Source: Nitrospirota bacterium | GTDB taxonomy: Bacteria > Nitrospirota > Thermodesulfovibrionia > Thermodesulfovibrionales > Dissulfurispiraceae | Reading direction: 5' to 3' | DNA length: 64,000 nt | Assembly: GCA_040758355.1 (NCBI GenBank) | Contig: JBFLWF010000010.1 | Span: forward strand, 16,908 to 80,907 | Shown here: one piece after another, positions 1-64,000 of the stretch | Numbering within the stretch: the stretch's first letter is position 1 | How the letters are laid out: every line of letters begins with the position of its first letter | Position numbers and translations under genes: made by a program | The notes under the pieces: generated by a model | The model's database searches: none | What the model was told of the DNA's origin: nothing | What the model saw: the letters and a program-made list of their open reading frames with translations, nothing else

Positions 1-516
1 AGGAGCATGAGGGAATCCACCTCTGGACGCATAGGAGGAAGGACGCAGGAGATCCAGAGATTAATCGGAAGGTCGCTAAGGGCGGTGGTTGACCTCGAAC
101 TTCTTGGCGAAAGGACAGTATGGATCGACTGCGATGTGATACAGGCTGATGGAGGTACGAGGACTGCCTCCATAACAGGAGCCTTTATCGCCCTTAATGA
201 TGCATTGCATCGTGCCCTGAGAAACGGCATAATAGAAAGGAACCCTGTAAAAGACTATCTTGCTGCTGTCAGCGTGGGCATTATTAACAGTGAGCCGCGC
301 CTCGACCTCTGTTATGCCGAGGATTCCACGGCAGAGGTCGATATGAATGTGGTCATGACAGGAGACGCCAAAATAGTTGAAATCCAGGGCACTGCAGAAT
401 CAGAGCCATTTTCAAAGGATACGCTCAATGTACTTCTTTCGCTGGCAGAAAAGGGCGTTGGAGAGCTGGTTAAAATCCAGAGAGAGATAGTAAAGTCAAA
501 TATGTTAAAATATTAG
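1..516 (+). CDS. rph: Ribonuclease PH (5' end outside window)
   Basis: [38 protein letters not shown] and EIQGTAE motifs; frame open to the window edge. Confidence 0.96.
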
Positions 517-520
517 AAAT

Positions 521-2335
521 ATGCAAGGGAAAGGCCAAAATATGTATAAGAGTCTGTTTGTTTGGTTGCTCATAGGGATGGCAATGATCCTCCTCTTTAA
601 TCTCTTCAATGTCCCGCCCAAGAGCGAAAAGGAGATAATATTCTCCGAATTCATCTCGAAAGTGGAATCCGGGGATGTGGATGAGGTCACAATCAAGGAG
701 AACTACATTACCGGCAGGTTCAAGGACGGAAACAAGTTCAGGACATATACGGCGAATTATCCCGACCTTATTAAGGAGTTGAGGGATAAGAATGTTAAAA
801 TAACTGCCAGGCCGCCTGACCAGAACCCATGGTATGTGAACTTCTTCTTCTCATGGGGTCCTATTATATTCCTCGTTCTGGTATGGATTGTTTTTATGAG
901 GCAAATGCAGATGGGCGGCAACAAGGCAATGTCCTTTGGAAAGGCGAAGGCAAAGCTCGTATCTGAAAAATCGGTGAAGATTACATTTGCAGATGTTGCA
1001 GGCATAGAAGAGGCAAAGACAGAGGTTGAGGAAATAATCGAATTCCTTAAAGACCCGCAGAAGTTTTCCAAACTTGGAGGAAAAATCCCGAAGGGTGTCC
1101 TTCTGGTAGGATCTCCCGGCACCGGTAAGACCCTTCTTGCAAAGGCAATAGCAGGCGAGGCAGGCGTGCCATTCTTCTCGATATCTGGTTCCGACTTTGT
1201 GGAAATGTTTGTCGGTGTCGGTGCATCACGAGTAAGGGACCTCTTTGAACAGGCTAAGAAGAACGCTCCATGCATAATATTCATAGATGAAATAGATGCT
1301 GTCGGAAGACACAGAGGCGCAGGACTCGGAGGCGGACATGACGAAAGGGAGCAGACCCTTAATGCCCTTCTTGTTGAGATGGATGGCTTTGAAGGGAATG
1401 AAGGCATTATTATTATTGCTGCAACCAACAGGCCCGATGTCCTTGATCCAGCGCTTTTAAGACCGGGCAGATTTGACAGGCAGATAGTTGTGCCCATACC
1501 TGATGTGAGGGGAAGGAACGAGATACTTAAAGTTCATACTAAGAATATACCCCTTGCCGAAGATGCCAACCTCGAAAAGATTGCAAGAGGAACACCAGGA
1601 TTTTCCGGCGCAGACCTTGCAAACCTTGTGAATGAAGCCGCACTCCTTGCTGCAAGGAAGACAAAGGACAAAGTAGATATGTCCGATTTTGAATCTGCCA
1701 AGGACAAGGTATTGATGGGTGTTGAAAGGCGGAGCATGGTTTTGAGCGATGCAGAAAAGAAGAATACCGCTTATCACGAGGCAGGCCATGCCCTTGTTGC
1801 GAAGCTTACGCCTGGAACAGATCCTATACACAAGGTGAGCATCATACCGAGGGGAAGGGCGCTTGGAGTTACGCAGCAGCTTCCAATAGACGACAGATAT
1901 ACATATTCGAGGGACTATCTCGAAAAGACATTGAATGTGCTTTTAGGAGGAAGGGCTGCCGAGGAGATAGCCTTACATCACATGACTACAGGTGCAGGAA
2001 ATGACCTTGAAAGGGCTACAGAGCTTGCAAGAAAGATGGTCACAGAATGGGGTATGAGCGAAAAGCTCGGTCCACTTACATTCGGGAAGAAGGATGAACA
2101 GATATTCCTCGGTCGTGAAATAGCAAAACACAAAGACTATAGCGAGAAGACCGCTGTTGATATAGATGAGGAGATAAAGAGAATAGTCACAGGCGCCTAT
2201 GAAAGGGCAAGGAAGATTTTAGAGGACAACTACGACCTCCTCGATGCCCTTGCACACGCCCTTCTCGAGAGAGAGACAATAGAGGGACACGATATAGATA
2301 AACTCATTGAAGAGACAAGAGCTGTGGGGGCATGA
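521..2335 (+). CDS. ftsH: ATP-dependent zinc metalloprotease FtsH
   Basis: Two N-terminal TM segments, Walker [23 protein letters not shown] zinc motif; start could be ATG at 542. Confidence 0.97.
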
Positions 2336-3198
2336 AGATTGAGTGGTCGGGTTTCTCTTTAAACTTCGATAAGAAGACTTACATCATGGGGGTGCTTAAT
2401 GTCACCCCCGATTCATTTTCTGACGGTGGTCTTTTTTTTAGTGAAAAGAAGGCCATCGAACATGCCCTCAGACTCATAGAAGACGGAGCCGATATTATAG
2501 ATATTGGCGGTGAATCCACAAGGCCCGGCTCGGAGCCTGTTTCAGTAGAAGAAGAAATCAGGCGCACAATACCTGTAATAAAGGCTATCTCAAGAGAAAT
2601 AAAAGTCCCGATCTCCATCGACACTTACAAGTCAGAGGTCGCAAAACACGCCCTTGATGCAGGAGCGTCAATTGTAAATGACATAAGCGGACTGAGGTTC
2701 GACCCTGAAATGCCAAAGGTTGTTTCTGAATATAAGGTTCCGGTAATAATCATGCACATAAAGGGAAGGCCGAAGGATATGCAGCAGAACCCTGTTTATG
2801 AGGCATTGATCCCTGAGATTATGGATTATCTGAGAATAAGTATTAGGCTTGCCAACAAATTCGGCATTTCAGATGATAAGATTATCATTGATCTAGGCAT
2901 CGGTTTTGGAAAGACATTTGAGCATAACCTTGAGATCATAAAAAACCTTAAAGAATTTACTCTCCTTGGAAAGCCTATTGCAGTAGGCGTATCGAGAAAG
3001 GCTTTTATAGGAAAAATACTCGGCGATGTCCCTCCATCCGAAAGGCTTGAAGGCACTGCAGCTGCTGTGGCTATCTCCATATTCAATGGTGCAAACATTG
3101 TCAGGGTGCATGATGTGAAGGAGATGGCAAGGGTTGCAAAGGTTGCGGATGCTATAAAAAACGGGGTCCCCAAAAAGTCGCAAGACTTTTTGGGGTAG
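2332..3198 (+). CDS. folP: Dihydropteroate synthase
   Basis: [30 protein letters not shown] and IVRVHDV motifs; typical position after ftsH. Confidence 0.96.
3168..3195. repeat. Perfect 12-bp palindrome with GCAA loop inside the folP 3' end
   Basis: CCCCAAAAAGTC-GCAA-GACTTTTTGGGG. Confidence 0.8.
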
Positions 3199-3218
3199 TA
3201 GTGATGTAGAATTTAATC

Positions 3219-4184
3219 ATGGCCGATTTCACCCAGGACGACCTCAGAGATTTAATGTCAAAATGGCTTGAGCCTGAGCGCATGCCGAAAAGGTTCAGGA
3301 TTGTTACCGACACTACGGATTTTTATAGAGTGGATTATGACGATGTGGCAATATTTGAAGGCAGACCGTATCTTATAAGAAATGTCGAAAAGGAAGGCAG
3401 GTTCGGCATCGATGAGCAGCCAAAGTTCTGGGTCAAGAGGGCAATAGACCTGATAACCGGAGAGACAAAGATCATAAAACTGGTCTTCTGGGAAAGGTTT
3501 ACTGCAAAGGTCGGGGGCATTTCATTTGAGTGCTTCAGAAGCCCTAAAAAAGAGGCAAGGATCCTCGATCTGGTAAAAGGTCATCCCAATTTCATGCAGG
3601 GATTCTCTGTCGAGGATTCTGTTGGAAACCTCATACGCATCATCGATTATATTAAAGGCAAGACATTGAGCGACCTTGTATTTTCAATAAAGAAATCCCA
3701 TGAAGAATATTTTCACGATGACCTTCCTTCACTCTTAAAATCTTATACGGAAATAATAGATGCCGTAAGATTCCTTCATAATCACGGTGAAAAACATGGC
3801 GACATCAGGAGAGATCACATACTAAAGGACACAAAGACAGGAGAGTATAAATGGATAGACTTTGATTTCAATTACTATCACGGGGAGAATAAATTCGGCT
3901 ACGATCTGTTCGGCCTCGGCAATATCCTTATATTCCTCGTGGGCGGAGGCGATGTGACTATACAAGGCTTTGCAGATAAACCCGATATTTTGAATTCAAT
4001 AAATGGAAATGACACGAACATCGTATTTCATAATCGTGTTGCAAACCTTAAAAAGGTCTATTCATATATCCCCGATGAGCTTAATTACATCCTCCTGCAT
4101 TTCTCCAACGGAGCGGCTGTGTTCTACGAATCCACGGATGAACTCTTCTCTGACATGGAGAAGGCGATAAACAAAATATGCTAA
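3219..4184 (+). CDS. Protein-kinase-like protein (Ser/Thr kinase fold)
   Basis: Catalytic-loop-like [12 protein letters not shown]-like WIDFD, DLFGLG, and IIKL lysine. Confidence 0.7.
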
Positions 4185-4225
4185 AATACGCACCTGGAAA
4201 AAGGCGTTTTAACAAAGGAGGAGAC

Positions 4226-5437
4226 GTGTCTGACAGGATTAAGGTGAAAAATCCCATCGTCGAAATAGACGGCGATGAAATGACCAGGATCATATGGCAT
4301 CTCATAAAGGAGAAGCTCATACTGCCTTTCCTTGATATCGATTTGAAATATTACGACCTCGGCCTAAAGCACAGGGATGAGACCGATGACAAGGTTACCG
4401 TTGAATCGGCATATGCCATAAAGGAGTTCGGTGTCGGTGTAAAGTGCGCCACCATAACTCCCAATGCAGCCCGTGTAAAGGAATACAACCTCAAACAACA
4501 GTGGAAAAGCCCCAACGGGACAATCCGTTCAATACTGGACGGTACGGTATTCAGAAAGCCCATAATCATAAAAAATATTCCGCCTGCAGTCTGCAAATGG
4601 AAGAAGCCGATCATTATAGGACGCCATGCATACGGAGACATATACAAGGATGTGGAGATTGTGGTCGATGGGCCCGGCACTGCAGAGATTGTCTTCACTC
4701 CCGAAGGAGGCGGTGAAAAGACCATATTGAAGATTCACGACTTCAAGGGCAAAGGCGTAATCATGGGAATGCATAATACTGAAAAGTCCATCAGGAGCTT
4801 TGCACAGTCATGTATAAATTATGCCCTCAGCGAAAAGGTTGACCTGTGGTTCGGCGCAAAGGATACAATTTCTAAACAGTATCACGGCTTTTTCAGAGAT
4901 GTCTTTGCCGAGGAAGTGGAAAAGGTTAGAGACAAGTTTGGGCAGGCTGGAATACATTACCGTTACCTCCTGATCGATGATGCTGTTGCACAGGTGATAA
5001 AATCAGAAGGCGGCATGCTCTGGGCATGTATGAACTACGACGGTGATGTAATGTCCGATATGGTGGCAACAGGTTTCGGAAGCCTTGGTCTTATGACATC
5101 TGTTCTTGTATCACCGGATGGCAAATTCGAGTATGAGGCTGCGCATGGTACAGTGATGAGACACTATTACGAATATCTTAAAGGCAAGCCCACATCAACA
5201 AATTCCATTGCATCTATCTTCGCATGGACAGGCGCCATAGCAAAAAGGGGAGAGCTTGACAACACACCCGATGTAATCAGATTTGCAAAGACCATCGAAA
5301 GTGTTGTTATCCAGACAGTTGAAAGCGGCATAATGACAAAAGACCTGATGCTAATAGCAGAGCCTCCTGTAACAAAATACGCCCTTACAGAAGAGTTTAT
5401 CGATGCAGTTTCAGAGAGGCTTAAAAAGGCGATTTAG
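4226..5437 (+). CDS. icd: NADP-dependent isocitrate dehydrogenase (type II, eukaryote-like)
   Basis: [30 protein letters not shown] and EAAHGTV motifs; GTG start at 4226 after AAGGAGG. Confidence 0.95.
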
Positions 5438-5679
5438 CCTCCATTTTCTTCCAGTTTTTTCAGCAGGTCTTTCTTCTTGATTCTTCCGTGAAGGGTTGAG
5501 CCGTCTTTGAACTCAAACACAGGAATATCGAACCTGTAAAGTTCATAGAGCGCATCGTCAGAGGTTATGTCTATTTTGTTGACTTCTATTTCGTATTTTC
5601 CCATTAGGCCGTTCAGCATCTCCTCTGCCATGTCGCACAGCCAGCATCCCGGTTTATAGTAAAAAGTCAGCCTGACCAT
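5434..5679 (-). CDS. Glutaredoxin-like protein (DUF836-type)
   Basis: KPGCWLC CxxC motif, YRFDIPV. Confidence 0.85.
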
Positions 5680-5682
5680 AAT

Positions 5683-6276
5683 TTATTTCTTATCCTTTGA
5701 GCCGTGTACCCACCAGTCGCTCTTGTCCTCAAACCACCAGAGTGACGAATCCGTTTCTATTATTGTTTCTGCAAGTTCCCTCGCGATATCTGTCTTAAGT
5801 CGCTTCATGGCAAAATCGAGCCATTCATCAGCGTATTTATTGCCGAGGTCTTTGTATTCCTTCAATGCGAGTATCATTTCGAGCTGGTCGGCATCATAAG
5901 CCAACTGCGCCTCAAGGGTCTTTCCTTCCAAAAACTCGAGGATAAGTCCTTTTATCTCGTCTCCGAAAGGCAATGTTCCTGAAAGGTCATCGATTGCCTT
6001 ATGCTCATCAGGTTTAACGTACTTTTTGTTAACATAATTCAGATCTCCTGTCCTTGCCTCATGAAGGTCATGGAACAGGCACATCTTGATAAGCTTGTCC
6101 GTATCCGCATTCTCTGTCATTCGTCCAAGGGCATATCCGATATACACTGTCCTGAATATATGCTCTGCAACTGATTCGGCCCCTGAGCCTAAAAACTGAA
6201 AGCCGGTGCGTGGCGTGCGCTTTAGCATTCCTGCCTCGAATAGAAAATTTGCTATCCTCTGCATAATGTTCTCCAT
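5683..6276 (-). CDS. HD-domain hydrolase (YfbR-like)
   Basis: LKRTPRTG, ESVAEH, FHDLHEARTGD, DADQLE. Confidence 0.88.
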   Translation of the reverse strand: MENIMQRIANFLFEAGMLKRTPRTGFQFLGSGAESVAEHIFRTVYIGYALGRMTENADTDKLIKMCLFHDLHEARTGDLNYVNKKYVKPDEHKAIDDLSGTLPFGDEIKGLILEFLEGKTLEAQLAYDADQLEMILALKEYKDLGNKYADEWLDFAMKRLKTDIARELAETIIETDSSLWWFEDKSDWWVHGSKDKK

Positions 6277-6383
6277 AAAATGATATTAGTTTTAACTTAT
6301 TATTTTACTTCTGCATTGAGTATTTTTTCAAAAATTGGGTAAAATTTAAGGGGTTTAATATCAGATGGCACGGAGGTATTTTA

Positions 6384-6716
6384 ATGGAACTGGATGTAAG
6401 CATAGATAAAGATTCCATCTCAATCACTATCAGCAATCCTTTTCGCCTCGATGTAGATGCAATTGCGGAAAAGATAGAGGGCTTTGTTTCTTCTAAAGGG
6501 CTCAGATTGAACGGCTTTGACATAAAGGGACTCCTTCCGAAAATGGTCAGGGGCATTGCAGGATGCGAAGGTGGGTGTCCTGCCAATGCGCTGGAACTCG
6601 TGAGCAGCGGATTTAAGAATTTCGACCTTGCCTATATAGAAGGAGGAATACTTACAGCAAAGGCCGAACTGGAAAATGGAAAAGTACTTAACCTTAAAAT
6701 GTTTCCGGATTTTTAG
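6384..6716 (+). CDS. Hypothetical protein with GCEGGCPA motif
   Basis: GGAGG RBS upstream; ORF directly precedes the crp-family gene. Confidence 0.7.
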   Translation: MELDVSIDKDSISITISNPFRLDVDAIAEKIEGFVSSKGLRLNGFDIKGLLPKMVRGIAGCEGGCPANALELVSSGFKNFDLAYIEGGILTAKAELENGKVLNLKMFPDF

Positions 6717-6734
6717 GCTTAGCAATGGATTTCT

Positions 6735-7415
6735 GTGAAGAAGAGTAAAAAGCTTCTGTTTGACCGGATTATGAAAGGCATTCCTTTCTTTGCATGCCTT
6801 TCCGAAGATGAGATCAAGGATCTGCGGCATGTGCTCGTCGAAAAGCATTTCTCAAGAAATAAGATAATATTTGTGGAAGATGATACGCAGAATTATATGT
6901 ATGTTATCCTTTCTGGTAAGGTAAAGGTAGTGTATCTGGGCGCCGACGGAAAGGAGCATATCCTTGCGGTGCATAAAACAGGGGATTTCTTTGGGGAGAT
7001 GGCTTTGCTTGACGGAAAGACAGCGCCTGCCACGGTTATAGCAATGGAAGACACGGATATCCTGATAATGTCAAGAAAGGACTTTGAAGAATCTCTACTG
7101 AAAAACAACAGGGTGCTCAAAGAGATAATTTCCATACTCTGTACAAGGCTCAGGGATGCATGGATGATGAACAAGGTTCTGTGCCTGCCGCGTGCAGAGG
7201 AAAGGATCAGGACGCTGCTTAAGCTTATGGGAATTCATTACGGCATAAAAGATAAACGCGGCACTGTCATAACATTGAGGCTTACCCATCAAGACATTGC
7301 CGATTATTCATCGCTATCCAGAGAGACTGTAACCCGCCTTCTTAACAGGCTTGTCAGGGGCGGGGAGATCGAAGTCCTTGACGACAGAAATATCCTTCTT
7401 AAGCCATCCTTTTAG
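6735..7415 (+). CDS. Crp/Fnr-family transcriptional regulator
   Basis: cNMP-binding GDFFGEMALL and HTH LTHQDIADYSSLSRETVTR. Confidence 0.92.
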   Translation: MKKSKKLLFDRIMKGIPFFACLSEDEIKDLRHVLVEKHFSRNKIIFVEDDTQNYMYVILSGKVKVVYLGADGKEHILAVHKTGDFFGEMALLDGKTAPATVIAMEDTDILIMSRKDFEESLLKNNRVLKEIISILCTRLRDAWMMNKVLCLPRAEERIRTLLKLMGIHYGIKDKRGTVITLRLTHQDIADYSSLSRETVTRLLNRLVRGGEIEVLDDRNILLKPSF

Positions 7416-7431
7416 CAAAAAAGCACTATTT

Positions 7432-7474
7432 TGTGATTTTGGTCACACTTTCCCGATTTCAGGCCGGCTATAAT
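7432..7474 (+). promoter_or_regulatory. CRP-type site plus -10 box (class II geometry) upstream of HU gene
   Basis: TGTGA-TTTTGG-TCACA at 7432-7447 and TATAAT at 7469-7474. Confidence 0.7.
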
Positions 7475-7507
7475 GGATTTAGAAAATAATAAAAAGCGGG
7501 GGTAAAG

Positions 7508-7780
7508 ATGACAAAGACAGAACTAATCGATAAGGTTTCATCATCGGCAGGAATCACAAAGGCCGAGGCAGGAAAGACCATCGACACCACCCTTAAGTCG
7601 ATAGAGGTATCTCTGAAAAAAGGGCAGAAGGTCATCCTTGTCGGGTTCGGAACATTCTCTGTTTCCAAAAGGAAGGCAAGGAATGGACGCAATCCAAGAA
7701 CAGGCAAAGAAATCAAAATCCCTGCGATCAGGGTCCCGAAATTTACAGCGGGCAAGATTTTGAGGGATGCAGTGAAGTAA
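7508..7780 (+). CDS. hup: DNA-binding protein HU
   Basis: MTKTELI, GFGTFSV, GRNPRTG, VPKFTAGK. Confidence 0.95.
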   Translation: MTKTELIDKVSSSAGITKAEAGKTIDTTLKSIEVSLKKGQKVILVGFGTFSVSKRKARNGRNPRTGKEIKIPAIRVPKFTAGKILRDAVK

Positions 7781-7794
7781 GGAGAGAGTTTAAT

Positions 7795-8034
7795 ATGTTT
7801 AAGCTTTTAAAAAGAATCATAATTGTATGGGTGCTGTTTATCACTATCGCGGTTATAGGAGGAGGCGGCGACCAGTTCAGGTGGTTTTTTGATAAAACAG
7901 GCATTGTGTCTCAAAAGGTCACGGATTGGATCGCAACAAAGGCCGACAGTTTGAAGGAAGAGGCAGATGCAGTAAAAGAGCTTGTAAAGCAGTGGACAGG
8001 CAGTAAAAAGAAGCTTGCCCAGAATAGTAACTGA
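7795..8034 (+). CDS. Small hypothetical membrane-anchored protein
   Basis: AGGAG RBS and N-terminal hydrophobic segment. Confidence 0.65.
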   Translation: MFKLLKRIIIVWVLFITIAVIGGGGDQFRWFFDKTGIVSQKVTDWIATKADSLKEEADAVKELVKQWTGSKKKLAQNSN

Positions 8035-8038
8035 GAAT

Positions 8039-8701
8039 TTACAGTCCTTTGTCCAGAAATCCCTTCATCAATGCAGCAGTGAATTGCTCCTCAATATCAA
8101 TATCAGGCCCGAAGAAATGTTGGCTGTTTTTCAAAACTTGTGTAACGCCGTGTGCGTCAAGCATGCTGTCAGGGAGTGCTGCGGAGGGATTTGAGCTTAC
8201 GATAAAAAAGCCTTCGGGATTTGCCCATACACGCCAGTAATAGTTGCTTTTATCCTCGATGGCAAAAACCATATTCGCATTGCAGAGTTCTTTTAACGTG
8301 TAACCGTAGTTTCTTAAAAAATCGATGGGTACTATCTGTGAGGCTTCAAAGAACCTTTTCCATTGGGGGTTGGTAAATGAAACGATCCCTTTCTTTAAGG
8401 TGTGTTGAAACTGTATAAGATCCACATGAGCTTTATGCATCCTGCTTGCAGGACTGTGCTCAAGCCAGACTATTTTGTCTGCTGGTATATCTGCTAAAAA
8501 CTTGGCATAAACCTGAGTTGCGATGCGGTCACAAACATTGGTGACAGATAAACCCTTATTTTTTTTGCTTTCTGTCATCATTACGCATTGGACGCCATTG
8601 TCATATCTGACTATATCAATAGTGCATTGACCTGCGTGGATTCTGGATGGGTGCGGTATCTGATATTGGAAAGTTCCGCTGAAAAGTACGTCCATTGTCA
8701 T
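8039..8701 (-). CDS. Hypothetical protein
   Basis: 220-aa ORF packed behind 8703-8945 and argS. Confidence 0.7.
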   Translation of the reverse strand: MTMDVLFSGTFQYQIPHPSRIHAGQCTIDIVRYDNGVQCVMMTESKKNKGLSVTNVCDRIATQVYAKFLADIPADKIVWLEHSPASRMHKAHVDLIQFQHTLKKGIVSFTNPQWKRFFEASQIVPIDFLRNYGYTLKELCNANMVFAIEDKSNYYWRVWANPEGFFIVSSNPSAALPDSMLDAHGVTQVLKNSQHFFGPDIDIEEQFTAALMKGFLDKGL

Positions 8702-8702
8702 T

Positions 8703-8945
8703 TCATATATATTCTATGTCGTTAAAATCTTCGTATAGCGGCGAAGATTTGGTGTAGTAGCTTACGCCGTCTTCTTCTTCTGTAATGCATTTGTAGAGTT
8801 CTGCCGTAACAGTGCCTGCAAAGGCACCCATCACTGCCCCTATAAGTCCTCCCTTTTCAGGATGTCTCTGGTTTGACAAAATGCCTGCTGCAGTTCCGGC
8901 TGCCGTGGCTATTGCAAGCCATATCAGATAATTCGATCTTTTCAT
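8703..8945 (-). CDS. Small glycine-rich membrane protein
   Basis: Two Gly/Ala-rich hydrophobic stretches; follows argS. Confidence 0.65.
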   Translation of the reverse strand: MKRSNYLIWLAIATAAGTAAGILSNQRHPEKGGLIGAVMGAFAGTVTAELYKCITEEEDGVSYYTKSSPLYEDFNDIEYI

Positions 8946-8957
8946 TCAGCTATACAC

Positions 8958-10610
8958 TTACATCCTTTCTGGCGCCTTTACTCCCAGTATTTTTAATCCA
9001 TGTCTTAAAACAATCTGTATTGCCTTGCAAAGGGCAAGCCGTGCCTTTGTAATCTCCAAATCCTCTGATACCACCCTGTGTTTGTGGTAATAAGGATGGA
9101 ACATGCCCGCAATTTCCTGCAGATAAAAGGTTATTCTGTGCGGCTCATGCGCTATTGCCGCATTCCTGAACATCATGGGATATAGAAGAAGTTTTTTGAT
9201 AATGCGAATCTCCTCTTCATTGAATAGTTCACCATTAAAGTCGGTTAAAGGCTGAAGGCTAATGGCTGAAGGCTGATGGCTTTCTTTTGCCTTTTCGAAT
9301 ATACTATTTATCCTTGCATGGGCATACTGGACATAATATACAGGATTCTCTGATGACTGTGCCTTTGCCACTTCTATATCCACTTCGAGATGGCTGTCAG
9401 ACCTCCTCGTGAGGAATAGAAACTTTGTGGTATCGGCGCCTATCTCATCCATCACCTCGCGGAGCGTGATGAATTCGCCGGCCCTTTTCGACATCTGCAC
9501 GGGCTTTCCTCCCCTTAAAAGTGTAACCATCTGCGCAAGCAGGACCCTCAGGTGTTCCTTCGGATATCCGAGAGCCTGAATAACAGCCTGCATCCTTGGC
9601 ACATAACCGTGATGATCAGCACCCCAAATGTCTATAATCTCGTCGAATCCCTTTTCCACTTTTTTTCTATGGTATGCAATATCGGGGGCAAAGTATGTGT
9701 AGTCGCCTTCTCTTTTAATTATAACCCTGTCCTTGTCATCTCCGAATTCCGTTGACTTGAACCATGTGGCGTCCTCTTTTTCATAGATATATCCACGTTT
9801 TTTAAGGTCATTTATAGCTTGAACGACCTCTCCTTTTTCATAAAGATCTTGTTCGCTTTGCCATGAGTCGAAGAAAACGCCAAAGTCCTCAAGGTCTTTC
9901 TTTATTGCATCCAGCATTTTCTTGTATGCGAAATCCGTAATCTTATCAAGTAATTCTTCATCTTTAGGCTGAAGGCTGAAGGCTGAAGGCTGAAGGCTGT
10001 TTTTAAATTCCTTTGCAAGGTCTTCTATATACTCTCCTCTATAGCCATCTTCTGGAAAGGGATAGCATATTCCTATCAACTGCTTGTATTTTGCAAACAC
10101 AGACATGCCGAGCAGCTTCACCTGTCTGCCTGCATCGTTTATATAGTATTCTCTTTCTACTTTATATCCTGCCTCCTGAAGCAGGTTGCTGAGCGCAGCG
10201 CCGAGAGCTGCTCCCCTTCCGTGTCCGAGGTGTAGAGGGCCTGTTGGGTTCGCACTCACAAACTCTATCTGAACCCTTCTGCCTTTTCCTATGTCCTCAA
10301 TAAGAAAATTGTCCTGCTTTTCAATGAGTTCTTTTAATTCATCGCATAGGTACCTTTTTGAGAATGTGAAATTTATGAATCCAGGCCCTGCTATATCTAT
10401 CTTTTCAAATATCTCCTTATTTTTGATGGAGTTAACAATATCTTCTGCTATCTTTCTGGGAGGCTTTTTCAGGGGCTTTGCAAGTCCCATGGCAACAGGG
10501 GTTGATAAATCCCCGAAGCCTTCCTCCTTAGGAATCTCGATCTCGATGCTGACCTCTGCGTGCTGTGCATTGACTGCTTTTTTCAGTATTTCCCTGAGAA
10601 TTTTTTCCAT
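8958..10610 (-). CDS. argS: Arginyl-tRNA synthetase
   Basis: EFVSANPTGPLHLGHGR, WGADHHGY, MSKRAG, YYVQYAHARI, terminal APERM; likely start ATG at 10610. Confidence 0.97.
   Translation of the reverse strand: MEKILREILKKAVNAQHAEVSIEIEIPKEEGFGDLSTPVAMGLAKPLKKPPRKIAEDIVNSIKNKEIFEKIDIAGPGFINFTFSKRYLCDELKELIEKQDNFLIEDIGKGRRVQIEFVSANPTGPLHLGHGRGAALGAALSNLLQEAGYKVEREYYINDAGRQVKLLGMSVFAKYKQLIGICYPFPEDGYRGEYIEDLAKEFKNSLQPSAFSLQPKDEELLDKITDFAYKKMLDAIKKDLEDFGVFFDSWQSEQDLYEKGEVVQAINDLKKRGYIYEKEDATWFKSTEFGDDKDRVIIKREGDYTYFAPDIAYHRKKVEKGFDEIIDIWGADHHGYVPRMQAVIQALGYPKEHLRVLLAQMVTLLRGGKPVQMSKRAGEFITLREVMDEIGADTTKFLFLTRRSDSHLEVDIEVAKAQSSENPVYYVQYAHARINSIFEKAKESHQPSAISLQPLTDFNGELFNEEEIRIIKKLLLYPMMFRNAAIAHEPHRITFYLQEIAGMFHPYYHKHRVVSEDLEITKARLALCKAIQIVLRHGLKILGVKAPERM
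9248..9282 (-). repeat. Heptamer tandem array (CAGCCWT x5) in frame in argS
   Basis: Plus strand AAGGCTG AAGGCTA ATGGCTG AAGGCTG ATGGCTT; encodes SHQPSAISLQP. Confidence 0.9.
9965..9999 (-). repeat. Heptamer tandem array (CAGCCTT x5) in frame in argS
   Basis: Plus strand TAGGCTG then AAGGCTG x4; encodes SLQPSAFSLQP. Confidence 0.92.
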
Positions 10611-10827
10611 AACTGTTAAGTTTAAGCATCTTAATGTCTGATTGTCAATCAAACCCAAAATTTACATAAAATTAACGCTTATTAACTTCAAATTTACTGT
10701 ATTTAGTAGTAGGATGTAGTATGCAGAAATGAAAAATTAAGGGGGAGGTGAGAGAAAAAGATTTTTAAGTATTCGTGGAGGGTTAGTCGGAATTTGAATT
10801 TATTCTCTAACAGAAGGAGGTAGTGCA

Positions 10828-12495
10828 ATGGGTAAAAGGATTTATGTATTGTTTGTGGCTGTTCTGGCGCTTGCCCTTGTAGGGGGAGTTTACTACACAA
10901 GCGCAGATGCCCAGTACAAAGCCGATGCAAAGAAGACAGCAGCCGAAAAACCTGTGAAGGTAGAGACATGCTATGGATGCCATGCGCCTGTTAAAGAGCT
11001 TCACACAATGGGCAAGCATGCAAAGGTTAACTGTGCAAGCTGTCACAAGGGACTTGACAAGCATGTAAAGGCTCCAGGCCCGGATACAAGGCCTGTAACC
11101 GACACATCATGGGAGGCATGCGGACAGTGCCATAAGGAACAGTATGAAAGCTTTATGAAAGAGGCATACCACAGGCCTGCAAGGGATGAGAAGTCCCAGC
11201 TTACCAACAGGTCGCCTAATCCATTCTGGGACAAGCTCATGATGCCGCATGGCTTTACAAAGGAGCACAATCTTACAAGGAGCCACAAGTGGATGCTCAT
11301 AGACCATCTGATTGTTGACAGGGCATACGGCGGAAGGTTCCAGGGAAAGAACGGATGGAATTATCTATTTGAAGGCGGCAAGGCATGGGATGTGCTTGTT
11401 GATACAAAGCCCGATGCAAAAGAGCATAAGGCATTCATTCCACAGAGCGCACCGGCAGCAAACCCTGTTTGCCTGAATTGTAAAACTCAAGACCACATCC
11501 TCGACTGGGCATATATGGGAGACCCTGACAAGGGTGCAAAATGGTCGAGGGCATCTTTTGTTCCTGAGTTTGCAAAGAATCTGAATCATGCCCTTAACTG
11601 TTATATGTGCCATGACCCTCATGCAGCAAAGCCGAGAGTAGTGAGGGATGGATTAATCGATGCACTTACAAGGCCTGACGGCGACACCCTCTGGCACAAG
11701 GATCCGAAAAGGACGGGAATCAAAGTTATCGATCTGGGCGTAAGGGGCTATACAAGAAAGATTGCGCTTCTTGATAAATACGATACAAGGCTTCAGTGCG
11801 GACAGTGCCATGTGGAGTATAACTGCAACCCGGGAACCGATACCAAGACAGGACAGCCTGTGACAATGAAGGACAGAAGGACAAACCACTTCCCGTATAA
11901 GGATGTATTCGATCTTTATGAACACTATGTGAACAAGATCAACTTCCTTGACTTCAAGCATGGATTGACAGGTGGACTCCTCTGGAAGGCACAGCACCCC
12001 GAGGCAGAATCTTACTATAATTCAAAGCATGCAAAGGCAGGAGTTGGATGCGACGGCTGCCATACACCGAAGGTAAAGGACAAAAAGACGGGGAAGGTCT
12101 ATACATCACACTTTGCAGTAACGCCGAAGGCTCAGCTTAAGGATACATGCCTGAAGTGCCATACAAAGTGGACAGAGGAGCAGGCAAAATATTCAATTGA
12201 CTCCATCAAGGCATACACAAAGGGAAAGATGAGAAAGGCCGAGTTCTGGCTCTCTGCCTTAATCGACAAGATAGTCGAGGCAAAAAAGGCTGGAGTGGAT
12301 GCAGAAACGATAAAGAAGGCTCAAGACCAGCATCTCAGGGCGCATATTCTCTGGGAGTACTGGACCGCTGAGAACTCAGACGGCTTCCACAACCCTGAAA
12401 TGGCAAGGGAATCGCTTACAAGGTCTGTTGACGAATCACAGAAGGGCATCAAGATAATTACCGATGCCATGGCAGCAAAAACAGCTGCAAAATAA
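10828..12495 (+). CDS. Octaheme cytochrome c nitrite reductase (ONR/TvNiR-like, NrfA superfamily)
   Basis: Signal peptide; seven CxxCH plus one CxxCK (CLNCK); CGQCHVEYNC; KAQHPE; AENSDGFHNP. Confidence 0.9.
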   Translation: MGKRIYVLFVAVLALALVGGVYYTSADAQYKADAKKTAAEKPVKVETCYGCHAPVKELHTMGKHAKVNCASCHKGLDKHVKAPGPDTRPVTDTSWEACGQCHKEQYESFMKEAYHRPARDEKSQLTNRSPNPFWDKLMMPHGFTKEHNLTRSHKWMLIDHLIVDRAYGGRFQGKNGWNYLFEGGKAWDVLVDTKPDAKEHKAFIPQSAPAANPVCLNCKTQDHILDWAYMGDPDKGAKWSRASFVPEFAKNLNHALNCYMCHDPHAAKPRVVRDGLIDALTRPDGDTLWHKDPKRTGIKVIDLGVRGYTRKIALLDKYDTRLQCGQCHVEYNCNPGTDTKTGQPVTMKDRRTNHFPYKDVFDLYEHYVNKINFLDFKHGLTGGLLWKAQHPEAESYYNSKHAKAGVGCDGCHTPKVKDKKTGKVYTSHFAVTPKAQLKDTCLKCHTKWTEEQAKYSIDSIKAYTKGKMRKAEFWLSALIDKIVEAKKAGVDAETIKKAQDQHLRAHILWEYWTAENSDGFHNPEMARESLTRSVDESQKGIKIITDAMAAKTAAK

Positions 12496-12506
12496 TCATA
12501 AACAAA

Positions 12507-12540
12507 AAAGGCGGGGCATAAGCCCCGCCTTTAAGTTTTT
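12507..12540 (+). terminator. Rho-independent terminator or hairpin after the nitrite reductase gene
   Basis: AAAGGCGGGGC-ATAA-GCCCCGCCTTT followed by AAGTTTTT. Confidence 0.75.
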
Positions 12541-12580
12541 ACAAAAACCCAAAGGATTGGAGGGGAAGGGGAGTATGGAT

Positions 12581-13084
12581 ATGAAAAGGATTATAATTTT
12601 TCTGATATTGATATTATGCGGCATGGCCGGACTCTATGTTTCCACAGGATACGGCCATAGAAACAGCGCTCCGAATCTTGAATGTATAAGCTGCCACGAA
12701 GGAGAAATGGTTCAGAATATGGTAAAGGTTCAGGGATTGCCTAAAAATTATGTTCCGGGCAAGACATACAATTTAACAGTGGTTGTAACAAGCGACCTCG
12801 ATAGCATGAGCGAATGCAAAGGAGGTTTTGCAATCGAGGCATCTGCAGGGAAATTGGTAGTCAAGGACAAAAAAAATACCCAGTTGAGCAATGGAATATT
12901 AACCCATACACAGGAAGGCTCGGGATTAAGAAAATGGAATTTTAGCTGGAAGGCACCATCAGAGAAAATCGATGCAAGCATTACGGTGATGGCGGTTGCA
13001 GCTAACGGGGATTATTCACCGTTTGGCGATAAGGTGGGTGCCGATAGCTATACAATTCATTACACAGGCAAGTCAACAAAGTAA
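12581..13084 (+). CDS. Exported monoheme c protein with Reeler-like beta-sandwich
   Basis: Signal peptide MKRIIIFL..., CISCH, YVPGKTYNLTV, GGFAI, LTHT, WNFSWKAP; start at 12575 or 12581. Confidence 0.7.
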   Translation: MKRIIIFLILILCGMAGLYVSTGYGHRNSAPNLECISCHEGEMVQNMVKVQGLPKNYVPGKTYNLTVVVTSDLDSMSECKGGFAIEASAGKLVVKDKKNTQLSNGILTHTQEGSGLRKWNFSWKAPSEKIDASITVMAVAANGDYSPFGDKVGADSYTIHYTGKSTK

Positions 13085-13115
13085 TTCATATAAACAAAAA
13101 AAGAGGAGGTCATAG

Positions 13116-16100
13116 ATGAAACTCAGCAGAAGAGATTTTCTAAGGGCAAGTGCCATAACAGCCGCTGCTGCAGCAGCAGGTATTGCAAGGCCTGAAATGC
13201 TTCTGGCTGCGGCGCCTGTTAAGTCCTTTCCAGTAGGGCAATGCAGGTTCTGTGCAGTCGGATGCACCATGATAGCGGACTGTGAGGTTGATGCCGCAGG
13301 CAAGGTCACAAGGGTAGTAGCATTAAAGGGAGACCTGAAGAGTCCTGTAAATAGGGGCGTTCTTTGTACTAAAGGTTTCTATCTCCATAAGGCCATTGCG
13401 TATAAAGACAGGCCCAAAGGCGCCCTTGTAAGAAAAGAATGGATTAATCCGAAAACAGGGAAGCCTGATTTGAATAACTCTCCGAGGGTTCTTCAGGGAA
13501 AGACAACAAAAGACCCGAAGGGTTTAAAGCCATCGGAAGTGGATTTAAAGGAGAATTTTGCCCTCGTGCCGTGGGAGGATGCGATCAACTTTGTTGCCGA
13601 TGCAGTAGAAAAATCCATAAAAGAGCATGGCAAGCACAGCGTTGCATTCTATGGAAGCGGCCAGTTGGGTACAGAAGAGACACATATTATGAACAAGGTC
13701 TTCAAGGGCGGAGGTGCATTGGCAAATAACGCCATCGAGGGACAGCCGAGGACATGCATGGCATCTGCGGTCGTTGGCTACCTCTACACCTTTGGAAAGG
13801 ATGAGCCTTATGGATGTCTCGATGATATCGATGTGCCTGACCCTGACTTCAAAAAGCACGCAGATACGCTTTTCATAATCGGCAACAATACTGCAGAGGC
13901 ACATCCGATAATCTTTAACAGGATGGCAGCAGCAAAATCAAAGAACCCCAATATGAAGGTGATACTTGCTGACCCGAGAAAGACCCGTTCCGGCACAATC
14001 GCCGATCTATGGCTGCCGTTTGCAACAGGCAGGGATCTTGTGCTTTTGAATGCGATTGCCTACGTAATAACACATGAACTCGATGGCGCAAAATACGATG
14101 TAGAAAAAGGCACTGTGGATGCAAAATGGAAATACCTCGATAAAAAGTTCATCGAAAGGCACGTGAGCTTCGGCATACACGAGGATGTTAAAAAGACATG
14201 GATAAAGACCACATATGGAGGAGCAAGGGATACGGCATGGGATCTCACATACTCAGCAGAGCCGAGAAAGACCTATCCATCCCTTAAGACAAAATATGCA
14301 TCGGAGGATGACATATTAAAAGACCTCTATAAGGGTTTTGCAGCCTTCCTCAAGTTTCTTGAGGACTACAAGCCAGAAAAGGTCTCCGAAATAATATTCG
14401 AGGGCGAAGCTCCGCTCGTCTATGAAAAGGCGACCAGGACATGGAAGAAGATAAGCGGTCCCGAGGCAATAAGGCTTGCAGCAAAATGGTTTGCCGAAGG
14501 ATATACTTTGTCGGCCTGGTGCATGGGCGTGAACCAGAAGCTTCAGGGCACGTGGGTTAATGCATCGCTGCATATGCTCCATTTGATAACAGGAAAGGCG
14601 GTCAAACCGGGCAGACATTCCTTCAGCTTTACCGGACAGCCCAATGCCTGCGGTGGAATCAGGGCGCCGGGCGCACTGTGCCATGCACTTCCTTATGGAA
14701 GGCTTGTTGCAAATCCCCTTCACAGGGCAGCAGTCGAAAAGATATGGACAGACAGGGCATCAGCATATTTAAAGAAAAAGGGCGTATCTGAATCCGAAAT
14801 ATCTGTAGAGATGAAAAAGATCAAGATACATGACAAGCCCGGTCCGCATACGGTTGAGATGTTCAGGCGCCTCGGTGCAGGACAGATAAAGGTTCAGTTT
14901 ATATCAACCGTGAATGCAGGACAGAGCCTTCCATATGCATGGCCATACAGACTCGCGATGGCTGGTGCAAAAAAAGGAGAGGCATGGCCGCTTACCGTTA
15001 CCCTCGAGGCATTTCCCAATGCCACGACAATGGTGTCAGACATAGTGCTCGGCGCATCGAGCTGGTTTGAAAAGGAGTTCATATTCGGAAACCTCGAAAG
15101 GCGGTATCAGGTCATAAAACAGGTAATAGAGCCCTATGGCAACACACTGCCGGACCATACAATCTTCGCATGTATTATGAGAAGACTGGAGGAAAAGGGT
15201 CTCGTGCCTCATGGCCATGTGTCACAGTTCTGGCCTGCTGAATATGACGGCGCCGACTGGATGAAAAAGACCGTTGCTGCTGGAAAGACAAAGGAATGGA
15301 ACAGGGAATTTTCAGCCAACATATGGGAAGAGCTGTTGACCCTTTCAAAGGGTACAGGATACGACTTCAGCGGCATGAATAGAAAGATGCTCCTTGAGCA
15401 AAATCACGGATATAGAATTCCGCTTCCTTCTGAATACCATACAGATGCAGCGGTTAAGGCAAGATATGACAAGTATCAGTCGAGAATCCAGTATGCATAC
15501 CCCTATGATCCACATATAGATAAAATAACTGCTGCATACCTGAAGAACATGAAGGAGTTCAATCCTGTATATGGCGCATGGCTTGAGAAGAATATAGAGG
15601 GTATGAAAAAGGATGAGGAATATCACAAAGAGGAAAACCTGCCCAAAGGATGGTATGCGAGCTTCTATAATTCCAATGCCTTTATTAACGGCATGGTTGA
15701 CATACCTACGCCTGACGGAAAGACCAGAAAGGCGCCGGGCTGGGACGGAAGGGCTATTGCATGGGCAAATCCGTGGTGGGCATGCAAATTCGATGGAAAG
15801 GCATTTGCAAAGTACAAAACAGTGGAGGTCATCGAGAGGACATTTAATCCCAAAAAGGTTGAAGAGAACAGCACACTGCCCTTTGATGTTAAGAGCAAAT
15901 ACACTGTTAATGTTATAGGCGACCCGAATAAGGACATGAATGCCCTCAAGAACATAGCATTAAGCCCTGCGGAGTTCCAGAACCTGCGGCATGAATACAC
16001 AAAGACAGATGGAAGCAAGCTCCTCATCATCGATACTACAGCATATCCATATGGTGCATGTACAGGAAGGGTTGTGGAGCACTGGCACACAGGCAGCATG

Positions 16101-16451
16101 ACCACGAGGGTGTCGGAGCTTAACCGTGCAGTCCCCGGCGCTTATGTAGAGCTTAATGAAGTCCTTGCAAAGAAACTGGGAATAAAGAACGGCGACTCCG
16201 TGATTGTGGAATCGCCGAGGGGCAAGATCGAGCTTCCTGCAAAGGTGCTCGATGTCGCAAAGGCAACGGGCGGTCCGAGATACGATTATGTCTTTGTCCC
16301 GTGGTTCGACGAGTACAAGCTCATTAATATGATAATGAGGGACGCCTTTGACCCCTTCAGCTTCCAGCCTGACTACAAGATGTTCGCTGTGAAGATTTAC
16401 AAGGGGAAGACCAAAGGCAGACAGGCAGAGCCGGGCAAGGTGATAGCGTAG
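13116..16451 (+). CDS. napA: Periplasmic nitrate reductase catalytic subunit, unusually long (1111 aa)
   Basis: TAT SRRDFLR, CRFCAVGC...LCTKG, FYGSGQ, RTCMASAV, WCMGVNQ, TGQPNACG, TGRVVEHWHTGSMT, VFVPWFD. Confidence 0.88.
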   Translation: MKLSRRDFLRASAITAAAAAAGIARPEMLLAAAPVKSFPVGQCRFCAVGCTMIADCEVDAAGKVTRVVALKGDLKSPVNRGVLCTKGFYLHKAIAYKDRPKGALVRKEWINPKTGKPDLNNSPRVLQGKTTKDPKGLKPSEVDLKENFALVPWEDAINFVADAVEKSIKEHGKHSVAFYGSGQLGTEETHIMNKVFKGGGALANNAIEGQPRTCMASAVVGYLYTFGKDEPYGCLDDIDVPDPDFKKHADTLFIIGNNTAEAHPIIFNRMAAAKSKNPNMKVILADPRKTRSGTIADLWLPFATGRDLVLLNAIAYVITHELDGAKYDVEKGTVDAKWKYLDKKFIERHVSFGIHEDVKKTWIKTTYGGARDTAWDLTYSAEPRKTYPSLKTKYASEDDILKDLYKGFAAFLKFLEDYKPEKVSEIIFEGEAPLVYEKATRTWKKISGPEAIRLAAKWFAEGYTLSAWCMGVNQKLQGTWVNASLHMLHLITGKAVKPGRHSFSFTGQPNACGGIRAPGALCHALPYGRLVANPLHRAAVEKIWTDRASAYLKKKGVSESEISVEMKKIKIHDKPGPHTVEMFRRLGAGQIKVQFISTVNAGQSLPYAWPYRLAMAGAKKGEAWPLTVTLEAFPNATTMVSDIVLGASSWFEKEFIFGNLERRYQVIKQVIEPYGNTLPDHTIFACIMRRLEEKGLVPHGHVSQFWPAEYDGADWMKKTVAAGKTKEWNREFSANIWEELLTLSKGTGYDFSGMNRKMLLEQNHGYRIPLPSEYHTDAAVKARYDKYQSRIQYAYPYDPHIDKITAAYLKNMKEFNPVYGAWLEKNIEGMKKDEEYHKEENLPKGWYASFYNSNAFINGMVDIPTPDGKTRKAPGWDGRAIAWANPWWACKFDGKAFAKYKTVEVIERTFNPKKVEENSTLPFDVKSKYTVNVIGDPNKDMNALKNIALSPAEFQNLRHEYTKTDGSKLLIIDTTAYPYGACTGRVVEHWHTGSMTTRVSELNRAVPGAYVELNEVLAKKLGIKNGDSVIVESPRGKIELPAKVLDVAKATGGPRYDYVFVPWFDEYKLINMIMRDAFDPFSFQPDYKMFAVKIYKGKTKGRQAEPGKVIA

Positions 16452-16454
16452 AGA

Positions 16455-16488
16455 TAGAGTGCCGGAGTGCTTGCACTCCGGCACTCTA
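16455..16488. other. Perfect intergenic hairpin between napA and napG
   Basis: TAGAGTGCCGGAGTGC-TT-GCACTCCGGCACTCTA; no U tract; followed by a 9-mer array (TATAAGACC-like x4, 16490-16525). Confidence 0.75.
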
Positions 16489-16510
16489 ATATAAGACCTA
16501 TAAGACTTAT

Positions 16511-17284
16511 ATGACCTATAAAAATCTTACAAGAAGAAATTTTTTAAAGGCATCTATTCTAACAGGCACTACTGTGATAGCGGGCAGTGGGCTGACCGTT
16601 TTTGAAAGACACGCTTCTGCGGGGAAAGAGGAATCTGTAGGCCCGCTTCATGATATAGATGTTGGCGGCATTATAAGGCCTCCAGGTGCCTTGCCGGAAA
16701 AGGAATTCCGCTCAAAATGCATAAGCTGCGGCGTGTGCGTGAATGTCTGCCATGTGATGAAATACGATGCCATTGCAATTGCTGCTTCCCCCTTACGCTC
16801 TTTTGGGACGCCTTACATAAAAGACATGAGGGATTTCCCGTGCGGCCTCTGTATGGAATGCCCGAGGCACTGTCCCACTGGAGCCTTAAAAAAGGTAGAA
16901 AAGGAAAAGGCAACCATGGGAATGGCGCTCATTGATTTCGGCCTGTGCTTCGGCTGGAACGGCGATGTATGCCTTTCATGCAGCAAGGCATGTCCAATTG
17001 GCGCAAAGGTCTTTGATTTTTACAACGGAGAGTGGGGTAATCAGCCCTATATCAATGACAACTGCGTAGGCTGCGGTTTATGCGTTAAATACTGCCCTCT
17101 TGGTGGCTCTGCAATAAAGGTGATTACAAAAAGGCAGTATTATGATAAGGTCAAAGCCTCTTATACAAGCGAATTTAAAAGACTTTTATCCATGCCCAAT
17201 GAAGAGCGTTATAACATTGTTTACGGTCAAAATATGCCCCAGATAATGGCAAGGGGAAGGCTGGTGGAACGTGAGTACAGATAG
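16511..17284 (+). CDS. napG: NapG/MauM ferredoxin-type protein
   Basis: TAT TRRNFLK, IRPPGA, four Cys clusters. Confidence 0.88.
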   Translation: MTYKNLTRRNFLKASILTGTTVIAGSGLTVFERHASAGKEESVGPLHDIDVGGIIRPPGALPEKEFRSKCISCGVCVNVCHVMKYDAIAIAASPLRSFGTPYIKDMRDFPCGLCMECPRHCPTGALKKVEKEKATMGMALIDFGLCFGWNGDVCLSCSKACPIGAKVFDFYNGEWGNQPYINDNCVGCGLCVKYCPLGGSAIKVITKRQYYDKVKASYTSEFKRLLSMPNEERYNIVYGQNMPQIMARGRLVEREYR

Positions 17285-18137
17285 TCAAGAACAGCAATCA
17301 GCAATCAGCAGTCAGCAAAAGAGGAAAATACCGTTATCAAAGATCAGACGGTTTGTAATGCTGGGCGTGATCGCGTTATTTCTCCTTCAATTCCTGAGAG
17401 TGAAAATCCTTGTCGGTGGGCTTTCTGGCTCGCTTGCTGTATGGTTAGTAAAGCTCATCGATGTCTTTGCCTATTTTGAGAGTCTTATTGCATCGAGGGA
17501 TTTTACAACTACGGCCCTCTGGGCAGTGCTCCCTGTTATAGCGATTTATCTTATATTTGGCAGGGCATTCTGCGGATGGGTGTGCCCCATGGACTTTCTT
17601 TTTGAGATGGTTGATAGGATAAGGGGCGATAGGCAATGGGCGACAGGCGATAGGATAAAGAGAATTTCTCCGAAAATCGGATATGTGATTGCAGCAGCAT
17701 TGCTTATTGTATCTGGCCTGATGAATATACCATTCTTCACAAGCTACATTTCCCATCTCACAAACTTTTTCAGACTTTTGACAGGAAGCGTGTTTTTTGC
17801 ATTTAAGCTCCCTGTGGAGCCGATAGTGCTGGCATATTCAGGAGGCATGATAACCCTGCTCCTCGGCCTCGAATATTTCTTTCCAAGACTCTGGTGCAGG
17901 GTCTTATGCCCTGTGGGAAAGACTTACGGGCTTTTTAACAAGGTAAGCCTTCTTAAACTGAAGTTTATGGAAGGGGAGTGCGGTGAATGCAATCTGTGCG
18001 ACCAGATGTGTTACATGAACGTAAAAATAGCTAAAAACATAGACCAGCCGGGACTCAGGGACATAAACTGCATTTATTGCGGCAGGTGCGTGGAAGGGTG
18101 CGAGACTAAAGGAAGGCTCATAAAAATGAAATTCTAA
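17271..18137 (+). CDS. napH: NapH quinol dehydrogenase membrane subunit
   Basis: GRAFCGWVCP, WCRVLCPVG, two C-terminal 4Fe-4S motifs, TM helices. Confidence 0.88.
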   Translation: MSTDSQEQQSAISSQQKRKIPLSKIRRFVMLGVIALFLLQFLRVKILVGGLSGSLAVWLVKLIDVFAYFESLIASRDFTTTALWAVLPVIAIYLIFGRAFCGWVCPMDFLFEMVDRIRGDRQWATGDRIKRISPKIGYVIAAALLIVSGLMNIPFFTSYISHLTNFFRLLTGSVFFAFKLPVEPIVLAYSGGMITLLLGLEYFFPRLWCRVLCPVGKTYGLFNKVSLLKLKFMEGECGECNLCDQMCYMNVKIAKNIDQPGLRDINCIYCGRCVEGCETKGRLIKMKF

Positions 18138-18143
18138 CAATCT

Positions 18144-18208
18144 GTCATTCCCACGAAAGTGGGAATCCAGACAGCAAAGGTATAGATTCCTGCTTTCGCA
18201 GGAATGAC
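18144..18208. repeat. REP-like composite palindrome (GTCATTCC...GGAATGAC)
   Basis: Two internal hairpins, ATTCCCAC-GAAA-GTGGGAAT and ATTCCTGC-TTTC-GCAGGAAT, inside terminal inverted repeats. Confidence 0.8.
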
Positions 18209-18248
18209 TTTTAAAAGGTATTTTCGGAAACAATTAGAGGAGGGAACA

Positions 18249-18518
18249 ATGATTGTTGCAAGCGGGTTTATAGAGGCAAATGATATGAAAGACGTGGAAA
18301 GGGTAGTGGACGAATTGAAAGCAAGGGGCGTAGAGGTCAACGAAGTAAAGGATGAAAAAATAGTATTTTTAGTTGAGAGGGAGACGGTCTCCGAGGTAAA
18401 AAATTCACTGGATTCGCTAAAGGACATAGACGGCGTCAGAAATGTATACCTTGCCTACTATAGTCTTGAGGGCAGCGACAGGGATCTGGAAAATTTACTT
18501 CCCTTTAACACACATTAA
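18249..18518 (+). CDS. napD: NapD chaperone
   Basis: About 90 aa ferredoxin-like pattern (KIVFLVE, IDGVRNVYLAY); position in nap operon; GAGGAGG RBS. Confidence 0.75.
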   Translation: MIVASGFIEANDMKDVERVVDELKARGVEVNEVKDEKIVFLVERETVSEVKNSLDSLKDIDGVRNVYLAYYSLEGSDRDLENLLPFNTH

Positions 18519-18585
18519 TATCATCTTTACAGCCTTTTGCTTTAGACTTTAAGTAATGCAAAATTGTAGATTTGGGGAGAAAACT

Positions 18586-18822
18586 GTGCTGGATATGGTA
18601 GGCTTTATTGTGAAGATAAAAGAGGGATTAATGGACACTGCAGTGAAGAGTTTTGAAGATATGCCTCATATAAGCATATACGGCGCAAAGGATAACCAGA
18701 TAGTGCTGCTCGTTGATACAGACGATGTGCATGTACTGGCACACAAAATAAAAGAGATTCAGGCTATGAATGGAGTATTAGGCGTTTATCCTATTTTTTC
18801 CCGCGACTCTTTACCTTTTTGA
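18586..18822 (+). CDS. Second NapD-like protein
   Basis: QIVLLVD, MNGVLGVYP pattern; start uncertain (18556, 18586 or 18595). Confidence 0.6.
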   Translation: MLDMVGFIVKIKEGLMDTAVKSFEDMPHISIYGAKDNQIVLLVDTDDVHVLAHKIKEIQAMNGVLGVYPIFSRDSLPF

Positions 18823-18836
18823 AATATTTTTAAAAT

Positions 18837-19448
18837 TCATGGATTAATGACTCCTCTGAGGATAAGTGCAGCGCCTTTGTAAAAATCTTCTTGTGTAGAC
18901 TCTAATACTTTATCCGCAAAAAGAGGCAGCCACAATGTCATATGTTCGCTAAGAAAGTCGCTTCTTATCTCAAAGAGCCTCGATGCATCTTCACGCTGTC
19001 CCTGCTCAAAGAGTTCTATTATTTTTTGCGTCAGGTAATAGATAAACTCAAGCTCTATGCCGATATGGTCATCAGGAATGCTGTAAAGGTTCTTCACAGC
19101 CATGCCTGCTTCAAGGTATCTTTTCCTGACATCAATGGTCTCGTCTGTCATTAAGGATCTGGACTCTGATAAATAAAAAGAGGCATAAGGCACTGCTGGA
19201 GGATTTTTAGGCCCTATGAATAAACGGGCATATTCGAGTGCAAGTTCTTCGAGCCACTCATCAAGCCTGTATTCATTCTTTCTGATTGATTCGATCAGGA
19301 GTTTCAGCCCATAGTTTATTTCAGCGTCTGTTTCATCTGGAGGATCAATCTTTGCGAGCTCATTAATCAATTCTTTTGTCGGCTCTTTTAAAAATAACTG
19401 CCTCAAAAGATTGTATAAATAAAGTTCTTCTCTTAATTCGTCTATCAT
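18837..19448 (-). CDS. TorD/DmsD-family molybdoenzyme chaperone
   Basis: EYARLFIGP, PYASFY, PDDHIGIELEF, HMTLW. Confidence 0.92.
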   Translation of the reverse strand: MIDELREELYLYNLLRQLFLKEPTKELINELAKIDPPDETDAEINYGLKLLIESIRKNEYRLDEWLEELALEYARLFIGPKNPPAVPYASFYLSESRSLMTDETIDVRKRYLEAGMAVKNLYSIPDDHIGIELEFIYYLTQKIIELFEQGQREDASRLFEIRSDFLSEHMTLWLPLFADKVLESTQEDFYKGAALILRGVINP

Positions 19449-19529
19449 TGTCACCTCTTATTTGGTTGATGAGTATATGAGTAAATGGGTAAATGAGCAA
19501 ACACCCATCTACCCATTCACTGTTTTTTC

Positions 19530-22406
19530 CTATGCCTTTTTAACCCTAATCATCATATCCGCATAGGCGCTCTGTCCCATTATGGGGCTTAGTGCATCCG
19601 GGTCTATCAGGTTGTTGCAGTCAGGCGTATAATCCTTTGACTTGTAAGCGGTGCCGAGGCCGGGGCTGAACCTGCCGCCGGAGCCGAATGCGATTTTGAC
19701 GACACCGGGGCGTATGCCGCCAGATGCAAAAACCTTTCCCTTCGTGGATTTCCCGAGCGGGTTTTCTGCGATGACGAGGTCGCCGCTCTTTATACCGAGT
19801 TTTTTCGCATCATCGGAGTTCATCCAGATTGTGCCCACCGAGAAAGTATTGGCCTTGAATTTCCGCGTGATGGTTTTCATCGGCTCATCGCCCACAGGCA
19901 TTGCTTCAGGCACTTCAGCCTCAAACTCGTTGTTCATAGGCATCCAGAGACCTTCAGCCTTTACCTCGCCGAGCCACGGCACCATCTGCGTGCCTGTCAT
20001 GGAGTGGTGTATCCTGCCGGTAATAAGCTGGAACGGATAATCCTTCGCATACTTTTTGTACTCGGGATTTGTGTGGGGATTCCATACGGTTTCAAACCAA
20101 TAAAAGGTCTCCGGGAACTTGTCGAATCCGATTCTCTTAAGTCCGTAAGGCACTTCGCCGCCGGCTTTTTCAATGAGCTGGTTGTATTTTGCATATCTCC
20201 CTTTGCGTTTATCGCCGTCTTTGTAGTCCCATTTGAACTCAATAAGTTTTGAATCCGTCGGCGGCCATATTTTATGCGGTTCATCCGCATTGTGTTTTTT
20301 ATATCTATACCAGCTCATCGGCCATACAGCAACCCCATGATTCTTTCTTAACCATGCAGGCGTAACCTGTTCTCCGACCACTTCCTTTTTCTCATGGTCT
20401 ATCTTCACATTGCCCTTCTCAAGGGATTCAGGGGTTCCTCTGAGTGTATATCCTTCAGGATACTGAGGATACGGCAAAGGCGTTCCGATGTTGGGTTTTC
20501 CAGGGGTTCCCAGTATCAGGTCGGTGGCAAAGGTATCTTCATCTTTATACCTTTCCCAGAAGTCACCTGGCTTTATATCGGTGTCGCCGAGTTCATGGAA
20601 CTTCTTCGCGAGGAGATTCATTATCTCCGTAGGGTTCTTGGATTCGTGTAAGGGCTTGATAACTGCATCCCTGAGATAACCAAGAGGCATAGGCGGATAT
20701 ATATCAGACCAGCTTACCCTTTCGGCATAACTCGCTTCCGGCAATATCACATCGGCATAGAGGGCGCTTTCAAGATTCAATGTGTCTATGAACACCATGA
20801 GGTCAAGTTTGTAATTGCCTGAAGCGTCCTTTGCCGTAAGCGCCTCCCTCCATCTCCATGTGGCGGAGCCGCTTACAACAGAGTTTCCTGTCCTTAGAAT
20901 GTACGCCTTTATGGGATATCTGTGCCCTCTGAAAGAACCGTACCCTATCTGAACCTCTTTCCCTTCAAAGAACTCAGGGTAATCACCGACAACATCATCC
21001 CATGCCGCAGGGTATTTACTCCCATAATGGTCTTTGTTGAGCTCGCTTACTTTGCCTTCAACCTCTTTTCCGTCAATCATGCGTTTTACTTTTCTGTCAA
21101 CGAATTTTTTGTTTTCTACAAATGAGAATTCCCTTCCCTTGCCGCCTTTGCTCCATTTCATTATCTCGCAGTCAATCACGCCGCCGGGTGCATCAAAATT
21201 TCCGGTAATCACATTCAATGCTACGCCCAAAATAGAGCCGCAGTAGCCGTTAAAGTGGTGTCCCGGAGACTGCATACCCCAGACGAGTGCAGCGGGCTTG
21301 GTAATACCGAAGGTGTGGGCGAGTTCAGCGATGTCATCCTTTGAAACGCCGGCTCTCTCGGAAACCCACTCAAGGCTGAAGTAGTTCAGACCGTTAATGG
21401 GGTCTTTTTTATGCCACCATGATTTGAATGCCGCCTCAAATTCATCCCAGCCCGTGGAATACTTCTTGAAGCTCCAGTCGATATACTTTTTGCTTGGATC
21501 GTTCTGGTTGTCGTTTTCAAGGATATAACGGAGCATTGCTGCAAAAATGTCATTATCCGTTCCGGGTCTTGGCGCTATCCACTTGTCTGCAAGCGATGCG
21601 GTATTTGAATAGCTCGGGTCTATGACGAAATACTTGCATCCATTTTCAACTCTTGCGCCGACAGTGCCCCTGTTTTCATACATAATTCTTGTAGCCACAA
21701 AGGGGTTCCAGCCGCAATAGACAATGAGCTTCGTTTTGTAGGACATGTCTTTTTTCAAGCTGCCGTCGGGCTGTCTTACATAGACAGGTCTCATCAAATC
21801 AGGCTCCCATCTCTTGCCACCGACAATGAGTTTCGGCCCATGCCTTCTCGGGGTGTCGCATATGGAGCCGTGCTCAACAACATTTGATGTGCCGAAAGCA
21901 AAGAAGAGCCGCCAGTACTGGTCTCTGTCCGTCACATCGCCGGTGTCCATAATGATTGATTCCGGACCGTGCTTCTTTTTTATCTCCATCAGCTTTTTGC
22001 CGATATGGTCTATGGCCTCATCCCATGTGACGCGTTTGAATTTGCCCGAACCCCTTTCTCCGACCCTTATCATAGGATATTTAAGCCTGTAAGGAGAATA
22101 AATCAACTGCTGTCCCGATGCGCCTTTAGCACAGACAATACCGTCGTTAAAAGGCACATGCGGGTTGCCGTAAATCTTGTGGACCTTGCCGTCCTTCACC
22201 CAGAACTCAAGGCCGCACTCACTGGGGCACATACAGTCGGCGCTGTACTTGACTTCATATTTGCCCATTGCCTTCTGCATTGCCTCTGCTTCAGCAGGGC
22301 TCAGATGCTTTAATGACATGAGCCCGCTCTTTTCCAGCGCTGCAACACCGGTGAGCGCACCAGCATATTTTAAAAATACCCTTCTCGATACTTGCATATT
22401 CTTCAC
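19530..22406 (-). CDS. TAT-exported DMSO-reductase-family molybdoenzyme, Psr/Phs/Arr-like clade
   Basis: SRRVFLK, DCMCPSEC...CAKG, RLKYPMIRVGERGSGKF, EHGSICD, ADVILPEASYAER. Confidence 0.88.
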   Translation of the reverse strand: MKNMQVSRRVFLKYAGALTGVAALEKSGLMSLKHLSPAEAEAMQKAMGKYEVKYSADCMCPSECGLEFWVKDGKVHKIYGNPHVPFNDGIVCAKGASGQQLIYSPYRLKYPMIRVGERGSGKFKRVTWDEAIDHIGKKLMEIKKKHGPESIIMDTGDVTDRDQYWRLFFAFGTSNVVEHGSICDTPRRHGPKLIVGGKRWEPDLMRPVYVRQPDGSLKKDMSYKTKLIVYCGWNPFVATRIMYENRGTVGARVENGCKYFVIDPSYSNTASLADKWIAPRPGTDNDIFAAMLRYILENDNQNDPSKKYIDWSFKKYSTGWDEFEAAFKSWWHKKDPINGLNYFSLEWVSERAGVSKDDIAELAHTFGITKPAALVWGMQSPGHHFNGYCGSILGVALNVITGNFDAPGGVIDCEIMKWSKGGKGREFSFVENKKFVDRKVKRMIDGKEVEGKVSELNKDHYGSKYPAAWDDVVGDYPEFFEGKEVQIGYGSFRGHRYPIKAYILRTGNSVVSGSATWRWREALTAKDASGNYKLDLMVFIDTLNLESALYADVILPEASYAERVSWSDIYPPMPLGYLRDAVIKPLHESKNPTEIMNLLAKKFHELGDTDIKPGDFWERYKDEDTFATDLILGTPGKPNIGTPLPYPQYPEGYTLRGTPESLEKGNVKIDHEKKEVVGEQVTPAWLRKNHGVAVWPMSWYRYKKHNADEPHKIWPPTDSKLIEFKWDYKDGDKRKGRYAKYNQLIEKAGGEVPYGLKRIGFDKFPETFYWFETVWNPHTNPEYKKYAKDYPFQLITGRIHHSMTGTQMVPWLGEVKAEGLWMPMNNEFEAEVPEAMPVGDEPMKTITRKFKANTFSVGTIWMNSDDAKKLGIKSGDLVIAENPLGKSTKGKVFASGGIRPGVVKIAFGSGGRFSPGLGTAYKSKDYTPDCNNLIDPDALSPIMGQSAYADMMIRVKKA

Positions 22407-22409
22407 CTC

Positions 22410-23072
22410 CTACTGGTTGATTAAGCCGTCGGCTGTTTTAAATACTTCCTTATCCGGAGCAATGAAATGAACCCTCGGTTTTGTTCCATAATCCGGATGC
22501 CATGTCTCCGTCTTTTCTGAAGCCTTGAGCTTTGAAACGGCGCTGTTGGAATCGTTTAAATCACCAAAAGTCCTTGCCCGTCCCATGCAGTTGCGGACAC
22601 ATGCAGGCTCTTCGATACCTGCTGCGAGCCTATGGCTGCAAAAGTCGCACTTGTCGACAACCCTCAAATCCTTTGCCTTCTTTCCTTTAACCTCAGGCAC
22701 GTCTTTGGCGTATTTTGACGGATCGTTTTTGACAGGGATATGCGGATGTATAAACCGTGCGCCGTAAGGACATGCACCAACACATCTGCCGCAGCCGATG
22801 CATATGTCCCTGTCCACCATAACTACGCCGTCCTCCCGTTTGTAAGTAGCCCCTGTGGGACAGGGAAGGATGCACGGCGGCTCATCACACTGGTTGCAGA
22901 TTTTAGGGAAAAAATACCTCTTTGGTTTCGGATATTCGCCCATATCGGCGATATCCACCCTTGACCTGAACTGCCCTATCGGCGCTGCATTTTCCATCTT
23001 GCAGCTTACCTGGCAGGATGTGCAGCCCACGCACTTCCTCAGGTCAACAAGCAATGCATACTTTTTTGACAT
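22410..23072 (-). CDS. 4x[4Fe-4S] electron-transfer subunit (PsrB/ArrB/DmsB-like)
   Basis: CVGCTSCQVSC, CNQCDEPPC, CIGCGRCVGAC, KCDFC...PAC; start ATG at 23072 after AAGGAGG. Confidence 0.92.
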   Translation of the reverse strand: MSKKYALLVDLRKCVGCTSCQVSCKMENAAPIGQFRSRVDIADMGEYPKPKRYFFPKICNQCDEPPCILPCPTGATYKREDGVVMVDRDICIGCGRCVGACPYGARFIHPHIPVKNDPSKYAKDVPEVKGKKAKDLRVVDKCDFCSHRLAAGIEEPACVRNCMGRARTFGDLNDSNSAVSKLKASEKTETWHPDYGTKPRVHFIAPDKEVFKTADGLINQ

Positions 23073-23110
23073 AATAGCTCCTCCTTTCATGTGGAATTTG
23101 AAAGAGAAAA

Positions 23111-23203
23111 GCAATCATTATGCCATAAATAACTACTTGATAGACAAAGATATTTATTTTGGAATAGTGTTCAAAAACAGGGCAGGTGTGCAGAGGTTGA
23201 ACA
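23111..23203 (-). promoter_or_regulatory. Sigma54 promoter with IHF site and upstream activator sites
   Basis: Minus strand TGGCAT-AATGA-TTGC (23125-23111); IHF consensus TATCAA-GTAG-TTA (23142-23130); TGTTCA...TGTGCA-N5-TGAACA (23168-23203). Confidence 0.8.
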
Positions 23204-23219
23204 GCCGTCTTTTAATTTT

Positions 23220-23579
23220 TTATCTAAACCATTCCTTGAGCTTGTTATGAATATTTTTAATCTCAAAAGGTTTCTCAAAGAAGAAATCAATTTTCAGCGT
23301 ATCCATCTCGGTCTTGCTCAGATGGCAGAAGGCCGAAATGAGAATTATCTTGCCGTCGAAGCCTTTACTTCTAAAGAATTTTATTACTTCGATGCCGTCC
23401 AAAGGCTCCATTTTATAATCTGTGATTATTACATCAAGCCCTCTTGGGTTTATTAATGATATTGCTGCTTCTGAAGAATTTGTTGCCACCACATCATAGT
23501 CATTCTCTGAAAGATATTGTAACAGTGAGACAATAACGAGGGGCTCATCATCTATAATCAATATCCTATTTTTGACCAA
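23220..23579 (-). CDS. Single-domain response regulator
   Basis: ILIIDDE, IITDYKMEPLDG, ISAF, EKPF. Confidence 0.88.
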   Translation of the reverse strand: MVKNRILIIDDEPLVIVSLLQYLSENDYDVVATNSSEAAISLINPRGLDVIITDYKMEPLDGIEVIKFFRSKGFDGKIILISAFCHLSKTEMDTLKIDFFFEKPFEIKNIHNKLKEWFR

Positions 23580-24951
23580 ACCACACCTTCCGAGAATAAA
23601 AAATTCTACCTTTTGTCAGTCCCTTCTTTAAAAAAGTGGATGGGGTTAGGGGACAGGGGGTTGCCCCATCCACAGGAGGGCAGACTATCGGCAACTCTAT
23701 TACAAATGTAGTTCCTTCGGCTTCGATGCTTTTTACCCTTATATCTCCGCCATGCGCCTTAATGATGTTATAGCAAATACTAAGACCGAGTCCTGTGCCT
23801 TTTCCAAATCCTTTTGTTGTGAAGAAGGGCTCGAATATCCTGTCTATTATTTGCTGTGGAATGCCCGGGCCATTGTCTGACACCTCTATAATCAACCGGT
23901 TGTTTTCTTTGTATGCCTTTAAAATTATTTTGTCTCCCTTTCCTGAATCCCTGATGGCATGAATGGCATTTGAGATAAGATTCAACAATACGCGCTCCAT
24001 CTGTTCCTTATCGAGGGGCATCGCTATTTCTTCAGCGATGTCCTTAGATAAGGTAATCTTACTAACATGCAATGCCTCTGAAACAAGGTCTAAGGTCTCA
24101 TCAACCATTTCTTTTATATTCACCTGAGTTCTTTTCAGCGTCGGGGACTTTGAAAAGGCAAGCAGATCCCGAACAATATTCGCCATGCGATCGGCTGATC
24201 TATTAATCTTCTCAGCCATTGTTTTTACATTATCATCAGCGGAAGTTTTTAATAAAAGCTCGCTGAAACCGCTTACCGCAGTTAATGGATTGTTCAATTC
24301 GTGGGCGACGCCTGCTGTTACCCGTCCTATTGCAGCCAGTTTTTCGGATTGAATAAGCCTCGATTCCCTCTCTTTTGCCTCTGATTCAAGCCTTGAGATG
24401 CGTCTCAAAGATGCTGCCGAAAATCCTACAAATAAAAAGAGGCCTGCAAAGCCAATAACAATGCCTGTTCCTCTGACCCTGTAGATTTCATGTCTGACAT
24501 GCCCCAATCTCACATCTGTCAGTGATTTAGCCTTTACATAGGCATCTTCGGCAGAAGTGGTAATATGTTTTACTGTAATTAATACTTTCTCATGTTTCTC
24601 ATATGGATCCCTTTCACTTAGTTCTTTTACAAATTGATTGATGCCATTCTCCATATCTTTTATATGAGCCACAACAGTATTCGGATGGTGACAGCCGTAA
24701 CATTCAGTAATAATAGCCTGCGCCTTTGATCTAAGTGTTCTCAGTTCAGCTTCAGGTCTGTCTTTAGTAATTGCATCTTTCAGTTGATAAATTGTATCCC
24801 TCAGCTCAACCCGCTTTATAAGACTCTTTTGTGCCTCTGTCAGGGACTCCACCCTTTCTTTAACCACAAAAAGTCTTGCGCCCATAAACATAATGCCTGC
24901 TACGGTGATGACAATATAAAAACCGAGGATTATCAGAAACATTCGCTTCAT
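23566..24951 (-). CDS. Sensor histidine kinase with periplasmic c-type heme motif
   Basis: Two TMs flanking CYGCH; AHELNNPL H-box; NAIHA, DNGPG and GTGLGL boxes. Confidence 0.9.
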   Translation of the reverse strand: MKRMFLIILGFYIVITVAGIMFMGARLFVVKERVESLTEAQKSLIKRVELRDTIYQLKDAITKDRPEAELRTLRSKAQAIITECYGCHHPNTVVAHIKDMENGINQFVKELSERDPYEKHEKVLITVKHITTSAEDAYVKAKSLTDVRLGHVRHEIYRVRGTGIVIGFAGLFLFVGFSAASLRRISRLESEAKERESRLIQSEKLAAIGRVTAGVAHELNNPLTAVSGFSELLLKTSADDNVKTMAEKINRSADRMANIVRDLLAFSKSPTLKRTQVNIKEMVDETLDLVSEALHVSKITLSKDIAEEIAMPLDKEQMERVLLNLISNAIHAIRDSGKGDKIILKAYKENNRLIIEVSDNGPGIPQQIIDRIFEPFFTTKGFGKGTGLGLSICYNIIKAHGGDIRVKSIEAEGTTFVIELPIVCPPVDGATPCPLTPSTFLKKGLTKGRIFYSRKVWFGQK

Positions 24952-24953
24952 AC

Positions 24954-25057
24954 TTACGCTATCTCCCTTGTCTTAAACCCTGCTGTTGAATTCCTCAACT
25001 CTCCAGCCGGTGACCAGCCATTACCTTGCTTTTCAAAGATACATCTCTGATGTTCAT
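24954..25057 (-). pseudogene. Probable internally deleted chemoreceptor (MCP) relic
   Basis: GGAGG RBS plus MNIRDVSLKSKVMAG, joined out of frame to AGELRNSTAGFKTREIA-stop. Confidence 0.45.
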
Positions 25058-25148
25058 ATTCCTCCCGCTGTTTAACAGCAACAGACTTCTACAAAGTCTT
25101 TGTTTTTAAATTAAAAATTAATCCTCAGATGTGGATTGGAATTCACAT

Positions 25149-25369
25149 TCAAGAATTATGCCGACACATTCTTCCTTAGTTCAACTTATTGATAATTATC
25201 TGTTTTGTTCTTCAGGGGATGTTTAAAGATGTGACTAAAGTCACAGAAATCGTAACAAGAAAGAAACGATGTGTAACAGAATTCGGACAGAATTGAACCG
25301 TTATGATTGATAATTAATGCTTTTTTGATTGTGTTCAAAAAATAGGCGGGATGTGCAGGATGTGAACAG
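25149..25369 (-). promoter_or_regulatory. Second sigma54-like promoter region with IHF, CRP-type and activator sites
   Basis: CGGCAT-AATTC-TTGA (25163-25149, variant -12); IHF TATCAA-TAAG-TTG (25194-25182); TGTGA-CTAAAG-TCACA (25230-25245); copy of the 23168-23203 motif at 25331-25369. Confidence 0.65.
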
Positions 25370-25370
25370 A

Positions 25371-26765
25371 TTATTGAGTATCTTCTCCAAGTTTTTTTCT
25401 CAAGGTATTTCTTGATATGCCTAAGAGTTTTGCAGCGTGGACCTGATTTCCCTTTGTAAGCTCCAATGCCCTTTTGACCATGGATTTTTCAAGCGTGCTG
25501 ACTATATCCTGAAACCTCTCCTGACAGCCATCCTTGAATGCAAGTTCAACGACGTTTTGAATTGCGTGCTCTGTGGAAACACAACTATTTCGCAACAAAC
25601 TCTGCATATGCAGTTCTTCGCAGCATTCTGAGGATAGGTAATCGCTGTTACAGAAAACTATTGTCTTCTGAACAACATTCTCAAGCTCCCTGACATTGCC
25701 GTGCCATGTATGTTCTTCCAGCTTTTTCAGGGCGTCAGCGGTGATGCCTTTTATTGTTTTGCCGAGCTTTTTATTGTATTTCTGTATGAAGTAATGGACA
25801 AGTTCTTTAATATCCTCTTTCCGTTTCCTTAGTGGTGGTACATTAATAGTGACCACATTTATACGATAATAAAGGTCTTCCCTGAATGTGTTGTTTTTTA
25901 CCATATCCTCTATATCTTTGTTGGTTGCAGCAATTATCCTTACATTTGTTTCAATAGTCTCTGTGCCGCCAAGTCTCTGGAATTTCCCGTCCTGCAGTAT
26001 ACGCAAGAGCTTTGCCTGAAGGCCGACGGGCATATCACCGATTTCATCAAGAAAGATCGTCCCTCCGCTGCATTGCTCAAATTTCCCTATGCGTTTAAAA
26101 TCTGCGCCTGTAAATGCCCCTCGCTCGTATCCGAAAAGCTCGCTCTCAAGGAGCTGTTCTGGAATGGCTGCGCAATTTATTGCAAGGAATGGTTTGGATG
26201 ACCTGTTGCTGTAATGGTAGATTGCCCTCGCAACGAGTTCTTTCCCCGTGCCATTTTCTCCCTTTATAAGAACAGTTGCGTCTGTTGGCGCTGCCCTTCC
26301 TATCTGTTTATAAATATCGAGCATGGCAGGGCTTTTGCCTATAATTCTTTCGCCACCTGCATAATCTTTCACCTCATCAAAGGTGACCACCTCTTCCATC
26401 AGCTCTCTTGTTTTGATAGCATCCTTAGCGCGGATAAGTAATTCGTCGTTATCAAAAGGCTTGGCAAGATAATCGTATGCACCTAATCTTATGGCCTCTA
26501 TCGCCTTTTCGGTGGTGCTGAAGGCTGTCATCATGATTACCTGAACTTTTGGATGAGATTCCTTTATCCTTTTTAATACTTCAAGGCCGTCCATTTCGGG
26601 CATCCTTACATCCATTATCACAAGATCGGGATTTACATCATTTAAAACTGACAATGCATCTTCACCACTTGTGGCTGTGTGCACATTATAGCCTTCGGAT
26701 TGAAGAAATCTCTGAAGGGAATAACACACTGTCCTCTGGTCGTCGACAACGAGTATCTTACTCAT
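25371..26765 (-). CDS. Sigma54-dependent (NtrC-family) response regulator
   Basis: Receiver domain, GENGTGKE, GAFTGA, Fis-type HTH. Confidence 0.95.
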   Translation of the reverse strand: MSKILVVDDQRTVCYSLQRFLQSEGYNVHTATSGEDALSVLNDVNPDLVIMDVRMPEMDGLEVLKRIKESHPKVQVIMMTAFSTTEKAIEAIRLGAYDYLAKPFDNDELLIRAKDAIKTRELMEEVVTFDEVKDYAGGERIIGKSPAMLDIYKQIGRAAPTDATVLIKGENGTGKELVARAIYHYSNRSSKPFLAINCAAIPEQLLESELFGYERGAFTGADFKRIGKFEQCSGGTIFLDEIGDMPVGLQAKLLRILQDGKFQRLGGTETIETNVRIIAATNKDIEDMVKNNTFREDLYYRINVVTINVPPLRKRKEDIKELVHYFIQKYNKKLGKTIKGITADALKKLEEHTWHGNVRELENVVQKTIVFCNSDYLSSECCEELHMQSLLRNSCVSTEHAIQNVVELAFKDGCQERFQDIVSTLEKSMVKRALELTKGNQVHAAKLLGISRNTLRKKLGEDTQ

Positions 26766-28144
26766 ACATTTAGAGGTATCTCCAGATTAAAGGTTGTCCC
26801 TTTGCCGTTACTTTCAAAACTAATCTCTCCGCTATGGATGTTTATAATATTATACACAATTGATAGTCCGAGACCTGTCCCGTCTCCCTTTGTTGTAAAA
26901 AACGGGTCAAAGATTTTGTCTTTTATTTCTTCAGGTATACCACTCCCTGTATCTCCAATGCTAACGACTGCACTGCCATTTTCCATTTTACTGGATATGG
27001 TCAATGTGCCTCCGTCAGGCATTGCCTCAACTGCATTAAGGACGAGATTCAGCAAGGCCTGCTGCAACATGGCCCTGTCAGCCTTTACCGGCGGGAGTTT
27101 CGAGAGATTAAGAGATACCTTTACTGATTGATTCTTTATCTGAAACTGTGTGAGGTTTAATACCTGTTTTATTACGGAATTAATATATACATCCGACAGA
27201 TTAAACTCATCACTTCTTGCAAATCTCAGAAATTTTGTGAGGAGGTTGTTCATCTGATCTGCTGCCGATAAAACTATCTCCATGTCATCTCTTGTTAAAG
27301 ATGGATTATCCTTAAATGTTTGAAATAGAGTTCTTATAGAGGTAAGCGGGTTTCTCAGTTCATGAGCCAACCCTGCTGAAAGCCTTCCAAGTGCAGTGAG
27401 CTTTTCTGTCCTGAGCATCTGCTTGTAAGATTCCTCCATCTTCTTTCTGTATGCATCAAGTTCGTAAGAGAGGTTATTGAATGTCTCGGAGAGTTCACCA
27501 ACTTCATCCCTCGATTTTATCTCGATGCTTTTGCCAAAATCTCCTTTTGCAAGGTCATGCGTAAACTCAACAAGCCTGTTAAGGGGTTTTGTTATAAGCC
27601 TGCTCATGAAACATGAAAGCACAGAGCCAACGAGCATCACTATGACGGTCAGCAGTATGATGAGGTTTCTTATCCTGCCCAGTGTTTGCGTAATCTTGTC
27701 TTCTTTAATTCCAATATGGAGTTCGGGCTTCATTCCTTCAAATATCTTTATCCCAACATCCCTTATAGAGCCAACCTCTGTATCCAATAACTGCATTGAG
27801 ACCTGTTTATTCGACAGGGGATTCCAGTTTAAGATGTCTGGCGGATGACCATTCTTAAAGGTGTGGGCAAGCAAGTATTCGTCTTTGGCAGTAACAAATA
27901 TATATTCTATATCTCTTTCTGTCTTAAGGACATCTACTATTGCCTCCTCTATTTTATAGACATCATCTATGAGTATAGAATCAGCGATTCTGTTTGATAG
28001 ATTTTTTGCGAGTGACTCGCCCTCTCTCGATAATTCAGCCCTCATGGCATCTGTCACAGCCCCTCTTACTGCCATGCCTACCAGCATACCCAGACTTATA
28101 ACAATAACTACATTAAGAAGGACTATCTTAAACCAGAGTTTCAT
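26762..28144 (-). CDS. HAMP-containing sensor histidine kinase
   Basis: Two TMs, HAMP, AHELRNPL, HATPase boxes. Confidence 0.93.
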   Translation of the reverse strand: MKLWFKIVLLNVVIVISLGMLVGMAVRGAVTDAMRAELSREGESLAKNLSNRIADSILIDDVYKIEEAIVDVLKTERDIEYIFVTAKDEYLLAHTFKNGHPPDILNWNPLSNKQVSMQLLDTEVGSIRDVGIKIFEGMKPELHIGIKEDKITQTLGRIRNLIILLTVIVMLVGSVLSCFMSRLITKPLNRLVEFTHDLAKGDFGKSIEIKSRDEVGELSETFNNLSYELDAYRKKMEESYKQMLRTEKLTALGRLSAGLAHELRNPLTSIRTLFQTFKDNPSLTRDDMEIVLSAADQMNNLLTKFLRFARSDEFNLSDVYINSVIKQVLNLTQFQIKNQSVKVSLNLSKLPPVKADRAMLQQALLNLVLNAVEAMPDGGTLTISSKMENGSAVVSIGDTGSGIPEEIKDKIFDPFFTTKGDGTGLGLSIVYNIINIHSGEISFESNGKGTTFNLEIPLNV

Positions 28145-29076
28145 TTGAGCAGACCGTATTTAAGCGTGAGGTCTTTTATCTCGCGCATAGAAGATTCACT
28201 ATATAGGGTAAATCCATTGGGCATTTCTGTCTTATCCCAATCCACAAGAATACCGGATTGTTTATTCTTAGGATCAAATGAAAGGAGTGCTGCCTTTACA
28301 GCCTTTAAAATAACAGGATCAACATTTTTATTGTAACAAATCAGGCTGCTTGGATATGGTTTCGAGGTGGCAAGTATTTTTATTTTCCCCTCTGCCAGCA
28401 ATCTCTTTGCGAGGGTGTCCTGTATTCCACCCGCATCGTATTCCCCGTTCAAAACTGCCCTCGCTGTGTTTGCATGTGAACCTGTAAATACATGAGTCTT
28501 TAAATCCCCCAATGTAATTCCTGTATCTTCAAGCATCTTACGGGGGATGATATGCCCCTGTGTTGAGAATCTATCGCCAAAGGCAAATGTTTTGCCTTTC
28601 AAGTCTTTAAGGCTTTTTATAGAACTGCCTATCCTTGCAAAAATAACAGCACGATACTCGGGTTTTCCGTCAGAATTGAGTCCCATGACAAGACAGCCTG
28701 TACCATATTTTTTATTCGCCAATATACAATTAACAGGCCCAAGTGCAGCAAAATGGGTAATTCCCTTGCCGAGATTATCGACAGTATCTTCATACTTTTC
28801 TGTGAATCGTAAAGAGAACCTGTTGCCGGTATTGACTTCAAGGTAACGCATAAAAGGAAGATATATCTTCACATCTTCCCTTGGGCCAAGCCTCAGGTCG
28901 AAGCCGAATTTCAATGATCCGATATCAGAGGATTTGATGTGATTCTCTGTAGCAGGAGACCGTTTGTTGAGACTCACTTTTTTAGGAACTTCTTTATCTT
29001 TGCAGCTATGGATCAGCATGGATAAAAAGGCGAGGGTTATAATGAGAAATAATGTTTTACGGCGGTATGTTTTCAT
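28141..29076 (-). CDS. PhnD-family periplasmic oxyanion-binding lipoprotein
   Basis: Lipobox-like IHSC, LKGKTFAFGDRFSTQGH, GSHANTARAV. Confidence 0.85.
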   Translation of the reverse strand: MKTYRRKTLFLIITLAFLSMLIHSCKDKEVPKKVSLNKRSPATENHIKSSDIGSLKFGFDLRLGPREDVKIYLPFMRYLEVNTGNRFSLRFTEKYEDTVDNLGKGITHFAALGPVNCILANKKYGTGCLVMGLNSDGKPEYRAVIFARIGSSIKSLKDLKGKTFAFGDRFSTQGHIIPRKMLEDTGITLGDLKTHVFTGSHANTARAVLNGEYDAGGIQDTLAKRLLAEGKIKILATSKPYPSSLICYNKNVDPVILKAVKAALLSFDPKNKQSGILVDWDKTEMPNGFTLYSESSMREIKDLTLKYGLLK

Positions 29077-29086
29077 ACATAAATTT

Positions 29087-29785
29087 TTATTCCGGTTTAA
29101 AACGATACCCTATCCCGGAAACAGTGATTATATATTCGGGCTCGGAAGGATTGTCCTCTATTTTCTGTCTCAGGTGCTGGATGTGGACATCTATAACCCT
29201 GCTCCATGAATATATCTTCGATTCTTTCCAGAGATGGTTTTTTATGTCCTCCCTGCTCAGCACAGAACCCCTGCTGGAAATCAGGAGGCACAAAAGGTCG
29301 TACTCCTTCGGCGTCAGGATTATCTCTTTGTTTTTGACCTTCACTATTCTTCTCTTATAGTCGATGTTCAGTTTTCCTATTGTTATCTGTTCTTCGGTAG
29401 AGGGTTTTAACCTCCTCAGGCATGCCTTTATCCGTGCGATCAACTCAAGTGTCTCAAATGGTTTTACAACATAGTCGTCAGCGCCGCTTTCGAGTCCTAT
29501 TACCTTATCGGAAATCTTATCCTTTGCAGTAAGCATTATTATCGGCAACGAGGGATACCGTTTTCTCAAGGTGCGGCATATCTCAACTCCATCTCCGTCA
29601 GGGAGCATGAGGTCGAGGATCAGGAGGTCAGGTTTTTTTGCAGAGATTGTCTTCTGCCCTTCTGTCCATGATTCTGCAGTAGCGACATTGTATTTATGAA
29701 GCTCGATGTTCGCCTTTAAGACCTTCAGGATGTCCCTGTCGTCATCGATTACCAGTATTGTATGGTTTTTATTCTCTTTTAGCAT
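29087..29785 (-). CDS. OmpR-family response regulator
   Basis: Receiver plus winged helix (LTPKEYDLL, VDVHI-like, GIGYRF). Confidence 0.94.
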   Translation of the reverse strand: MLKENKNHTILVIDDDRDILKVLKANIELHKYNVATAESWTEGQKTISAKKPDLLILDLMLPDGDGVEICRTLRKRYPSLPIIMLTAKDKISDKVIGLESGADDYVVKPFETLELIARIKACLRRLKPSTEEQITIGKLNIDYKRRIVKVKNKEIILTPKEYDLLCLLISSRGSVLSREDIKNHLWKESKIYSWSRVIDVHIQHLRQKIEDNPSEPEYIITVSGIGYRFKPE

Positions 29786-31533
29786 GGCGTTGTTATCTTC
29801 TTTGCTATCTCCAGCAGTTTATGCTGTTCTGTCCTGTTGAAACCTTCCTGTGAAAAGCTTTCATGATGCCCTTTTGTGTAAGGCAGTTTAAAATAGAAGC
29901 AGCTTCCGTTTTTGCCGTCGCTGTTTACGCCGATTATGCCATCATGCGCCTCTATTATGCTTTTGCATATGGCAAGACCGAGCCCTGTGCCTTCCTTATT
30001 GCCGTTTTTGTAGAATTTTTCAAAAACCCTTTCATGCTCCGAGGGCGGAATACCCGGACCTTCGTCCCATATTTCCACAACCGCATGATCCTTCTCGGGA
30101 TATGCAAAGACAAGTATCTCGGATTCCTCCGGAGCGAACTTTATGGCATTTGACAGGAGATTGATAATGACCTGCTTTATCCTGTCTTCATCCATACGGA
30201 CTATAATATTGTTTGGTATGTTTGCATTGAAGTATATGCCCTTTTCATCGGCATTTATCTGGAAATACGTTAGGGCTTCAGCAATAAGATAGGAAAGGTT
30301 TACATCGGCAAAACGCAATTCGGACGTCCCCATCTCTATCCTCTCGATGTCCAGCATGGTGTTGACCATGCGTATCAATCTCTCGGAGTTTTTCTTTATT
30401 ACCTCAAAGAATATATGGAGGTCATCGAGGGCTGTTTCTTCATGGTGATATTGCAAATAGGACGAGAGTTTTGCCGATATGTAATCCATTGCACCTTTGA
30501 TCGATGTCAGAGGTGTCCTTAATTCATGGGATGCCCGTGCTATGAAGTCGGATTTTCTTATGCTCGCCTCATTAAGGAGACGGTTGGTTTCGATTAATTT
30601 CCTGTTTGTTTCTTCGAGGCCCTTTGTTGCGTCCTTTATCTTATTGTTCAGGCAGTTGTGATAATCGGTGAGTGTGCCTGCCATTTGGGAAAAGGCGCTG
30701 CAGAGGTCTTCGAACTCATCTCCTGTCTTTAACCTCTTTGACGGAGAGTACGTGCCCTCCGAGAATTCATTGATCGCGGATCTCAGTCTTTTCATCGGGG
30801 TAAGTACAATCTTTTTCATCATTAAAAACATGGCGGCCATAAGCGTCAGGACAGTAAGGACAGCAGCAATTAACATGCTCTGCCTGTTTTCGGCAATCTC
30901 TGCAAAGGTTTTATCCATTGGGATTGCGACGCTTATAGCGCCCCTGACATCGCCGACTTTGTAGCCCTGCTTTGCGTGGCAGTTAAGGCATGCCTCTTCA
31001 ACATAGAGCGGCGATATATACCTGAGATATTTGGAGTTGTCCATTTGTTCTATGGAGATAAGCTCTTTTAGGGTAGTTTTTTCAAATTGCTGGAGTGCAT
31101 TTCTCTCGAATTCATCCGGTGCGTTTTCCGGGTTTGTTAGTTTGAGGCTCGTTATGTGAAACCAGTAAAGTCCTTTGTCCTTTGCATACTTAGATAGTTC
31201 CTTTGTGACCATTGCAGGCGTTTCCCTTATGTACCGCTTTCCCTGTACATCCCTGATCTCTGAATCCTTTATATAGGGGTTTGGCTTTATCCACGGAAGC
31301 TTCTCTACGAATATCCCTCCGTGGTCTGCTATCCATTTTCTTGTGATCACTATCTGCTTGAATATGGCACGGGCTTCATTCTCCACCTGTCCCATGATGA
31401 GTCTTTCCTGACGCTGGGCAATAAAGTAGAAGGAAATGCCGAGGGCTACAATCAGGGTAATGCTGCAGCCTATGATTAATTTAGTGCTGAGATTCAGCCT
31501 CGGGTTTCTGATTTTTTTAAATAAATCAGACAT
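29779..31533 (-). CDS. Sensor histidine kinase with DUF3365/Tll0287-like heme-c domain
   Basis: NPENAPDEFE, YLRYISPLYVEEACLNCH, GDVRGAISV; HAMP; SHELRTPL. Confidence 0.88.
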   Translation of the reverse strand: MSDLFKKIRNPRLNLSTKLIIGCSITLIVALGISFYFIAQRQERLIMGQVENEARAIFKQIVITRKWIADHGGIFVEKLPWIKPNPYIKDSEIRDVQGKRYIRETPAMVTKELSKYAKDKGLYWFHITSLKLTNPENAPDEFERNALQQFEKTTLKELISIEQMDNSKYLRYISPLYVEEACLNCHAKQGYKVGDVRGAISVAIPMDKTFAEIAENRQSMLIAAVLTVLTLMAAMFLMMKKIVLTPMKRLRSAINEFSEGTYSPSKRLKTGDEFEDLCSAFSQMAGTLTDYHNCLNNKIKDATKGLEETNRKLIETNRLLNEASIRKSDFIARASHELRTPLTSIKGAMDYISAKLSSYLQYHHEETALDDLHIFFEVIKKNSERLIRMVNTMLDIERIEMGTSELRFADVNLSYLIAEALTYFQINADEKGIYFNANIPNNIIVRMDEDRIKQVIINLLSNAIKFAPEESEILVFAYPEKDHAVVEIWDEGPGIPPSEHERVFEKFYKNGNKEGTGLGLAICKSIIEAHDGIIGVNSDGKNGSCFYFKLPYTKGHHESFSQEGFNRTEQHKLLEIAKKITTPC

Positions 31534-31560
31534 ATCTAATTATAATCGATTTTAACGGAT

Positions 31561-33573
31561 TTATGATATGCTGAAAAGTACAGTCCTGTCCTTGCCGGAT
31601 TCTTTTGCCTTATACAGGGCGATGTCGGCGTTTTTTATCAGCTCATTGACGCTCTTGCCGTCTTCGGGGAAGGATGCCAGTCCTATGCTGACCGTTATCG
31701 CAGGACGCGGGAATTTTTTGAACCTGTAAACAAGGGATTCTTTTATGTTATTCCGTATCCTTTCTGTGACTATAAATGCCTCGTCTTTGTGCGTCTGGGG
31801 CATGAGGATCGCAAACTCTTCCCCCCCAAACCTGCAAAGGACATCATTTGCCCTCAGGCACTCCCTGGCAATACGCGATAGTTCTTTCAGGACACTGTCG
31901 CCTGCAAGGTGTCCTTCTGTATCGTTGAGGAGCTTAAAATCGTCGATGTCGAATATTGCCAGCGAAAAAATAAGGCTATAACGCTCAGAACGGTGAACCT
32001 CTTCTGTAAAACGCTCCTGAAAGTACCTCCTGTTAAATAAACCGGTTAAATGATCCGTGATGGAAAGCTCCTTCATCTGTTCCGCAAGATTGTAATAATT
32101 GGACACCTTCAATGAGATCGAGGCGTAAGATGCAAAATGGTTAAGGAGGTTAAAATCCCGCTCCGTGAATTCCTCGCCTGTTGTTTTATCGGTAACATTG
32201 AGGACACCCATGGTCTCGGATGCGAACTTCAAGGGCACGCTCACAAAGGAGCCTGTTTTATAATGGGGCTTTGGTTTCATGTGCGGCAGTTCCATCTTGT
32301 TAACATCTTTTATAAAGAGGGGGCTTCCATCTTTGAATACCCTCCCTGCAATCCCTTCGCCTGACTTTATCCTTATTCCATGCGCAAGCCACCTGTTGAT
32401 GCCCTTCACAGCCTTTATCAGCAGGCTGTCCCCTTCAGGCAGCATTAATGATCCCTTTTCAGCAGTCAGAAGTTCGGTGGCAGTGTCTACAATCGATTCA
32501 TAAAGTAAATCAGGGCTATGCAGTTGCGGCGTCAGTTTTGTTACAGAGGTGTTTAATATATACATGTCATTGATGCATTCGTCATAGGCATTATGAAGGA
32601 TGTTTGCCTTAAAGACAAGGCAGACGAGCTTGCAAAACTCCAATATGCTGTATGCCTCTTCCCGTGAGATAACAGAGTTGTATATGGCTATTACGCCGTG
32701 CGTGCAATCCTTGCATGCAATAGGGAAGATATGCATTGAATTGATGCTGTCAGGGAAGCCGAGTCTGGATATTTCGGCGATGTCATTGGTGGACGTTGGC
32801 TTTAAGCCCTCGATGGCGCGTGAAATCATGTGGTTGTTATCTTCTATGTAGAGAGATATCACCTCATCCCTCAGTTTCCCGGAGGACATAACCGTCTTGA
32901 AGAAATTCCTCTCTTTGACCATTATGGAGACCGTGTCAACATGGAATAAGAACAACAGTGCATCAACGATTAATGAATGGACATCCTTTGTGGGGGCAGG
33001 TAATTGCATATTGTACAGTACATCTATAAGGGTTTTAGCCCATTGGTATCTCTTGTGGTTCAGATTCCTTTCGTAGCTGCTTCTCAGAATGTTTTCCAAC
33101 AGGGATTTGAGGTGTGATGCAACTTTCTGGACAGAGGCATAGTCTTTTACGGCGATCACGTCAACCCATGATTCCATTTTCGGCGGCGAAAAGCCGAAAT
33201 TCTGTCCCCTTTTAATAACAAAATCCTCAAATTCGCTCCGTACAAGATAAAATGCACTGCTTACAAGGACTATTTTGTCGTTGTCTATAATGACGGGGAT
33301 AAAAAGATGGTGCTGGTTGGCAGGCCCTTTGAAAACCGAGGCCTCCTTCCTTACCACTGCCCTTTCTATCCCGCTGCGAATGAATTTTTCGTGTTCATCC
33401 TTCCCTGAGGCATACGCCTTTATCTGGGAAATCAGTTTGTCTTCACGTTTGAATGGAATGAGTAATGCCCCGCTGCTGTCGTATGTTGAAAAGGAGAGGT
33501 CGCTGATCTCTGAAATAGCATCCTGTACGCTTGACAGAAGTGCAATGTCGATAAATTCGAGATTTATGGACAT
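31561..33573 (-). CDS. GAF-containing diguanylate cyclase
   Basis: TDHLTGLFNRR, DIDDFK, RFGGEEF, ADIALYKAK. Confidence 0.92.
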   Translation of the reverse strand: MSINLEFIDIALLSSVQDAISEISDLSFSTYDSSGALLIPFKREDKLISQIKAYASGKDEHEKFIRSGIERAVVRKEASVFKGPANQHHLFIPVIIDNDKIVLVSSAFYLVRSEFEDFVIKRGQNFGFSPPKMESWVDVIAVKDYASVQKVASHLKSLLENILRSSYERNLNHKRYQWAKTLIDVLYNMQLPAPTKDVHSLIVDALLFLFHVDTVSIMVKERNFFKTVMSSGKLRDEVISLYIEDNNHMISRAIEGLKPTSTNDIAEISRLGFPDSINSMHIFPIACKDCTHGVIAIYNSVISREEAYSILEFCKLVCLVFKANILHNAYDECINDMYILNTSVTKLTPQLHSPDLLYESIVDTATELLTAEKGSLMLPEGDSLLIKAVKGINRWLAHGIRIKSGEGIAGRVFKDGSPLFIKDVNKMELPHMKPKPHYKTGSFVSVPLKFASETMGVLNVTDKTTGEEFTERDFNLLNHFASYASISLKVSNYYNLAEQMKELSITDHLTGLFNRRYFQERFTEEVHRSERYSLIFSLAIFDIDDFKLLNDTEGHLAGDSVLKELSRIARECLRANDVLCRFGGEEFAILMPQTHKDEAFIVTERIRNNIKESLVYRFKKFPRPAITVSIGLASFPEDGKSVNELIKNADIALYKAKESGKDRTVLFSIS

Positions 33574-33713
33574 GTATCCCCCAATTAAATGTCCCCCAAG
33601 CGAACTTTTTGCGAACTGTAAACAGGTTAGTAAATTATATTTTATTTGCTACTATTATTTAGAAACTCGGGAACAATGTCAATATTAATTTTTGGGTAGG
33701 TGTTTTAAGGATA

Positions 33714-33722
33714 TGATATAAT
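33714..33722 (+). promoter_or_regulatory. Extended -10 promoter 8 nt before ATG 33731 (near-leaderless)
   Basis: TGATATAAT matches TGnTATAAT. Confidence 0.55.
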
Positions 33723-33730
33723 TGAAAATC

Positions 33731-33898
33731 ATGGAAATATGCCCTGTTTGCAAACAGCCTATGAGTGAGTGTACATGCTGCCCGGAATGAGGGCATGTAT
33801 GCCTCCTGGACCTGGGGGAGCCATACTGTCCTGTGTGTAAGCCTGATCCAAAAGAAATGCTGAAGGCAACTATAGAAAGTCTCAAGAAAATGGGGTAA
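33731..33898 (+). CDS. Putative 55-aa Cys-rich selenoprotein (TGA at 33788-33790 read as Sec)
   Basis: MEICPVCKQPMSECTCCPE-U-GHVCLLDLGEPYCPVCKPDPKEMLKATIESLKKMG; hairpin just 3' of TGA; ends 11 nt before the next gene. Confidence 0.72.
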
Positions 33899-33909
33899 CG
33901 GAGCGGGGA

Positions 33910-34359
33910 GTGAGTTTTATGGAACAGCAAAGACCTGAACTGACAGAGATATTCCGGAAGATACTTGTAAAGGTCGACATTATATTTCATATAGTGGCTG
34001 CACTGTTATTGCTTGTTGCCTGCAGTTTTATCCTATATTATGCAATGCTCAATATTATGAATCCTTCCCGCGATTCGATACTTCACCTTGTAAACGATGT
34101 TCTTTTGGCATTGATAATCCTTGAACTTTTATGGACTATTATCAGATTCCTGAAAAAGCAGAAGTTCATATTAGGGCCTTTCCTTGCCATCGGCATGATA
34201 GCTGCTGTGAGGAGGATACTTTTAATAGAGGCGCAGACATCTTTTATGGAGCATGTGCCAGTGGAAAAGCTTTATGAGATAGGTCTCAGTGCTGTTGTAA
34301 TTATAATCCTGATGTTTGCTTATTATTTATCTGTGAAGGCGCAGAAGATTGAACAATAG
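33910..34359 (+). CDS. PsiE-family membrane protein
   Basis: LIILELLWTI, PFLAIGMIAAVRRIL; four TMs. Confidence 0.82.
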   Translation: MSFMEQQRPELTEIFRKILVKVDIIFHIVAALLLLVACSFILYYAMLNIMNPSRDSILHLVNDVLLALIILELLWTIIRFLKKQKFILGPFLAIGMIAAVRRILLIEAQTSFMEHVPVEKLYEIGLSAVVIIILMFAYYLSVKAQKIEQ

Positions 34360-34368
34360 GAGGTAAAA

Positions 34369-34866
34369 ATGGCAGAAGAACATTCCTTTGATATTGTATG
34401 CGAAGTGAATATGCAGGAGGTTTTGAACGCAGTTGATCAGTCAACAAAGGAGATAGGTCAGAGGTTTGACTTCAAGGGAAGCAAGAGCAGCATTGAATTG
34501 GACAAGGGTAAGGGCACTATCACTCTTATTTCTGACGATGAGATGAAACTGAAAAGCGTTATCGATATACTGCAAACAAAGCTCGTTAAAAGAGGAGTTT
34601 CTTTGAAGGCATTGATCTACGGGAAGGTTGAGCCGGCAGCCGGGAATACCGTCAGGCAGCTCATTACGCTTCAACAGGGAATCCCGCAGGAGAAGGCAAA
34701 AGAAATAGTAAAGCTGATAAAAGACACCAAGCTGAAAGTCGGTGCTGAGATACAGAAGGATCAGGTGCGCGTAAAGGCAAAGAAGATAGACGACCTTCAG
34801 GCGATTATAGCAAAGCTTAAGGAAAAGGACTTCGGCATAGCCCTGCAGTTTGCGAATTATAGATGA
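34369..34866 (+). CDS. yajQ: YajQ-family nucleotide/c-di-GMP-binding protein
   Basis: [27 protein letters not shown]. Confidence 0.93.
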
Positions 34867-35705
34867 GCCTTAAACAAATCCTCGATAGATTCTACAGGGA
34901 ATACAACTTTAGAGAGCGTATTCTCCACGACCCTATAGAATTTCCACACCAATATAAGAGACCGGAAGATATTGAGGTCTCCGGTTTTATTGCATCCTGC
35001 TTTGCTTACGGCAGGGTGGATCTGTTCAAGCCTGTGGTAAAGAAGATACTTTCCACAATGGGTGAGAGTCCTTATGATTTTCTGTTAGACTCCAACTTAA
35101 AGAGACATAGACGTCTGTTTTCAGGCATCAAATACAGGTTCAATGAGAATAATGATATTATCTGTCTTCTATATGTATTAAACAGGACTTTAAAAAGATA
35201 TAAGCGGCTTGATGCCCTCTTTAAGCTTCACTGCTGGAATGACGATCAAAATATCGGTATTGGACTGGCAGGGCTTGTAGAGTCTTTATTGAGCATAGAC
35301 ACATCGCCTGTGTATGGAAAAAACATTAAGCCTGCTGGATTCCTCCAGTTTTTCCCTTCTCCTAAGAAAGGCAGTGCATGTAAGAGGATGAATCTTTTTT
35401 TGAGATGGATGATAAGGGACAGGGATATCGATTTCGGAATATGGAAGGGAATCCAAAAGAATAAACTGGTCATTCCTCTTGATACGCACATAGCGCGTAT
35501 ATCGAAATGTCTTGGTTTTACGAAGAGGTCATCTCAGGACTGGAAAATGGCTGTTGAGATTACAGAGGCTTTGAAATGGTTTGATCCTGAAGACCCTCTC
35601 AAATACGACTTTGCCTTATGCCATCAGGGAATATCAAAGGTCTGCAGTAAAATGAACTGTAAGGACTGCGATTTTAATCCTTATGCTGGAAATACCCGAT
35701 TATGA
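34863..35705 (+). CDS. TIGR02757/DUF2400-family protein
   Basis: [35 protein letters not shown]. Confidence 0.85.
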
Positions 35706-35964
35706 TGGTTATAAACATTACAACACCTGCAAAGATATATACCGTCAACCCCCAGCTTGTTTTTCCAAGTATGTTTATAAAGTAGGTCTGGTTGAATATA
35801 AATCCCCAGTACATCACAAAACAGTAAGAGATTAAGAGCCCCATTTTATGTTTTCCAAACAGCAGACAGAATGAATTGATAATAACAAAGATAACGACCT
35901 GCCCTAATGGTATAGCGAACTCCTTGTCGGAAAAGAACTCCATAAAGCCATTTGTTAATTCCAT
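35674..35964 (-). CDS. Small hypothetical membrane protein
   Basis: Three hydrophobic segments; directly follows cusA with a GGGGA RBS. Confidence 0.7.
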   Translation of the reverse strand: MELTNGFMEFFSDKEFAIPLGQVVIFVIINSFCLLFGKHKMGLLISYCFVMYWGFIFNQTYFINILGKTSWGLTVYIFAGVVMFITIIIGYFQHKD

Positions 35965-35974
35965 ACAATCCCCC

Positions 35975-38900
35975 TTATTTTCTGAACTCCCTCCCTTTCC
36001 ATATCATATATATTGCCGGATAGATTATCAACTCAAGGATGGTGGATGTAATCACGCCGCCGACCATTGGAGCTGCAATCCTCTTCATGACATCGGCTCC
36101 TGTGCCGTGGCTGAACATAATGGGAACAAGACCTGCGAGTATAACGCTGACAGTCATAATCTTTGGACGTATCCTTTTTACAGCACCGTGCATGATCGCA
36201 TCCTTGAGGTCATTTATACCATTGAGTCTGCCTTCCTTTTTCCATTTCTCATACGCTAATTCGAGATAGAGGAGCATTACCACGCCTGTCTCGGCATCGA
36301 GTCCTGCAAGTGCTATTATCCCAACCCATACAGCTATGCTCATGTTGTAATTAAGCAGATAGAGGAGCCAGAAAGAGCCGACAAGAGAGAAAGGCACTGC
36401 CAATAATACGATTGCGGTCTTTGTAACCGACTTTGTATTGAAGTAGATAAGCACGAAAATGATGAGCGCCGTGAGTGGAATAACGAGTTTCAATCTTTCG
36501 TGTGTTTTAACTATATATTCGTACTCGCCGCTCCACTCAAGGCGATAACCTTCTGGAATCTTTAAAGATGCGACTTTCTTTTTTGCCTCTTCAACATATC
36601 CGCCCACATCCCTGCCTGAGAAATCTATATATACATACGATGCCAAAAGCCCTTCTTCGCTTTTTATCTGTGTAGGGCCTCTTACAATCTTTATGTCCGT
36701 TAGTTCTCCCAGTGGCACCTGAACAATATTCATTGCTGCCGGCTGCACGCTGCCCATCGCCGACCTTTGGCCGCTGACAGCTGGCTGCTGACTGTTCATT
36801 ACAGGCACAAGCACCCTTTTGAGTTTTTCTACGTCATTTCTTAATTCCCTCGAATAGCGGACATTTACAGGATACCGCTCCCTGCCTTCGACTGTGGTGG
36901 TAAGGCTCATGCCACCAATAGCAGACTGAATTATTTCGTTGACATCGTCAATATTCAAACCGTATCTTGCTGCTTCCTCCCTTTTAATGTTGAAGTCGAG
37001 GAAATATCCTGTTGTCACCCTTTCTGCATACACGCTCCTTGTGCCTGGAATTTCCTTGATATGGTTCTCTAATTCAAGTCCTAATCTTTCTATCTCTTCA
37101 AGTTTCGAACCCATTACCTTAATGCCCACAGGAGTCCTTATGCCTGTAGAGAGCATATCTATGCGGGCTTTTATCGGCATTGTGAATGAATTTGCCACTC
37201 CGGGAATGCTCAGTGCATCATTCATTTCATTTTTCAGGCTTTCGACTGTAACGCCAGGCCTCCATCCCGATTCAGGCTTCAGGTTGACCACTGTCTCGAA
37301 CATCTCAAGCGGCGCAGGGTCTGTAGCAGTTTCTGCCCTGCCAGCCTTTCCGAATACCTGTGCCACTTCAGGGATACCCTTCAGTATCTTGTCCTGCATT
37401 TGCAAGAGGCTTGAGACCTCCGATATGGAAGCGGCAGGCACTGTTACAGGCATATAAAAGAGTGTGCCTTCATATAATGGCGGCATGAATTCCGAGCCGA
37501 GCTTGATAAAGGGGTATACGGTAACTGCCATAATGATTATTGCGAGGATAATAACCGTCTTTTTAAAACGCAGTGCGAGGCTCGCTATGGGTTCGTAAAT
37601 TTTATGAAGGATGACACTTATCGGATTCTTTTCCTCCGGCCTTATTTTTCCCCTGATGAAAAGGGTCATTAATACAGGCGTCAGCGTTACTGCAAGGAAT
37701 GATGAAAAAAGCATTGCAAAGGTCTTTGTGTAAGCCAGAGGCTTAAAGAGTCTTCCTGCCTGCGCCTGAAGGGTAAACACCGGAAGAAATCCCACTGTAA
37801 TCACAAGGAGTGAAAAGAAAAGGGAAGGGCCGACCTCTTTTGCAGCATCGATTATCACATCTATCCTGCTGCCCTGTCTGCCGTGTTCTTCCCATTCTTC
37901 GAGCTTTTTATGTGCGTTTTCCACCATTATGATGGACGCATCCACCATTGCTCCGATGGCAATGGCTATGCCGCTTAAGCTCATGATATTCGATGTTACG
38001 CCGAGATAATACATGCATATGAACGAAATGATGATTGCAACAGGCAGCGTCAATATAACTACAAGGGCACTCGGCAGATGGAATAAAAACACGATACAGA
38101 CTGCGCTCACCGCAACAGAGAGTTTTATGATTTCTTCTTTAAGAGTATCGATTGAGCGGTGTATGAGATCAGACCTGTCGTAGGTCACGACAATTTTCAT
38201 GCCCTTCGGAAGGCTCGGCTCTATATCCTTTTTGATTTTTTCCTTAACCCTGTCTATGACACTAAGGACATTCTCGCCGAATCTCACAACTACGATGCCT
38301 CCTGCCACCTCTCCTTTCCCATCAAGCTCTGCAATACCCCTCCTTATTTCAGGACCGAGCTGTATGTTTGCAATATCCTTTAAAAATACAGGCGTTCCTG
38401 CTCCGTTTGTGCCCACAGATATGCTTTCGAGGTCTTTGAGGCTTTTAATGTAGCCGCGTCCCCTTACCATGTATTCTATACCAGAGAATTCAAGCACTCT
38501 TCCTTCCACGTCCTTATTGCTTTTCTTAATTGCCTCCATGACTTTTGGCAGGGGTAGATTGTATGCAAGAAGCTTGTTGGGGTCTATTGTAATCTGGTAC
38601 TGTTTTACAAACCCGCCGATGCTTGCAACCTGTGAAACCCCTTCAACGCTTTCGATGGCGAGTTTTATGTTGTAGTCCTGGACCGAGCGAAGCTGCGATA
38701 GATCATGATTGCCTGTTTCATCTATCACCGCGTATGAGAATCCCCACCCTACGCTGGTCGCATCCGGGCCGAGCACGGGATTCACATCAGCGGGTATCTT
38801 GCTTTTAACCGCCTGCAGATACTCAAGCACCCTGCTTCGGGCCCAGTAAATATTTGTCCCTTCTTCAAAGATGACGTATATGAACGAGCTGCCGAGATAC

Positions 38901-39157
38901 GAAAATCCGCGAACCACCTGCACCTTCGGAGCAGCGAGGAGCGTGGATGTTATAGGATATGTTATCTGGTCTTCCACAAGGTCAGGGCTTCTTCCGGGCC
39001 ATTCCGTAAAGATGATTACCTGTGTGTCGCTCAAATCCGGTATGGCATCGAGGGGAGTCTTTTTGAGTGCCCAGTATCCCCATACTATGAGAAAAGCAAC
39101 GAGCAGAAAAATGATAAACTTGTTGCGTGCGCTGTATTCGATTATCTTTGCAATCAT
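35975..39157 (-). CDS. cusA: CusA-type heavy-metal (Cu/Ag) RND efflux pump
   Basis: DAIPDLSD, GPDATSVGW, FMPPLYEG, EMFET, DMLSTG, GAVKRIRPKIMT. Confidence 0.94.
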   Translation of the reverse strand: MIAKIIEYSARNKFIIFLLVAFLIVWGYWALKKTPLDAIPDLSDTQVIIFTEWPGRSPDLVEDQITYPITSTLLAAPKVQVVRGFSYLGSSFIYVIFEEGTNIYWARSRVLEYLQAVKSKIPADVNPVLGPDATSVGWGFSYAVIDETGNHDLSQLRSVQDYNIKLAIESVEGVSQVASIGGFVKQYQITIDPNKLLAYNLPLPKVMEAIKKSNKDVEGRVLEFSGIEYMVRGRGYIKSLKDLESISVGTNGAGTPVFLKDIANIQLGPEIRRGIAELDGKGEVAGGIVVVRFGENVLSVIDRVKEKIKKDIEPSLPKGMKIVVTYDRSDLIHRSIDTLKEEIIKLSVAVSAVCIVFLFHLPSALVVILTLPVAIIISFICMYYLGVTSNIMSLSGIAIAIGAMVDASIIMVENAHKKLEEWEEHGRQGSRIDVIIDAAKEVGPSLFFSLLVITVGFLPVFTLQAQAGRLFKPLAYTKTFAMLFSSFLAVTLTPVLMTLFIRGKIRPEEKNPISVILHKIYEPIASLALRFKKTVIILAIIIMAVTVYPFIKLGSEFMPPLYEGTLFYMPVTVPAASISEVSSLLQMQDKILKGIPEVAQVFGKAGRAETATDPAPLEMFETVVNLKPESGWRPGVTVESLKNEMNDALSIPGVANSFTMPIKARIDMLSTGIRTPVGIKVMGSKLEEIERLGLELENHIKEIPGTRSVYAERVTTGYFLDFNIKREEAARYGLNIDDVNEIIQSAIGGMSLTTTVEGRERYPVNVRYSRELRNDVEKLKRVLVPVMNSQQPAVSGQRSAMGSVQPAAMNIVQVPLGELTDIKIVRGPTQIKSEEGLLASYVYIDFSGRDVGGYVEEAKKKVASLKIPEGYRLEWSGEYEYIVKTHERLKLVIPLTALIIFVLIYFNTKSVTKTAIVLLAVPFSLVGSFWLLYLLNYNMSIAVWVGIIALAGLDAETGVVMLLYLELAYEKWKKEGRLNGINDLKDAIMHGAVKRIRPKIMTVSVILAGLVPIMFSHGTGADVMKRIAAPMVGGVITSTILELIIYPAIYMIWKGREFRK

Positions 39158-39161
39158 GTTA

Positions 39162-40397
39162 TCAGTGTTTGTGTCCGCCGAGGGGCGCTACATTTTTCAG
39201 TTTTGCCTCGGAGTCTATGAGGAACGTGGCTGATGAAGCGACCTTCTCGCCTGCCTTCAACCCCATTATTACCTCCCTCAATCCTTCGGCTCTCAATCCG
39301 AGCATTACCTCTCTCGGTTCGAAATACCCTTCTCCTCTGTCAACATAGACTATCTGCCGCGTGCCGGTGTCTATTATCGCATCTTCCGGAATGGCAAGTT
39401 TGTTGCCGATGTTAATCTTTATCTCCACGTTGGTGAACATCTGGGGCTTAAGCTGTCCGCCTGGGTTTGGGATGGTAAACCTTATATTTGCCGTTCTCGT
39501 TTCACCCGCAAGCGAGGGATAGATATAATCTATCGCTGATGAAAATTCCTTGCCCGGGAAATAACTAAGGCTGATGTTCGCCTTTTGTCCGGTCTTTATC
39601 AGAGGCAATTCGTATTCATAAATATCCGAAACTACCCATACCGCAGACAGGTCTGCCACATCGAAGAGTTTTTCTCCGGGCATGATACGCATGCCCTGCA
39701 ATGCCGTCTTTTGCACGATGTAGCCGTTTACAGGACTGTAGACGGTAAGTGTCCTTATAGGTTTTCCGGTCTCTTCGATTTTTTTAATCTGGTCATCCGT
39801 TATATCCCAGAGCCTTAACCGTTGTTTTGCGGCTTCAACTATAGCCTCTGCATCCTTTGAGAGGAGGTTGCCTATGCGCTCATTCTTTATTTCCTTGCCC
39901 TGTTTTGTCCATTTAACGACATTCAGATATTCCTGCTGCGTTGCGAAAAGCTCAGGACTATAAATATCCGCGAGAGGCTCTCCTTTTTTGACATATCTTC
40001 CCGTATAATCCACGTAGAGCTTTTCTATCCATCCTTCGAATTTCGTATTGACGGTAAACAACCTGCGCTCGTCGTATTCGATGCGTCCGACTGTCCTGAT
40101 GATCTTCTGGAGGGGTTTTACGGACACCTCGACTGTTTTTACTCCTATCAACTGCTGCTTGTCCGGAGGTATTTCTACTGTGGGAGGCTCTTCAGGCGTT
40201 TGTTCCTGTGCTGTTGTTTGCTGCTGAGATATGTTTTCTCCGGTATGGACTTGATGTTCCGAAGACTGTGCTTTTGCGGATTCCGCACTTTTGGTTTTAA
40301 AAATAGTGCTCAGAGATATTGCCTTCGAAAAATAAAATAAAATACCGGCAATTAAAATTAATCCCGCTGCGATTATTAATAATTTTCTCTTTTTCAT
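39162..40397 (-). CDS. cusB: CusB-type membrane fusion protein
   Basis: GWIEKL, YSPELFATQQEY, FLIDSEA. Confidence 0.9.
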   Translation of the reverse strand: MKKRKLLIIAAGLILIAGILFYFSKAISLSTIFKTKSAESAKAQSSEHQVHTGENISQQQTTAQEQTPEEPPTVEIPPDKQQLIGVKTVEVSVKPLQKIIRTVGRIEYDERRLFTVNTKFEGWIEKLYVDYTGRYVKKGEPLADIYSPELFATQQEYLNVVKWTKQGKEIKNERIGNLLSKDAEAIVEAAKQRLRLWDITDDQIKKIEETGKPIRTLTVYSPVNGYIVQKTALQGMRIMPGEKLFDVADLSAVWVVSDIYEYELPLIKTGQKANISLSYFPGKEFSSAIDYIYPSLAGETRTANIRFTIPNPGGQLKPQMFTNVEIKINIGNKLAIPEDAIIDTGTRQIVYVDRGEGYFEPREVMLGLRAEGLREVIMGLKAGEKVASSATFLIDSEAKLKNVAPLGGHKH

Positions 40398-41722
40398 TTC
40401 CCCTCCTGACTGCTGACTGCTGTTATCGCCTCAACCCTTGCTATTGCCTTTTCCCTTTCGACGAACTGATTCCAATAGAGGGTCTCAAGCTCGATAAGGG
40501 ATTTCAGCCTCGATATAACTGTAATGGCCTCAACCCTTCCGGTGACATATCCTGAAAGGGCTGATTCAAAATCCTGATATGTCTTTGGGATTAATCCGTT
40601 TTTATATAATTCCATTAATTTTTCTGCTGTCCTGAGCATGGAGTAATTGTCCCTGATTGCCGAAGACAACATTATCTTGGTTGATTCAAGTTCATGCCTT
40701 GCCTCTGACAAGGATGCCCCTGCCTCATTGACTGCCTGTTTCTGTTTTGTCTTATAAAAGATCGGGATATTGATAGTAGTTGTAATACTCCACATATCGG
40801 GTACTTCTTTATTTCTTAAAAAATAGCTGCCGTTGATTGTAAAGTCAGGATAGTATTCCTTTTTGGCCATTTGAACCTTTGCCTCTGCCCCTGCAACCAT
40901 CTTCTCTTTGACCCTTATCTCAGGGGAATTTGCATATGCCGTATTAATTAACCCCTCCATGTTTTGCGTGAATGCGGTGTATGACAGTTCGGCAGGCCTG
41001 CCGAGGGGCGAGCTGACATCCCTGCCTATAGTGGTATTAAGCATCGCTTCTATGGATTGTATTTTCTGTCCGAGCATCTCCTCTTTCTCAAGGAGCATAT
41101 ACTTTTCTGTCTGGGCCATTAATACCTCTTGCTGTGAGGCCATACCTGCTGAATATCGTGAAAGTGCTGCATCCTCTATCCTTGAAAAGAGATTGGTTCT
41201 GTCTTTGATAAGGTCAATATTCTTATATGCAAGAAACAGCTCATAATAAAACTCCTTGACACGTGCTGTGGTCCTTAACCGGATGACTTCGGAGAATGCC
41301 TTTTGGCTTTCAGCATCCCATGAAGCCATTTCGCCTTTCAGAGATAATTTCCCCGGGAAAGGGAATGTTTGAGAAGCTGAGAACATCCACTGAGAATCCG
41401 GGGAGTCAGAGAAGTTATAGAGCTTCCTGAAACCTTCATTCTGATAGCCGAACATGAGCATTGGGTCGGGAAGGCTCTTTGCCTGCGGTATTCTGAATTT
41501 CGAGGCATTTATTTTTGCTTCGGCAACAAGGATTTCATGATTGTTTTTCAATGCCTCGTCGATTAGGCTCTGAAGATTTAATTCCTCGGCAAAGGCAAAT
41601 GAAGCTGACAGCTGACAGCCGACAGCTATCAGCAAAAGACAAATCGTACTAATACGTTTTATCTTTCTACTGATAGCTGAACGCTGATTGCTTAAAGCTG
41701 CCTTTTTACCTTGCATCCACAT
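40394..41722 (-). CDS. TolC/CusC-type outer membrane efflux protein
   Basis: SLPDP, QTFPFPGKL, YYPDF; position upstream of cusBA. Confidence 0.88.
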   Translation of the reverse strand: MWMQGKKAALSNQRSAISRKIKRISTICLLLIAVGCQLSASFAFAEELNLQSLIDEALKNNHEILVAEAKINASKFRIPQAKSLPDPMLMFGYQNEGFRKLYNFSDSPDSQWMFSASQTFPFPGKLSLKGEMASWDAESQKAFSEVIRLRTTARVKEFYYELFLAYKNIDLIKDRTNLFSRIEDAALSRYSAGMASQQEVLMAQTEKYMLLEKEEMLGQKIQSIEAMLNTTIGRDVSSPLGRPAELSYTAFTQNMEGLINTAYANSPEIRVKEKMVAGAEAKVQMAKKEYYPDFTINGSYFLRNKEVPDMWSITTTINIPIFYKTKQKQAVNEAGASLSEARHELESTKIMLSSAIRDNYSMLRTAEKLMELYKNGLIPKTYQDFESALSGYVTGRVEAITVISRLKSLIELETLYWNQFVEREKAIARVEAITAVSSQEGK

Positions 41723-42101
41723 TGAATTTCACTGTTGTTGTCTTGCCGCCGCGTATGATTTTTACGGCAATATTCCATGCACCAGACATGGAGAGATTCA
41801 TCTTCGCCTTGTACTCGTTGCCTTTCAATTCTGCGTCGGTTTTGTAATTCATCGCAGGCATTCCGGGCATTGCCGGCATGGAGTATTCGACCTTTACCTT
41901 TGCATCAGTGACATATTTGCCGGCAGCATCTTTGACTTCTATCTCGATATTGTTATCACCAACAACAGGCGGGTTTTTGTCGATTTTTACCTCAACATCA
42001 TACTCTCCTGCTTTTTTCTTTACCTCATAATCCTTTGCATAGGCGATTCCTGCGATGAGAAGCAGGATCAGAGTAAACACTACTAACTTTTTCATGTTCA
42101 T
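41706..42101 (-). CDS. Exported YtkA/FixH-like Met-rich protein
   Basis: Signal peptide, PPVVGDN, YSMPAMPGMPAM, MSGAW. Confidence 0.8.
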   Translation of the reverse strand: MNMKKLVVFTLILLLIAGIAYAKDYEVKKKAGEYDVEVKIDKNPPVVGDNNIEIEVKDAAGKYVTDAKVKVEYSMPAMPGMPAMNYKTDAELKGNEYKAKMNLSMSGAWNIAVKIIRGGKTTTVKFNVDAR

Positions 42102-42162
42102 ATCTTACCTCCTTACAGGTTAAATTTGAAGACCCATTGTTTATTTTTGCCGTGGCACATAT

Positions 42163-42888
42163 TCAGATGCCTTCTGCATTATATTTGCCTTTAGGCAGAT
42201 TCTGTTTTATTGCATCAGGGAAGACAAAGATAACGCCATCTTCAAGTTTTTGCTTTTTTATCTTCATTCTCAATTCCCAATTACCGCCTCTTTGGAAATC
42301 AAGATTCTTTATTGTGTACAGGCCGCCTTTTTGTTCGGTAACGGAGAGCGCAACGACACCACCATGGTCTGGAGGAGATGCTCCGTGTATCAGCAGATCA
42401 ACATGTATCTTTGCGCCTTCCACATCTTCATCATGCGAGCCGTGTATGACAATCCCAACATCATTCTTGCCGATTTTGAATTCTTTGCCGTCCAGCAGCA
42501 TTTCTACGCTGAATAAGCCTTTGTCCGTGATTTTAAAAAGGCTGTTATCGCGATGCTTTGTGAATTTGGGCTTTTCGGCTTCCATGCTGCGTCCATCCGA
42601 ATGAGTATAAACGGTGCCGATATATTTCTCCGGGTCCTTTTTGAATTCTTCAAGGCACATCAGGCAGCATAAGCTGTAGATTTTACCTTTATATTCGTAT
42701 TTATATGTTTGCGCCGTTTTCTCATCGATTTTATCACCGCTTACCGGGCACATTTTTACATGTTCATGAGGGGTTGCCTGCCCGGACATTCCATTTTTCT
42801 TATTGTGGTCATGATCTTTATGTCCCTCGGCATAAACTCCTGATAGCAATAAAAGGATCGGCACAATTATTACAATAAATTTTTTCAT
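42163..42888 (-). CDS. Exported YHS-domain plus YtkA-like protein
   Basis: CPVSG...YKGKIYSLCCLMCLEEFKKDPEKY; His-rich N-terminus. Confidence 0.8.
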   Translation of the reverse strand: MKKFIVIIVPILLLLSGVYAEGHKDHDHNKKNGMSGQATPHEHVKMCPVSGDKIDEKTAQTYKYEYKGKIYSLCCLMCLEEFKKDPEKYIGTVYTHSDGRSMEAEKPKFTKHRDNSLFKITDKGLFSVEMLLDGKEFKIGKNDVGIVIHGSHDEDVEGAKIHVDLLIHGASPPDHGGVVALSVTEQKGGLYTIKNLDFQRGGNWELRMKIKKQKLEDGVIFVFPDAIKQNLPKGKYNAEGI

Positions 42889-42896
42889 AATTCCCC

Positions 42897-43295
42897 CTAC
42901 CGCTTAAACTCTTTTTCAACAGTATCCCGTATCTTTTTTACGGGATAGCCTTTTTTGTAAAGCTCGAAGGCCCGCAGGGCCTCCCCGAGACAGATGTCTC
43001 ACATTGCAGCATGGTTGTCAACATAGCAACTGAGGAGGCTCTTGTGCTTAAACACCGGGGACTCCTCGCACATGCAATAGCAGTATATGCTGTCCAAAAC
43101 CCATGGGATTTCTTTTGCCACCTGATATGCTTTTTTAATGCGAGGGTCGCTGAACATATCTGGATTAAGGGTTGCCCTTGTCTCACCTCTCCTCAGGGAT
43201 TCATCCTTCATCGGCTTTTGTGCGAATGTGTCGTTTGCCGCTGCGAATAGAATTGTTACTATAATCAGCACTAAGAATGCAGAAAACTTTTTCAT
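42897..43295 (-). CDS. PCYCGC/CYCxC-family exported protein, probable selenoprotein (TGA at 43001-42999)
   Basis: IYCYCMC...HKSLLSCY..HAAM-U-DICLGEA...IRDTVEKEFKR; read-through gives 132 aa ending at the RBS of the next gene; SECIS-like hairpin. Confidence 0.8.
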
Positions 43296-43376
43296 TCACT
43301 TACCTCCTGTCTTTTTATTTGCAGTATGTTACGCAAATATTTTGAATAAATTATGAATAACTGCACCCAAAAAAAG

Positions 43377-43402
43377 AGGCAGCCTTGGGGGAAAGGCTGC
43401 CT
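43377..43402 (-). terminator. Hairpin terminator downstream of 43430-43744
   Basis: AGGCAGCCTT-loop-AAGGCTGCCT with a T tract on the minus strand. Confidence 0.7.
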
Positions 43403-43429
43403 GAAGGAGGGGTATGAGTAAAAGGCCTG

Positions 43430-43744
43430 TTAATATATAGACCTGATTCTGCCTGTCCTGCAGTCGAGCAGTATTTTGTCAACGAGTTCTCCGTCTTTAT
43501 AAACCTCTGCCTCTGCAAATCTCCCGTCCTGCTTTATCAAAACTACCCTTAGCCCCTTTTTCGAATAGTAAGATTTCAGGGCATCTGTTATCTCTTTTTG
43601 CGTAGGCTGTTTGGTGCAGTATCCGTAATCTCCACACAAAGGGCAATAAGCGCCGTATGGGGTAATTTCATCTCCTGAGCTTTTGGAGTAGGTTCCTGAA
43701 AATAAAGATGCAAACAATATAAATATGAAAACAAGCTTTATCAT
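43430..43744 (-). CDS. Small exported protein with CPLC..C motif (PepSY-like C-terminus)
   Basis: Signal peptide; DKILLDCRTGRIRSIY. Confidence 0.7.
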   Translation of the reverse strand: MIKLVFIFILFASLFSGTYSKSSGDEITPYGAYCPLCGDYGYCTKQPTQKEITDALKSYYSKKGLRVVLIKQDGRFAEAEVYKDGELVDKILLDCRTGRIRSIY

Positions 43745-43784
43745 TGATTTAAGATAACAAGCGATATTGAAGGAATTATGAAGA

Positions 43785-44552
43785 TTAAATCCTCATATCT
43801 TTGAGGAATGGGAATCTTGAACGGATTTCTATAGCCTCTGATGGATTTATTTCTCCTAACAGGAACTCCTCTTTATCATTACCGCAGATGATGTCATTTC
43901 CTGATGGATCAAAAATATGTGATGCCCCTGAATAATGAATGCCGTTGCCGTCTGTTCCTGTACGATTAACGCCGATTACAAAGCATTGATTCTCGATTGC
44001 CCTGGCCTTCAGCAATATCTCCCAGTGCTCTTTCCGAGAAGCAGGCCAGTTGGCAATAACAAAGATCGCCTGCACATTCTTTGCTACTTTTCTGAATACC
44101 TCCGGAAATCTCAGATCGTAACAGATGAAGATACTGGAGGGTATTCCGTCTATGTCAAAGATGACCGTATCGCTGCCTGCAATATAATATTTATCTTCAC
44201 CGGAGAAGGAGAACGGATGGATTTTTTTGTAAGCGGCAATGCGAATGCCTCTTCTGTCATAGACAACCGCTATATTCCTGCCCTTTTCTTCATCTTGCTC
44301 CTTTACAGGGAAACCCGCAATCAGATATATGCTGTATTTTTTTGCTATTTCTGACAGCACCGAATTGGTCTCTCCATTGTCATCTTCTGCAATGGCAGGG
44401 ACATTCATGGAAAAGCCGGTATTGAACATCTCGGGGAAGACGATGACATCGCATTTTTCCTCTGCTGCTTTTTTTGCAAAGGACTCTGCCTTTTCGTAGT
44501 TTGTCTTCTTCGATTCCCATTCAATATTTAATTGTATTAAGGCGATTTTCAT
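43785..44552 (-). CDS. Carbon-nitrogen hydrolase (nitrilase family)
   Basis: FPEMF, YKKIH, ICYDLRFPE, ARAIENQ. Confidence 0.93.
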   Translation of the reverse strand: MKIALIQLNIEWESKKTNYEKAESFAKKAAEEKCDVIVFPEMFNTGFSMNVPAIAEDDNGETNSVLSEIAKKYSIYLIAGFPVKEQDEEKGRNIAVVYDRRGIRIAAYKKIHPFSFSGEDKYYIAGSDTVIFDIDGIPSSIFICYDLRFPEVFRKVAKNVQAIFVIANWPASRKEHWEILLKARAIENQCFVIGVNRTGTDGNGIHYSGASHIFDPSGNDIICGNDKEEFLLGEINPSEAIEIRSRFPFLKDMRI

Positions 44553-44555
44553 TCG

Positions 44556-45905
44556 TTAAGCACCTCTTGGGAGATAGATTCTGAATGTAGTTCCTTCATT
44601 CACCTTGCTTTCCACCTCAATCTTTCCGCCCATAACATTTACCAGTTCTTTTACGATGGCGAGTCCAAGTCCTAATCCAGCGGTTCTTGATCCTTCAATC
44701 CTGTAAAAACGGTCGAATATGTGCGGCATTTCGTTTTCCGGTATGCCTCTTCCAGAATCCCTTATTTCTATGTAAAAATCGCTTTCTTCTGTCCCGTAAT
44801 CAATCCAGACACCGCCCTTTTCTGTAAATTTTAAAGAATTTGATATGATATTTCTTATTATCTTTTCCAATTTTTCTATATCGGTAACAACCATTAAGTC
44901 ATCCTCTTTTGCGATAGTTATATCGAGGCGCTTTTCTTTAAATGCCGGCCTCAGTTCTTCGGATAGTTCTGATATGAATTCCTTGAGATTGACTTCTGCC
45001 ACCTCCCCCTTTGTGAAGAAACTCGTCTCGGCAGTTGTGATATCCTCTATGCCCTTTATGAGTCTAATCAGACGGTTAATCTCGCCTTTTATATTTTCCA
45101 AACCTTTCCCTGATTCGATTACTCCATCTTCTATTGCTTCTATATGAGATTTCGTTATTGTCAGCGGCGTCCTCAGTTCGTGCGCAATATTGGACATAAG
45201 ACGTTTTCGCAATTCCTCCTCTTTTCGGAGTGATTCTGCCATAATGTTGAAGCTCTCGGATAACCTCCCGACTTCGTCGCCGGTTTTCGGTGTTATTGTC
45301 ACATTGAAATCACCTTTTGCAATACTCTCTGCTGCTGTCTTGAGATCGGTCAAGGGTTTTGACAGATATCGGCTGAAGAATAGGGCTATTACCAGCGAGC
45401 CTCCGCCTGCTATAAGAAATGAGACGAGGATGAAGTTTCTCGACCTCATTCTAAATACGGCTTCCTTCTCTTTTATCACATCCTTCTCAAATGGCCTCGA
45501 CAGTAGCTTGCCGATGTTTTTGCCTTCGATGTAAAGAGGGTATTCTTCGTATTTGCCTTCTGTCATGTGCATGTGAAAGAGTGCTTTCATTCTGCGTTTC
45601 ATGGTATCCGAAAGGGAGTCCATAACTTCCATGGATGATATAACTTCATGTCCGTCAGCATTAAGGACTTTTATATCGAGACCCAGCATCATTGCCCAGT
45701 GTATTGATTCTGACAATGCCTTTGTATCCCATTTCCCATCAGAGTAACTGCCTTCAACCGAAGCCAGTATCCAGTAGAACTGGTCTTCTTTCACGCCGTT
45801 CACGTAGTTGTCGAAATCTTTTATTATCAGCCATTCGAAGATAAAATTGGAAAGAAGTGCTGCAAGGATTACAATTATGAACGCAAGAAATATTTTTGTC
45901 TTCAT
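44556..45905 (-). CDS. BaeS-like HAMP sensor histidine kinase
   Basis: AHELRTPL, NSLKFT, GLGLGL. Confidence 0.92.
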   Translation of the reverse strand: MKTKIFLAFIIVILAALLSNFIFEWLIIKDFDNYVNGVKEDQFYWILASVEGSYSDGKWDTKALSESIHWAMMLGLDIKVLNADGHEVISSMEVMDSLSDTMKRRMKALFHMHMTEGKYEEYPLYIEGKNIGKLLSRPFEKDVIKEKEAVFRMRSRNFILVSFLIAGGGSLVIALFFSRYLSKPLTDLKTAAESIAKGDFNVTITPKTGDEVGRLSESFNIMAESLRKEEELRKRLMSNIAHELRTPLTITKSHIEAIEDGVIESGKGLENIKGEINRLIRLIKGIEDITTAETSFFTKGEVAEVNLKEFISELSEELRPAFKEKRLDITIAKEDDLMVVTDIEKLEKIIRNIISNSLKFTEKGGVWIDYGTEESDFYIEIRDSGRGIPENEMPHIFDRFYRIEGSRTAGLGLGLAIVKELVNVMGGKIEVESKVNEGTTFRIYLPRGA

Positions 45906-46603
45906 TAATCCGGAATACCTATGAATTTGTAGCCCGTGCCGTATACTGTTTTTATAAACACAGGCCTCTGGGGATTGTCCTCTATTTTGTGGCGTATGTT
46001 CTTTATGTGTGCATCGATAACCCTGTCATACCCTTCAAAATCATATCCCTGAACCGCATTTACAATCTGAAGGCGTGTGAAAACAATCTGCGGCTTTTCT
46101 GCAAGGCAGAGGAGTATCTTAAACTCTGTGGATGTAAGGGGTATAATCTTTCCACCCTTTTTAACCTCCATGGAAGGAGTGTCTATGAGCAGAAGACTGT
46201 TGTTAAATGATAAGAGCTTTTTTTCGTTCTTCTTAGTTCTTCTTAGATGTGCCTTGACCCTTGCCACAAGCTCCCTCGGGCTGAATGGCTTTATGACATA
46301 ATCATCGGCGCCAATGCCGAGCCCTTTTATCCTGTCATCCTCGGAGCTTTTAGCAGTGAGCATAATTATTGGTACGTCAGAGAACTCCCTTATGGAACTG
46401 CATATGGTTTCACCGTCAATGTCCGGAAGCATCAGGTCAAGGATTATGAGGTCAAAATTATTTTTAATCTGTTGAAGGGCATCCTGTCCTGTATTTGCTA
46501 TGGTTACCTTAAAGCCATCCCTCTCAAGATATGACCCGACAATGTCAGAGATCTTTTTTTCGTCTTCTACTATAAGAATCTTTTCGCTTGTCAATTTATT
46601 CAT
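45905..46603 (-). CDS. OmpR-family response regulator
   Basis: Receiver plus IDAHIKNIRHKIE, YGTGYKF. Confidence 0.93.
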   Translation of the reverse strand: MNKLTSEKILIVEDEKKISDIVGSYLERDGFKVTIANTGQDALQQIKNNFDLIILDLMLPDIDGETICSSIREFSDVPIIMLTAKSSEDDRIKGLGIGADDYVIKPFSPRELVARVKAHLRRTKKNEKKLLSFNNSLLLIDTPSMEVKKGGKIIPLTSTEFKILLCLAEKPQIVFTRLQIVNAVQGYDFEGYDRVIDAHIKNIRHKIEDNPQRPVFIKTVYGTGYKFIGIPD

Positions 46604-47600
46604 TGGCAGGTACTCTTACGCCCCTCAGAAATTCGGCGCTCATTTCCGGTATGAGCGGATTGATATACATGCCCGAGCCGAGTTCAAATCCAGATGCCAT
46701 TGCAACCCTCGGAACTATGCTGATATACCAGTGTATAAATTCAGAGGACGAATTGCCCGGCTTTCCAGACCTTACTACATAGTTAAAATCCGGATGCTCC
46801 AGGCCGTAATAAAGTTTTGACATCGTTTTTTTGAGGTTTATTGCAAGGTCCCACATCTCCTCCGGTCTTATGTCAGAGAATGAGCCCGAATGCCTTTTCG
46901 GAAATATCCATATATGAAATGCGGAGAGGGCTGCATAAGGGACAAAGGATACAAAGTGTTCTGTGTTGCAGAGTATCCTGCTTCCATCGTTTATCTCGTC
47001 ATTTAATGTATTGCATAAAAGACACTCTCCGGTGTCATCGAAATATCTCATAGAGTTCTCGATCCTGCCCCTTATCTGGAGAGGCGTTACAGGAACCCCG
47101 ACTATCTGGGAGTGGGGATGTTCTATAGTGGTGCCTGATGCAGGGCCGTTGTTCTTGAATATAATTACATGCTCTATCCTGCAGTCATTGTATATCTCGA
47201 CGAAGCGGTCTTTGTATGTCTGCATAACCTCTTTCAGTTGCTCGACAGGCATGGTTGCTGTAGTGAGATTATGAGCAGGCGACTCTATAATGATCTCATG
47301 GAGACCAACACCGTTGACGTTCTTTTTCAATCCGACGTTTATTCTTTGTCTTTCGCCTTCTTTTGAAAGTACAGCGAATTTATTCGGCACGACCCTTATC
47401 TTCCATCCCTTTTCGTCGCTGATCCTGTATTGTTCATGCGGTGTTTTGGCCTCATTCCCGGGGCAGAAGGGACATGTCTCGACAAACTCCGGAAGTCTTT
47501 TGCGCTCCCTTGCGCCTATGAAATCTTCTGGCCTTTTTCCTTTTTCTCTGGCAATGATAACCCATTCCCGTGTTATCAGGTTCAGTCTAAGCTCAGGCAT
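46596..47600 (-). CDS. galT: Galactose-1-phosphate uridylyltransferase family protein
   Basis: CPFCPGNE, NKFA, HPHSQ, GFELGSG. Confidence 0.9.
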   Translation of the reverse strand: MPELRLNLITREWVIIAREKGKRPEDFIGARERKRLPEFVETCPFCPGNEAKTPHEQYRISDEKGWKIRVVPNKFAVLSKEGERQRINVGLKKNVNGVGLHEIIIESPAHNLTTATMPVEQLKEVMQTYKDRFVEIYNDCRIEHVIIFKNNGPASGTTIEHPHSQIVGVPVTPLQIRGRIENSMRYFDDTGECLLCNTLNDEINDGSRILCNTEHFVSFVPYAALSAFHIWIFPKRHSGSFSDIRPEEMWDLAINLKKTMSKLYYGLEHPDFNYVVRSGKPGNSSSEFIHWYISIVPRVAMASGFELGSGMYINPLIPEMSAEFLRGVRVPANE

Positions 47601-47688
47601 AGCTTACCCCCCTCTCGGCTTTTATCTAATATTATCACATCTTGCATGAATCCGTAATGACCATAATCCGTAAAAAAAACATTTACAG

Positions 47689-47856
47689 AAGAAAAGCAGG
47701 CATGGCTGAAAAGCATTTATCAGCGATACCTTAGAGCCGACCCCTCCCGCTGTTTAAGGGCAACTTCAGTATCACCTTTTGCATTAAGCAGATAAACAGG
47801 CAGCAAAATAATCTCATCGCATTGATAAAGGCTTTGATGCCGTGCCTGCTTTTCTT
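47689..47856 (+). ncRNA. Candidate 168-nt rod-shaped RNA (6S-like architecture)
   Basis: Nested complementary blocks AAGAAAAGCAGGCATGGC/GCCGTGCCTGCTTTTCTT, AAAGC/GCTTT, TTTATCA/TGATAAA, GCGAT/ATCGC, then a bubble, then TGTTTA/TAAACA. Confidence 0.5.
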
Positions 47857-47896
47857 GATTACTGATTATGGTAATGACATATCCTATCGTTATTCC

Positions 47897-48898
47897 TTAC
47901 GGATGGGCAAGGGTATGGATAAAAGGCATGAGGACCCTCAGTTCATCGAGAGAGACGGAAGAATGCCACGTGCCTGTTAGTTTTGCTATTAAAATAACTC
48001 CGAAGAATACCGCTATTACTGCCGAAATGAAAACTTCCGGTCTTAATGCCTTTCTGTTCGGAATGGCTGTATTTAGAGCATCTCTAACAGGACAATGGCT
48101 TACGCATGTGAGACATCCTGTGCATTCAGGCGAATGTATGGCCTCTTTTTTATCCACCGGTAAAAGGGAAGGGCAGTTCTTTGTGCATAACCCGCACTGA
48201 ATGCATTTAGTCTTATCCCTTCGTATCTTTGCCGGACTAATTGAACTTAATAGCCCGAGTAATCCTCCGTATGGACATAGATATCTGCACCAGAAGTTTT
48301 TATATAAAAGGGAAAGTCCGAATAGTACACCGAGGGTTATCTTTGTTGTGAGCGACATCTCCGTAAAGAATTTCAATAGCTTTATGTCGGAAACCTTCCA
48401 ATAAGGAGTATTTAAAAATTCTGCTATTTGTACAGGAGTCATTTTAATGATAATGACATAAAGGAAAAACGCCATAAGAATGTACTTTAAGGAGCGCAGA
48501 GGGTAATCTATGTATTTCATGATTGTAAAATTTTTTCCGAAGATTCTTTTGCCTATTTTCCATACTGCATCGGACAATGCTCCTACAGGGCATATCCAAC
48601 TGCAAAAGGATTTTTTCAGCAGAATTGCCAATAGTATTGCACCGATGAATATTACGAGTGCTGCGGGATGTATTGGGTCAAATATGCCTTCTGTAATCCA
48701 GAGTTTCAATGCCATCAATGCACCGATTGGCATAAACCCTTCAACTGATGGAGGGCGGTTGACAGCAGGCATCAGTCCATGCTCCAGCGCCTGCGTAAAG
48801 AGATAGAACTTATAGCCTGCGTATATAACGATGACAAAGATTGCCCACTGAATGGCGTATCTAATTTTCCTGATATACGAGCGATTAATTTTTTCCAT
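47897..48898 (-). CDS. Membrane 4Fe-4S protein (NapH/YccM-like)
   Basis: FCSWICPVG, WCRYLCPYG, two ferredoxin motifs; likely start ATG at 48898. Confidence 0.85.
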   Translation of the reverse strand: MEKINRSYIRKIRYAIQWAIFVIVIYAGYKFYLFTQALEHGLMPAVNRPPSVEGFMPIGALMALKLWITEGIFDPIHPAALVIFIGAILLAILLKKSFCSWICPVGALSDAVWKIGKRIFGKNFTIMKYIDYPLRSLKYILMAFFLYVIIIKMTPVQIAEFLNTPYWKVSDIKLLKFFTEMSLTTKITLGVLFGLSLLYKNFWCRYLCPYGGLLGLLSSISPAKIRRDKTKCIQCGLCTKNCPSLLPVDKKEAIHSPECTGCLTCVSHCPVRDALNTAIPNRKALRPEVFISAVIAVFFGVILIAKLTGTWHSSVSLDELRVLMPFIHTLAHP

Positions 48899-49158
48899 AG
48901 AGTTTATTCTACCCAATTTGAGCGATTTTGTAAGACAGGTGCTGCTACAAGACTTTAAAAAGTCCATCTTCAAGTGCAAATGAAAGATAATAAATGTATT
49001 ATCCTTCAAGTATCCAAAGTAGTAGATGACGGATACAAAATAAATGTTTATACAAGTGCGGAGTTTAAAGTCTTTCCGCAGCACCTATCTTACAAATCTG
49101 ATAAAAATCGCTTAATTTAAATTTTAATAAGACTGCATTTAATAGTGTATGATTTATA

Positions 49159-50433
49159 TCAGGATTTGTCTTTGAGAATTACTTTTGCCATTTTTAATGC
49201 TTCTTCTTTAGAACTTATTCTGCCCTCTAAGACCATATCTTCTATTTCAGCAAGTATTTCTTTAAATGCAGGTGAAGGTTTTATATTAAATTCCCTCATA
49301 AGGTCATCGCCTGTAATAATTGGAAGCAGTGCTGCTCTTGGTTTAAATACATTATCATAAAAGCTGACAACCTCTTTGCAGAAGGCTATGATGGAAGGTT
49401 CCTGTGCTATGGCGAGTATTATCAATGGATATACATCGTCACGGAATTCCTTTAGAAGTCCGATGATCTTCGTTTCATCCGCCATCCCCTGCATTTCTTT
49501 ATAAGAATCTAAAATCTTTGCGCGTTTAAGCGCCATTTCATGGATGAACTCCACTTCCTTTCTCGACATCTTTAATCTTATAGCAGATTGTTTGGCACTA
49601 TCAGGATTAGGGAATAAAGTGGATAGTTTTAAGCATATATATCTGTATTCGGTTTCGAAATATTTAATTAAAGGCCGAAGGCTGAAGGCTGAAAGCTGAA
49701 GGCTATCGGATGGATTACTTAAAATTTCTTCGGTAGTTTTGTATAACTTCAGAGAGTTTATTCTGACTTCAGGAAAGATATTTGCAAGGATTCTGTTGTC
49801 TATCAAGGCTTTCATTGTTTCGTAGGAATCGTCAAGCCTGACTATATGTCTCAACTCCTCGGCGATTCTCTCTACAGCGACAGAGGTTATCAATGGTGCA
49901 AGCCTTTCAGCTGCACTTAGTGTATCCTCTTCTATGGAAAAATTCAGTGCTGCAGCAAAGCGGTAAATTCTGAGGATTCTTAAGGGGTCTTTTATAAGAT
50001 TTTCCTCCGATACCATTCTGATAATTCTGTTGAAGAGATTGTCCTTACCGTTATGCGGATCTATCAAATGCTGAAGGCTAAAGGCTGACGGCTGAAAGCT
50101 TGCTAAAGGGATTGCCATTGCGTTTATAGTTATATCACGCTCGGAAAGGTCGGAATGAATGGAGTCCCCTCTCATTATGGAGATATCTATAAACTGGCTG
50201 TTTTTAACAATACGGGCAATTCCGAATTCTTTATCCAAAAGCACGAAGGATCCATTGATTTCCTGAGCAAACCTTTTAGCAATATTAATGGCATCTCCTT
50301 TTACGGCTATGTCTATATCTTTTAACTCTTTCCCCAAAAGGATATCCCTGACGGCACCACCGACAATGAATGAATCGGTTGCAATGCCTTCTTTTTCAGC
50401 AAAATCTATAAATAGCTCTAAAAGGGGATGCAT
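49159..50433 (-). CDS. cca: tRNA nucleotidyltransferase / poly(A) polymerase family protein
   Basis: VGGAVRD, DIDI, RDITINAMA, DPLRILR, ERIAEEL. Confidence 0.88.
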   Translation of the reverse strand: MHPLLELFIDFAEKEGIATDSFIVGGAVRDILLGKELKDIDIAVKGDAINIAKRFAQEINGSFVLLDKEFGIARIVKNSQFIDISIMRGDSIHSDLSERDITINAMAIPLASFQPSAFSLQHLIDPHNGKDNLFNRIIRMVSEENLIKDPLRILRIYRFAAALNFSIEEDTLSAAERLAPLITSVAVERIAEELRHIVRLDDSYETMKALIDNRILANIFPEVRINSLKLYKTTEEILSNPSDSLQLSAFSLRPLIKYFETEYRYICLKLSTLFPNPDSAKQSAIRLKMSRKEVEFIHEMALKRAKILDSYKEMQGMADETKIIGLLKEFRDDVYPLIILAIAQEPSIIAFCKEVVSFYDNVFKPRAALLPIITGDDLMREFNIKPSPAFKEILAEIEDMVLEGRISSKEEALKMAKVILKDKS

Positions 50434-50464
50434 AGCAGATTTATTTTACTTGAGTTTTTTTATA

Positions 50465-50600
50465 TTGACAAACAGTTTTTTGTGATGCTATTCTTTTGTC
50501 AGAATATTAGAGCCACGAAGGCCTAAACAAAGACCAGCAGGTCGCCAGCCAGTAAGTTTGGATAGCTGGATAAATTAAGTCTTCGTGGCTTTTTATTTTT
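50465..50600 (+). promoter_or_regulatory. Sigma70 promoter and structured leader of the Ni/Co uptake operon
   Basis: TTGACA-18 nt-TATTCT; leader stem AGCCACGAAGGC...GTCTTCGTGGCT followed by TTTTTATTTTT. Confidence 0.6.
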
Positions 50601-50625
50601 TGAAACCAAGGAGGTTAATGTTAAG

Positions 50626-51477
50626 ATGAAGCTAAGGATTCAGGATTTTAGATTCAATCTCTTGATTCTCTTTTTAATGGTCGCTATGAACTTTTCACTA
50701 TCAACTGCCTCTTATGCTGCTCACCCCCTCGTTACAGATGACACAGGCACTCAGGGAAAGGGAAAGTTTCAGGTTGAGGTGAACACGGAATTCACTTTCG
50801 ACAAAGAAAGAGAAGATACGGATGATGATGGAGTTGAAGATACCGTAAAGGTTAAAGGCAGCGAGATAGCAACGGTCTTTACATATGGAGCGATTGACAA
50901 TCTGGACATCTTTATTGAAGCGCCATATAAATGGAGCAAGACAAAGATAAACGGAGTTGTTGACCCCGCTGACCCATCTGCGGATGCAAAAGGCATATCG
51001 GATATAGCTATCGGAGCAAAGTGGAGATTTTACGAACATGAGGGTCTTAGCTTTGGTTTAAAGCCATCTATTTCATTGCCCACAGGTAATGAAAACAAAG
51101 GTCTCGGCAATGGCAGGGCATCTTATGAGATTCTATTTATTTCAACAAAGGAGATTGAGCCGTGGGCATTTCACCTGAATTTAGGCTATACACACAACAA
51201 CTACAAGCTTCAAGCGGATAAGGATGCAAAAAGAAGAGGCATATGGAAGGCATCTCTGGCAGCAGAGGTTGAGGTTGTGAAGGATTTAAAGATTGTTGCA
51301 GACACCGGCATTGAAAGAAACGAAGAAAAAGGCAAAAGCACACATCCTGCCTTTATTCTCGGAGGATTGATTTACTCAATTACAGAAAGCTTTGATGTTA
51401 ACTTCGGTGTTAAGGGCGGGCTTAATAAGTCTGCTGATGATATGGCTGTGCTGGCAGGCATAGCTTTCAGATTTTAG
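50626..51477 (+). CDS. Outer membrane beta-barrel transporter (Phenol_MetA_deg-like)
   Basis: Signal peptide, AHPLVTDDTGTQG, alternating beta pattern, terminal Phe. Confidence 0.75.
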   Translation: MKLRIQDFRFNLLILFLMVAMNFSLSTASYAAHPLVTDDTGTQGKGKFQVEVNTEFTFDKEREDTDDDGVEDTVKVKGSEIATVFTYGAIDNLDIFIEAPYKWSKTKINGVVDPADPSADAKGISDIAIGAKWRFYEHEGLSFGLKPSISLPTGNENKGLGNGRASYEILFISTKEIEPWAFHLNLGYTHNNYKLQADKDAKRRGIWKASLAAEVEVVKDLKIVADTGIERNEEKGKSTHPAFILGGLIYSITESFDVNFGVKGGLNKSADDMAVLAGIAFRF

Positions 51478-51488
51478 AAGGAGTTTGT

Positions 51489-52166
51489 ATGCACATCCCT
51501 GACGGATATTTAAGCCCTCAAACCTATGTGCCGTTATATGGAGCATCATTTATATTCTGGGCAGTCGCCCTTAAAAGGCTAAAACGGGATGTGCCTGTGA
51601 AGTACGTTCCTTATCTGGCAATGGCAGCAGCATTCTCTTTTCTTATCCAGATGTTTAATATCCCCATTCCAGGTGGAACCACAGGCCATGCAGTCGGTGC
51701 AGGGATTATCGCAATACTTTTAGGGCCATGGACAGCAGTGATAGCAGTATCTGTTGTTTTGATAATTCAGGCGATTGTATTCGGAGACGGAGGAATAACA
51801 GCCATCGGAGCAAATTGCTTTAATATGGCTGTGGTAATGCCTTTTGTCTCATATTGGGTGTTTAAGCTGGTGAGAGGTAATGCCACTGCTGGATTCAGAT
51901 TGCATGTTGCGTCATTCCTTTCAGGTTATATAGGCCTTTCCATAAGTGCCATAGTTACAGCCATAGAGTTCGGCATTCAGCCCTTGATTGCCATGTCTCC
52001 TGACGGAAGGCCTCTTTATGCACCATATCCTTTATCGGTGGCTGTCCCTGTAATGGCACTGGAGCATCTGCTACTGTTCGGTATAGTTGAAGGTATAGTA
52101 ACAGTATTGCTTCTCAAGTATTTCCTTAAACACGAACCAGAATTAATCTGGTCATTAAGTAAATAA
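51489..52166 (+). CDS. cbiM: ECF Co/Ni transporter substrate component
   Basis: N-terminal MHIPDGYL, GTTGH, GDGGITA. Confidence 0.92.
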   Translation: MHIPDGYLSPQTYVPLYGASFIFWAVALKRLKRDVPVKYVPYLAMAAAFSFLIQMFNIPIPGGTTGHAVGAGIIAILLGPWTAVIAVSVVLIIQAIVFGDGGITAIGANCFNMAVVMPFVSYWVFKLVRGNATAGFRLHVASFLSGYIGLSISAIVTAIEFGIQPLIAMSPDGRPLYAPYPLSVAVPVMALEHLLLFGIVEGIVTVLLLKYFLKHEPELIWSLSK

Positions 52167-52238
52167 GTAAATGAGTGAATGAGTATTAATTACTTAATAA
52201 CTCAATTACTTAATAACTTAATTGCTTGGAGGCTTTAA

Positions 52239-52589
52239 ATGACACGCTTTCAGAAAAAACTCTGGATAGGTCTTATCATAATGGCCTTACTATCCCCGAT
52301 TGGCATTCTCCTTCCAGAAAAATTCAATGCAGGAGATGCGTGGGGAGAATGGGGAACAGATACCCTCGAAAAACTTCTCGGATATGTTCCGGAGGGATTA
52401 AAGAAGCTAACCGATTTGTGGAAGGCGCCGATAGCCGACTACAATCTCGGAGGGGATAACTCTCCGTTAATTATTCAGGTTTTATCCTATGTCGTATCCG
52501 GGATTTTGGGCATAGCGATAGTAGGTGGTGTGATCTATTTAATTTCGAGGCTTTTGATAAAGACAAGGGGCAAAGAGCATAGGGCATAG
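52239..52589 (+). CDS. CbiN/NikN-like (PDGLE-type) accessory component
   Basis: AWGEWG, APIADY, two TMs. Confidence 0.8.
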   Translation: MTRFQKKLWIGLIIMALLSPIGILLPEKFNAGDAWGEWGTDTLEKLLGYVPEGLKKLTDLWKAPIADYNLGGDNSPLIIQVLSYVVSGILGIAIVGGVIYLISRLLIKTRGKEHRA

Positions 52590-52592
52590 AGA

Positions 52593-53441
52593 ATGTCTTT
52601 TATCGACAGCGGCATAAGCCATTTAGGCAGAGTAATTAAAACTGGGTATATCCAGTTGGAATTTGCGTCAAAGAATGGTTTTTTTCAGAGACTTGATGCA
52701 CGCATAAAGGTGCTTTTTTTAATATTTTTTATCATTATTGTAAGTTTGAAAAAAGAGATACTGCCAGAAATTATCATTGCACTTTTTGTATTCAGTCTAA
52801 CAGCAATATCGCGACTGAATCTTTTTAATTTCTATAAAAAAGTGATCCCCCTCGGATTTATATTCGGTTTTCTTGTTGCCCTGCCTTCTGCATTTAATGT
52901 CATTACAAAGGGAGAAGTTATCCTGCCTGTCATTCATCTTTCAAGGTCATATGATTTCTGGATTTATCACGTGCCTGAGACAATAGGCATTACAAGAGAA
53001 GGGATATCTGGTGTTGCCATGCTCACGCTCAGGGTTTTGAATTCCATTGCCCTATCTTTTTTGATTTTGTATACAACTCCTTTCTCAGAGATTATCAGGG
53101 CATTGAAGGTTTTCAGAGCGCCTGATGCAATTCTGATGATTATAACCCTCACTTACAAATACATCTTTATTTTTGCAAAAACAGTCGAAGACATGTATCT
53201 CGCAAAGAAGAGCAGGATGCCCGGTGAAGTGACCAATACCGAGGCAAGAAAGTGGGTTGCAGGAAGGATCGCATTTATGTTCAGGAAAACGCAGCAGAGG
53301 TGCGAGGATGTATTTAAGGCTATGCTTGGAAGGGGTTTTTCTGATACCATTAAACTTTATGGTTTTAGAAAAATGGATAGCATGGATTGGACTGCAGGAT
53401 TTTTTTTATTTTTTGCAGGAGTGATATTTTTGTGGATTTAA
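52593..53441 (+). CDS. cbiQ: ECF transmembrane component
   Basis: LDARIK, AKKSR, AMLGRGF. Confidence 0.88.
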   Translation: MSFIDSGISHLGRVIKTGYIQLEFASKNGFFQRLDARIKVLFLIFFIIIVSLKKEILPEIIIALFVFSLTAISRLNLFNFYKKVIPLGFIFGFLVALPSAFNVITKGEVILPVIHLSRSYDFWIYHVPETIGITREGISGVAMLTLRVLNSIALSFLILYTTPFSEIIRALKVFRAPDAILMIITLTYKYIFIFAKTVEDMYLAKKSRMPGEVTNTEARKWVAGRIAFMFRKTQQRCEDVFKAMLGRGFSDTIKLYGFRKMDSMDWTAGFFLFFAGVIFLWI

Positions 53442-53463
53442 TACAGGCAAAAGGCTATAGGCG

Positions 53464-54279
53464 ATGGGCGATAGGCAAATTATAAAGATTGAAAATATAA
53501 GCTATAAATATTACGGCAAAATTCCTGCCCTTGTGGATGTAAGTCTTTCAATAAAAGAGGGTGAGAAATTTGCAATAATAGGCGCAAACGGGAGCGGGAA
53601 GTCGACCCTGCTTCAGATAATGAACGGCTTGATATATCCTTCCAGCGGCAGTGTTTTTTTCAGAGGCAAAGAGGTGTCAGAAAAGTCATTAAGGGGTAAA
53701 GAATTCTTGAGATTTTTTCGTGAAGGTGTAGGATATGTGTTTCAGGACTCGGACGTCCAGTTGTTCTGCCCCAGTGTCCTGGATGAATTGCTTTATGGCC
53801 CGATGCAGTTGGGCATTAATGAAAGTGAGGCCATGGACAGGGCGTTTGAAGTTATGGAGATGCTCAATATAGAAAATCTTAAAGACAGGCCTTCCTATAT
53901 GCTCTCTGGCGGGGAAAAGAAACGGGTTTCTATCGGCTCGGTTTTGACAATGAATCCCGAAGTATTGCTCTTTGACGAGCCTACAAACGGCCTTGATCCG
54001 AGAACCCAGTGTTTCCTTGTCGAACTCTTATTCGAACTGAATGAGGCAGGAAAGACTATTGTAATTGCCACACACGATTTATCATTGGTGGACGAGCTTC
54101 ATTGCAGGGTGGCAGTGCTTTCAGAAGAGCATAGAATTGAAAAAACAGGAAGTGCAGAAGATATTCTGAAAGATGAGGACTTATTGCTGAAGGTCAATCT
54201 TGTACATGAGCATATGCATTGTCACGGGCCTTTAGCCCACAGGCATATCCATTCGCATTATCTATTTCATAAACATTGA
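53464..54279 (+). CDS. cbiO: ECF ATPase with His-rich tail
   Basis: GANGSGKST, LSGGEKKR, DEPT; C-terminal HEHMHCH...HRHIHSH. Confidence 0.9.
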   Translation: MGDRQIIKIENISYKYYGKIPALVDVSLSIKEGEKFAIIGANGSGKSTLLQIMNGLIYPSSGSVFFRGKEVSEKSLRGKEFLRFFREGVGYVFQDSDVQLFCPSVLDELLYGPMQLGINESEAMDRAFEVMEMLNIENLKDRPSYMLSGGEKKRVSIGSVLTMNPEVLLFDEPTNGLDPRTQCFLVELLFELNEAGKTIVIATHDLSLVDELHCRVAVLSEEHRIEKTGSAEDILKDEDLLLKVNLVHEHMHCHGPLAHRHIHSHYLFHKH

Positions 54280-54292
54280 AAGGAGAAAATAA

Positions 54293-54493
54293 ATGGACGA
54301 TTTGCAAAAGCTCAAACACTTGCTGCATCACTGGAAGGAGCATAACGATGAACATGCAAAGACCTATAGAGATTGGGCTGAAAGGATGTCATCACTTGGG
54401 AATAAGGAGTTGTCTGCCATCCTTTCCAATCTCTATAATGAGACAAAGAAATTGAACGGACTCTTTGAAGATGCGATGAAGGCAATAGACTAA
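54293..54493 (+). CDS. Small His-rich helical putative metal-binding protein
   Basis: HLLHHWKEHNDEHA; AAGGAG RBS. Confidence 0.72.
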   Translation: MDDLQKLKHLLHHWKEHNDEHAKTYRDWAERMSSLGNKELSAILSNLYNETKKLNGLFEDAMKAID

Positions 54494-54544
54494 ACTTGAA
54501 AGATTGCAAAAACATATGTTAAAACTATCGACCACGAAGCATTG

Positions 54545-54814
54545 AAGGAGGTGATGATTGGAAGTTCAGGAATGAAATCTGAAATCTGAAATTAAAAATC
54601 AAAATGGCTGGATGTCAGGGAAGAGGAGTGGAATTCTCCCGCTGCCCCGCAGCCGTAAAGGGAACGAAAGCCCAAAAAGAAGCCACTGGAGTAAGACTGT
54701 TTGAACTGCTTGAACGGTTTGAACGGTTTCTCCGGGAAGGCGGGCGAGTAGAAAGGATTACCTGAAGGCATGAAGCAATAAGGTAATGGATGCCCTAAGC
54801 CGGAAGACCTATTC
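54545..54814 (+). ncRNA. Cobalamin riboswitch
   Basis: AGGGAA...GTGGAATTC...GCTGCCCCGCAGCCGTAA, GCCACTG, GGGAAGG and B12-box AAGCCGGAAGACCT upstream of a TonB receptor; 5' boundary approximate. Confidence 0.88.
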
Positions 54815-54866
54815 AGACCAAACATCTAACGAAATTCAAACCAAAAATTTCCCGAGGGAGGAAAAG

Positions 54867-57071
54867 ATGAGAAAATTATTTGTTTTGCTTGCCTTTAGTC
54901 TTCAGCTTTTAACTTTCAGCCTATTTGTCACTTCTGCCTTTGCAAAAGAAAAGCCCACATTTTTAGAAGAGATTGTCGTTACCGCCACAAGGACGGAAAA
55001 GGAACTGGAAACAGCGCCCGGAAGCATCTCCGTCATAATCAAAGAAGACATAGAAAAGAGAAATATCAAGATCGTTGACGAGGCTTTGAATACCACTGCC
55101 GGTGTTTTTAACAAACGCGGCAAAGGGGCGATGGATTTAATGTCTTCTGTTACACTCCGCGGAATCCCTGCCCAGCAGAGAACTCTGATTTTGATGGACG
55201 GAATTACCCTCAATGACTCTTACTCAGGAGGAGTGCGCTTTGTCAGTATGGCTGCGGAGGACGTGGAGAGGATAGAAGTTGTAAAGGGCCCATCTTCAAG
55301 CCTTTACGGAGGATACGCAATGGGTGGTGTTGTGAATATCATTACAAAGATGCCTGAAAAGAGGGAATTCACGATAAAGAGCGGTTATGGCACAAGCTGG
55401 GACAGTGGTGATGCAATGGATGATGTGAGAAAATTTTATCTCTCATATGGCGACAGATTCAGGGATAAACTGAGCCTGTTTCTGAGCTATGGCTATAAAG
55501 CAACAAACGGCTATCCTGCAGATTTCAATGTTCAAACTGCACAACCGACAGCAGGCATCACGGGTTGGTCCTATACAACTAATAATGAGGGTGCTGCCCG
55601 CTATTTAATAGGTGATAAAGGCGATAACAGATGGTGGGATGACGGCATCACTTTAAAGGCAGGATATGATTTTTCTAAAGCTACAAAAATTAATCTCTCA
55701 TTTGTAAAAAATCGTTACGAATACAACTATGATGAACCACACACGTATCTCAGGAATGCAGCAGGAAACGAGGTTTGGTCATATGGCACGGTAAAAGAAT
55801 CTTCCTTTCTTTCAGGCTCGGGCAGCAGGGTGCAGGATATTTACAGCATCAGCCTTGAAACAGAGGTTTCTACTTTAAAAACAAAACTGACAATGGGAAT
55901 GGTTGATCAGGTGAAAAACTGGAATGTAACTCCGGGAACTACCGCTTCCACTACCAGAACAGGAGGTCCGGGCAAGGTAAGCGAGACGCCTTCGCGGAGT
56001 TATAATGCAGACATCCAGTTTACGATGCCTGTTTTGAACAATCATATTCTCACATTCGGAGGCTCATTCAGGCACGGATGGTCGGATACAGAGGAGCATA
56101 ATCTCACGAACTGGAAGGATGAGGATTCAAAGACAAGCCTTGCCTATCAGTCAAAAGGGAAGGACAGGACATATTCGGCATTTATTCAGGATGAGATTAT
56201 TATTCTTAACAACCTCACTGCATATATAGGTTTCAGACATGATTGGTGGGAGACATTTGATGGCTATGTGAATCAAATAGGCACAGCAGGTTATCCGAAG
56301 AGTTACTCATCAAGGGATGCCTCTGCATTCAGCCCCAAGGCATCTCTCGTTTATAAGCCATTTGAAAAAACAACACTCAAGACATCTATCGGCAAGGCAT
56401 TCAGGCCGCCAACGGTTTACGAGCTTTACAGGACATGGACATCGTCATCAGGCATTACTTATGCGGGCAATCCTGATTTAAATCCTGAGACAACAACCTC
56501 ATGGGATATTGGCGTTGAGCAAGGACTTTGGAAAGGGGCAAAGATAAAGGCAGCATATTTTGAAAACTACATGGAAGACCTAATTTACAGGAAGACTGTC
56601 ACAGCAACATATCAGGAATTAATAAATGCAGGGAAGGCAGAGAGTAAAGGATTGGAGATAGAGGCTGAACAGAGGTTTGATAAATGGCTCAGGCTCTTTG
56701 CCAATTTCACTTACACCGATGCAAAGCTGAAAGAGAATAATGCAAAGCCTGAGACATCGGGCAAGAGATTAACAGATGTGCCGGAAAGGATGTTCAACGC
56801 CGGCGCTGAATTTGAAAAAGGCGCATTTTCAGCAACACTCACAGGCAGGTATGTGAGCAAGAGATTCGGCAACGATGAGAACAGGGACGTGATGAATAAT
56901 GTCTATACCTCGTACGATCCTTATTTCGTTGCAGATGCAAAGGTCTCATATAAACTCACAAAGTTTGCCGCTGTCTCTTTTTCTGTGGACAACATATTTG
57001 AGAGGGATTATTTTGCATATTACAAGACACCGGGAAGGTCATGGTTTGGAGAGATAACATTAAGGTTTTAG
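54867..57071 (+). CDS. TonB-dependent receptor (BtuB-like)
   Basis: EEIVVTATRT, IEVVKGPSSSLYG..AMGGVVNIITK, terminal Phe; ATG at 54867 after GGAGG. Confidence 0.92.
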   Translation: MRKLFVLLAFSLQLLTFSLFVTSAFAKEKPTFLEEIVVTATRTEKELETAPGSISVIIKEDIEKRNIKIVDEALNTTAGVFNKRGKGAMDLMSSVTLRGIPAQQRTLILMDGITLNDSYSGGVRFVSMAAEDVERIEVVKGPSSSLYGGYAMGGVVNIITKMPEKREFTIKSGYGTSWDSGDAMDDVRKFYLSYGDRFRDKLSLFLSYGYKATNGYPADFNVQTAQPTAGITGWSYTTNNEGAARYLIGDKGDNRWWDDGITLKAGYDFSKATKINLSFVKNRYEYNYDEPHTYLRNAAGNEVWSYGTVKESSFLSGSGSRVQDIYSISLETEVSTLKTKLTMGMVDQVKNWNVTPGTTASTTRTGGPGKVSETPSRSYNADIQFTMPVLNNHILTFGGSFRHGWSDTEEHNLTNWKDEDSKTSLAYQSKGKDRTYSAFIQDEIIILNNLTAYIGFRHDWWETFDGYVNQIGTAGYPKSYSSRDASAFSPKASLVYKPFEKTTLKTSIGKAFRPPTVYELYRTWTSSSGITYAGNPDLNPETTTSWDIGVEQGLWKGAKIKAAYFENYMEDLIYRKTVTATYQELINAGKAESKGLEIEAEQRFDKWLRLFANFTYTDAKLKENNAKPETSGKRLTDVPERMFNAGAEFEKGAFSATLTGRYVSKRFGNDENRDVMNNVYTSYDPYFVADAKVSYKLTKFAAVSFSVDNIFERDYFAYYKTPGRSWFGEITLRF

Positions 57072-57082
57072 TGAGGTGAAAT

Positions 57083-57781
57083 ATGGATTTGAACATCATT
57101 TTATGGATTGGCGGTATGCTTTTCAGTCTTGGCATATTTGCTGTTAAGGTCGGCTTTGGTCTCGGCTTTAGCAAAATTAAATGGAAGGGGATATTTTTGA
57201 CCCTTTCCATGTATCTTGTGCTGTTTGTTCTTATTGCAGTTCTATCAGAGCGGCTGATCCAATTGCTTGAGCCTGTTTTAAGAAAAGGCCCATATCTCCA
57301 TGCATTGATGGCAGCAGGTATGATTGCATGGGGAGTCATTTTGCTCAGAAGACAGAAGACACACCAACACTCCATTACACCATCACTCCTGTTAATTATT
57401 CCCTGTCCCGTCTGCCTGACTGCCATGACATTCTCTACATGGTCGGCATTAAATGTAATCAAATTGCCATCGGCACTGGTCGGGCTTGGGTTGGGAATAG
57501 CGTTTATTTTGTTGTCGCTGATTTTAATAGCCTTTACAAGACTTAACAGGTCTGAAATGCCGGAGATAAGGCTTGGATTGAGCATGATAGGAATCGGGCT
57601 TTATTTCATCGCTTCTTTATTCCTTCCCGCAAAGATAGAAGAGGCAAAAGGCGTGTATCAGTCATTCATTGCAGAAGGCGGCAATATTGATATTAATCAC
57701 AGCATCGGTGTGTTTGCATTGCTTTTTGCAGCTCTGGTTGGTGGCTATCTTATAAATAAAAAACAGGAGGCTAAAAAATGA
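57083..57781 (+). CDS. DUF2162-like membrane protein
   Basis: GIFAVKVGFGL, IPCPVC; context with ExbB-like, DUF2149 and CobN-like genes. Confidence 0.75.
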   Translation: MDLNIILWIGGMLFSLGIFAVKVGFGLGFSKIKWKGIFLTLSMYLVLFVLIAVLSERLIQLLEPVLRKGPYLHALMAAGMIAWGVILLRRQKTHQHSITPSLLLIIPCPVCLTAMTFSTWSALNVIKLPSALVGLGLGIAFILLSLILIAFTRLNRSEMPEIRLGLSMIGIGLYFIASLFLPAKIEEAKGVYQSFIAEGGNIDINHSIGVFALLFAALVGGYLINKKQEAKK

Positions 57782-58380
57782 ATATCCTTGCAGGACTCGA
57801 GACATTTTTGTATGTAATATCGTTAGCGCTTTTTTATCCTGTGGTGACAGGGCTTGTTTTGCTTACATTCTGGATAGTTATCTCCTTCGGCGGTTTTCTG
57901 CGGGAGTATCTGGAGAGAAAACAAGGGGTGTCATCCGTTTTGAGGAGATACGAAAAAGTTCTTGAGAGCAGGACTTCATCGGAGGTCATGGATATCGAGC
58001 TTGAAAGATTTCTACAGAGCGCAGAGCTTGCCCTTATTAAATCTCTTGATAAAATCAGATTTGCCATTCGTGTTGGTCCTGCCCTTGGCTTGATGGGGAC
58101 ATTAATCCCGATGGGCATTGCCCTTTCCGCACTTGCACAGGGAGACATGCCTAAGATGGCAGGCAGCATGGTAACCGCGTTTACTACGACCGTTGTAGGT
58201 CTTGCCTGCGGCATGGCTGCATATCTGATGTCAATGGTAAAGGAGAAATGGGTGAGGGCAGATATGAGGGAGATGGGGTATATGACGGAGTTGATGCTCA
58301 GAACCCGTGGAATGGAGAACAGAAGACAGATTGAGGAGGAAGTTGAAGATGAGATTTTTGAAAAGACGGAGAAGGTTTGA
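57778..58380 (+). CDS. MotA/TolQ/ExbB proton channel family protein
   Basis: GPALGLMGTLIPMG, AFTTTVVGL. Confidence 0.88.
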   Translation: MNILAGLETFLYVISLALFYPVVTGLVLLTFWIVISFGGFLREYLERKQGVSSVLRRYEKVLESRTSSEVMDIELERFLQSAELALIKSLDKIRFAIRVGPALGLMGTLIPMGIALSALAQGDMPKMAGSMVTAFTTTVVGLACGMAAYLMSMVKEKWVRADMREMGYMTELMLRTRGMENRRQIEEEVEDEIFEKTEKV

Positions 58381-58687
58381 AAAATACGAACAGCCCCTTG
58401 AAGACCCGATAGCAGGCGTTGCAAACCTCTTTGATGCGAGTGTTGTGTTTATTGTGAGCATGATGATCGCCCTTTTTATGGCATATAACATGCTCGATAT
58501 GCTCAATCCGAAATCGGAGATGACAATAATGAAAAAGACTGCTGACGGGAAGATCGAAGTAATCACAAAAAGGGGCAAGGAAATAAAGGTTCAAAAGTTG
58601 ACTGATAAAAGATTAAGCGGCGAAGGACAGAGGCTCGGAACTGCGTATCAGTTAAAAGATGGAAGGGTGGTTTATGTGCCGGAATAA
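58349..58687 (+). CDS. DUF2149-family protein
   Basis: EDPIAGVANLFDA, GEGQRLGTAYQLKDGRVVYVPE. Confidence 0.85.
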   Translation: MRFLKRRRRFEKYEQPLEDPIAGVANLFDASVVFIVSMMIALFMAYNMLDMLNPKSEMTIMKKTADGKIEVITKRGKEIKVQKLTDKRLSGEGQRLGTAYQLKDGRVVYVPE

Positions 58688-61600
58688 CAGAGCGGCAGAG
58701 CAAGAGAGCAACAGAGCAGTAGCTTTAAAGGTCTTTATATTTACTGCTGCTCTGCTGTGCTACTGCACTGCTGCGCTTATTATGGTTTCCACAACAGAGG
58801 GCGCTTCTTTGAATGTCAGCCTTCTCCTCGGAGATAACCACTCAAGGACTGCGATTGAGGCTGTGAAGGCAATAGAGAAGGAATATCCTGAAATGAAGGG
58901 AAAGGTAAACTTCAATGTTTATACAAGTCACGGCATCAGGAATGAAGGCGCTCAGGATAAGGCAATCGCCTTTTCAAAGGTCATATTTATACTCTTCATT
59001 ATGGACAGGCAGGCTGTGGAAATTGCGAGACCGCATATTGAAAATGCGGTGAAAAACGGCGGAAAGGTTTATGGAGTCGGCGGCATTTACAACAAAGAAC
59101 ACAAGGCTATGGGCATCACCGACGACAATACGGTAAAGGCTTATTACAAAGAAAACGGCTTTGAGAATATAAAAAACATGATCCTGTTTGTTATGGACAG
59201 GGACTTAGGGCTTGAGGTCTCTTATAAAATGCCGGTGGCAGTTCCTGATTTTGGAATTTATATAAAGCATGACAAAAGAGTTGTGGAGACCTATGATGAA
59301 TTCTTAAAGTCTTATACTCATAACACGTCACGCATTACGCATTACGATAAATGGATAGGACTCACCTTTAATAAAAGCTCCTTTGACTCAGGCAACATGC
59401 AGCATATAGACGCAGTAATTGAGAGCCTTGAAAGAGAAGGCTTCAATGTCCTGCCTGTCTATGGGTATCCGCCTGAGAAAGCAATAGAGAAATATTTCTT
59501 TGATGAAAGTGGAAAAAGCAGAGTAAGATTTATCGTTGGACTGTCCATGAAGGTCGGCATAAATCCGAAGGTGCTGAATCCTGTTCTTGAGAGAATCAAT
59601 ATCCCTGTCATCAATGCCATTACCCTTTACACAAAATCAAAAGAGGAATGGGAGCAATCGCCTGTAGGCCTTGACATCTTTGAGAGGTCATGGCAGATAG
59701 CCCTGCCGGAGCTTGCCGGCATTATTCAGCCCACTGTTATTGCATCAAAAGAGGAGATGATTGATAAAGAGACAGGAATTGAATACATAGAGGAAAGACC
59801 GATACCGGAAAGGATAAGCAGGCTTACAGACAGAATAAAGGCATGGATAAACCTTCGGGATAAGCAAAACAAAGATAAGAAGATTGCAATCATCTATTAC
59901 AATTATCCGCCCGGAAAACAGAACATTGGAGCTTCATATCTCAATGTGCTGCCGGAGAGCCTGTGGGAGATATTAAATAAATTAAAGGCGGAAGGGTATG
60001 ATGTTGGGGCAATGGAGTTATGGAGTAATGGAGTGTTGGATAAAGAAAGGCTTTTTAACGACATTCATAACTACGCAAGGAACATCGGCAATTGGGCTGC
60101 CGGTGAGATTGACAGGCTTGCAAAGACAGGCAAGCCGATACTGATTCCAATTGACACATATAAAAGGTGGTTTGAAGAACTACCAGATGCTCTTAAAAAG
60201 GCAATTATAAAAGATTGGGGCAAGCCTGAAGACAATAAGGTCATGTCATGGACAGGCGGCAGCGGCACAAAATACATTGTCATTCCTGCTGTGAGATATG
60301 GGAATATCATTTTCACACCACAGCCATCGAGGGGATGGGAACAGGATGTTAAAAAGCTCTACCATGATGTCACCCTTGCGCCGCACCATCAATATGTCGC
60401 TTTTTATTTATGGCTTAAAAATGGCTTTCGGGCAGATGCAATTGCACACATTGGAACTCACGGCACCCATGAATGGCTTTCAGGAAAGGAAGTTGGCTTT
60501 ACGGATGAAGATCCGCCGGAGGCGCTGATACAGGATCTGCCGAATATCTATCCATATATTGTTGACGATGTTGGAGAAGGGCTTCAGGCAAAGAGGAGAG
60601 GCATGGCAGTAATCATTGACCATATGACGCCGCCATTTGATAAGGCAGGAATGAATAAAGAACTGAAAGAGCTTGCAGCCCTTATCAATGACTACAATAC
60701 GGCAAAAGATAAAAGCTCTTCACTTGCTGAGACAAAGCTTGATGATATAAATAAACTCGTAAAAAAGACAGGTGTTTTGACGGATTTAAAACTTAAAGAG
60801 ATAAAGACGGAAGATGAGATCGAAGAAGTCGAGCATCATATAAAGGATATTGCAGAAAAACAGACGCCATTCGGACTTCATACCTTCGGCAAATCACCTG
60901 AAGAAAAATACAGAAAAAGTACGGCAGAGGCGATTTTATCTATTGAAAAAGGGCTGCCGGATGAAGAAAGGAAAAAGAGGATTGCTGATTATGAGCAGAG
61001 GATAATCCGATCTGGACAGAGAGAGCTTGACTCTTTTATTGCAGCGCTTGCCGGCAAATATATCCCCGCCGGTCAGGGCAATGATCCGATAAGAAATCCT
61101 GACTCACTCCCTACAGGCAAGAACTTTTATTCATTCGATCCGACAAGGATACCATCAAAATCTACTTATGAAATGGGTGTGAGGCTCGCAAAGGAGCTCA
61201 TAGAAGGCTATAAGCAAAGGCACGGCATATATCCTGACAAGCTTACATTTAATTTATGGGGAGTAGAAACAATAAGGCATGAAGGCGTGATGGATTCCCA
61301 GATTATGTATCTCATGGGGATAAGACCAAAGTGGGATGATCGTGGAAGGGTTATCGGCGTTGTGGCAATACCGAGAAATGAGCTCGGCAGGGCAAGGATC
61401 GATGTAACTATTGTCCCCTCAGGGCTTTACAGAGATTTGTTCTCCAACCTAATGGCATTGCTCGATAAGTCCGTATCGCTTGCAAAAGAGCAGGGCGAGG
61501 AAGACAATATTTTAAGGGCGAATATTTTAAAGACAAAGAAGATGCTCATGGAAAAAGGAATCTCAGAGGATAAGGCAGAGAGGCTCGCATCTGTTCGTTT

Positions 61601-62711
61601 ATTCACCGTACCTTCAGGCGCTTACGGGACAAATCTTGATAAGGTAATTCCAATGTCAAACACATGGGAAAACGAAAAACAGGTTGCTGATGTCTTCTTC
61701 ATGAGGATGAGTTATATGTATGGACAGGGGTTTTGGGGAGACAAAGTCAGCAATCAGCAATCAGCAGTCAGCAGTCAGGAAGATATAAGTCTGATTCTCT
61801 TTAAGAATGCCCTTTCGGGTTCAAAGATAGCTGTTCACAGCAGGTCGGGCAATGTATATGCAACACTGGACAATGACGACTTCTTTCAGTATCTCGGAGG
61901 CACTGCAATGGCAATCCGTGCAGTTGACGGCAAGACGCCGGAGGTTTATGTTACGAATATGTCCAATCCCAAAATGCCTAAGCAGGAGACTCTCGAAAAA
62001 TTCATGGGCAGGGAGATGAGGGCGAGGTATCTTAATCCTGAATGGATAAAGGCAATGATGAAGGAAGGTTATGCAGGTGCTCGGTTTGTTGATAAGGTTG
62101 TAGAGCATCTCTGGGGATGGCAGGTGACAGTACCCGAGACTGTTGATGCAGCAAAGTGGAATGAGATGTATGAGACCTATGTTCTGGACAGGAACGGATT
62201 AAACATAAAGGATATGTTTAAACAGTCAAAGAATATGTGGGCATATCAATCCATTGTAGCAAGGATGCTTGAGACAGTGAGAAAGGATTACTGGAAGCCT
62301 GATAAGAAGGTCATCGAGACCCTTGCAAAGGAATATGCAGAGAGTGTAAAAGATGTTGGCCTTGCATGCTGCGACCACACATGCAATAACCCAATGCTTA
62401 CAAAATTTACATCTAATGTTTTAATGTCAGTGCCGGGATTGAAAAGTCAGGTGCAGGGCTTTATGAAGGCGCTGGACAAAATTCAGAAGCCAGAGGACAG
62501 AGGACAGAAGACAGATATTGCAAAGAAAGCAACTGATAAACAAAGCATGGCTCCTGATGGAAGCGGCAAAAGAGTGGAAGGCTATGAAATGCAGGATGTG
62601 AGTGCAGCTACTGGTGCATCATCTGCGCCGATACCGTATCTATTTCTCATGGGATTTCTGGTTTTTATTGGACTCATTGCATGGGGATTCAGAAAGAGGG
62701 CTAAACTTTGA
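58674..62711 (+). CDS. CobN/Mg-chelatase-family protein, predicted exported with C-terminal membrane anchor
   Basis: YNYPPGK, HIGTHGTHEW, QAKRRG, LPTGKNFY, RARYLNPEWI, CCDHTCNN; hydrophobic N- and C-termini; start uncertain. Confidence 0.88.
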   Translation: MCRNNRAAEQESNRAVALKVFIFTAALLCYCTAALIMVSTTEGASLNVSLLLGDNHSRTAIEAVKAIEKEYPEMKGKVNFNVYTSHGIRNEGAQDKAIAFSKVIFILFIMDRQAVEIARPHIENAVKNGGKVYGVGGIYNKEHKAMGITDDNTVKAYYKENGFENIKNMILFVMDRDLGLEVSYKMPVAVPDFGIYIKHDKRVVETYDEFLKSYTHNTSRITHYDKWIGLTFNKSSFDSGNMQHIDAVIESLEREGFNVLPVYGYPPEKAIEKYFFDESGKSRVRFIVGLSMKVGINPKVLNPVLERINIPVINAITLYTKSKEEWEQSPVGLDIFERSWQIALPELAGIIQPTVIASKEEMIDKETGIEYIEERPIPERISRLTDRIKAWINLRDKQNKDKKIAIIYYNYPPGKQNIGASYLNVLPESLWEILNKLKAEGYDVGAMELWSNGVLDKERLFNDIHNYARNIGNWAAGEIDRLAKTGKPILIPIDTYKRWFEELPDALKKAIIKDWGKPEDNKVMSWTGGSGTKYIVIPAVRYGNIIFTPQPSRGWEQDVKKLYHDVTLAPHHQYVAFYLWLKNGFRADAIAHIGTHGTHEWLSGKEVGFTDEDPPEALIQDLPNIYPYIVDDVGEGLQAKRRGMAVIIDHMTPPFDKAGMNKELKELAALINDYNTAKDKSSSLAETKLDDINKLVKKTGVLTDLKLKEIKTEDEIEEVEHHIKDIAEKQTPFGLHTFGKSPEEKYRKSTAEAILSIEKGLPDEERKKRIADYEQRIIRSGQRELDSFIAALAGKYIPAGQGNDPIRNPDSLPTGKNFYSFDPTRIPSKSTYEMGVRLAKELIEGYKQRHGIYPDKLTFNLWGVETIRHEGVMDSQIMYLMGIRPKWDDRGRVIGVVAIPRNELGRARIDVTIVPSGLYRDLFSNLMALLDKSVSLAKEQGEEDNILRANILKTKKMLMEKGISEDKAERLASVRLFTVPSGAYGTNLDKVIPMSNTWENEKQVADVFFMRMSYMYGQGFWGDKVSNQQSAVSSQEDISLILFKNALSGSKIAVHSRSGNVYATLDNDDFFQYLGGTAMAIRAVDGKTPEVYVTNMSNPKMPKQETLEKFMGREMRARYLNPEWIKAMMKEGYAGARFVDKVVEHLWGWQVTVPETVDAAKWNEMYETYVLDRNGLNIKDMFKQSKNMWAYQSIVARMLETVRKDYWKPDKKVIETLAKEYAESVKDVGLACCDHTCNNPMLTKFTSNVLMSVPGLKSQVQGFMKALDKIQKPEDRGQKTDIAKKATDKQSMAPDGSGKRVEGYEMQDVSAATGASSAPIPYLFLMGFLVFIGLIAWGFRKRAKL

Positions 62712-62773
62712 AATATGAAAATCGATCCGAAAATCTATCTCTGAAATCAGCGGAGCGGTTTTTACCTGTCAGC

Positions 62774-63097
62774 TTATGACTTATCTGGTTCCTCACGATC
62801 TTGCAGTTTCTTTACAATGGTACGAGGATCACGCGCACAATGAAAAAGCCCAAATACAATGACTTGGCTATTTTCTATCATGAAATAAATAGCATACGGA
62901 AATCTTCTAAGCAGACGGCGACGGAATTTGTTATAAACTTCTGGATAAAGCAGTGGATTTCGAGGAATCTCATTGGCACAGGCATAAAAAACTCGAAGAA
63001 ATTCCTCGCCGAGTCCTGGTGACTTTGCTTCATACCACACATAACTGCCAATAACATCTTCTTCGACTTCGGGAAGAAAACGTAGGTCGTATGTCAT
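62774..63097 (-). CDS. RelE/ParE-family toxin
   Basis: WYEAKSPGLGEEF, RRFPYAIYF, FHCARDP. Confidence 0.88.
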   Translation of the reverse strand: MTYDLRFLPEVEEDVIGSYVWYEAKSPGLGEEFLRVFYACANEIPRNPLLYPEVYNKFRRRLLRRFPYAIYFMIENSQVIVFGLFHCARDPRTIVKKLQDREEPDKS

Positions 63098-63315
63098 TTC
63101 CTTTTTTCTATTCTTGTACGAAGTTCCTCAAGAGATAAAAGGTTTCCAGGAGCATAAGCATAGCTTTTAAGCCTTTTGTCTAACTCCTCCATGTGGCTTT
63201 GAGGAACTGGTATGGCAGACTCATTAGATGCGATGCTATCCCATATGTCCTCAACTAAGAGGATCTTTTCCGGTGTGCTTAATTTAATGATCTCTGGAAT
63301 ATCGCTCACGCGCAC
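63094..63315 (-). CDS. Addiction-module antitoxin (TIGR02574-like)
   Basis: LSTPEKILLVEDIWDSI...ELDKRL; 4-nt overlap with the toxin. Confidence 0.86.
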   Translation of the reverse strand: MRVSDIPEIIKLSTPEKILLVEDIWDSIASNESAIPVPQSHMEELDKRLKSYAYAPGNLLSLEELRTRIEKRK

Positions 63316-63567
63316 TGTTTGTCTCCTCTCTTTGTATTTACTTTAATAATAACATTTCTGGTTTTGTCTGACCACGCCCTAATTGCGGTAAGTTTATGTA
63401 TCATGCGGCCTCCTTGCTATGCTTTTGTATTATTATACACTACACCACCTGAAATCACAGGCGGAGCGAAACAAGTTTCTTGTATTCCATGAATTGTCTC
63501 GTTCCTCTTCAAGAAATAGGGAATGAGTCCCCAGAAATAAAAGGAATGAGACATAAAAATATCCCCC

Positions 63568-64000
63568 TCAAAAATCCAACATCGAGGCAAACGGAAGTAT
63601 AGATCGGGCGCCGATCACTACGGCATTGAGCGGGTCAGGAGCAAGACATACTTTCAATCCGGTTTCTGCTGAGACCCTCTCACGCATACCGGGCAACAGC
63701 GCACCTCCACCCGAGATTACAATACCGCTATCGATAATATCGCAGTACAGTTCGTTCTGTATCTCTCGTAAAAGCGTGGTAACCCCGCTTAGCATGGTTT
63801 TGATAACAGGTTCTATAGAATAGTATAGCTGTGTTGCAGGAAGCCACTTCGTAATCGGGTTATCTTGCTCGTATTCTGGCTCATCGTGGAAGAGAGTGGG
63901 TAAACCGATGGACTTGAAGCGGTATAACATGGCTTCAAATAATGGGGAAAGAGCTTTCAAAGGGGCGAGAAAATCCGTATGATTACCGTATGGGAAAAAA
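63568..64000 (-). CDS. Divergent MreB/actin-like ATPase, C-terminal part (5' end outside window)
   Basis: DIIDSGIVISGGGALLPGM...APDPLNAVVIG; frame open to the window edge. Confidence 0.65.
   Translation of the reverse strand, partial: FFPYGNHTDFLAPLKALSPLFEAMLYRFKSIGLPTLFHDEPEYEQDNPITKWLPATQLYYSIEPVIKTMLSGVTTLLREIQNELYCDIIDSGIVISGGGALLPGMRERVSAETGLKVCLAPDPLNAVVIGARSILPFASMLDF

Follow-up and report, generated by a model that had tools for sequence, protein, structure and literature searches.

Short 7-9-nt tandem arrays in a Nitrospirota genome, their turnover at fixed slots and a candidate origin in four-helix-bundle cassettes

Tandem arrays in the analysed region

The window, which is the whole 64,000-nt stretch of Nitrospirota bacterium DNA analysed here, carries short tandem arrays of 7-, 8- and 9-nt units in, between and at the edges of genes such as argS, napG, napH, cusA, tolC, cca, cbiM, cbiO and cobN. 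The genome under study is designated G000, and other G numbers denote relatives. Periodic sequence was present at all 25 positions named in a first-pass annotation of the window, and TRF (score 30) recovered most of the listed arrays, missing those at 17625, 23642, 50635 and 54891. Most of that list therefore stands, while three of its entries (23642, 50635 and 54891) are weak, as their period-7 self-matches below indicate; the first of them may be an element of another type. The arrays are as follows.

9248..9281, minus strand: 7-mer array of CAGCC(A/T)T, ArgS residues 460-471
9966..9999, minus strand: perfect CAGCCTT array, ArgS residues 220-231; equal-length AGTCAAG array in G002 and G004
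16490..16521, plus strand: 9-mer array of TATAAGACC spanning the napG start; no relative could be anchored
17292..17318, plus strand: CAGCA(A/G)T array, NapH residues 8-16
17625..17652, plus strand: AGGC(G/A)AT array, NapH residues 119-128; matches an arm of resident cassette C19 at 14/18 (null maximum 13)
19469..19501, plus strand: intergenic 8-mer array of ATGAGTAA; G002 and G004 carry other units here (+23 nt)
23642..23665, plus strand: doubtful array near the end of a histidine kinase gene; period-7 self-match 0.59
36759..36795, minus strand: degenerate CAGC-family array, CusA residues 788-800; length equal in G002, G004 and G019
40406..40422, minus strand: CAGCAGT array, TolC C-terminus; other units (+21) in G002 and G004
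41603..41700, minus strand: pair of CAGC-family arrays, TolC N-terminal signal region; the pair folds (-36.7 kcal/mol)
49671..49704, minus strand: CAGCCTT array, Cca residues 244-255; retained in G002 and G003, G019 being array-free and 9 nt shorter
50067..50098, minus strand: CAGCCTT array, Cca residues 112-123; CAGAAGT (+3) in G002, AGAGTTC (-3) in G019
50635..50660, plus strand: weak AGGATTC array, N-terminal signal region; period-7 self-match 0.63
52156..52227, no strand assigned: empty pair of inverted 8-mer arrays at the stop codon of cbiM; folds as a hairpin (z = -7.45)
53445..53476, plus strand: AGGC(G/T)AT array spanning the cbiO start; 14/18 match to a C19 cassette arm
54573..54592, plus strand: intergenic TGAAAT(C/T) array
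54696..54729, plus strand: intergenic 9-mer array; missing (-26 nt) in G001
54891..54925, plus strand: degenerate CAGCCTT array, TonB-receptor signal region; period-7 self-match 0.57
57346..57391, plus strand: adjacent CAGAAGA and ACTCCAT-type 8-mer arrays, DUF2162 transporter
58686..58777, plus strand: in-frame inverted pair of 8-mer arrays, CobN N-terminus; -40.4 kcal/mol
59316..59346, plus strand: ACGCATT array, CobN residues 220-230; the 3' arm of cassette C20, which is truncated, matches it at 16/18
60011..60034, plus strand: 8-mer array of ATGGAGT(A/G), CobN residues 451-459; GGGTCAA 7-mer in G001, AAGGCTG in G003
61747..61778, plus strand: CAGCA(A/G)T array, CobN residues 1030-1040; equal-length AGAGTT(A/C) arrays in G001 and G003
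62484..62515, plus strand: CAGA(G/A)GA array, CobN residues 1276-1286; same family in G001 and G002

The first-pass annotation had stated that the host reading frames stay open, which is the case for ArgS, Cca, CusA, NapH, TolC, CobN and the TonB receptor, and the peptides QPSAFSL, SNQQSAVS, EDRGQKT, SRITHY and WSNGV read as claimed. Its proposal that selection keeps the frame was likewise borne out, since all 35 length differences at 12 coding window sites are multiples of 3; at the three non-coding sites of the window none of seven is. Slots hold different content in relatives: the slot at ArgS 460-471 is filled in orthologs by GGTCATG, AGGC(A/T)AG, GCTCATG, ACCCGTT or an 8-mer, the 9-mer family of the 54696 array occupies the 19469 slot in G004, and at the TonB-receptor slot G019 has an additional array in front (+42).

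Three inverted pairs that fold into hairpins (52156+52186, 58686+58743 and 41603+41670) had been overlooked. The arms of the CobN N-terminal pair match those of two resident cassettes (described below), C39 (16/18) and C24 (15/18), and this pair is an empty cassette. A resident-arm match above the null was obtained for only five of 26 window arrays. The CAGC family dominates the window, and a resident cassette with CAGC arms is absent from the assembly; cassettes armed with CAGCA(A/G)T occur in metagenomes, three of them intact with inverted 3' arms.

Genome-wide abundance

Across the 2.77-Mb genome, arrays of periods 7, 8 and 9 number 312, 133 and 20, where an order-5 Markov control gives 1, 1 and 3, and the other periods 4, 5, 11 and 13 give 2, 2, 4 and 5 arrays. 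In called CDS the corresponding counts for periods 7, 8 and 9 are 222, 42 and 12, far above the 0-1, 0-1 and 1-5 of three codon-order shuffles, while three synonymous shuffles gave 4-10, 1-2 and 6-7. From these CDS counts the 7- and 8-mer arrays are firm, and the 9-mers are modestly enriched only. The arrays are thus real and non-random, and a dedicated process rather than chance is supported, as had been supposed. Their units had been described as unrelated; instead, they fall into a few dozen recurrent families.

According to a home-made gene caller, 272 of the 465 arrays lie wholly in called CDS, 129 are intergenic and 64 sit at gene edges; arrays were found on start and on stop codons. Copy number peaks at 4-5 (176 of 218 coding 7-mers) and not at 3 or 6. 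Within genes, array orientation tracks stop-codon avoidance (189 vs 16), and frame and orientation together fit purifying selection. An inverted partner occurs within 100 bp of 66 of the 465 arrays, compared with two when units are shuffled, and 31 of the 33 strict inverted pairs lie in or between co-oriented genes (baseline 83%).

Slot turnover between relatives

The turnover figures rest on two relatives, G002 (1.198 of about 2.6 Mb) and G003 (0.48 of 2.37 Mb). Comparison of 856 ortholog pairs with a same-genus relative yielded 151 in-gene slots, of which 54 had swapped their unit, 49 had the same one and 48 had none; the G003 slots comprised 12 same, 16 swapped and 28 without array. Among changed G000 slots, 45 of 78 hold another array, and four slots in ArgS are reused across 30 orthologs. 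Slots persist while their content turns over, and they are protein loops, termini and gene junctions at which close relatives carry other units. Swapped units are barely more similar than random pairs (0.090 vs 0.052), eight of the 54 swaps change period (7 to 8 or 9), and in the in-frame hairpin at C45:7804 both arms swap together at equal length.

Templated or slippage-driven insertion had been proposed as the source of the arrays, and neither part of this proposal agrees with allele lengths. Same-unit alleles are unchanged in length at 44 of 49 slots, which speaks against slippage, and in a DNA-anchored comparison 26 of 27 are equal; a few alleles do differ by 21 nt or by whole 9-mers. Insertion is refuted because array-free ortholog segments are nearly equal in length: alleles with an array are only a median 9 nt longer than array-free ones (48 sites), so an array of ~30 nt overwrites existing residues, and the ArgS slots are 0-3 residues shorter in most array-free orthologs. 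Array-free orthologs of equal length had been named beforehand as evidence against the whole idea; they were found in part, and they hit insertion and spare the array system itself. The bases brought in by a new array and those it displaces are roughly equal in number, and in genes the outcomes seen are in-frame and stop-free only. Unit-number polymorphism had been suggested as a check on reads, and no 7- or 21-nt change is among those listed at arrays in the contigs of five sequencing runs, contigs being prone to lose rare variants.

Raw divergence at array flanks is 0.35/0.24/0.24 vs 0.09. Synonymous divergence in the first five codons by swaps is 0.43 over a background of 0.23, and likewise 0.43 by ordinary indels, so that the fourfold-site test for co-conversion tracts does not distinguish swaps from ordinary indels. 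Junction microhomology averages 0.98 vs 0.38 nt (62 junctions), a value inflated by boundary detection. The recurring low-complexity peptides in proteins of these bacteria are scars of turnover and should not be taken for functional motifs, even if the mechanism differs from the one proposed below. Slot turnover inside essential proteins was not found in the literature searched.

Four-helix-bundle cassettes and their arms

Outside the window, PF05635 (Avd-like four-helix-bundle) genes are bracketed by inverted arrays of like kind. Arrays flank five of the genome's six TIGR02436 matches on both sides, with the reverse complement downstream and a unit that differs between loci, and inverted 9-mer arms were recognized by eye at the sixth TIGR02436 gene and at the single GxxExxY gene. 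A cassette consists of a single PF05635 (Avd-fold) gene with inverted arrays at its two ends; these terminal inverted repeats of ~25-35 nt contain tandem heptamers. Cassettes lie between protein genes of operons or at the end of a CRISPR array, and C20 is truncated. The first-pass suggestion of an Avd-like or four-helix-bundle partner has therefore gained support, as such genes are present elsewhere in the genome and co-occur with arrays.

The arrangement extends to many phyla: an array lies no further than about 120 bp from 71 of 77 four-helix-bundle loci (distal windows, 3/151), and an inverted match of at least 18/24 is seen at 57 of the 77 loci vs 28 of 400 mismatched pairs. Unit and protein clade correspond, with unit similarity following protein identity (Mantel rho 0.23, 0/2000 permutations, 69 loci), and one 14-member clade (100/98) from six phyla has 8-mers only, 11 of them with GGTG. 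A structure search with the cassette protein (Foldseek) returned 2GSC with TM 0.89 and bAvd 4DWL with TM 0.77 (E 0.01); the protein falls below the cut-off of the Pfam bAvd profile.

Other candidate partners were considered and rejected. Sixteen candidate ORFs (45-420 aa) lie as cargo between inverted arrays; four are four-helix-bundle genes, and the remainder are ordinary genes or unlikely ORFs between neighbouring arrays. Ku, present in 12 of 41 genomes and adjoining a ligase-like gene in G000, was not found in the array-bearing G003 (complete), G004, G009, G016, G019 and G022, which speaks against Ku/NHEJ joining, and neither of the two Y1_Tnp genes is flanked by arrays.

Distribution of units across genomes

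Gene and arrays were compared across relatives, which are non-independent samples: 13 relatives without a TIGR02436 match have no array in 285.7 kb, and 25 with a match have 39 arrays in 591.9 kb, 13 of these 25 having none in the 7.7-25 kb sampled. A prediction was tested with GGTGAAG(G/A/T) x3, which gave 56 and 74 matches in the cassette carriers G003 and G004 and none in G000, G001 and G002. In G032, a member of another family, a protein of the same clade (81%) accompanies 16 matches, and G020 (78% complete genome) has a protein of the clade and one match; the unit is thus seeded genome-wide in three of the four carrier relatives. Its variant GGTGAATG is present in G000 and G001 without a GGTGAAG-clade protein. 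ATGGAA(G/A/T) x3 gave 49 matches, in its carrier G003 only. Two of the four tested cassette units, AGTCCAY (G002) and TGCGGAR (G000), are without solo offspring in their carrier, and AGTCCAY occurs at four loci in G003, where it has no known carrier.

In the complete G003 genome, the matching cassette is <55 kb away from 8 of 31 and 4 of 5 solo loci (p 6e-5 and 2e-5), a clustering that could reflect large imported recombination blocks. When G000 units were compared with 84 arm units collected from other genomes, 58 of 445 matched exactly vs 16-22 in controls, a modest effect. Orphan unit families remain where their protein is missing. Because arm and gene are linked, covariation of unit and clade need not mean recognition. 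Young solo arrays reach 11-19 units, exceeding most arms; because of them, a length ruler of 'five subunits times 7 nt', suggested by the 4-5-unit peak, is weakened. A match of units between cassettes and solo arrays was not found in the literature searched.

Origin of the arrays

We consider it an even call that the arrays are copies of the arms of mobile four-helix-bundle cassettes, which overwrite older arrays at fixed slots. A cassette would enter a lineage and its protein, which is predicted to form a pentamer as Xcc0516 and bAvd do and has no known catalytic site, would bind its own unit. The protein would promote a one-step template switch, whereby host enzymes of replication or repair write arm units over an array already in place, for the most part in the neighbourhood of the cassette. 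We infer the catalytic step of overwriting. Young arrays would possibly be long and in genes would survive at 4-5 units, and once the cassette is lost, orphan unit families would be left behind in layers, the CAGC family being one of them.

More tentative, and in our judgement somewhat likelier to fail than to hold, is the proposal that PF05635 cassettes are unit-specific writers, each clade recognizing its own 7-9-nt unit and overwriting, with host enzymes only, segments some ten residues long in hundreds of proteins, among them essential ones. If true, such cassettes would form a novel class of selfish element, able to dispense with both transposase and reverse transcriptase, and would be where the heptamer excess of many bacterial phyla comes from. 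A small non-catalytic protein would then direct repeated rewriting of protein loops, a path of sequence change outside slippage, transposition and DGRs. The pairs of clade and unit are directly testable at the bench.

Insertion followed by collapse, in which a cassette or empty hairpin integrates, the ORF and one arm are deleted and the solo array is a scar left with no remote writing, is unlikely, although it fares best among the alternatives. It accounts for the common empty inverted pairs, for truncated C20 and alleles with double arrays, and for the CRISPR-end slot that holds different full cassettes in G000 and G002. However, the intermediate would interrupt single-copy housekeeping genes (argS, cca), in three of six filled/empty comparisons shown the empty G000 site is clean and free of arrays, and the young solo arrays outsize most arms.

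We are more doubtful still that arrays matter for expression or fitness together with the cognate protein and are shaped by stepwise selection. The tracking of protein clade by unit, the arrays on start and stop codons and the placement of inverted pairs in or between co-oriented genes point in that direction, as does the ability of arms to form stems, such a stem being cut by RNase III in the Coxiella IVS according to the accessible part of PMC4990558. Yet swapped units are dissimilar and change period, so stepwise selection in an open frame is unlikely; moreover, orientation in genes follows stop-codon avoidance, and orphan families outlast their protein.

Retrohoming of the DGR kind, with a visiting or unassembled reverse transcriptase copying Avd-held arm RNA and the cDNA overwriting the slot, appears improbable. 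The Avd fold of the cassette protein and overwriting rather than insertion would suit it, and bAvd acts with a reverse transcriptase on an RNA template (10.1101/344556, in the part available). Against it, no reverse transcriptase was detected in the own 99%-complete assembly (no match to PF00078 or TIGR04416, motif scan 0), unit variation is not adenine-specific and no TR/VR pair was seen. Finally, ordinary slippage SSRs at tolerant sites, filtered by selection with no dedicated gene, are scarcely credible, for although a few alleles differ by 21 nt or whole 9-mers and long young arrays may expand by slippage, equal-length unit swaps already contradict them, as do constant same-unit lengths, the 4-5-copy peak, shared unit families and arrays at background in relatives without the gene family.

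Comparison with known systems

The arrays are not slippage SSRs or contingency loci, which are recognized by alleles differing in unit number. In REP/REPIN systems with RAYT, an autonomous gene is flanked by its own inverted repeat family, and gene-less pairs and singles are found genome-wide. The gene-less inverted pairs of the repeat that flanks an autonomous gene are shared here, but the gene is not an HUH transposase, the arms are tandem 7-9-mers and replacement takes the place of insertion. Rickettsia palindromic elements are selfish DNA in frame in loops of conserved proteins and belong to one longer, inserting palindrome family, whereas the present arrays are ~30 nt, have many units and overwrite. 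In DGRs, bAvd has the same accessory-protein fold and a patch of a coding gene is overwritten (10.1101/344556 and PMC10053308, in the parts available). The present system differs in that it has no reverse transcriptase (own genome), no TR/VR and no adenine-specific change, unit variants hitting C, G and T positions as well, and in its tandem-unit payload and hundreds of unrelated targets.

In the P6b stem of the Nostoc trnL intron, the class of the heptamer hairpin swaps wholesale and repeatedly, with no mechanism given in the accessible part of PMC4476775; that is one RNA locus with two classes, whereas here >50 in-gene swaps separate two genomes and a candidate gene exists. STRR heptamers of cyanobacteria, Xanthomonas and Beggiatoaceae prefer about four units, form inverted pairs and occur in some ORFs, where they give LSVISYQ peptides, and their origin is described as unexplained in the available portions of PMC4692102 and PMC4679880; term searches of the latter, as far as its text was accessible, returned no four-helix-bundle gene. 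Common to STRRs and the present arrays are the 7-nt tandem unit, short degenerate arrays and inverted pairs. STRRs, however, are mostly intergenic with one or few units per study, unlike the 272 of 465 arrays in CDS, the dozens of families and the slot turnover seen here.

The S23p IVS of Coxiella contains a PF05635 ORF in a terminal stem of ~28 bp with tandem GACAGAT heptamers at the 5' arm, and the accessible part of PMC4990558 links these heptamers to nothing beyond the IVS. It shares with our cassettes the PF05635/TIGR02436 ORF and heptamer terminal inverted repeats. It sits inside a 23S rRNA gene, whereas ours are found between protein genes or where a CRISPR array ends, draw on many units of 7-9 nt and are accompanied by hundreds of solo arrays. 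Heptamer excess, the class swap in Nostoc trnL and the function of the large PF05635 family, all three presented without explanation in the published passages, are linked by the present data.

Array census and anatomy

The first-pass annotation had placed tandem arrays of 7-, 8- or 9-nt units at 25 places of the window; all 25 are periodic in sequence and the claimed host genes agree with our gene identification, three arrays (23642, 50635 and 54891) being only marginal. A self-made scanner (match +1, mismatch -2, score >=11, low-complexity runs taken out) applied to the source genome, G000 (2.77 Mb in 93 contigs), returned 312 arrays of period 7, 133 of period 8 and 20 of period 9; an order-5 Markov sequence as long as the genome held 1, 1 and 3, respectively. 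The called CDS hold 222, 42 and 12 arrays of these periods; shuffling of codon order left no more than 1, 1 and 5, and synonymous shuffling no more than 10, 2 and 7. Because their counts far exceed both CDS shuffles, periods 7 and 8 are a DNA-level feature; the excess over codon-shuffled controls anticipated for all three periods is thus borne out for these two, and the period-9 signal is weak. The array system is real and genome-wide in G000, with 272 of the 465 arrays inside CDS, 129 intergenic and 64 across a gene edge, an approximate assignment based on 2745 genes from a home-made hexamer caller.

Array units group into recurrent families, headed by CAGCAGT, CAAGGGT, CAAATTT, TAGGCAA and CAGCCTT. 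Copy number has its maximum at 4-5 units, the size of 176 of the 218 coding 7-mers and of 59 of the 94 others; this argues against slippage filtered by reading frame, since peaks at 3 or 6 would then be predicted. Among coding arrays, stop codons fall on the antisense orientation only in 189 cases, on the sense only in 16, on neither in 45 and on both in 10, so in-gene orientation tracks stop codons. An inverted partner lies within 100 bp of 66 of the 465 arrays (2 with shuffled units), and the window has the following inverted-pair hairpins:

52156-52227, inverted-pair hairpin (z -7.45)
58686-58777, inverted-pair hairpin
41603-41700, inverted-pair hairpin

The four-helix-bundle cassette

As the first-pass annotation held, the window has no candidate gene; candidates occur elsewhere in G000, namely six TIGR02436 matches and one GxxExxY gene. 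Five of the six TIGR02436 genes are flanked on both sides by arrays, with an own unit per gene and the downstream array being the reverse complement (a cassette, the inverted arrays being its arms). The sixth and the GxxExxY gene show inverted 9-mer arms by eye, and the 9-mer class may derive from the latter (L116, G000:C7:41242-41586). All three proteins scanned matched PF05635, and the predicted structure of the protein of cassette C19 (pLDDT 95) resembles Xcc0516 (2GSC, TM 0.89), BT_0352 and bAvd (4DWL, TM 0.77).

Among 80 homologous loci from GTDB, 77 had sufficient flank; an array was present within ~120 bp in 71 of them (3 of 151 distal windows) and an inverted match of at least 18/24 in 57 (28 of 400 mismatched pairs). 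Over 69 loci, proteins of higher identity have more similar units (Mantel rho 0.23, 0/2000 permutations), and one 14-member clade spanning six phyla has 8-mers only, 11 with GGTG; a member of this clade had served to retrieve the loci. These comparisons establish both the cassette architecture and the covariation of unit with protein clade. In relatives, the same neighbour genes may or may not have a cassette between them, and three of the empty sites are clean; the last position of one CRISPR array holds different cassettes in G000 (L114, G000:C24:130-640) and its relative G002 (L034). Three loci with four-helix-bundle matches in the relative G003 (L036, L041 and L048) have one internal stop each, with arms kept.

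Slot turnover in proteins

ArgS orthologs were sought in 41 genomes and the best 30 loci aligned; the arrays of these proteins occupy mainly four fixed sites (slots). At both window positions in ArgS, relatives at 91-92% protein identity hold arrays of different units: CAGCCTT is replaced by AGTCAAG at equal length, and CAGCCAT by GGTCATG, AGGC(A/T)AG, GCTCATG, ACCCGTT or an 8-mer. Five relatives allowed 15 of the 25 sites in the window to be anchored; of the length differences, 35/35 at 12 coding sites and 0/7 at 3 non-coding sites were multiples of 3. Likewise, anchoring at the DNA level against 398 kb of G002 showed differences in multiples of 3 at 51 of 52 coding sites. Indels of 3n nt had been expected from the first-pass annotation; the coding differences comply, but the arrays overwrite and are not plain insertions, array-free ArgS orthologs having a segment mostly just 0-3 residues shorter.

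Ortholog comparison with G002 (856 pairs from 1.198 Mb of G002) gave 151 internal slots, 54 with another unit (two 9-mer cases being really the same unit), 49 with the unit shared, 44 of them equal in length, and 48 with an array called in one partner only, some of which are degenerate arrays or misalignments. Of 78 changed G000 slots, 45 hold another array in G002, and array alleles exceed array-free ones by a median of only 9 nt, though arrays measure ~30 nt; together these indicate that new arrays overwrite old ones. In the in-frame hairpin C45:7804 both arms were altered jointly at equal length. G003 slots compared with G000 comprised 12 same, 16 swapped and 28 without array. Slots therefore turn over by overwriting, with selection on frame and stops.

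Link between cassettes and solo arrays

TIGR02436 matches occur in 27 of the 41 genomes. Of 38 relatives sampled, the 13 without a match had 0 arrays in 285.7 kb and the 25 with one had 39 in 591.9 kb (at least one array in 12/25); argS loci are among the samples, as are three stretches on cassette-bearing contigs, the kin are not independent, and G006 (2 arrays, TIGR02436 matches) and G038 (none) were dropped for <7 kb. The CAGC-family pattern has 171 matches in G000 and at least 10 in 10 of the other 26 TIGR02436-bearing genomes, compared with 11 in total over the 14 genomes lacking TIGR02436 (reversed control, 8).

The solo families (arrays without a cassette) of G003 are alike to its own cassette arms, and the same was therefore predicted for G004. 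The prediction held: overlapping GGTGAAG matches number 56 in G003 and 74 in G004, with 0 in G000, G001 and G002, and G004 shares this unit with G003 yet is closer to G000 in ArgS (92% identity; G003, 82%). A looser pattern gave 46 matches in G003, 115 in G004, 16 in G032 (another family) and 1 in G020, the four clade carriers; of the remaining genomes, seven gave 18, 14, 6, 5, 2, 1 and 1 and thirty gave none; those listed for G000 and G001 are mostly the GGTGAATG variant. The ATGGAA unit was found only in G003, its carrier, and two other cassette units had no solo offspring in their own carriers. In the complete G003 genome, solo loci are concentrated around the cassette that matches them (8/31 and 4/5 within 55 kb), and some arrays of its young solo families reach 11-19 units. 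Of the window arrays, 5/26 match an arm of a resident cassette better than the null given by 150 random windows, and G000 lacks a cassette of the dominant CAGC family. Metagenome matches to a CAGCA(A/G)T-plus-WQKA pattern were four-helix-bundle genes in 7/8 cases (five distinct); three intact cassettes each have inverted 3' arms, which alone are independent evidence, as the pattern selects the protein start.

Proposed mechanism

A cassette origin of the arrays, whatever the route, is likely. As to the route, we give roughly even chances to protein-promoted, unit-specific, one-step overwriting by host enzymes. The four-helix-bundle protein would bind its own unit and promote a template switch by which host enzymes replace the old array with an arm; the switch has to be a single step, since frameshifted or interrupted states of argS and cca would hardly be viable. 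A template close by or a cis-acting protein would produce clustering near the cassette. Flank and junction tests gave no discrimination.

Among the partners that had been suggested, the four-helix-bundle, Avd-like type is present; no reverse transcriptase was found in G000, and Y1 transposases are not flanked by arrays. Ku was rejected as its distribution does not follow the arrays.

Other repeats and genes

Two dispersed repeats of ~200 bp lie in the window: an intergenic, MITE-like one with inverted terminal ends at 47650-47870 (19 blastn matches in G000, many copies in G002 and G004) and a second at 48900-49120 (44 blastn matches in G000, copies in 5/5 relatives searched). A palindrome of ~34 nt (GGGGTCCCC...TTTTTGGGG) at 3162-3195, in frame at the folP end and adjoining a 9-mer pair, is similar to Nostoc's small dispersed repeats; it has 6 copies in G000, all of them over 60 bp away from any scored array, and in G003 occupies several slots that carry arrays in G000.

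One run X2 contig is ~98.5% identical to the window at 55420-57839, ~90% at 58022-61369 and ~97% at 61482-62700, and substitutions are dense in a patch at 56861-56929; this pattern over 55420-62700 indicates mosaic recombination among near relatives. Additionally, we observed a NapA-like protein at 13116-16451 (1111 aa against an 830-position model, matching in three stretches), an unnamed 321-aa ORF between folP and icd (3219-4184) with a weak protein-kinase match and, at the contig end (62774-63960), an ORF weakly similar to ParE and a short fragment resembling mreB.

Comparison with known systems

In the literature covered (titles and abstract starts, mostly from outside subscription journals), we found nothing linking the four-helix-bundle family to genome-wide arrays or describing unit swapping in proteins. 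On the tested features, cassette-linked, unit-specific overwriting of protein loops matches no described family; the cassette by itself belongs to the IVS-type architecture, as a new member.

What the first reader, a model, noticed from the sequence alone, without database searches (positions are those of the whole stretch)
33731..33898. Unannotated 55-aa Cys-rich candidate selenoprotein
Seen: absent from the ORF track. Reading TGA 33788 as Sec gives CPVC-x6-CTCCPEU-GHVC-x8-CPVC (8 Cys + Sec), with U completing a CxxU knuckle (CPEUGH, like CPECGH zinc ribbons). A hairpin (GTATG...CTCCT-GGACCT-GGGGG...CATAC) has a G-starting loop about 18 nt after the UGA, fitting bacterial SECIS geometry. An extended -10 lies just upstream and the ORF heads the psiE-like/yajQ run. 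Inference: a small metal-binding or redox selenoprotein; I do not recognise the family.
Basis: partly seen in the sequence, partly recalled or inferred. Interest (0 to 1): 0.85.

Follow-up and report, generated by a model that had tools for sequence, protein, structure and literature searches.

The report
Tiny uncatalogued cysteine-rich selenoprotein gene
A 55-codon gene that annotation misses very probably reads its internal stop codon as selenocysteine, making a tiny metal-binding protein of a family that is common in anaerobic Nitrospirota and that the catalogues checked here do not list.

Summary
The ORF is real and its TGA (33788) very probably encodes selenocysteine. The genome has selA, selB, selD and tRNA-Sec. 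Of 82 distinct homologous cores, 57 have TGA and 24 have TGC/TGT at the same codon. The silent base that opens the SECIS loop (+18) is G in 117 of 119 TGA copies but only 11 of 39 Cys copies. The gene usually has its own leaderless promoter (56 of 78; genome control 174 of 1495). No Pfam, NCBIfam or PHROGs family, solved structure or catalogue entry consulted matches it. Inferred, not shown: a 40-residue domain with two metal sites, a TapT-type CxxC-x6-CxC finger and a zinc-ribbon/rubredoxin-type C17/U20/C33/C36 site with Sec as ligand, acting as a redox-sensitive metal switch or carrier. In one lineage the domain is fused to the tRNA deaminase TadA, once in a TGA form with a displaced hairpin. 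This scan already noted the same family on two other genomes (e1-7579630, e1-2205207). Verdict: a new family within a known class (bacterial selenoproteins). Metal and function are untested.

The parts
33714..33722 (+). Extended -10 promoter element (TG-n-TATAAT) 8 nt before the ATG; implies a leaderless or near-leaderless mRNA (inferred)
   Evidence: Sequence; a -10 hexamer 3-12 nt before the ATG in 56 of 78 homologs, none of these 56 with an SD match, against 174 of 1495 control genes of this genome
33731..33898 (+). 55-aa selenoprotein gene: conserved 40-aa Cys/Sec-rich core plus a variable charged tail
33740..33778 (+). Module A, C4-x2-C7-x6-C14-x-C16: same spacing as the Zn finger of TapT (C31, C34, C41, C43)
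   Evidence: Spacing; PMC12630136 passage; a natural homolog P0053 carries only module B
33779..33838 (+). Module B, C17-x2-U20-G-H22-x-C24-x8-C33-x2-C36: zinc-ribbon/rubredoxin-type knuckle pair containing the Sec
   Evidence: Weak ungapped-length match to a rubredoxin-like stretch (4tpu 142-162, E 0.11) and to the RpoB zinc ribbon (E 0.015); sub-threshold Pfam Zn_Ribbon_1 and RUBY_RBDX hits in 8 and 6 of 57 members
33788..33790 (+). In-frame TGA read as selenocysteine (U20)
   Evidence: TGA in 57 and TGC/TGT in 24 of 82 distinct cores; no other stop in 146 cores
33791..33832 (+). Intragenic bacterial SECIS hairpin; upper stem 33803-33807/33816-33820, apical loop starting G33808-G33809
   Evidence: Fold; G at +18 in 117 of 119 TGA vs 11 of 39 Cys copies; G-loop stem in 55 of 56 vs 7 of 24, synonymous-recoding control 27%
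33910..34359 (+). psiE-like membrane protein gene, next in the putative operon (variable neighbour)
   Evidence: PF06146; 8 of 81 loci
34369..34866 (+). yajQ (DUF520) gene, the commonest neighbour
   Evidence: PF04461; 19 of 81 loci
34863..35705 (+). TIGR02757 / DUF2400 gene ending the run

Best explanation
A real, independently transcribed small selenoprotein gene. STRONGLY SUPPORTED BY COMPARISON (about 0.95): UGA-20 is recoded to Sec by SelB/tRNA-Sec using the hairpin just downstream; the mRNA probably starts at or next to the AUG. INFERRED (about 0.85): the 40-residue acidic core folds around bound metal. INFERRED (about 0.5 for this partition): site A is C4/C7/C14/C16, a structural Zn finger; site B is C17/U20/C33/C36, a zinc-ribbon/rubredoxin-type site holding Zn or Fe with the selenolate as one ligand; H22 and C24 are spare surface ligands. 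The selenolate would make site B the easily and reversibly oxidised one, so the protein would work as a soluble housekeeping redox-sensitive metal switch or carrier that protects or supplies metal sites in these anaerobes. Cys can replace Sec, and has done so repeatedly. The physiological partner is not identified.
For: Sec machinery in this genome. selA in 58 of 62 genomes with a TGA copy; the 4 misses are 74-89% complete (my tally). Sec/Cys pairs. SECIS signature tied to the TGA: G+18 in 56/56 vs 5/24, replicated 54/54 vs 5/12 in a new, mostly metagenomic set. Third-position divergence drops to 0.36 over codons +1..+11 in TGA copies (0.57 before, 0.61 after) but stays 0.58 in Cys copies. About 9 Sec/Cys switches on a tree built without the codon and hairpin, 3 of them forced by starred branches. 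Among the 80 tblastn-found cores each Cys/His is kept in 77-80. Module A spacing equals the TapT Zn finger. Module B occurs alone in P0053. Mean core charge is -3.6, as expected of a metal-binding rather than RNA-binding module.
Against: No expression, Se-incorporation or metal data; no RNA run was listed. Zinc-ribbon and rubredoxin matches are all below thresholds. C17 is lost in 3 of 56 TGA cores while H22 and C24 are better kept, which fits other ligand sets equally well. Two TGA copies (L221, L222) lack the G+18 hairpin. The gene was not found in 28 of 60 relatives, 30 of 31 tested negatives having selA, so it is dispensable.
Confidence: 0.5

Rival explanations
1. Same selenoprotein, but C17-x2-U20 is a free redox motif (selenenylsulfide) between two structural Zn sites, C4/C7/C14/C16 and H22/C24/C33/C36: a miniature thiol oxidoreductase.
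For: Uses all ten conserved residues. H22 is kept in 80/80, C24 in 79/80 and C17 in 77/80 cores, like a dispensable resolving Cys. CxxU is the usual redox motif of catalogued selenoproteins (PMC13188914).
Against: CPE-U-GH and Y-CPVC read as a classical knuckle pair with x12 spacing. C24 is Tyr in L089 and H22 is Arg in P0032. There is no thioredoxin-like fold.
Confidence: 0.24
2. An accessory domain of tRNA editing: it supplies or protects the Zn of TadA, or otherwise assists it.
For: 15 of the 21 longer homologs are TadA fusions. tadA neighbours 8 of 81 loci. One TGA form is in frame with TadA (L221). Module A resembles the finger of the tRNA-modifying enzyme TapT.
Against: The gene adjoins tadA in only 5 of 29 genomes with tadA, all in families f15/f16. 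In the window's genome tadA is on another contig. tadA persists in genomes without the gene. The core is acidic. Fusion follows easily from adjacency behind a shared promoter.
Confidence: 0.1
3. A metallothionein-like scavenger: nine chalcogen ligands plus His form one multi-metal cluster that sequesters Zn, Cu, Cd or Hg.
For: 9 Cys/Sec + His in 33 residues. Several catalogued small selenoproteins are linked to metal resistance. The window's genome has hgcA.
Against: No metal-resistance genes among the commonest neighbours. No co-occurrence with hgcA: 14 of 32 with the gene vs 12 of 28 without. Module B occurs without module A. Spacing is fixed and mostly single-copy.
Confidence: 0.08
4. An Fe-S protein: C14-x2-C17-x2-U20-x3-C24-P is a ferredoxin-type motif binding a [4Fe-4S] cluster with a Sec ligand.
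For: The profile weakly matches PsaC residues 8-27 (best E 0.027). Position 25 is Pro in 30 of 80 cores.
Against: No Fer4 Pfam hit among 57 members. No second ferredoxin motif. Invariant C4, C7, C16, C33, C36 and H22 are unexplained. Position 25 is Leu or Ser in most cores.
Confidence: 0.05
5. A selenium-sensing leader: UGA read-through controls the downstream genes and the peptide is secondary.
For: It is usually the first gene behind a leaderless promoter; some copies overlap or fuse with the next gene.
Against: Downstream genes vary and have no link to Se. Cys forms keep the same layout. The peptide is under strong constraint.
Confidence: 0.02
6. A pseudogene or chance frame: the TGA is a true stop.
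For: The hairpin alone is not significant. A decayed copy exists in G126.
Against: TGA at one codon in 119 distinct copies, a TGA-specific silent-site signature, and no other stops.
Confidence: 0.01

Closest known systems
Bacterial selenoproteins with an intragenic SECIS (class; Table 1 and Fig. 2 of PMC13188914)
   Same: In-frame UGA, G-led apical loop 16-37 nt downstream, Cys homologs, selABCD in the genome.
   Different: No listed family has this sequence. All 57 aligned members miss every NCBIfam model at E 0.1 except one metG hit at 0.065.
Dual-CXXC small selenoprotein NF041197 (CxxC_Se_CxxC, OS_HP3)
   Same: About 55 aa, Cys-rich, Sec between knuckles; occurs in the same genome.
   Different: Its model hits G000:C53:9824-9979, not this gene. 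Its Sec lies in the loop (RxU/GxU), not in a CxxU knuckle; that protein shows far fewer Cys.
FmdB-family putative regulatory selenoprotein (PMC2398784; TIGR02605)
   Same: Small protein with a CxxU motif. Its zinc-ribbon nature is recalled, not tested.
   Different: No TIGR02605 hit. Only 2 Sec sequences vs 807 Cys homologs there, whereas Sec is the majority form here.
Rubredoxin-like domain (PF21349) and zinc ribbons (PF13240, PF13248; archaeal RpoB)
   Same: C-x2-C-x12-C-x2-C spacing of module B; weak matches.
   Different: Below all cut-offs. Extra H22/C24, an extra module A, a Sec ligand, and no Gly after the second knuckle.
TapT (DTW-domain) N-terminal zinc finger (PMC12630136)
   Same: C-x2-C-x6-C-x-C spacing identical to C4/C7/C14/C16.
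   Different: Spacing only; no sequence or structure match was found. No DTW catalytic domain.

Membership tests
Bacterial selenoprotein (class) | Sec machinery (selA, selB, selC, selD) in the genome | tested here: met
   selA, selB, selD over cut-off; tRNA-SeC(tca) at C17:30918-31015
Bacterial selenoprotein (class) | In-frame UGA aligned with Cys in homologs, with conservation on both sides | tested here: met
   57 TGA / 24 TGY of 82 cores; 54 / 12 of 66 further cores
Bacterial selenoprotein (class) | [quoted passage not shown] | tested here: met
   8-nt loop starting GG 17 nt after UGA, 5-bp stem, -12.9 kcal/mol against the model; conserved in TGA copies only. bSECISearch itself was not run.
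Bacterial selenoprotein (class) | Se incorporated in the expressed protein | not testable with these tools
   Needs 75Se labelling or MS; no RNA holder was listed
NF041197 dual-CXXC selenoprotein | HMM score over 40 bits | tested here: not met
   The model matches a different locus only; no hit
Any NCBIfam-modelled selenoprotein family (FmdB TIGR02605, CC/Se NF041239, MbdU NF045648 and others) | HMM score over curated cut-off | tested here: not met
Rubredoxin-like / zinc ribbon | Two CxxC knuckles about 12 residues apart | tested here: met
   C17-x2-U20-x12-C33-x2-C36
Rubredoxin-like / zinc ribbon | Family HMM over cut-off, or a fold match | tested here: not met
   PF21349 11.6 bits vs cut-off 26.5; best member E 0.0025 and 0.0005; no Foldseek or VIA match for a 40-aa model, which is weak evidence
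Rubredoxin-like / zinc ribbon | One Fe or Zn bound by the four knuckle residues | not testable with these tools
   Needs ICP-MS, EXAFS or a structure
2[4Fe-4S] ferredoxin | Two CxxCxxCxxxCP motifs and a Fer4 HMM hit | tested here: not met
   One motif-like stretch; no Fer4 hit
TapT/DTW zinc finger | C-x2-C-x6-C-x-C attached to a DTW catalytic domain | tested here: not met
   Spacing met, but no DTW domain in any longer homolog

The most novel reading that the evidence does not exclude
Module B is a natural mononuclear Fe or Zn site with a selenocysteine ligand (a seleno-rubredoxin or seleno-zinc-ribbon) that serves as a redox switch. In one lineage it is fused to the tRNA deaminase TadA with a relocated SECIS (L221), which would make full-length synthesis of that tRNA-editing enzyme selenium-dependent.
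Probability: 0.25. Interest if true: 0.8.

Novelty: new member of a known kind. Interest (0 to 1): 0.6.

Why it matters
It adds a widespread, systematically unannotated family to the roughly 119 catalogued prokaryotic selenoprotein families: 69 of 301 sampled Nitrospirota genomes and 300 metagenome matches. Sec is the majority state, and gene callers see only the Cys forms (3 hits in 5.8 billion proteins for the single query). At 40 residues, with near-identical natural Sec and Cys variants, it is short enough to synthesise chemically. That makes it a direct test of what Sec adds as a metal ligand, as opposed to a catalytic nucleophile. The family is also a clean natural experiment on the SECIS loop G (117 of 119 vs 11 of 39), and it includes two TGA copies that appear to use a different hairpin.

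Tried and rejected
Hairpin stability vs shuffles: not significant alone. Pfam, NCBIfam, PHROGs: nothing over cut-off. PDB sequence search: best E 0.015. AF2 of the core pLDDT 75; Foldseek and VIA-wide gave no match. Single-sequence AF2 of a TadA fusion was uninformative (pLDDT 41). ESM Atlas: only unnamed clusters at 0.90, recognition below threshold. Rfam: one chance hit. Plasmids none; viral contigs one weak partial hit. No RNA holder listed, which is no evidence either way. The sigma-70 scan missed the forward promoter because it needs a -35. Co-occurrence: hgcA 14/32 vs 12/28 and yajQ 29/32 vs 21/28 show no useful link (my tallies). No remnant upstream of yajQ in 20 of 20 genomes scored negative. 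Cys forms are not explained by loss of Sec machinery: 14 of 15 Cys-only genomes have selA. In the deep HMM search 2 of 30 hits (P0030 RCC1 repeat, P0033 Cys repeat) were set aside as unrelated. No complex prediction was obtained, so binding to TadA is untested. Literature: 9 searches found no description. Haft & Tolstoy 2025 and Deng et al. 2026 were not held. The BSepDB supplement was cut when stored, so its representative-sequence table may not have been searched.

Full report
OBSERVATION. Window 33731-33898 (+) is an ATG-to-TAA frame with one TGA at codon 20. With TGA=U it gives a 55-residue protein with C4, C7, C14, C16, C17, U20, H22, C24, C33 and C36. It is missing from the mechanical ORF list. 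It lies between a divergent GGDEF gene (31561-33573) and a psiE-like/yajQ/TIGR02757 run. TG-A-TATAAT ends 8 nt before the ATG. The hairpin after the TGA folds with a 5-bp upper stem and an 8-nt loop starting GG at +18 (-12.9 kcal/mol), but it is not significantly more stable than shuffles (z -0.61 to -1.81). Also, 12 of 99,084 TGA triplets in this genome lie in equally Cys-rich open frames. The single-genome pattern is therefore only a lead. The TGA is not an error: a contig of run X3 from another study spans it with its 7 differences elsewhere (X1 may be the source sample; 6 difference rows were not shown).

SEC MACHINERY. The genome (99% complete) has selA, selB and selD over their curated cut-offs, selD itself with one TGA, and a tRNA-SeC(tca). 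selA was found in 73 of 78 genomes that carry the gene. By my tally, 58 of 62 genomes with a TGA copy have it, and the four misses are 74-89% complete. 14 of 15 Cys-only genomes have it too, and one genome has only a decayed copy. selA is also in 30 of 31 genomes without the gene, so co-occurrence is compatible with Sec but does not discriminate.

FAMILY. Matches were found in 33 of 61 relatives, 69 of 301 phylum genomes, 67 GTDB loci and 300 metagenome stretches. The GTDB titles are nearly all Nitrospirota, largely Thermodesulfovibrionia, with a few labelled Deltaproteobacteria or Deferribacteres. There was no plasmid hit and only one weak partial viral hit. An HMM over 1.84 billion representatives returned 30 proteins, 28 of them family members. 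Among 97 loci (82 distinct cores) the aligned codon is TGA in 57, TGC/TGT in 24 and N in 1. A further 66 distinct cores gave 54 TGA and 12 TGY, with no other stop in 146 cores (that second set was picked by a Cys pattern, so its Cys counts are conditioned). In the 80 complete tblastn-found cores H22, C33 and C36 are invariant, C4, C7, C14, C16 and C24 are kept in 79 and C17 in 77. After residue 40 the tail is variable. A tree built without the codon and hairpin needs 9 Sec/Cys changes, 3 forced by starred branches; it is poorly resolved.

SECIS. The base at +18 is the silent third position of a Leu (rarely Arg) codon. It is G in 56 of 56 TGA cores against 5 of 24 Cys cores, and 54 of 54 against 5 of 12 in the new set. 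Over everything fetched it is 117 of 119 against 11 of 39. CTG is only 18% of Leu codons in this genome. A G-loop stem of at least 4 bp and at most -2 kcal/mol occurs in 55 of 56 TGA cores, 7 of 24 Cys cores and 27% of synonymous recodings. Third-position divergence falls to 0.36 over codons +1 to +11 in TGA copies (0.57 before, 0.61 after) and stays 0.58 in Cys copies. The two Cys copies closest to a TGA copy (90-92% identical) still have the G, as expected of recent switches. Kin are not independent, so these are not formal tests. The geometry meets the consensus in the Fig. 2 legend of PMC13188914. Exceptions: L221 and L222 have TGA without G+18; they fold a different hairpin with a GU-containing loop about 36-37 nt downstream, and both genomes have selA and tRNA-Sec.

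TRANSCRIPTION AND CONTEXT. A -10 hexamer lies 3-12 nt before the ATG in 56 of 78 homologs (3 of 81 had no usable ATG), none of them with an SD match, against 174 of 1495 control genes. The gene therefore usually heads its own unit, probably leaderless. Neighbours vary: yajQ 19 of 81 loci; psiE-like, nfeD, tadA and TIGR02757 8 each; rarA/mgsA 7. In 20 negative genomes no remnant lies upstream of yajQ. There is no useful co-occurrence with yajQ or hgcA. 15 of 21 longer homologs are N-terminal fusions to TadA, and one (P0053) is module B alone on a PF04343 protein (the name DUF488 is recalled). Yet the gene adjoins tadA in only 5 of 29 genomes, all in families f15/f16. L221 is a TGA form in frame with TadA.

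MECHANISM. Supported by comparison: Sec recoding at codon 20. Inferred: two metal modules. Module A (C-x2-C-x6-C-x-C) has the spacing of the Zn site C31/C34/C41/C43 of TapT (PMC12630136, one passage). Module B (C17-x2-U20-x12-C33-x2-C36) has zinc-ribbon/rubredoxin spacing, with weak sub-threshold matches, and can exist alone. The core is acidic (mean -3.6). I favour Sec as a ligand of site B, making it a reversibly oxidisable metal switch or carrier (0.5). The main rival is a free CxxU redox pair between two Zn sites (0.24). TadA accessory (0.10), metallothionein-like cluster (0.08), Fe-S (0.05), Se-sensing leader (0.02) and pseudogene (0.01) follow. AF2 (pLDDT 75) and the fold searches did not decide between them.

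COMPARISON WITH WHAT IS KNOWN. No NCBIfam (June 2026), Pfam or PHROGs family reaches cut-off. The nearest catalogued small selenoprotein model, NF041197, hits another locus in this genome. Papers seen: PMC13188914, parts 1-5 of 10 including Table 1 as rendered, plus passages, where no entry fits; PMC13326102, passages and one truncated supplement; PMC12013277, PMC2398784 and PMC12630136, passages. Nine searches found no description. Haft & Tolstoy 2025 and Deng et al. 2026 could not be read, so a listing there cannot be excluded. This scan's own notes e1-7579630 and e1-2205207 report what appears to be the same family from two other genomes; they are not independent evidence, and my core results preceded reading them.

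VERDICT. Observation confirmed and interpretation supported. This is a new family within the known class of bacterial selenoproteins. Interest 0.6: solid and testable, with the function open. The boldest reading not excluded is a Sec-ligated rubredoxin/zinc-ribbon switch, including a Sec-dependent TadA fusion (probability 0.25, interest 0.8).

Noticed in passing
L221 (G288:C42, about 73860-74470, - strand): Predicted 208-aa fusion of the TGA form of this domain to TadA. It lacks G+18 and has a different hairpin about 37 nt after the UGA; tRNA-Ser follows. Sister genome G320 (L222) has the same TGA form unfused, just upstream of tadA.
   Followed up: partly
G000:C53:9824-9979 (+), outside the window: A second tiny selenoprotein, NF041197 dual-CXXC family, with an in-frame TGA and a hairpin after it.
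   Followed up: partly
G000:C33:10481-11449 (-), outside the window: hgcA over cut-off: the organism is a putative mercury methylator; 27 of 61 relatives also match.
   Followed up: no
L224 (G263:C501): A TGA copy and, 0.8 kb downstream, a Cys copy with a 2-residue deletion in the knuckle.
   Followed up: no
L225 (G126:C31:8385-8504): Decayed copy with lost cysteines and an internal TAA.
   Followed up: no
L042: Divergent TGA copy that lost C4, C7, C16 and C17 but keeps U20, H22, C24, C33, C36 and the SECIS G.
   Followed up: partly
G000 genome-wide: 174 of 1495 long ORFs have a -10 hexamer 3-12 nt before the first ATG, peaking at 5-7 nt: leaderless transcription may be common in this lineage.
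   Followed up: no
window 33654-33682 (-): Near-consensus sigma-70 promoter (11 of 12) for the divergent PocR/GAF/GGDEF gene, back to back with the selenoprotein promoter.
   Followed up: no
P0015, P0022, P0031: Database homologs with R, W or A at the Sec position; possibly point mutants or miscalled codons.
   Followed up: no
L122 (G191): A tRNA-Arg(ACG) gene, the TadA substrate (recalled), lies just upstream of a Cys-form TadA fusion.
   Followed up: no
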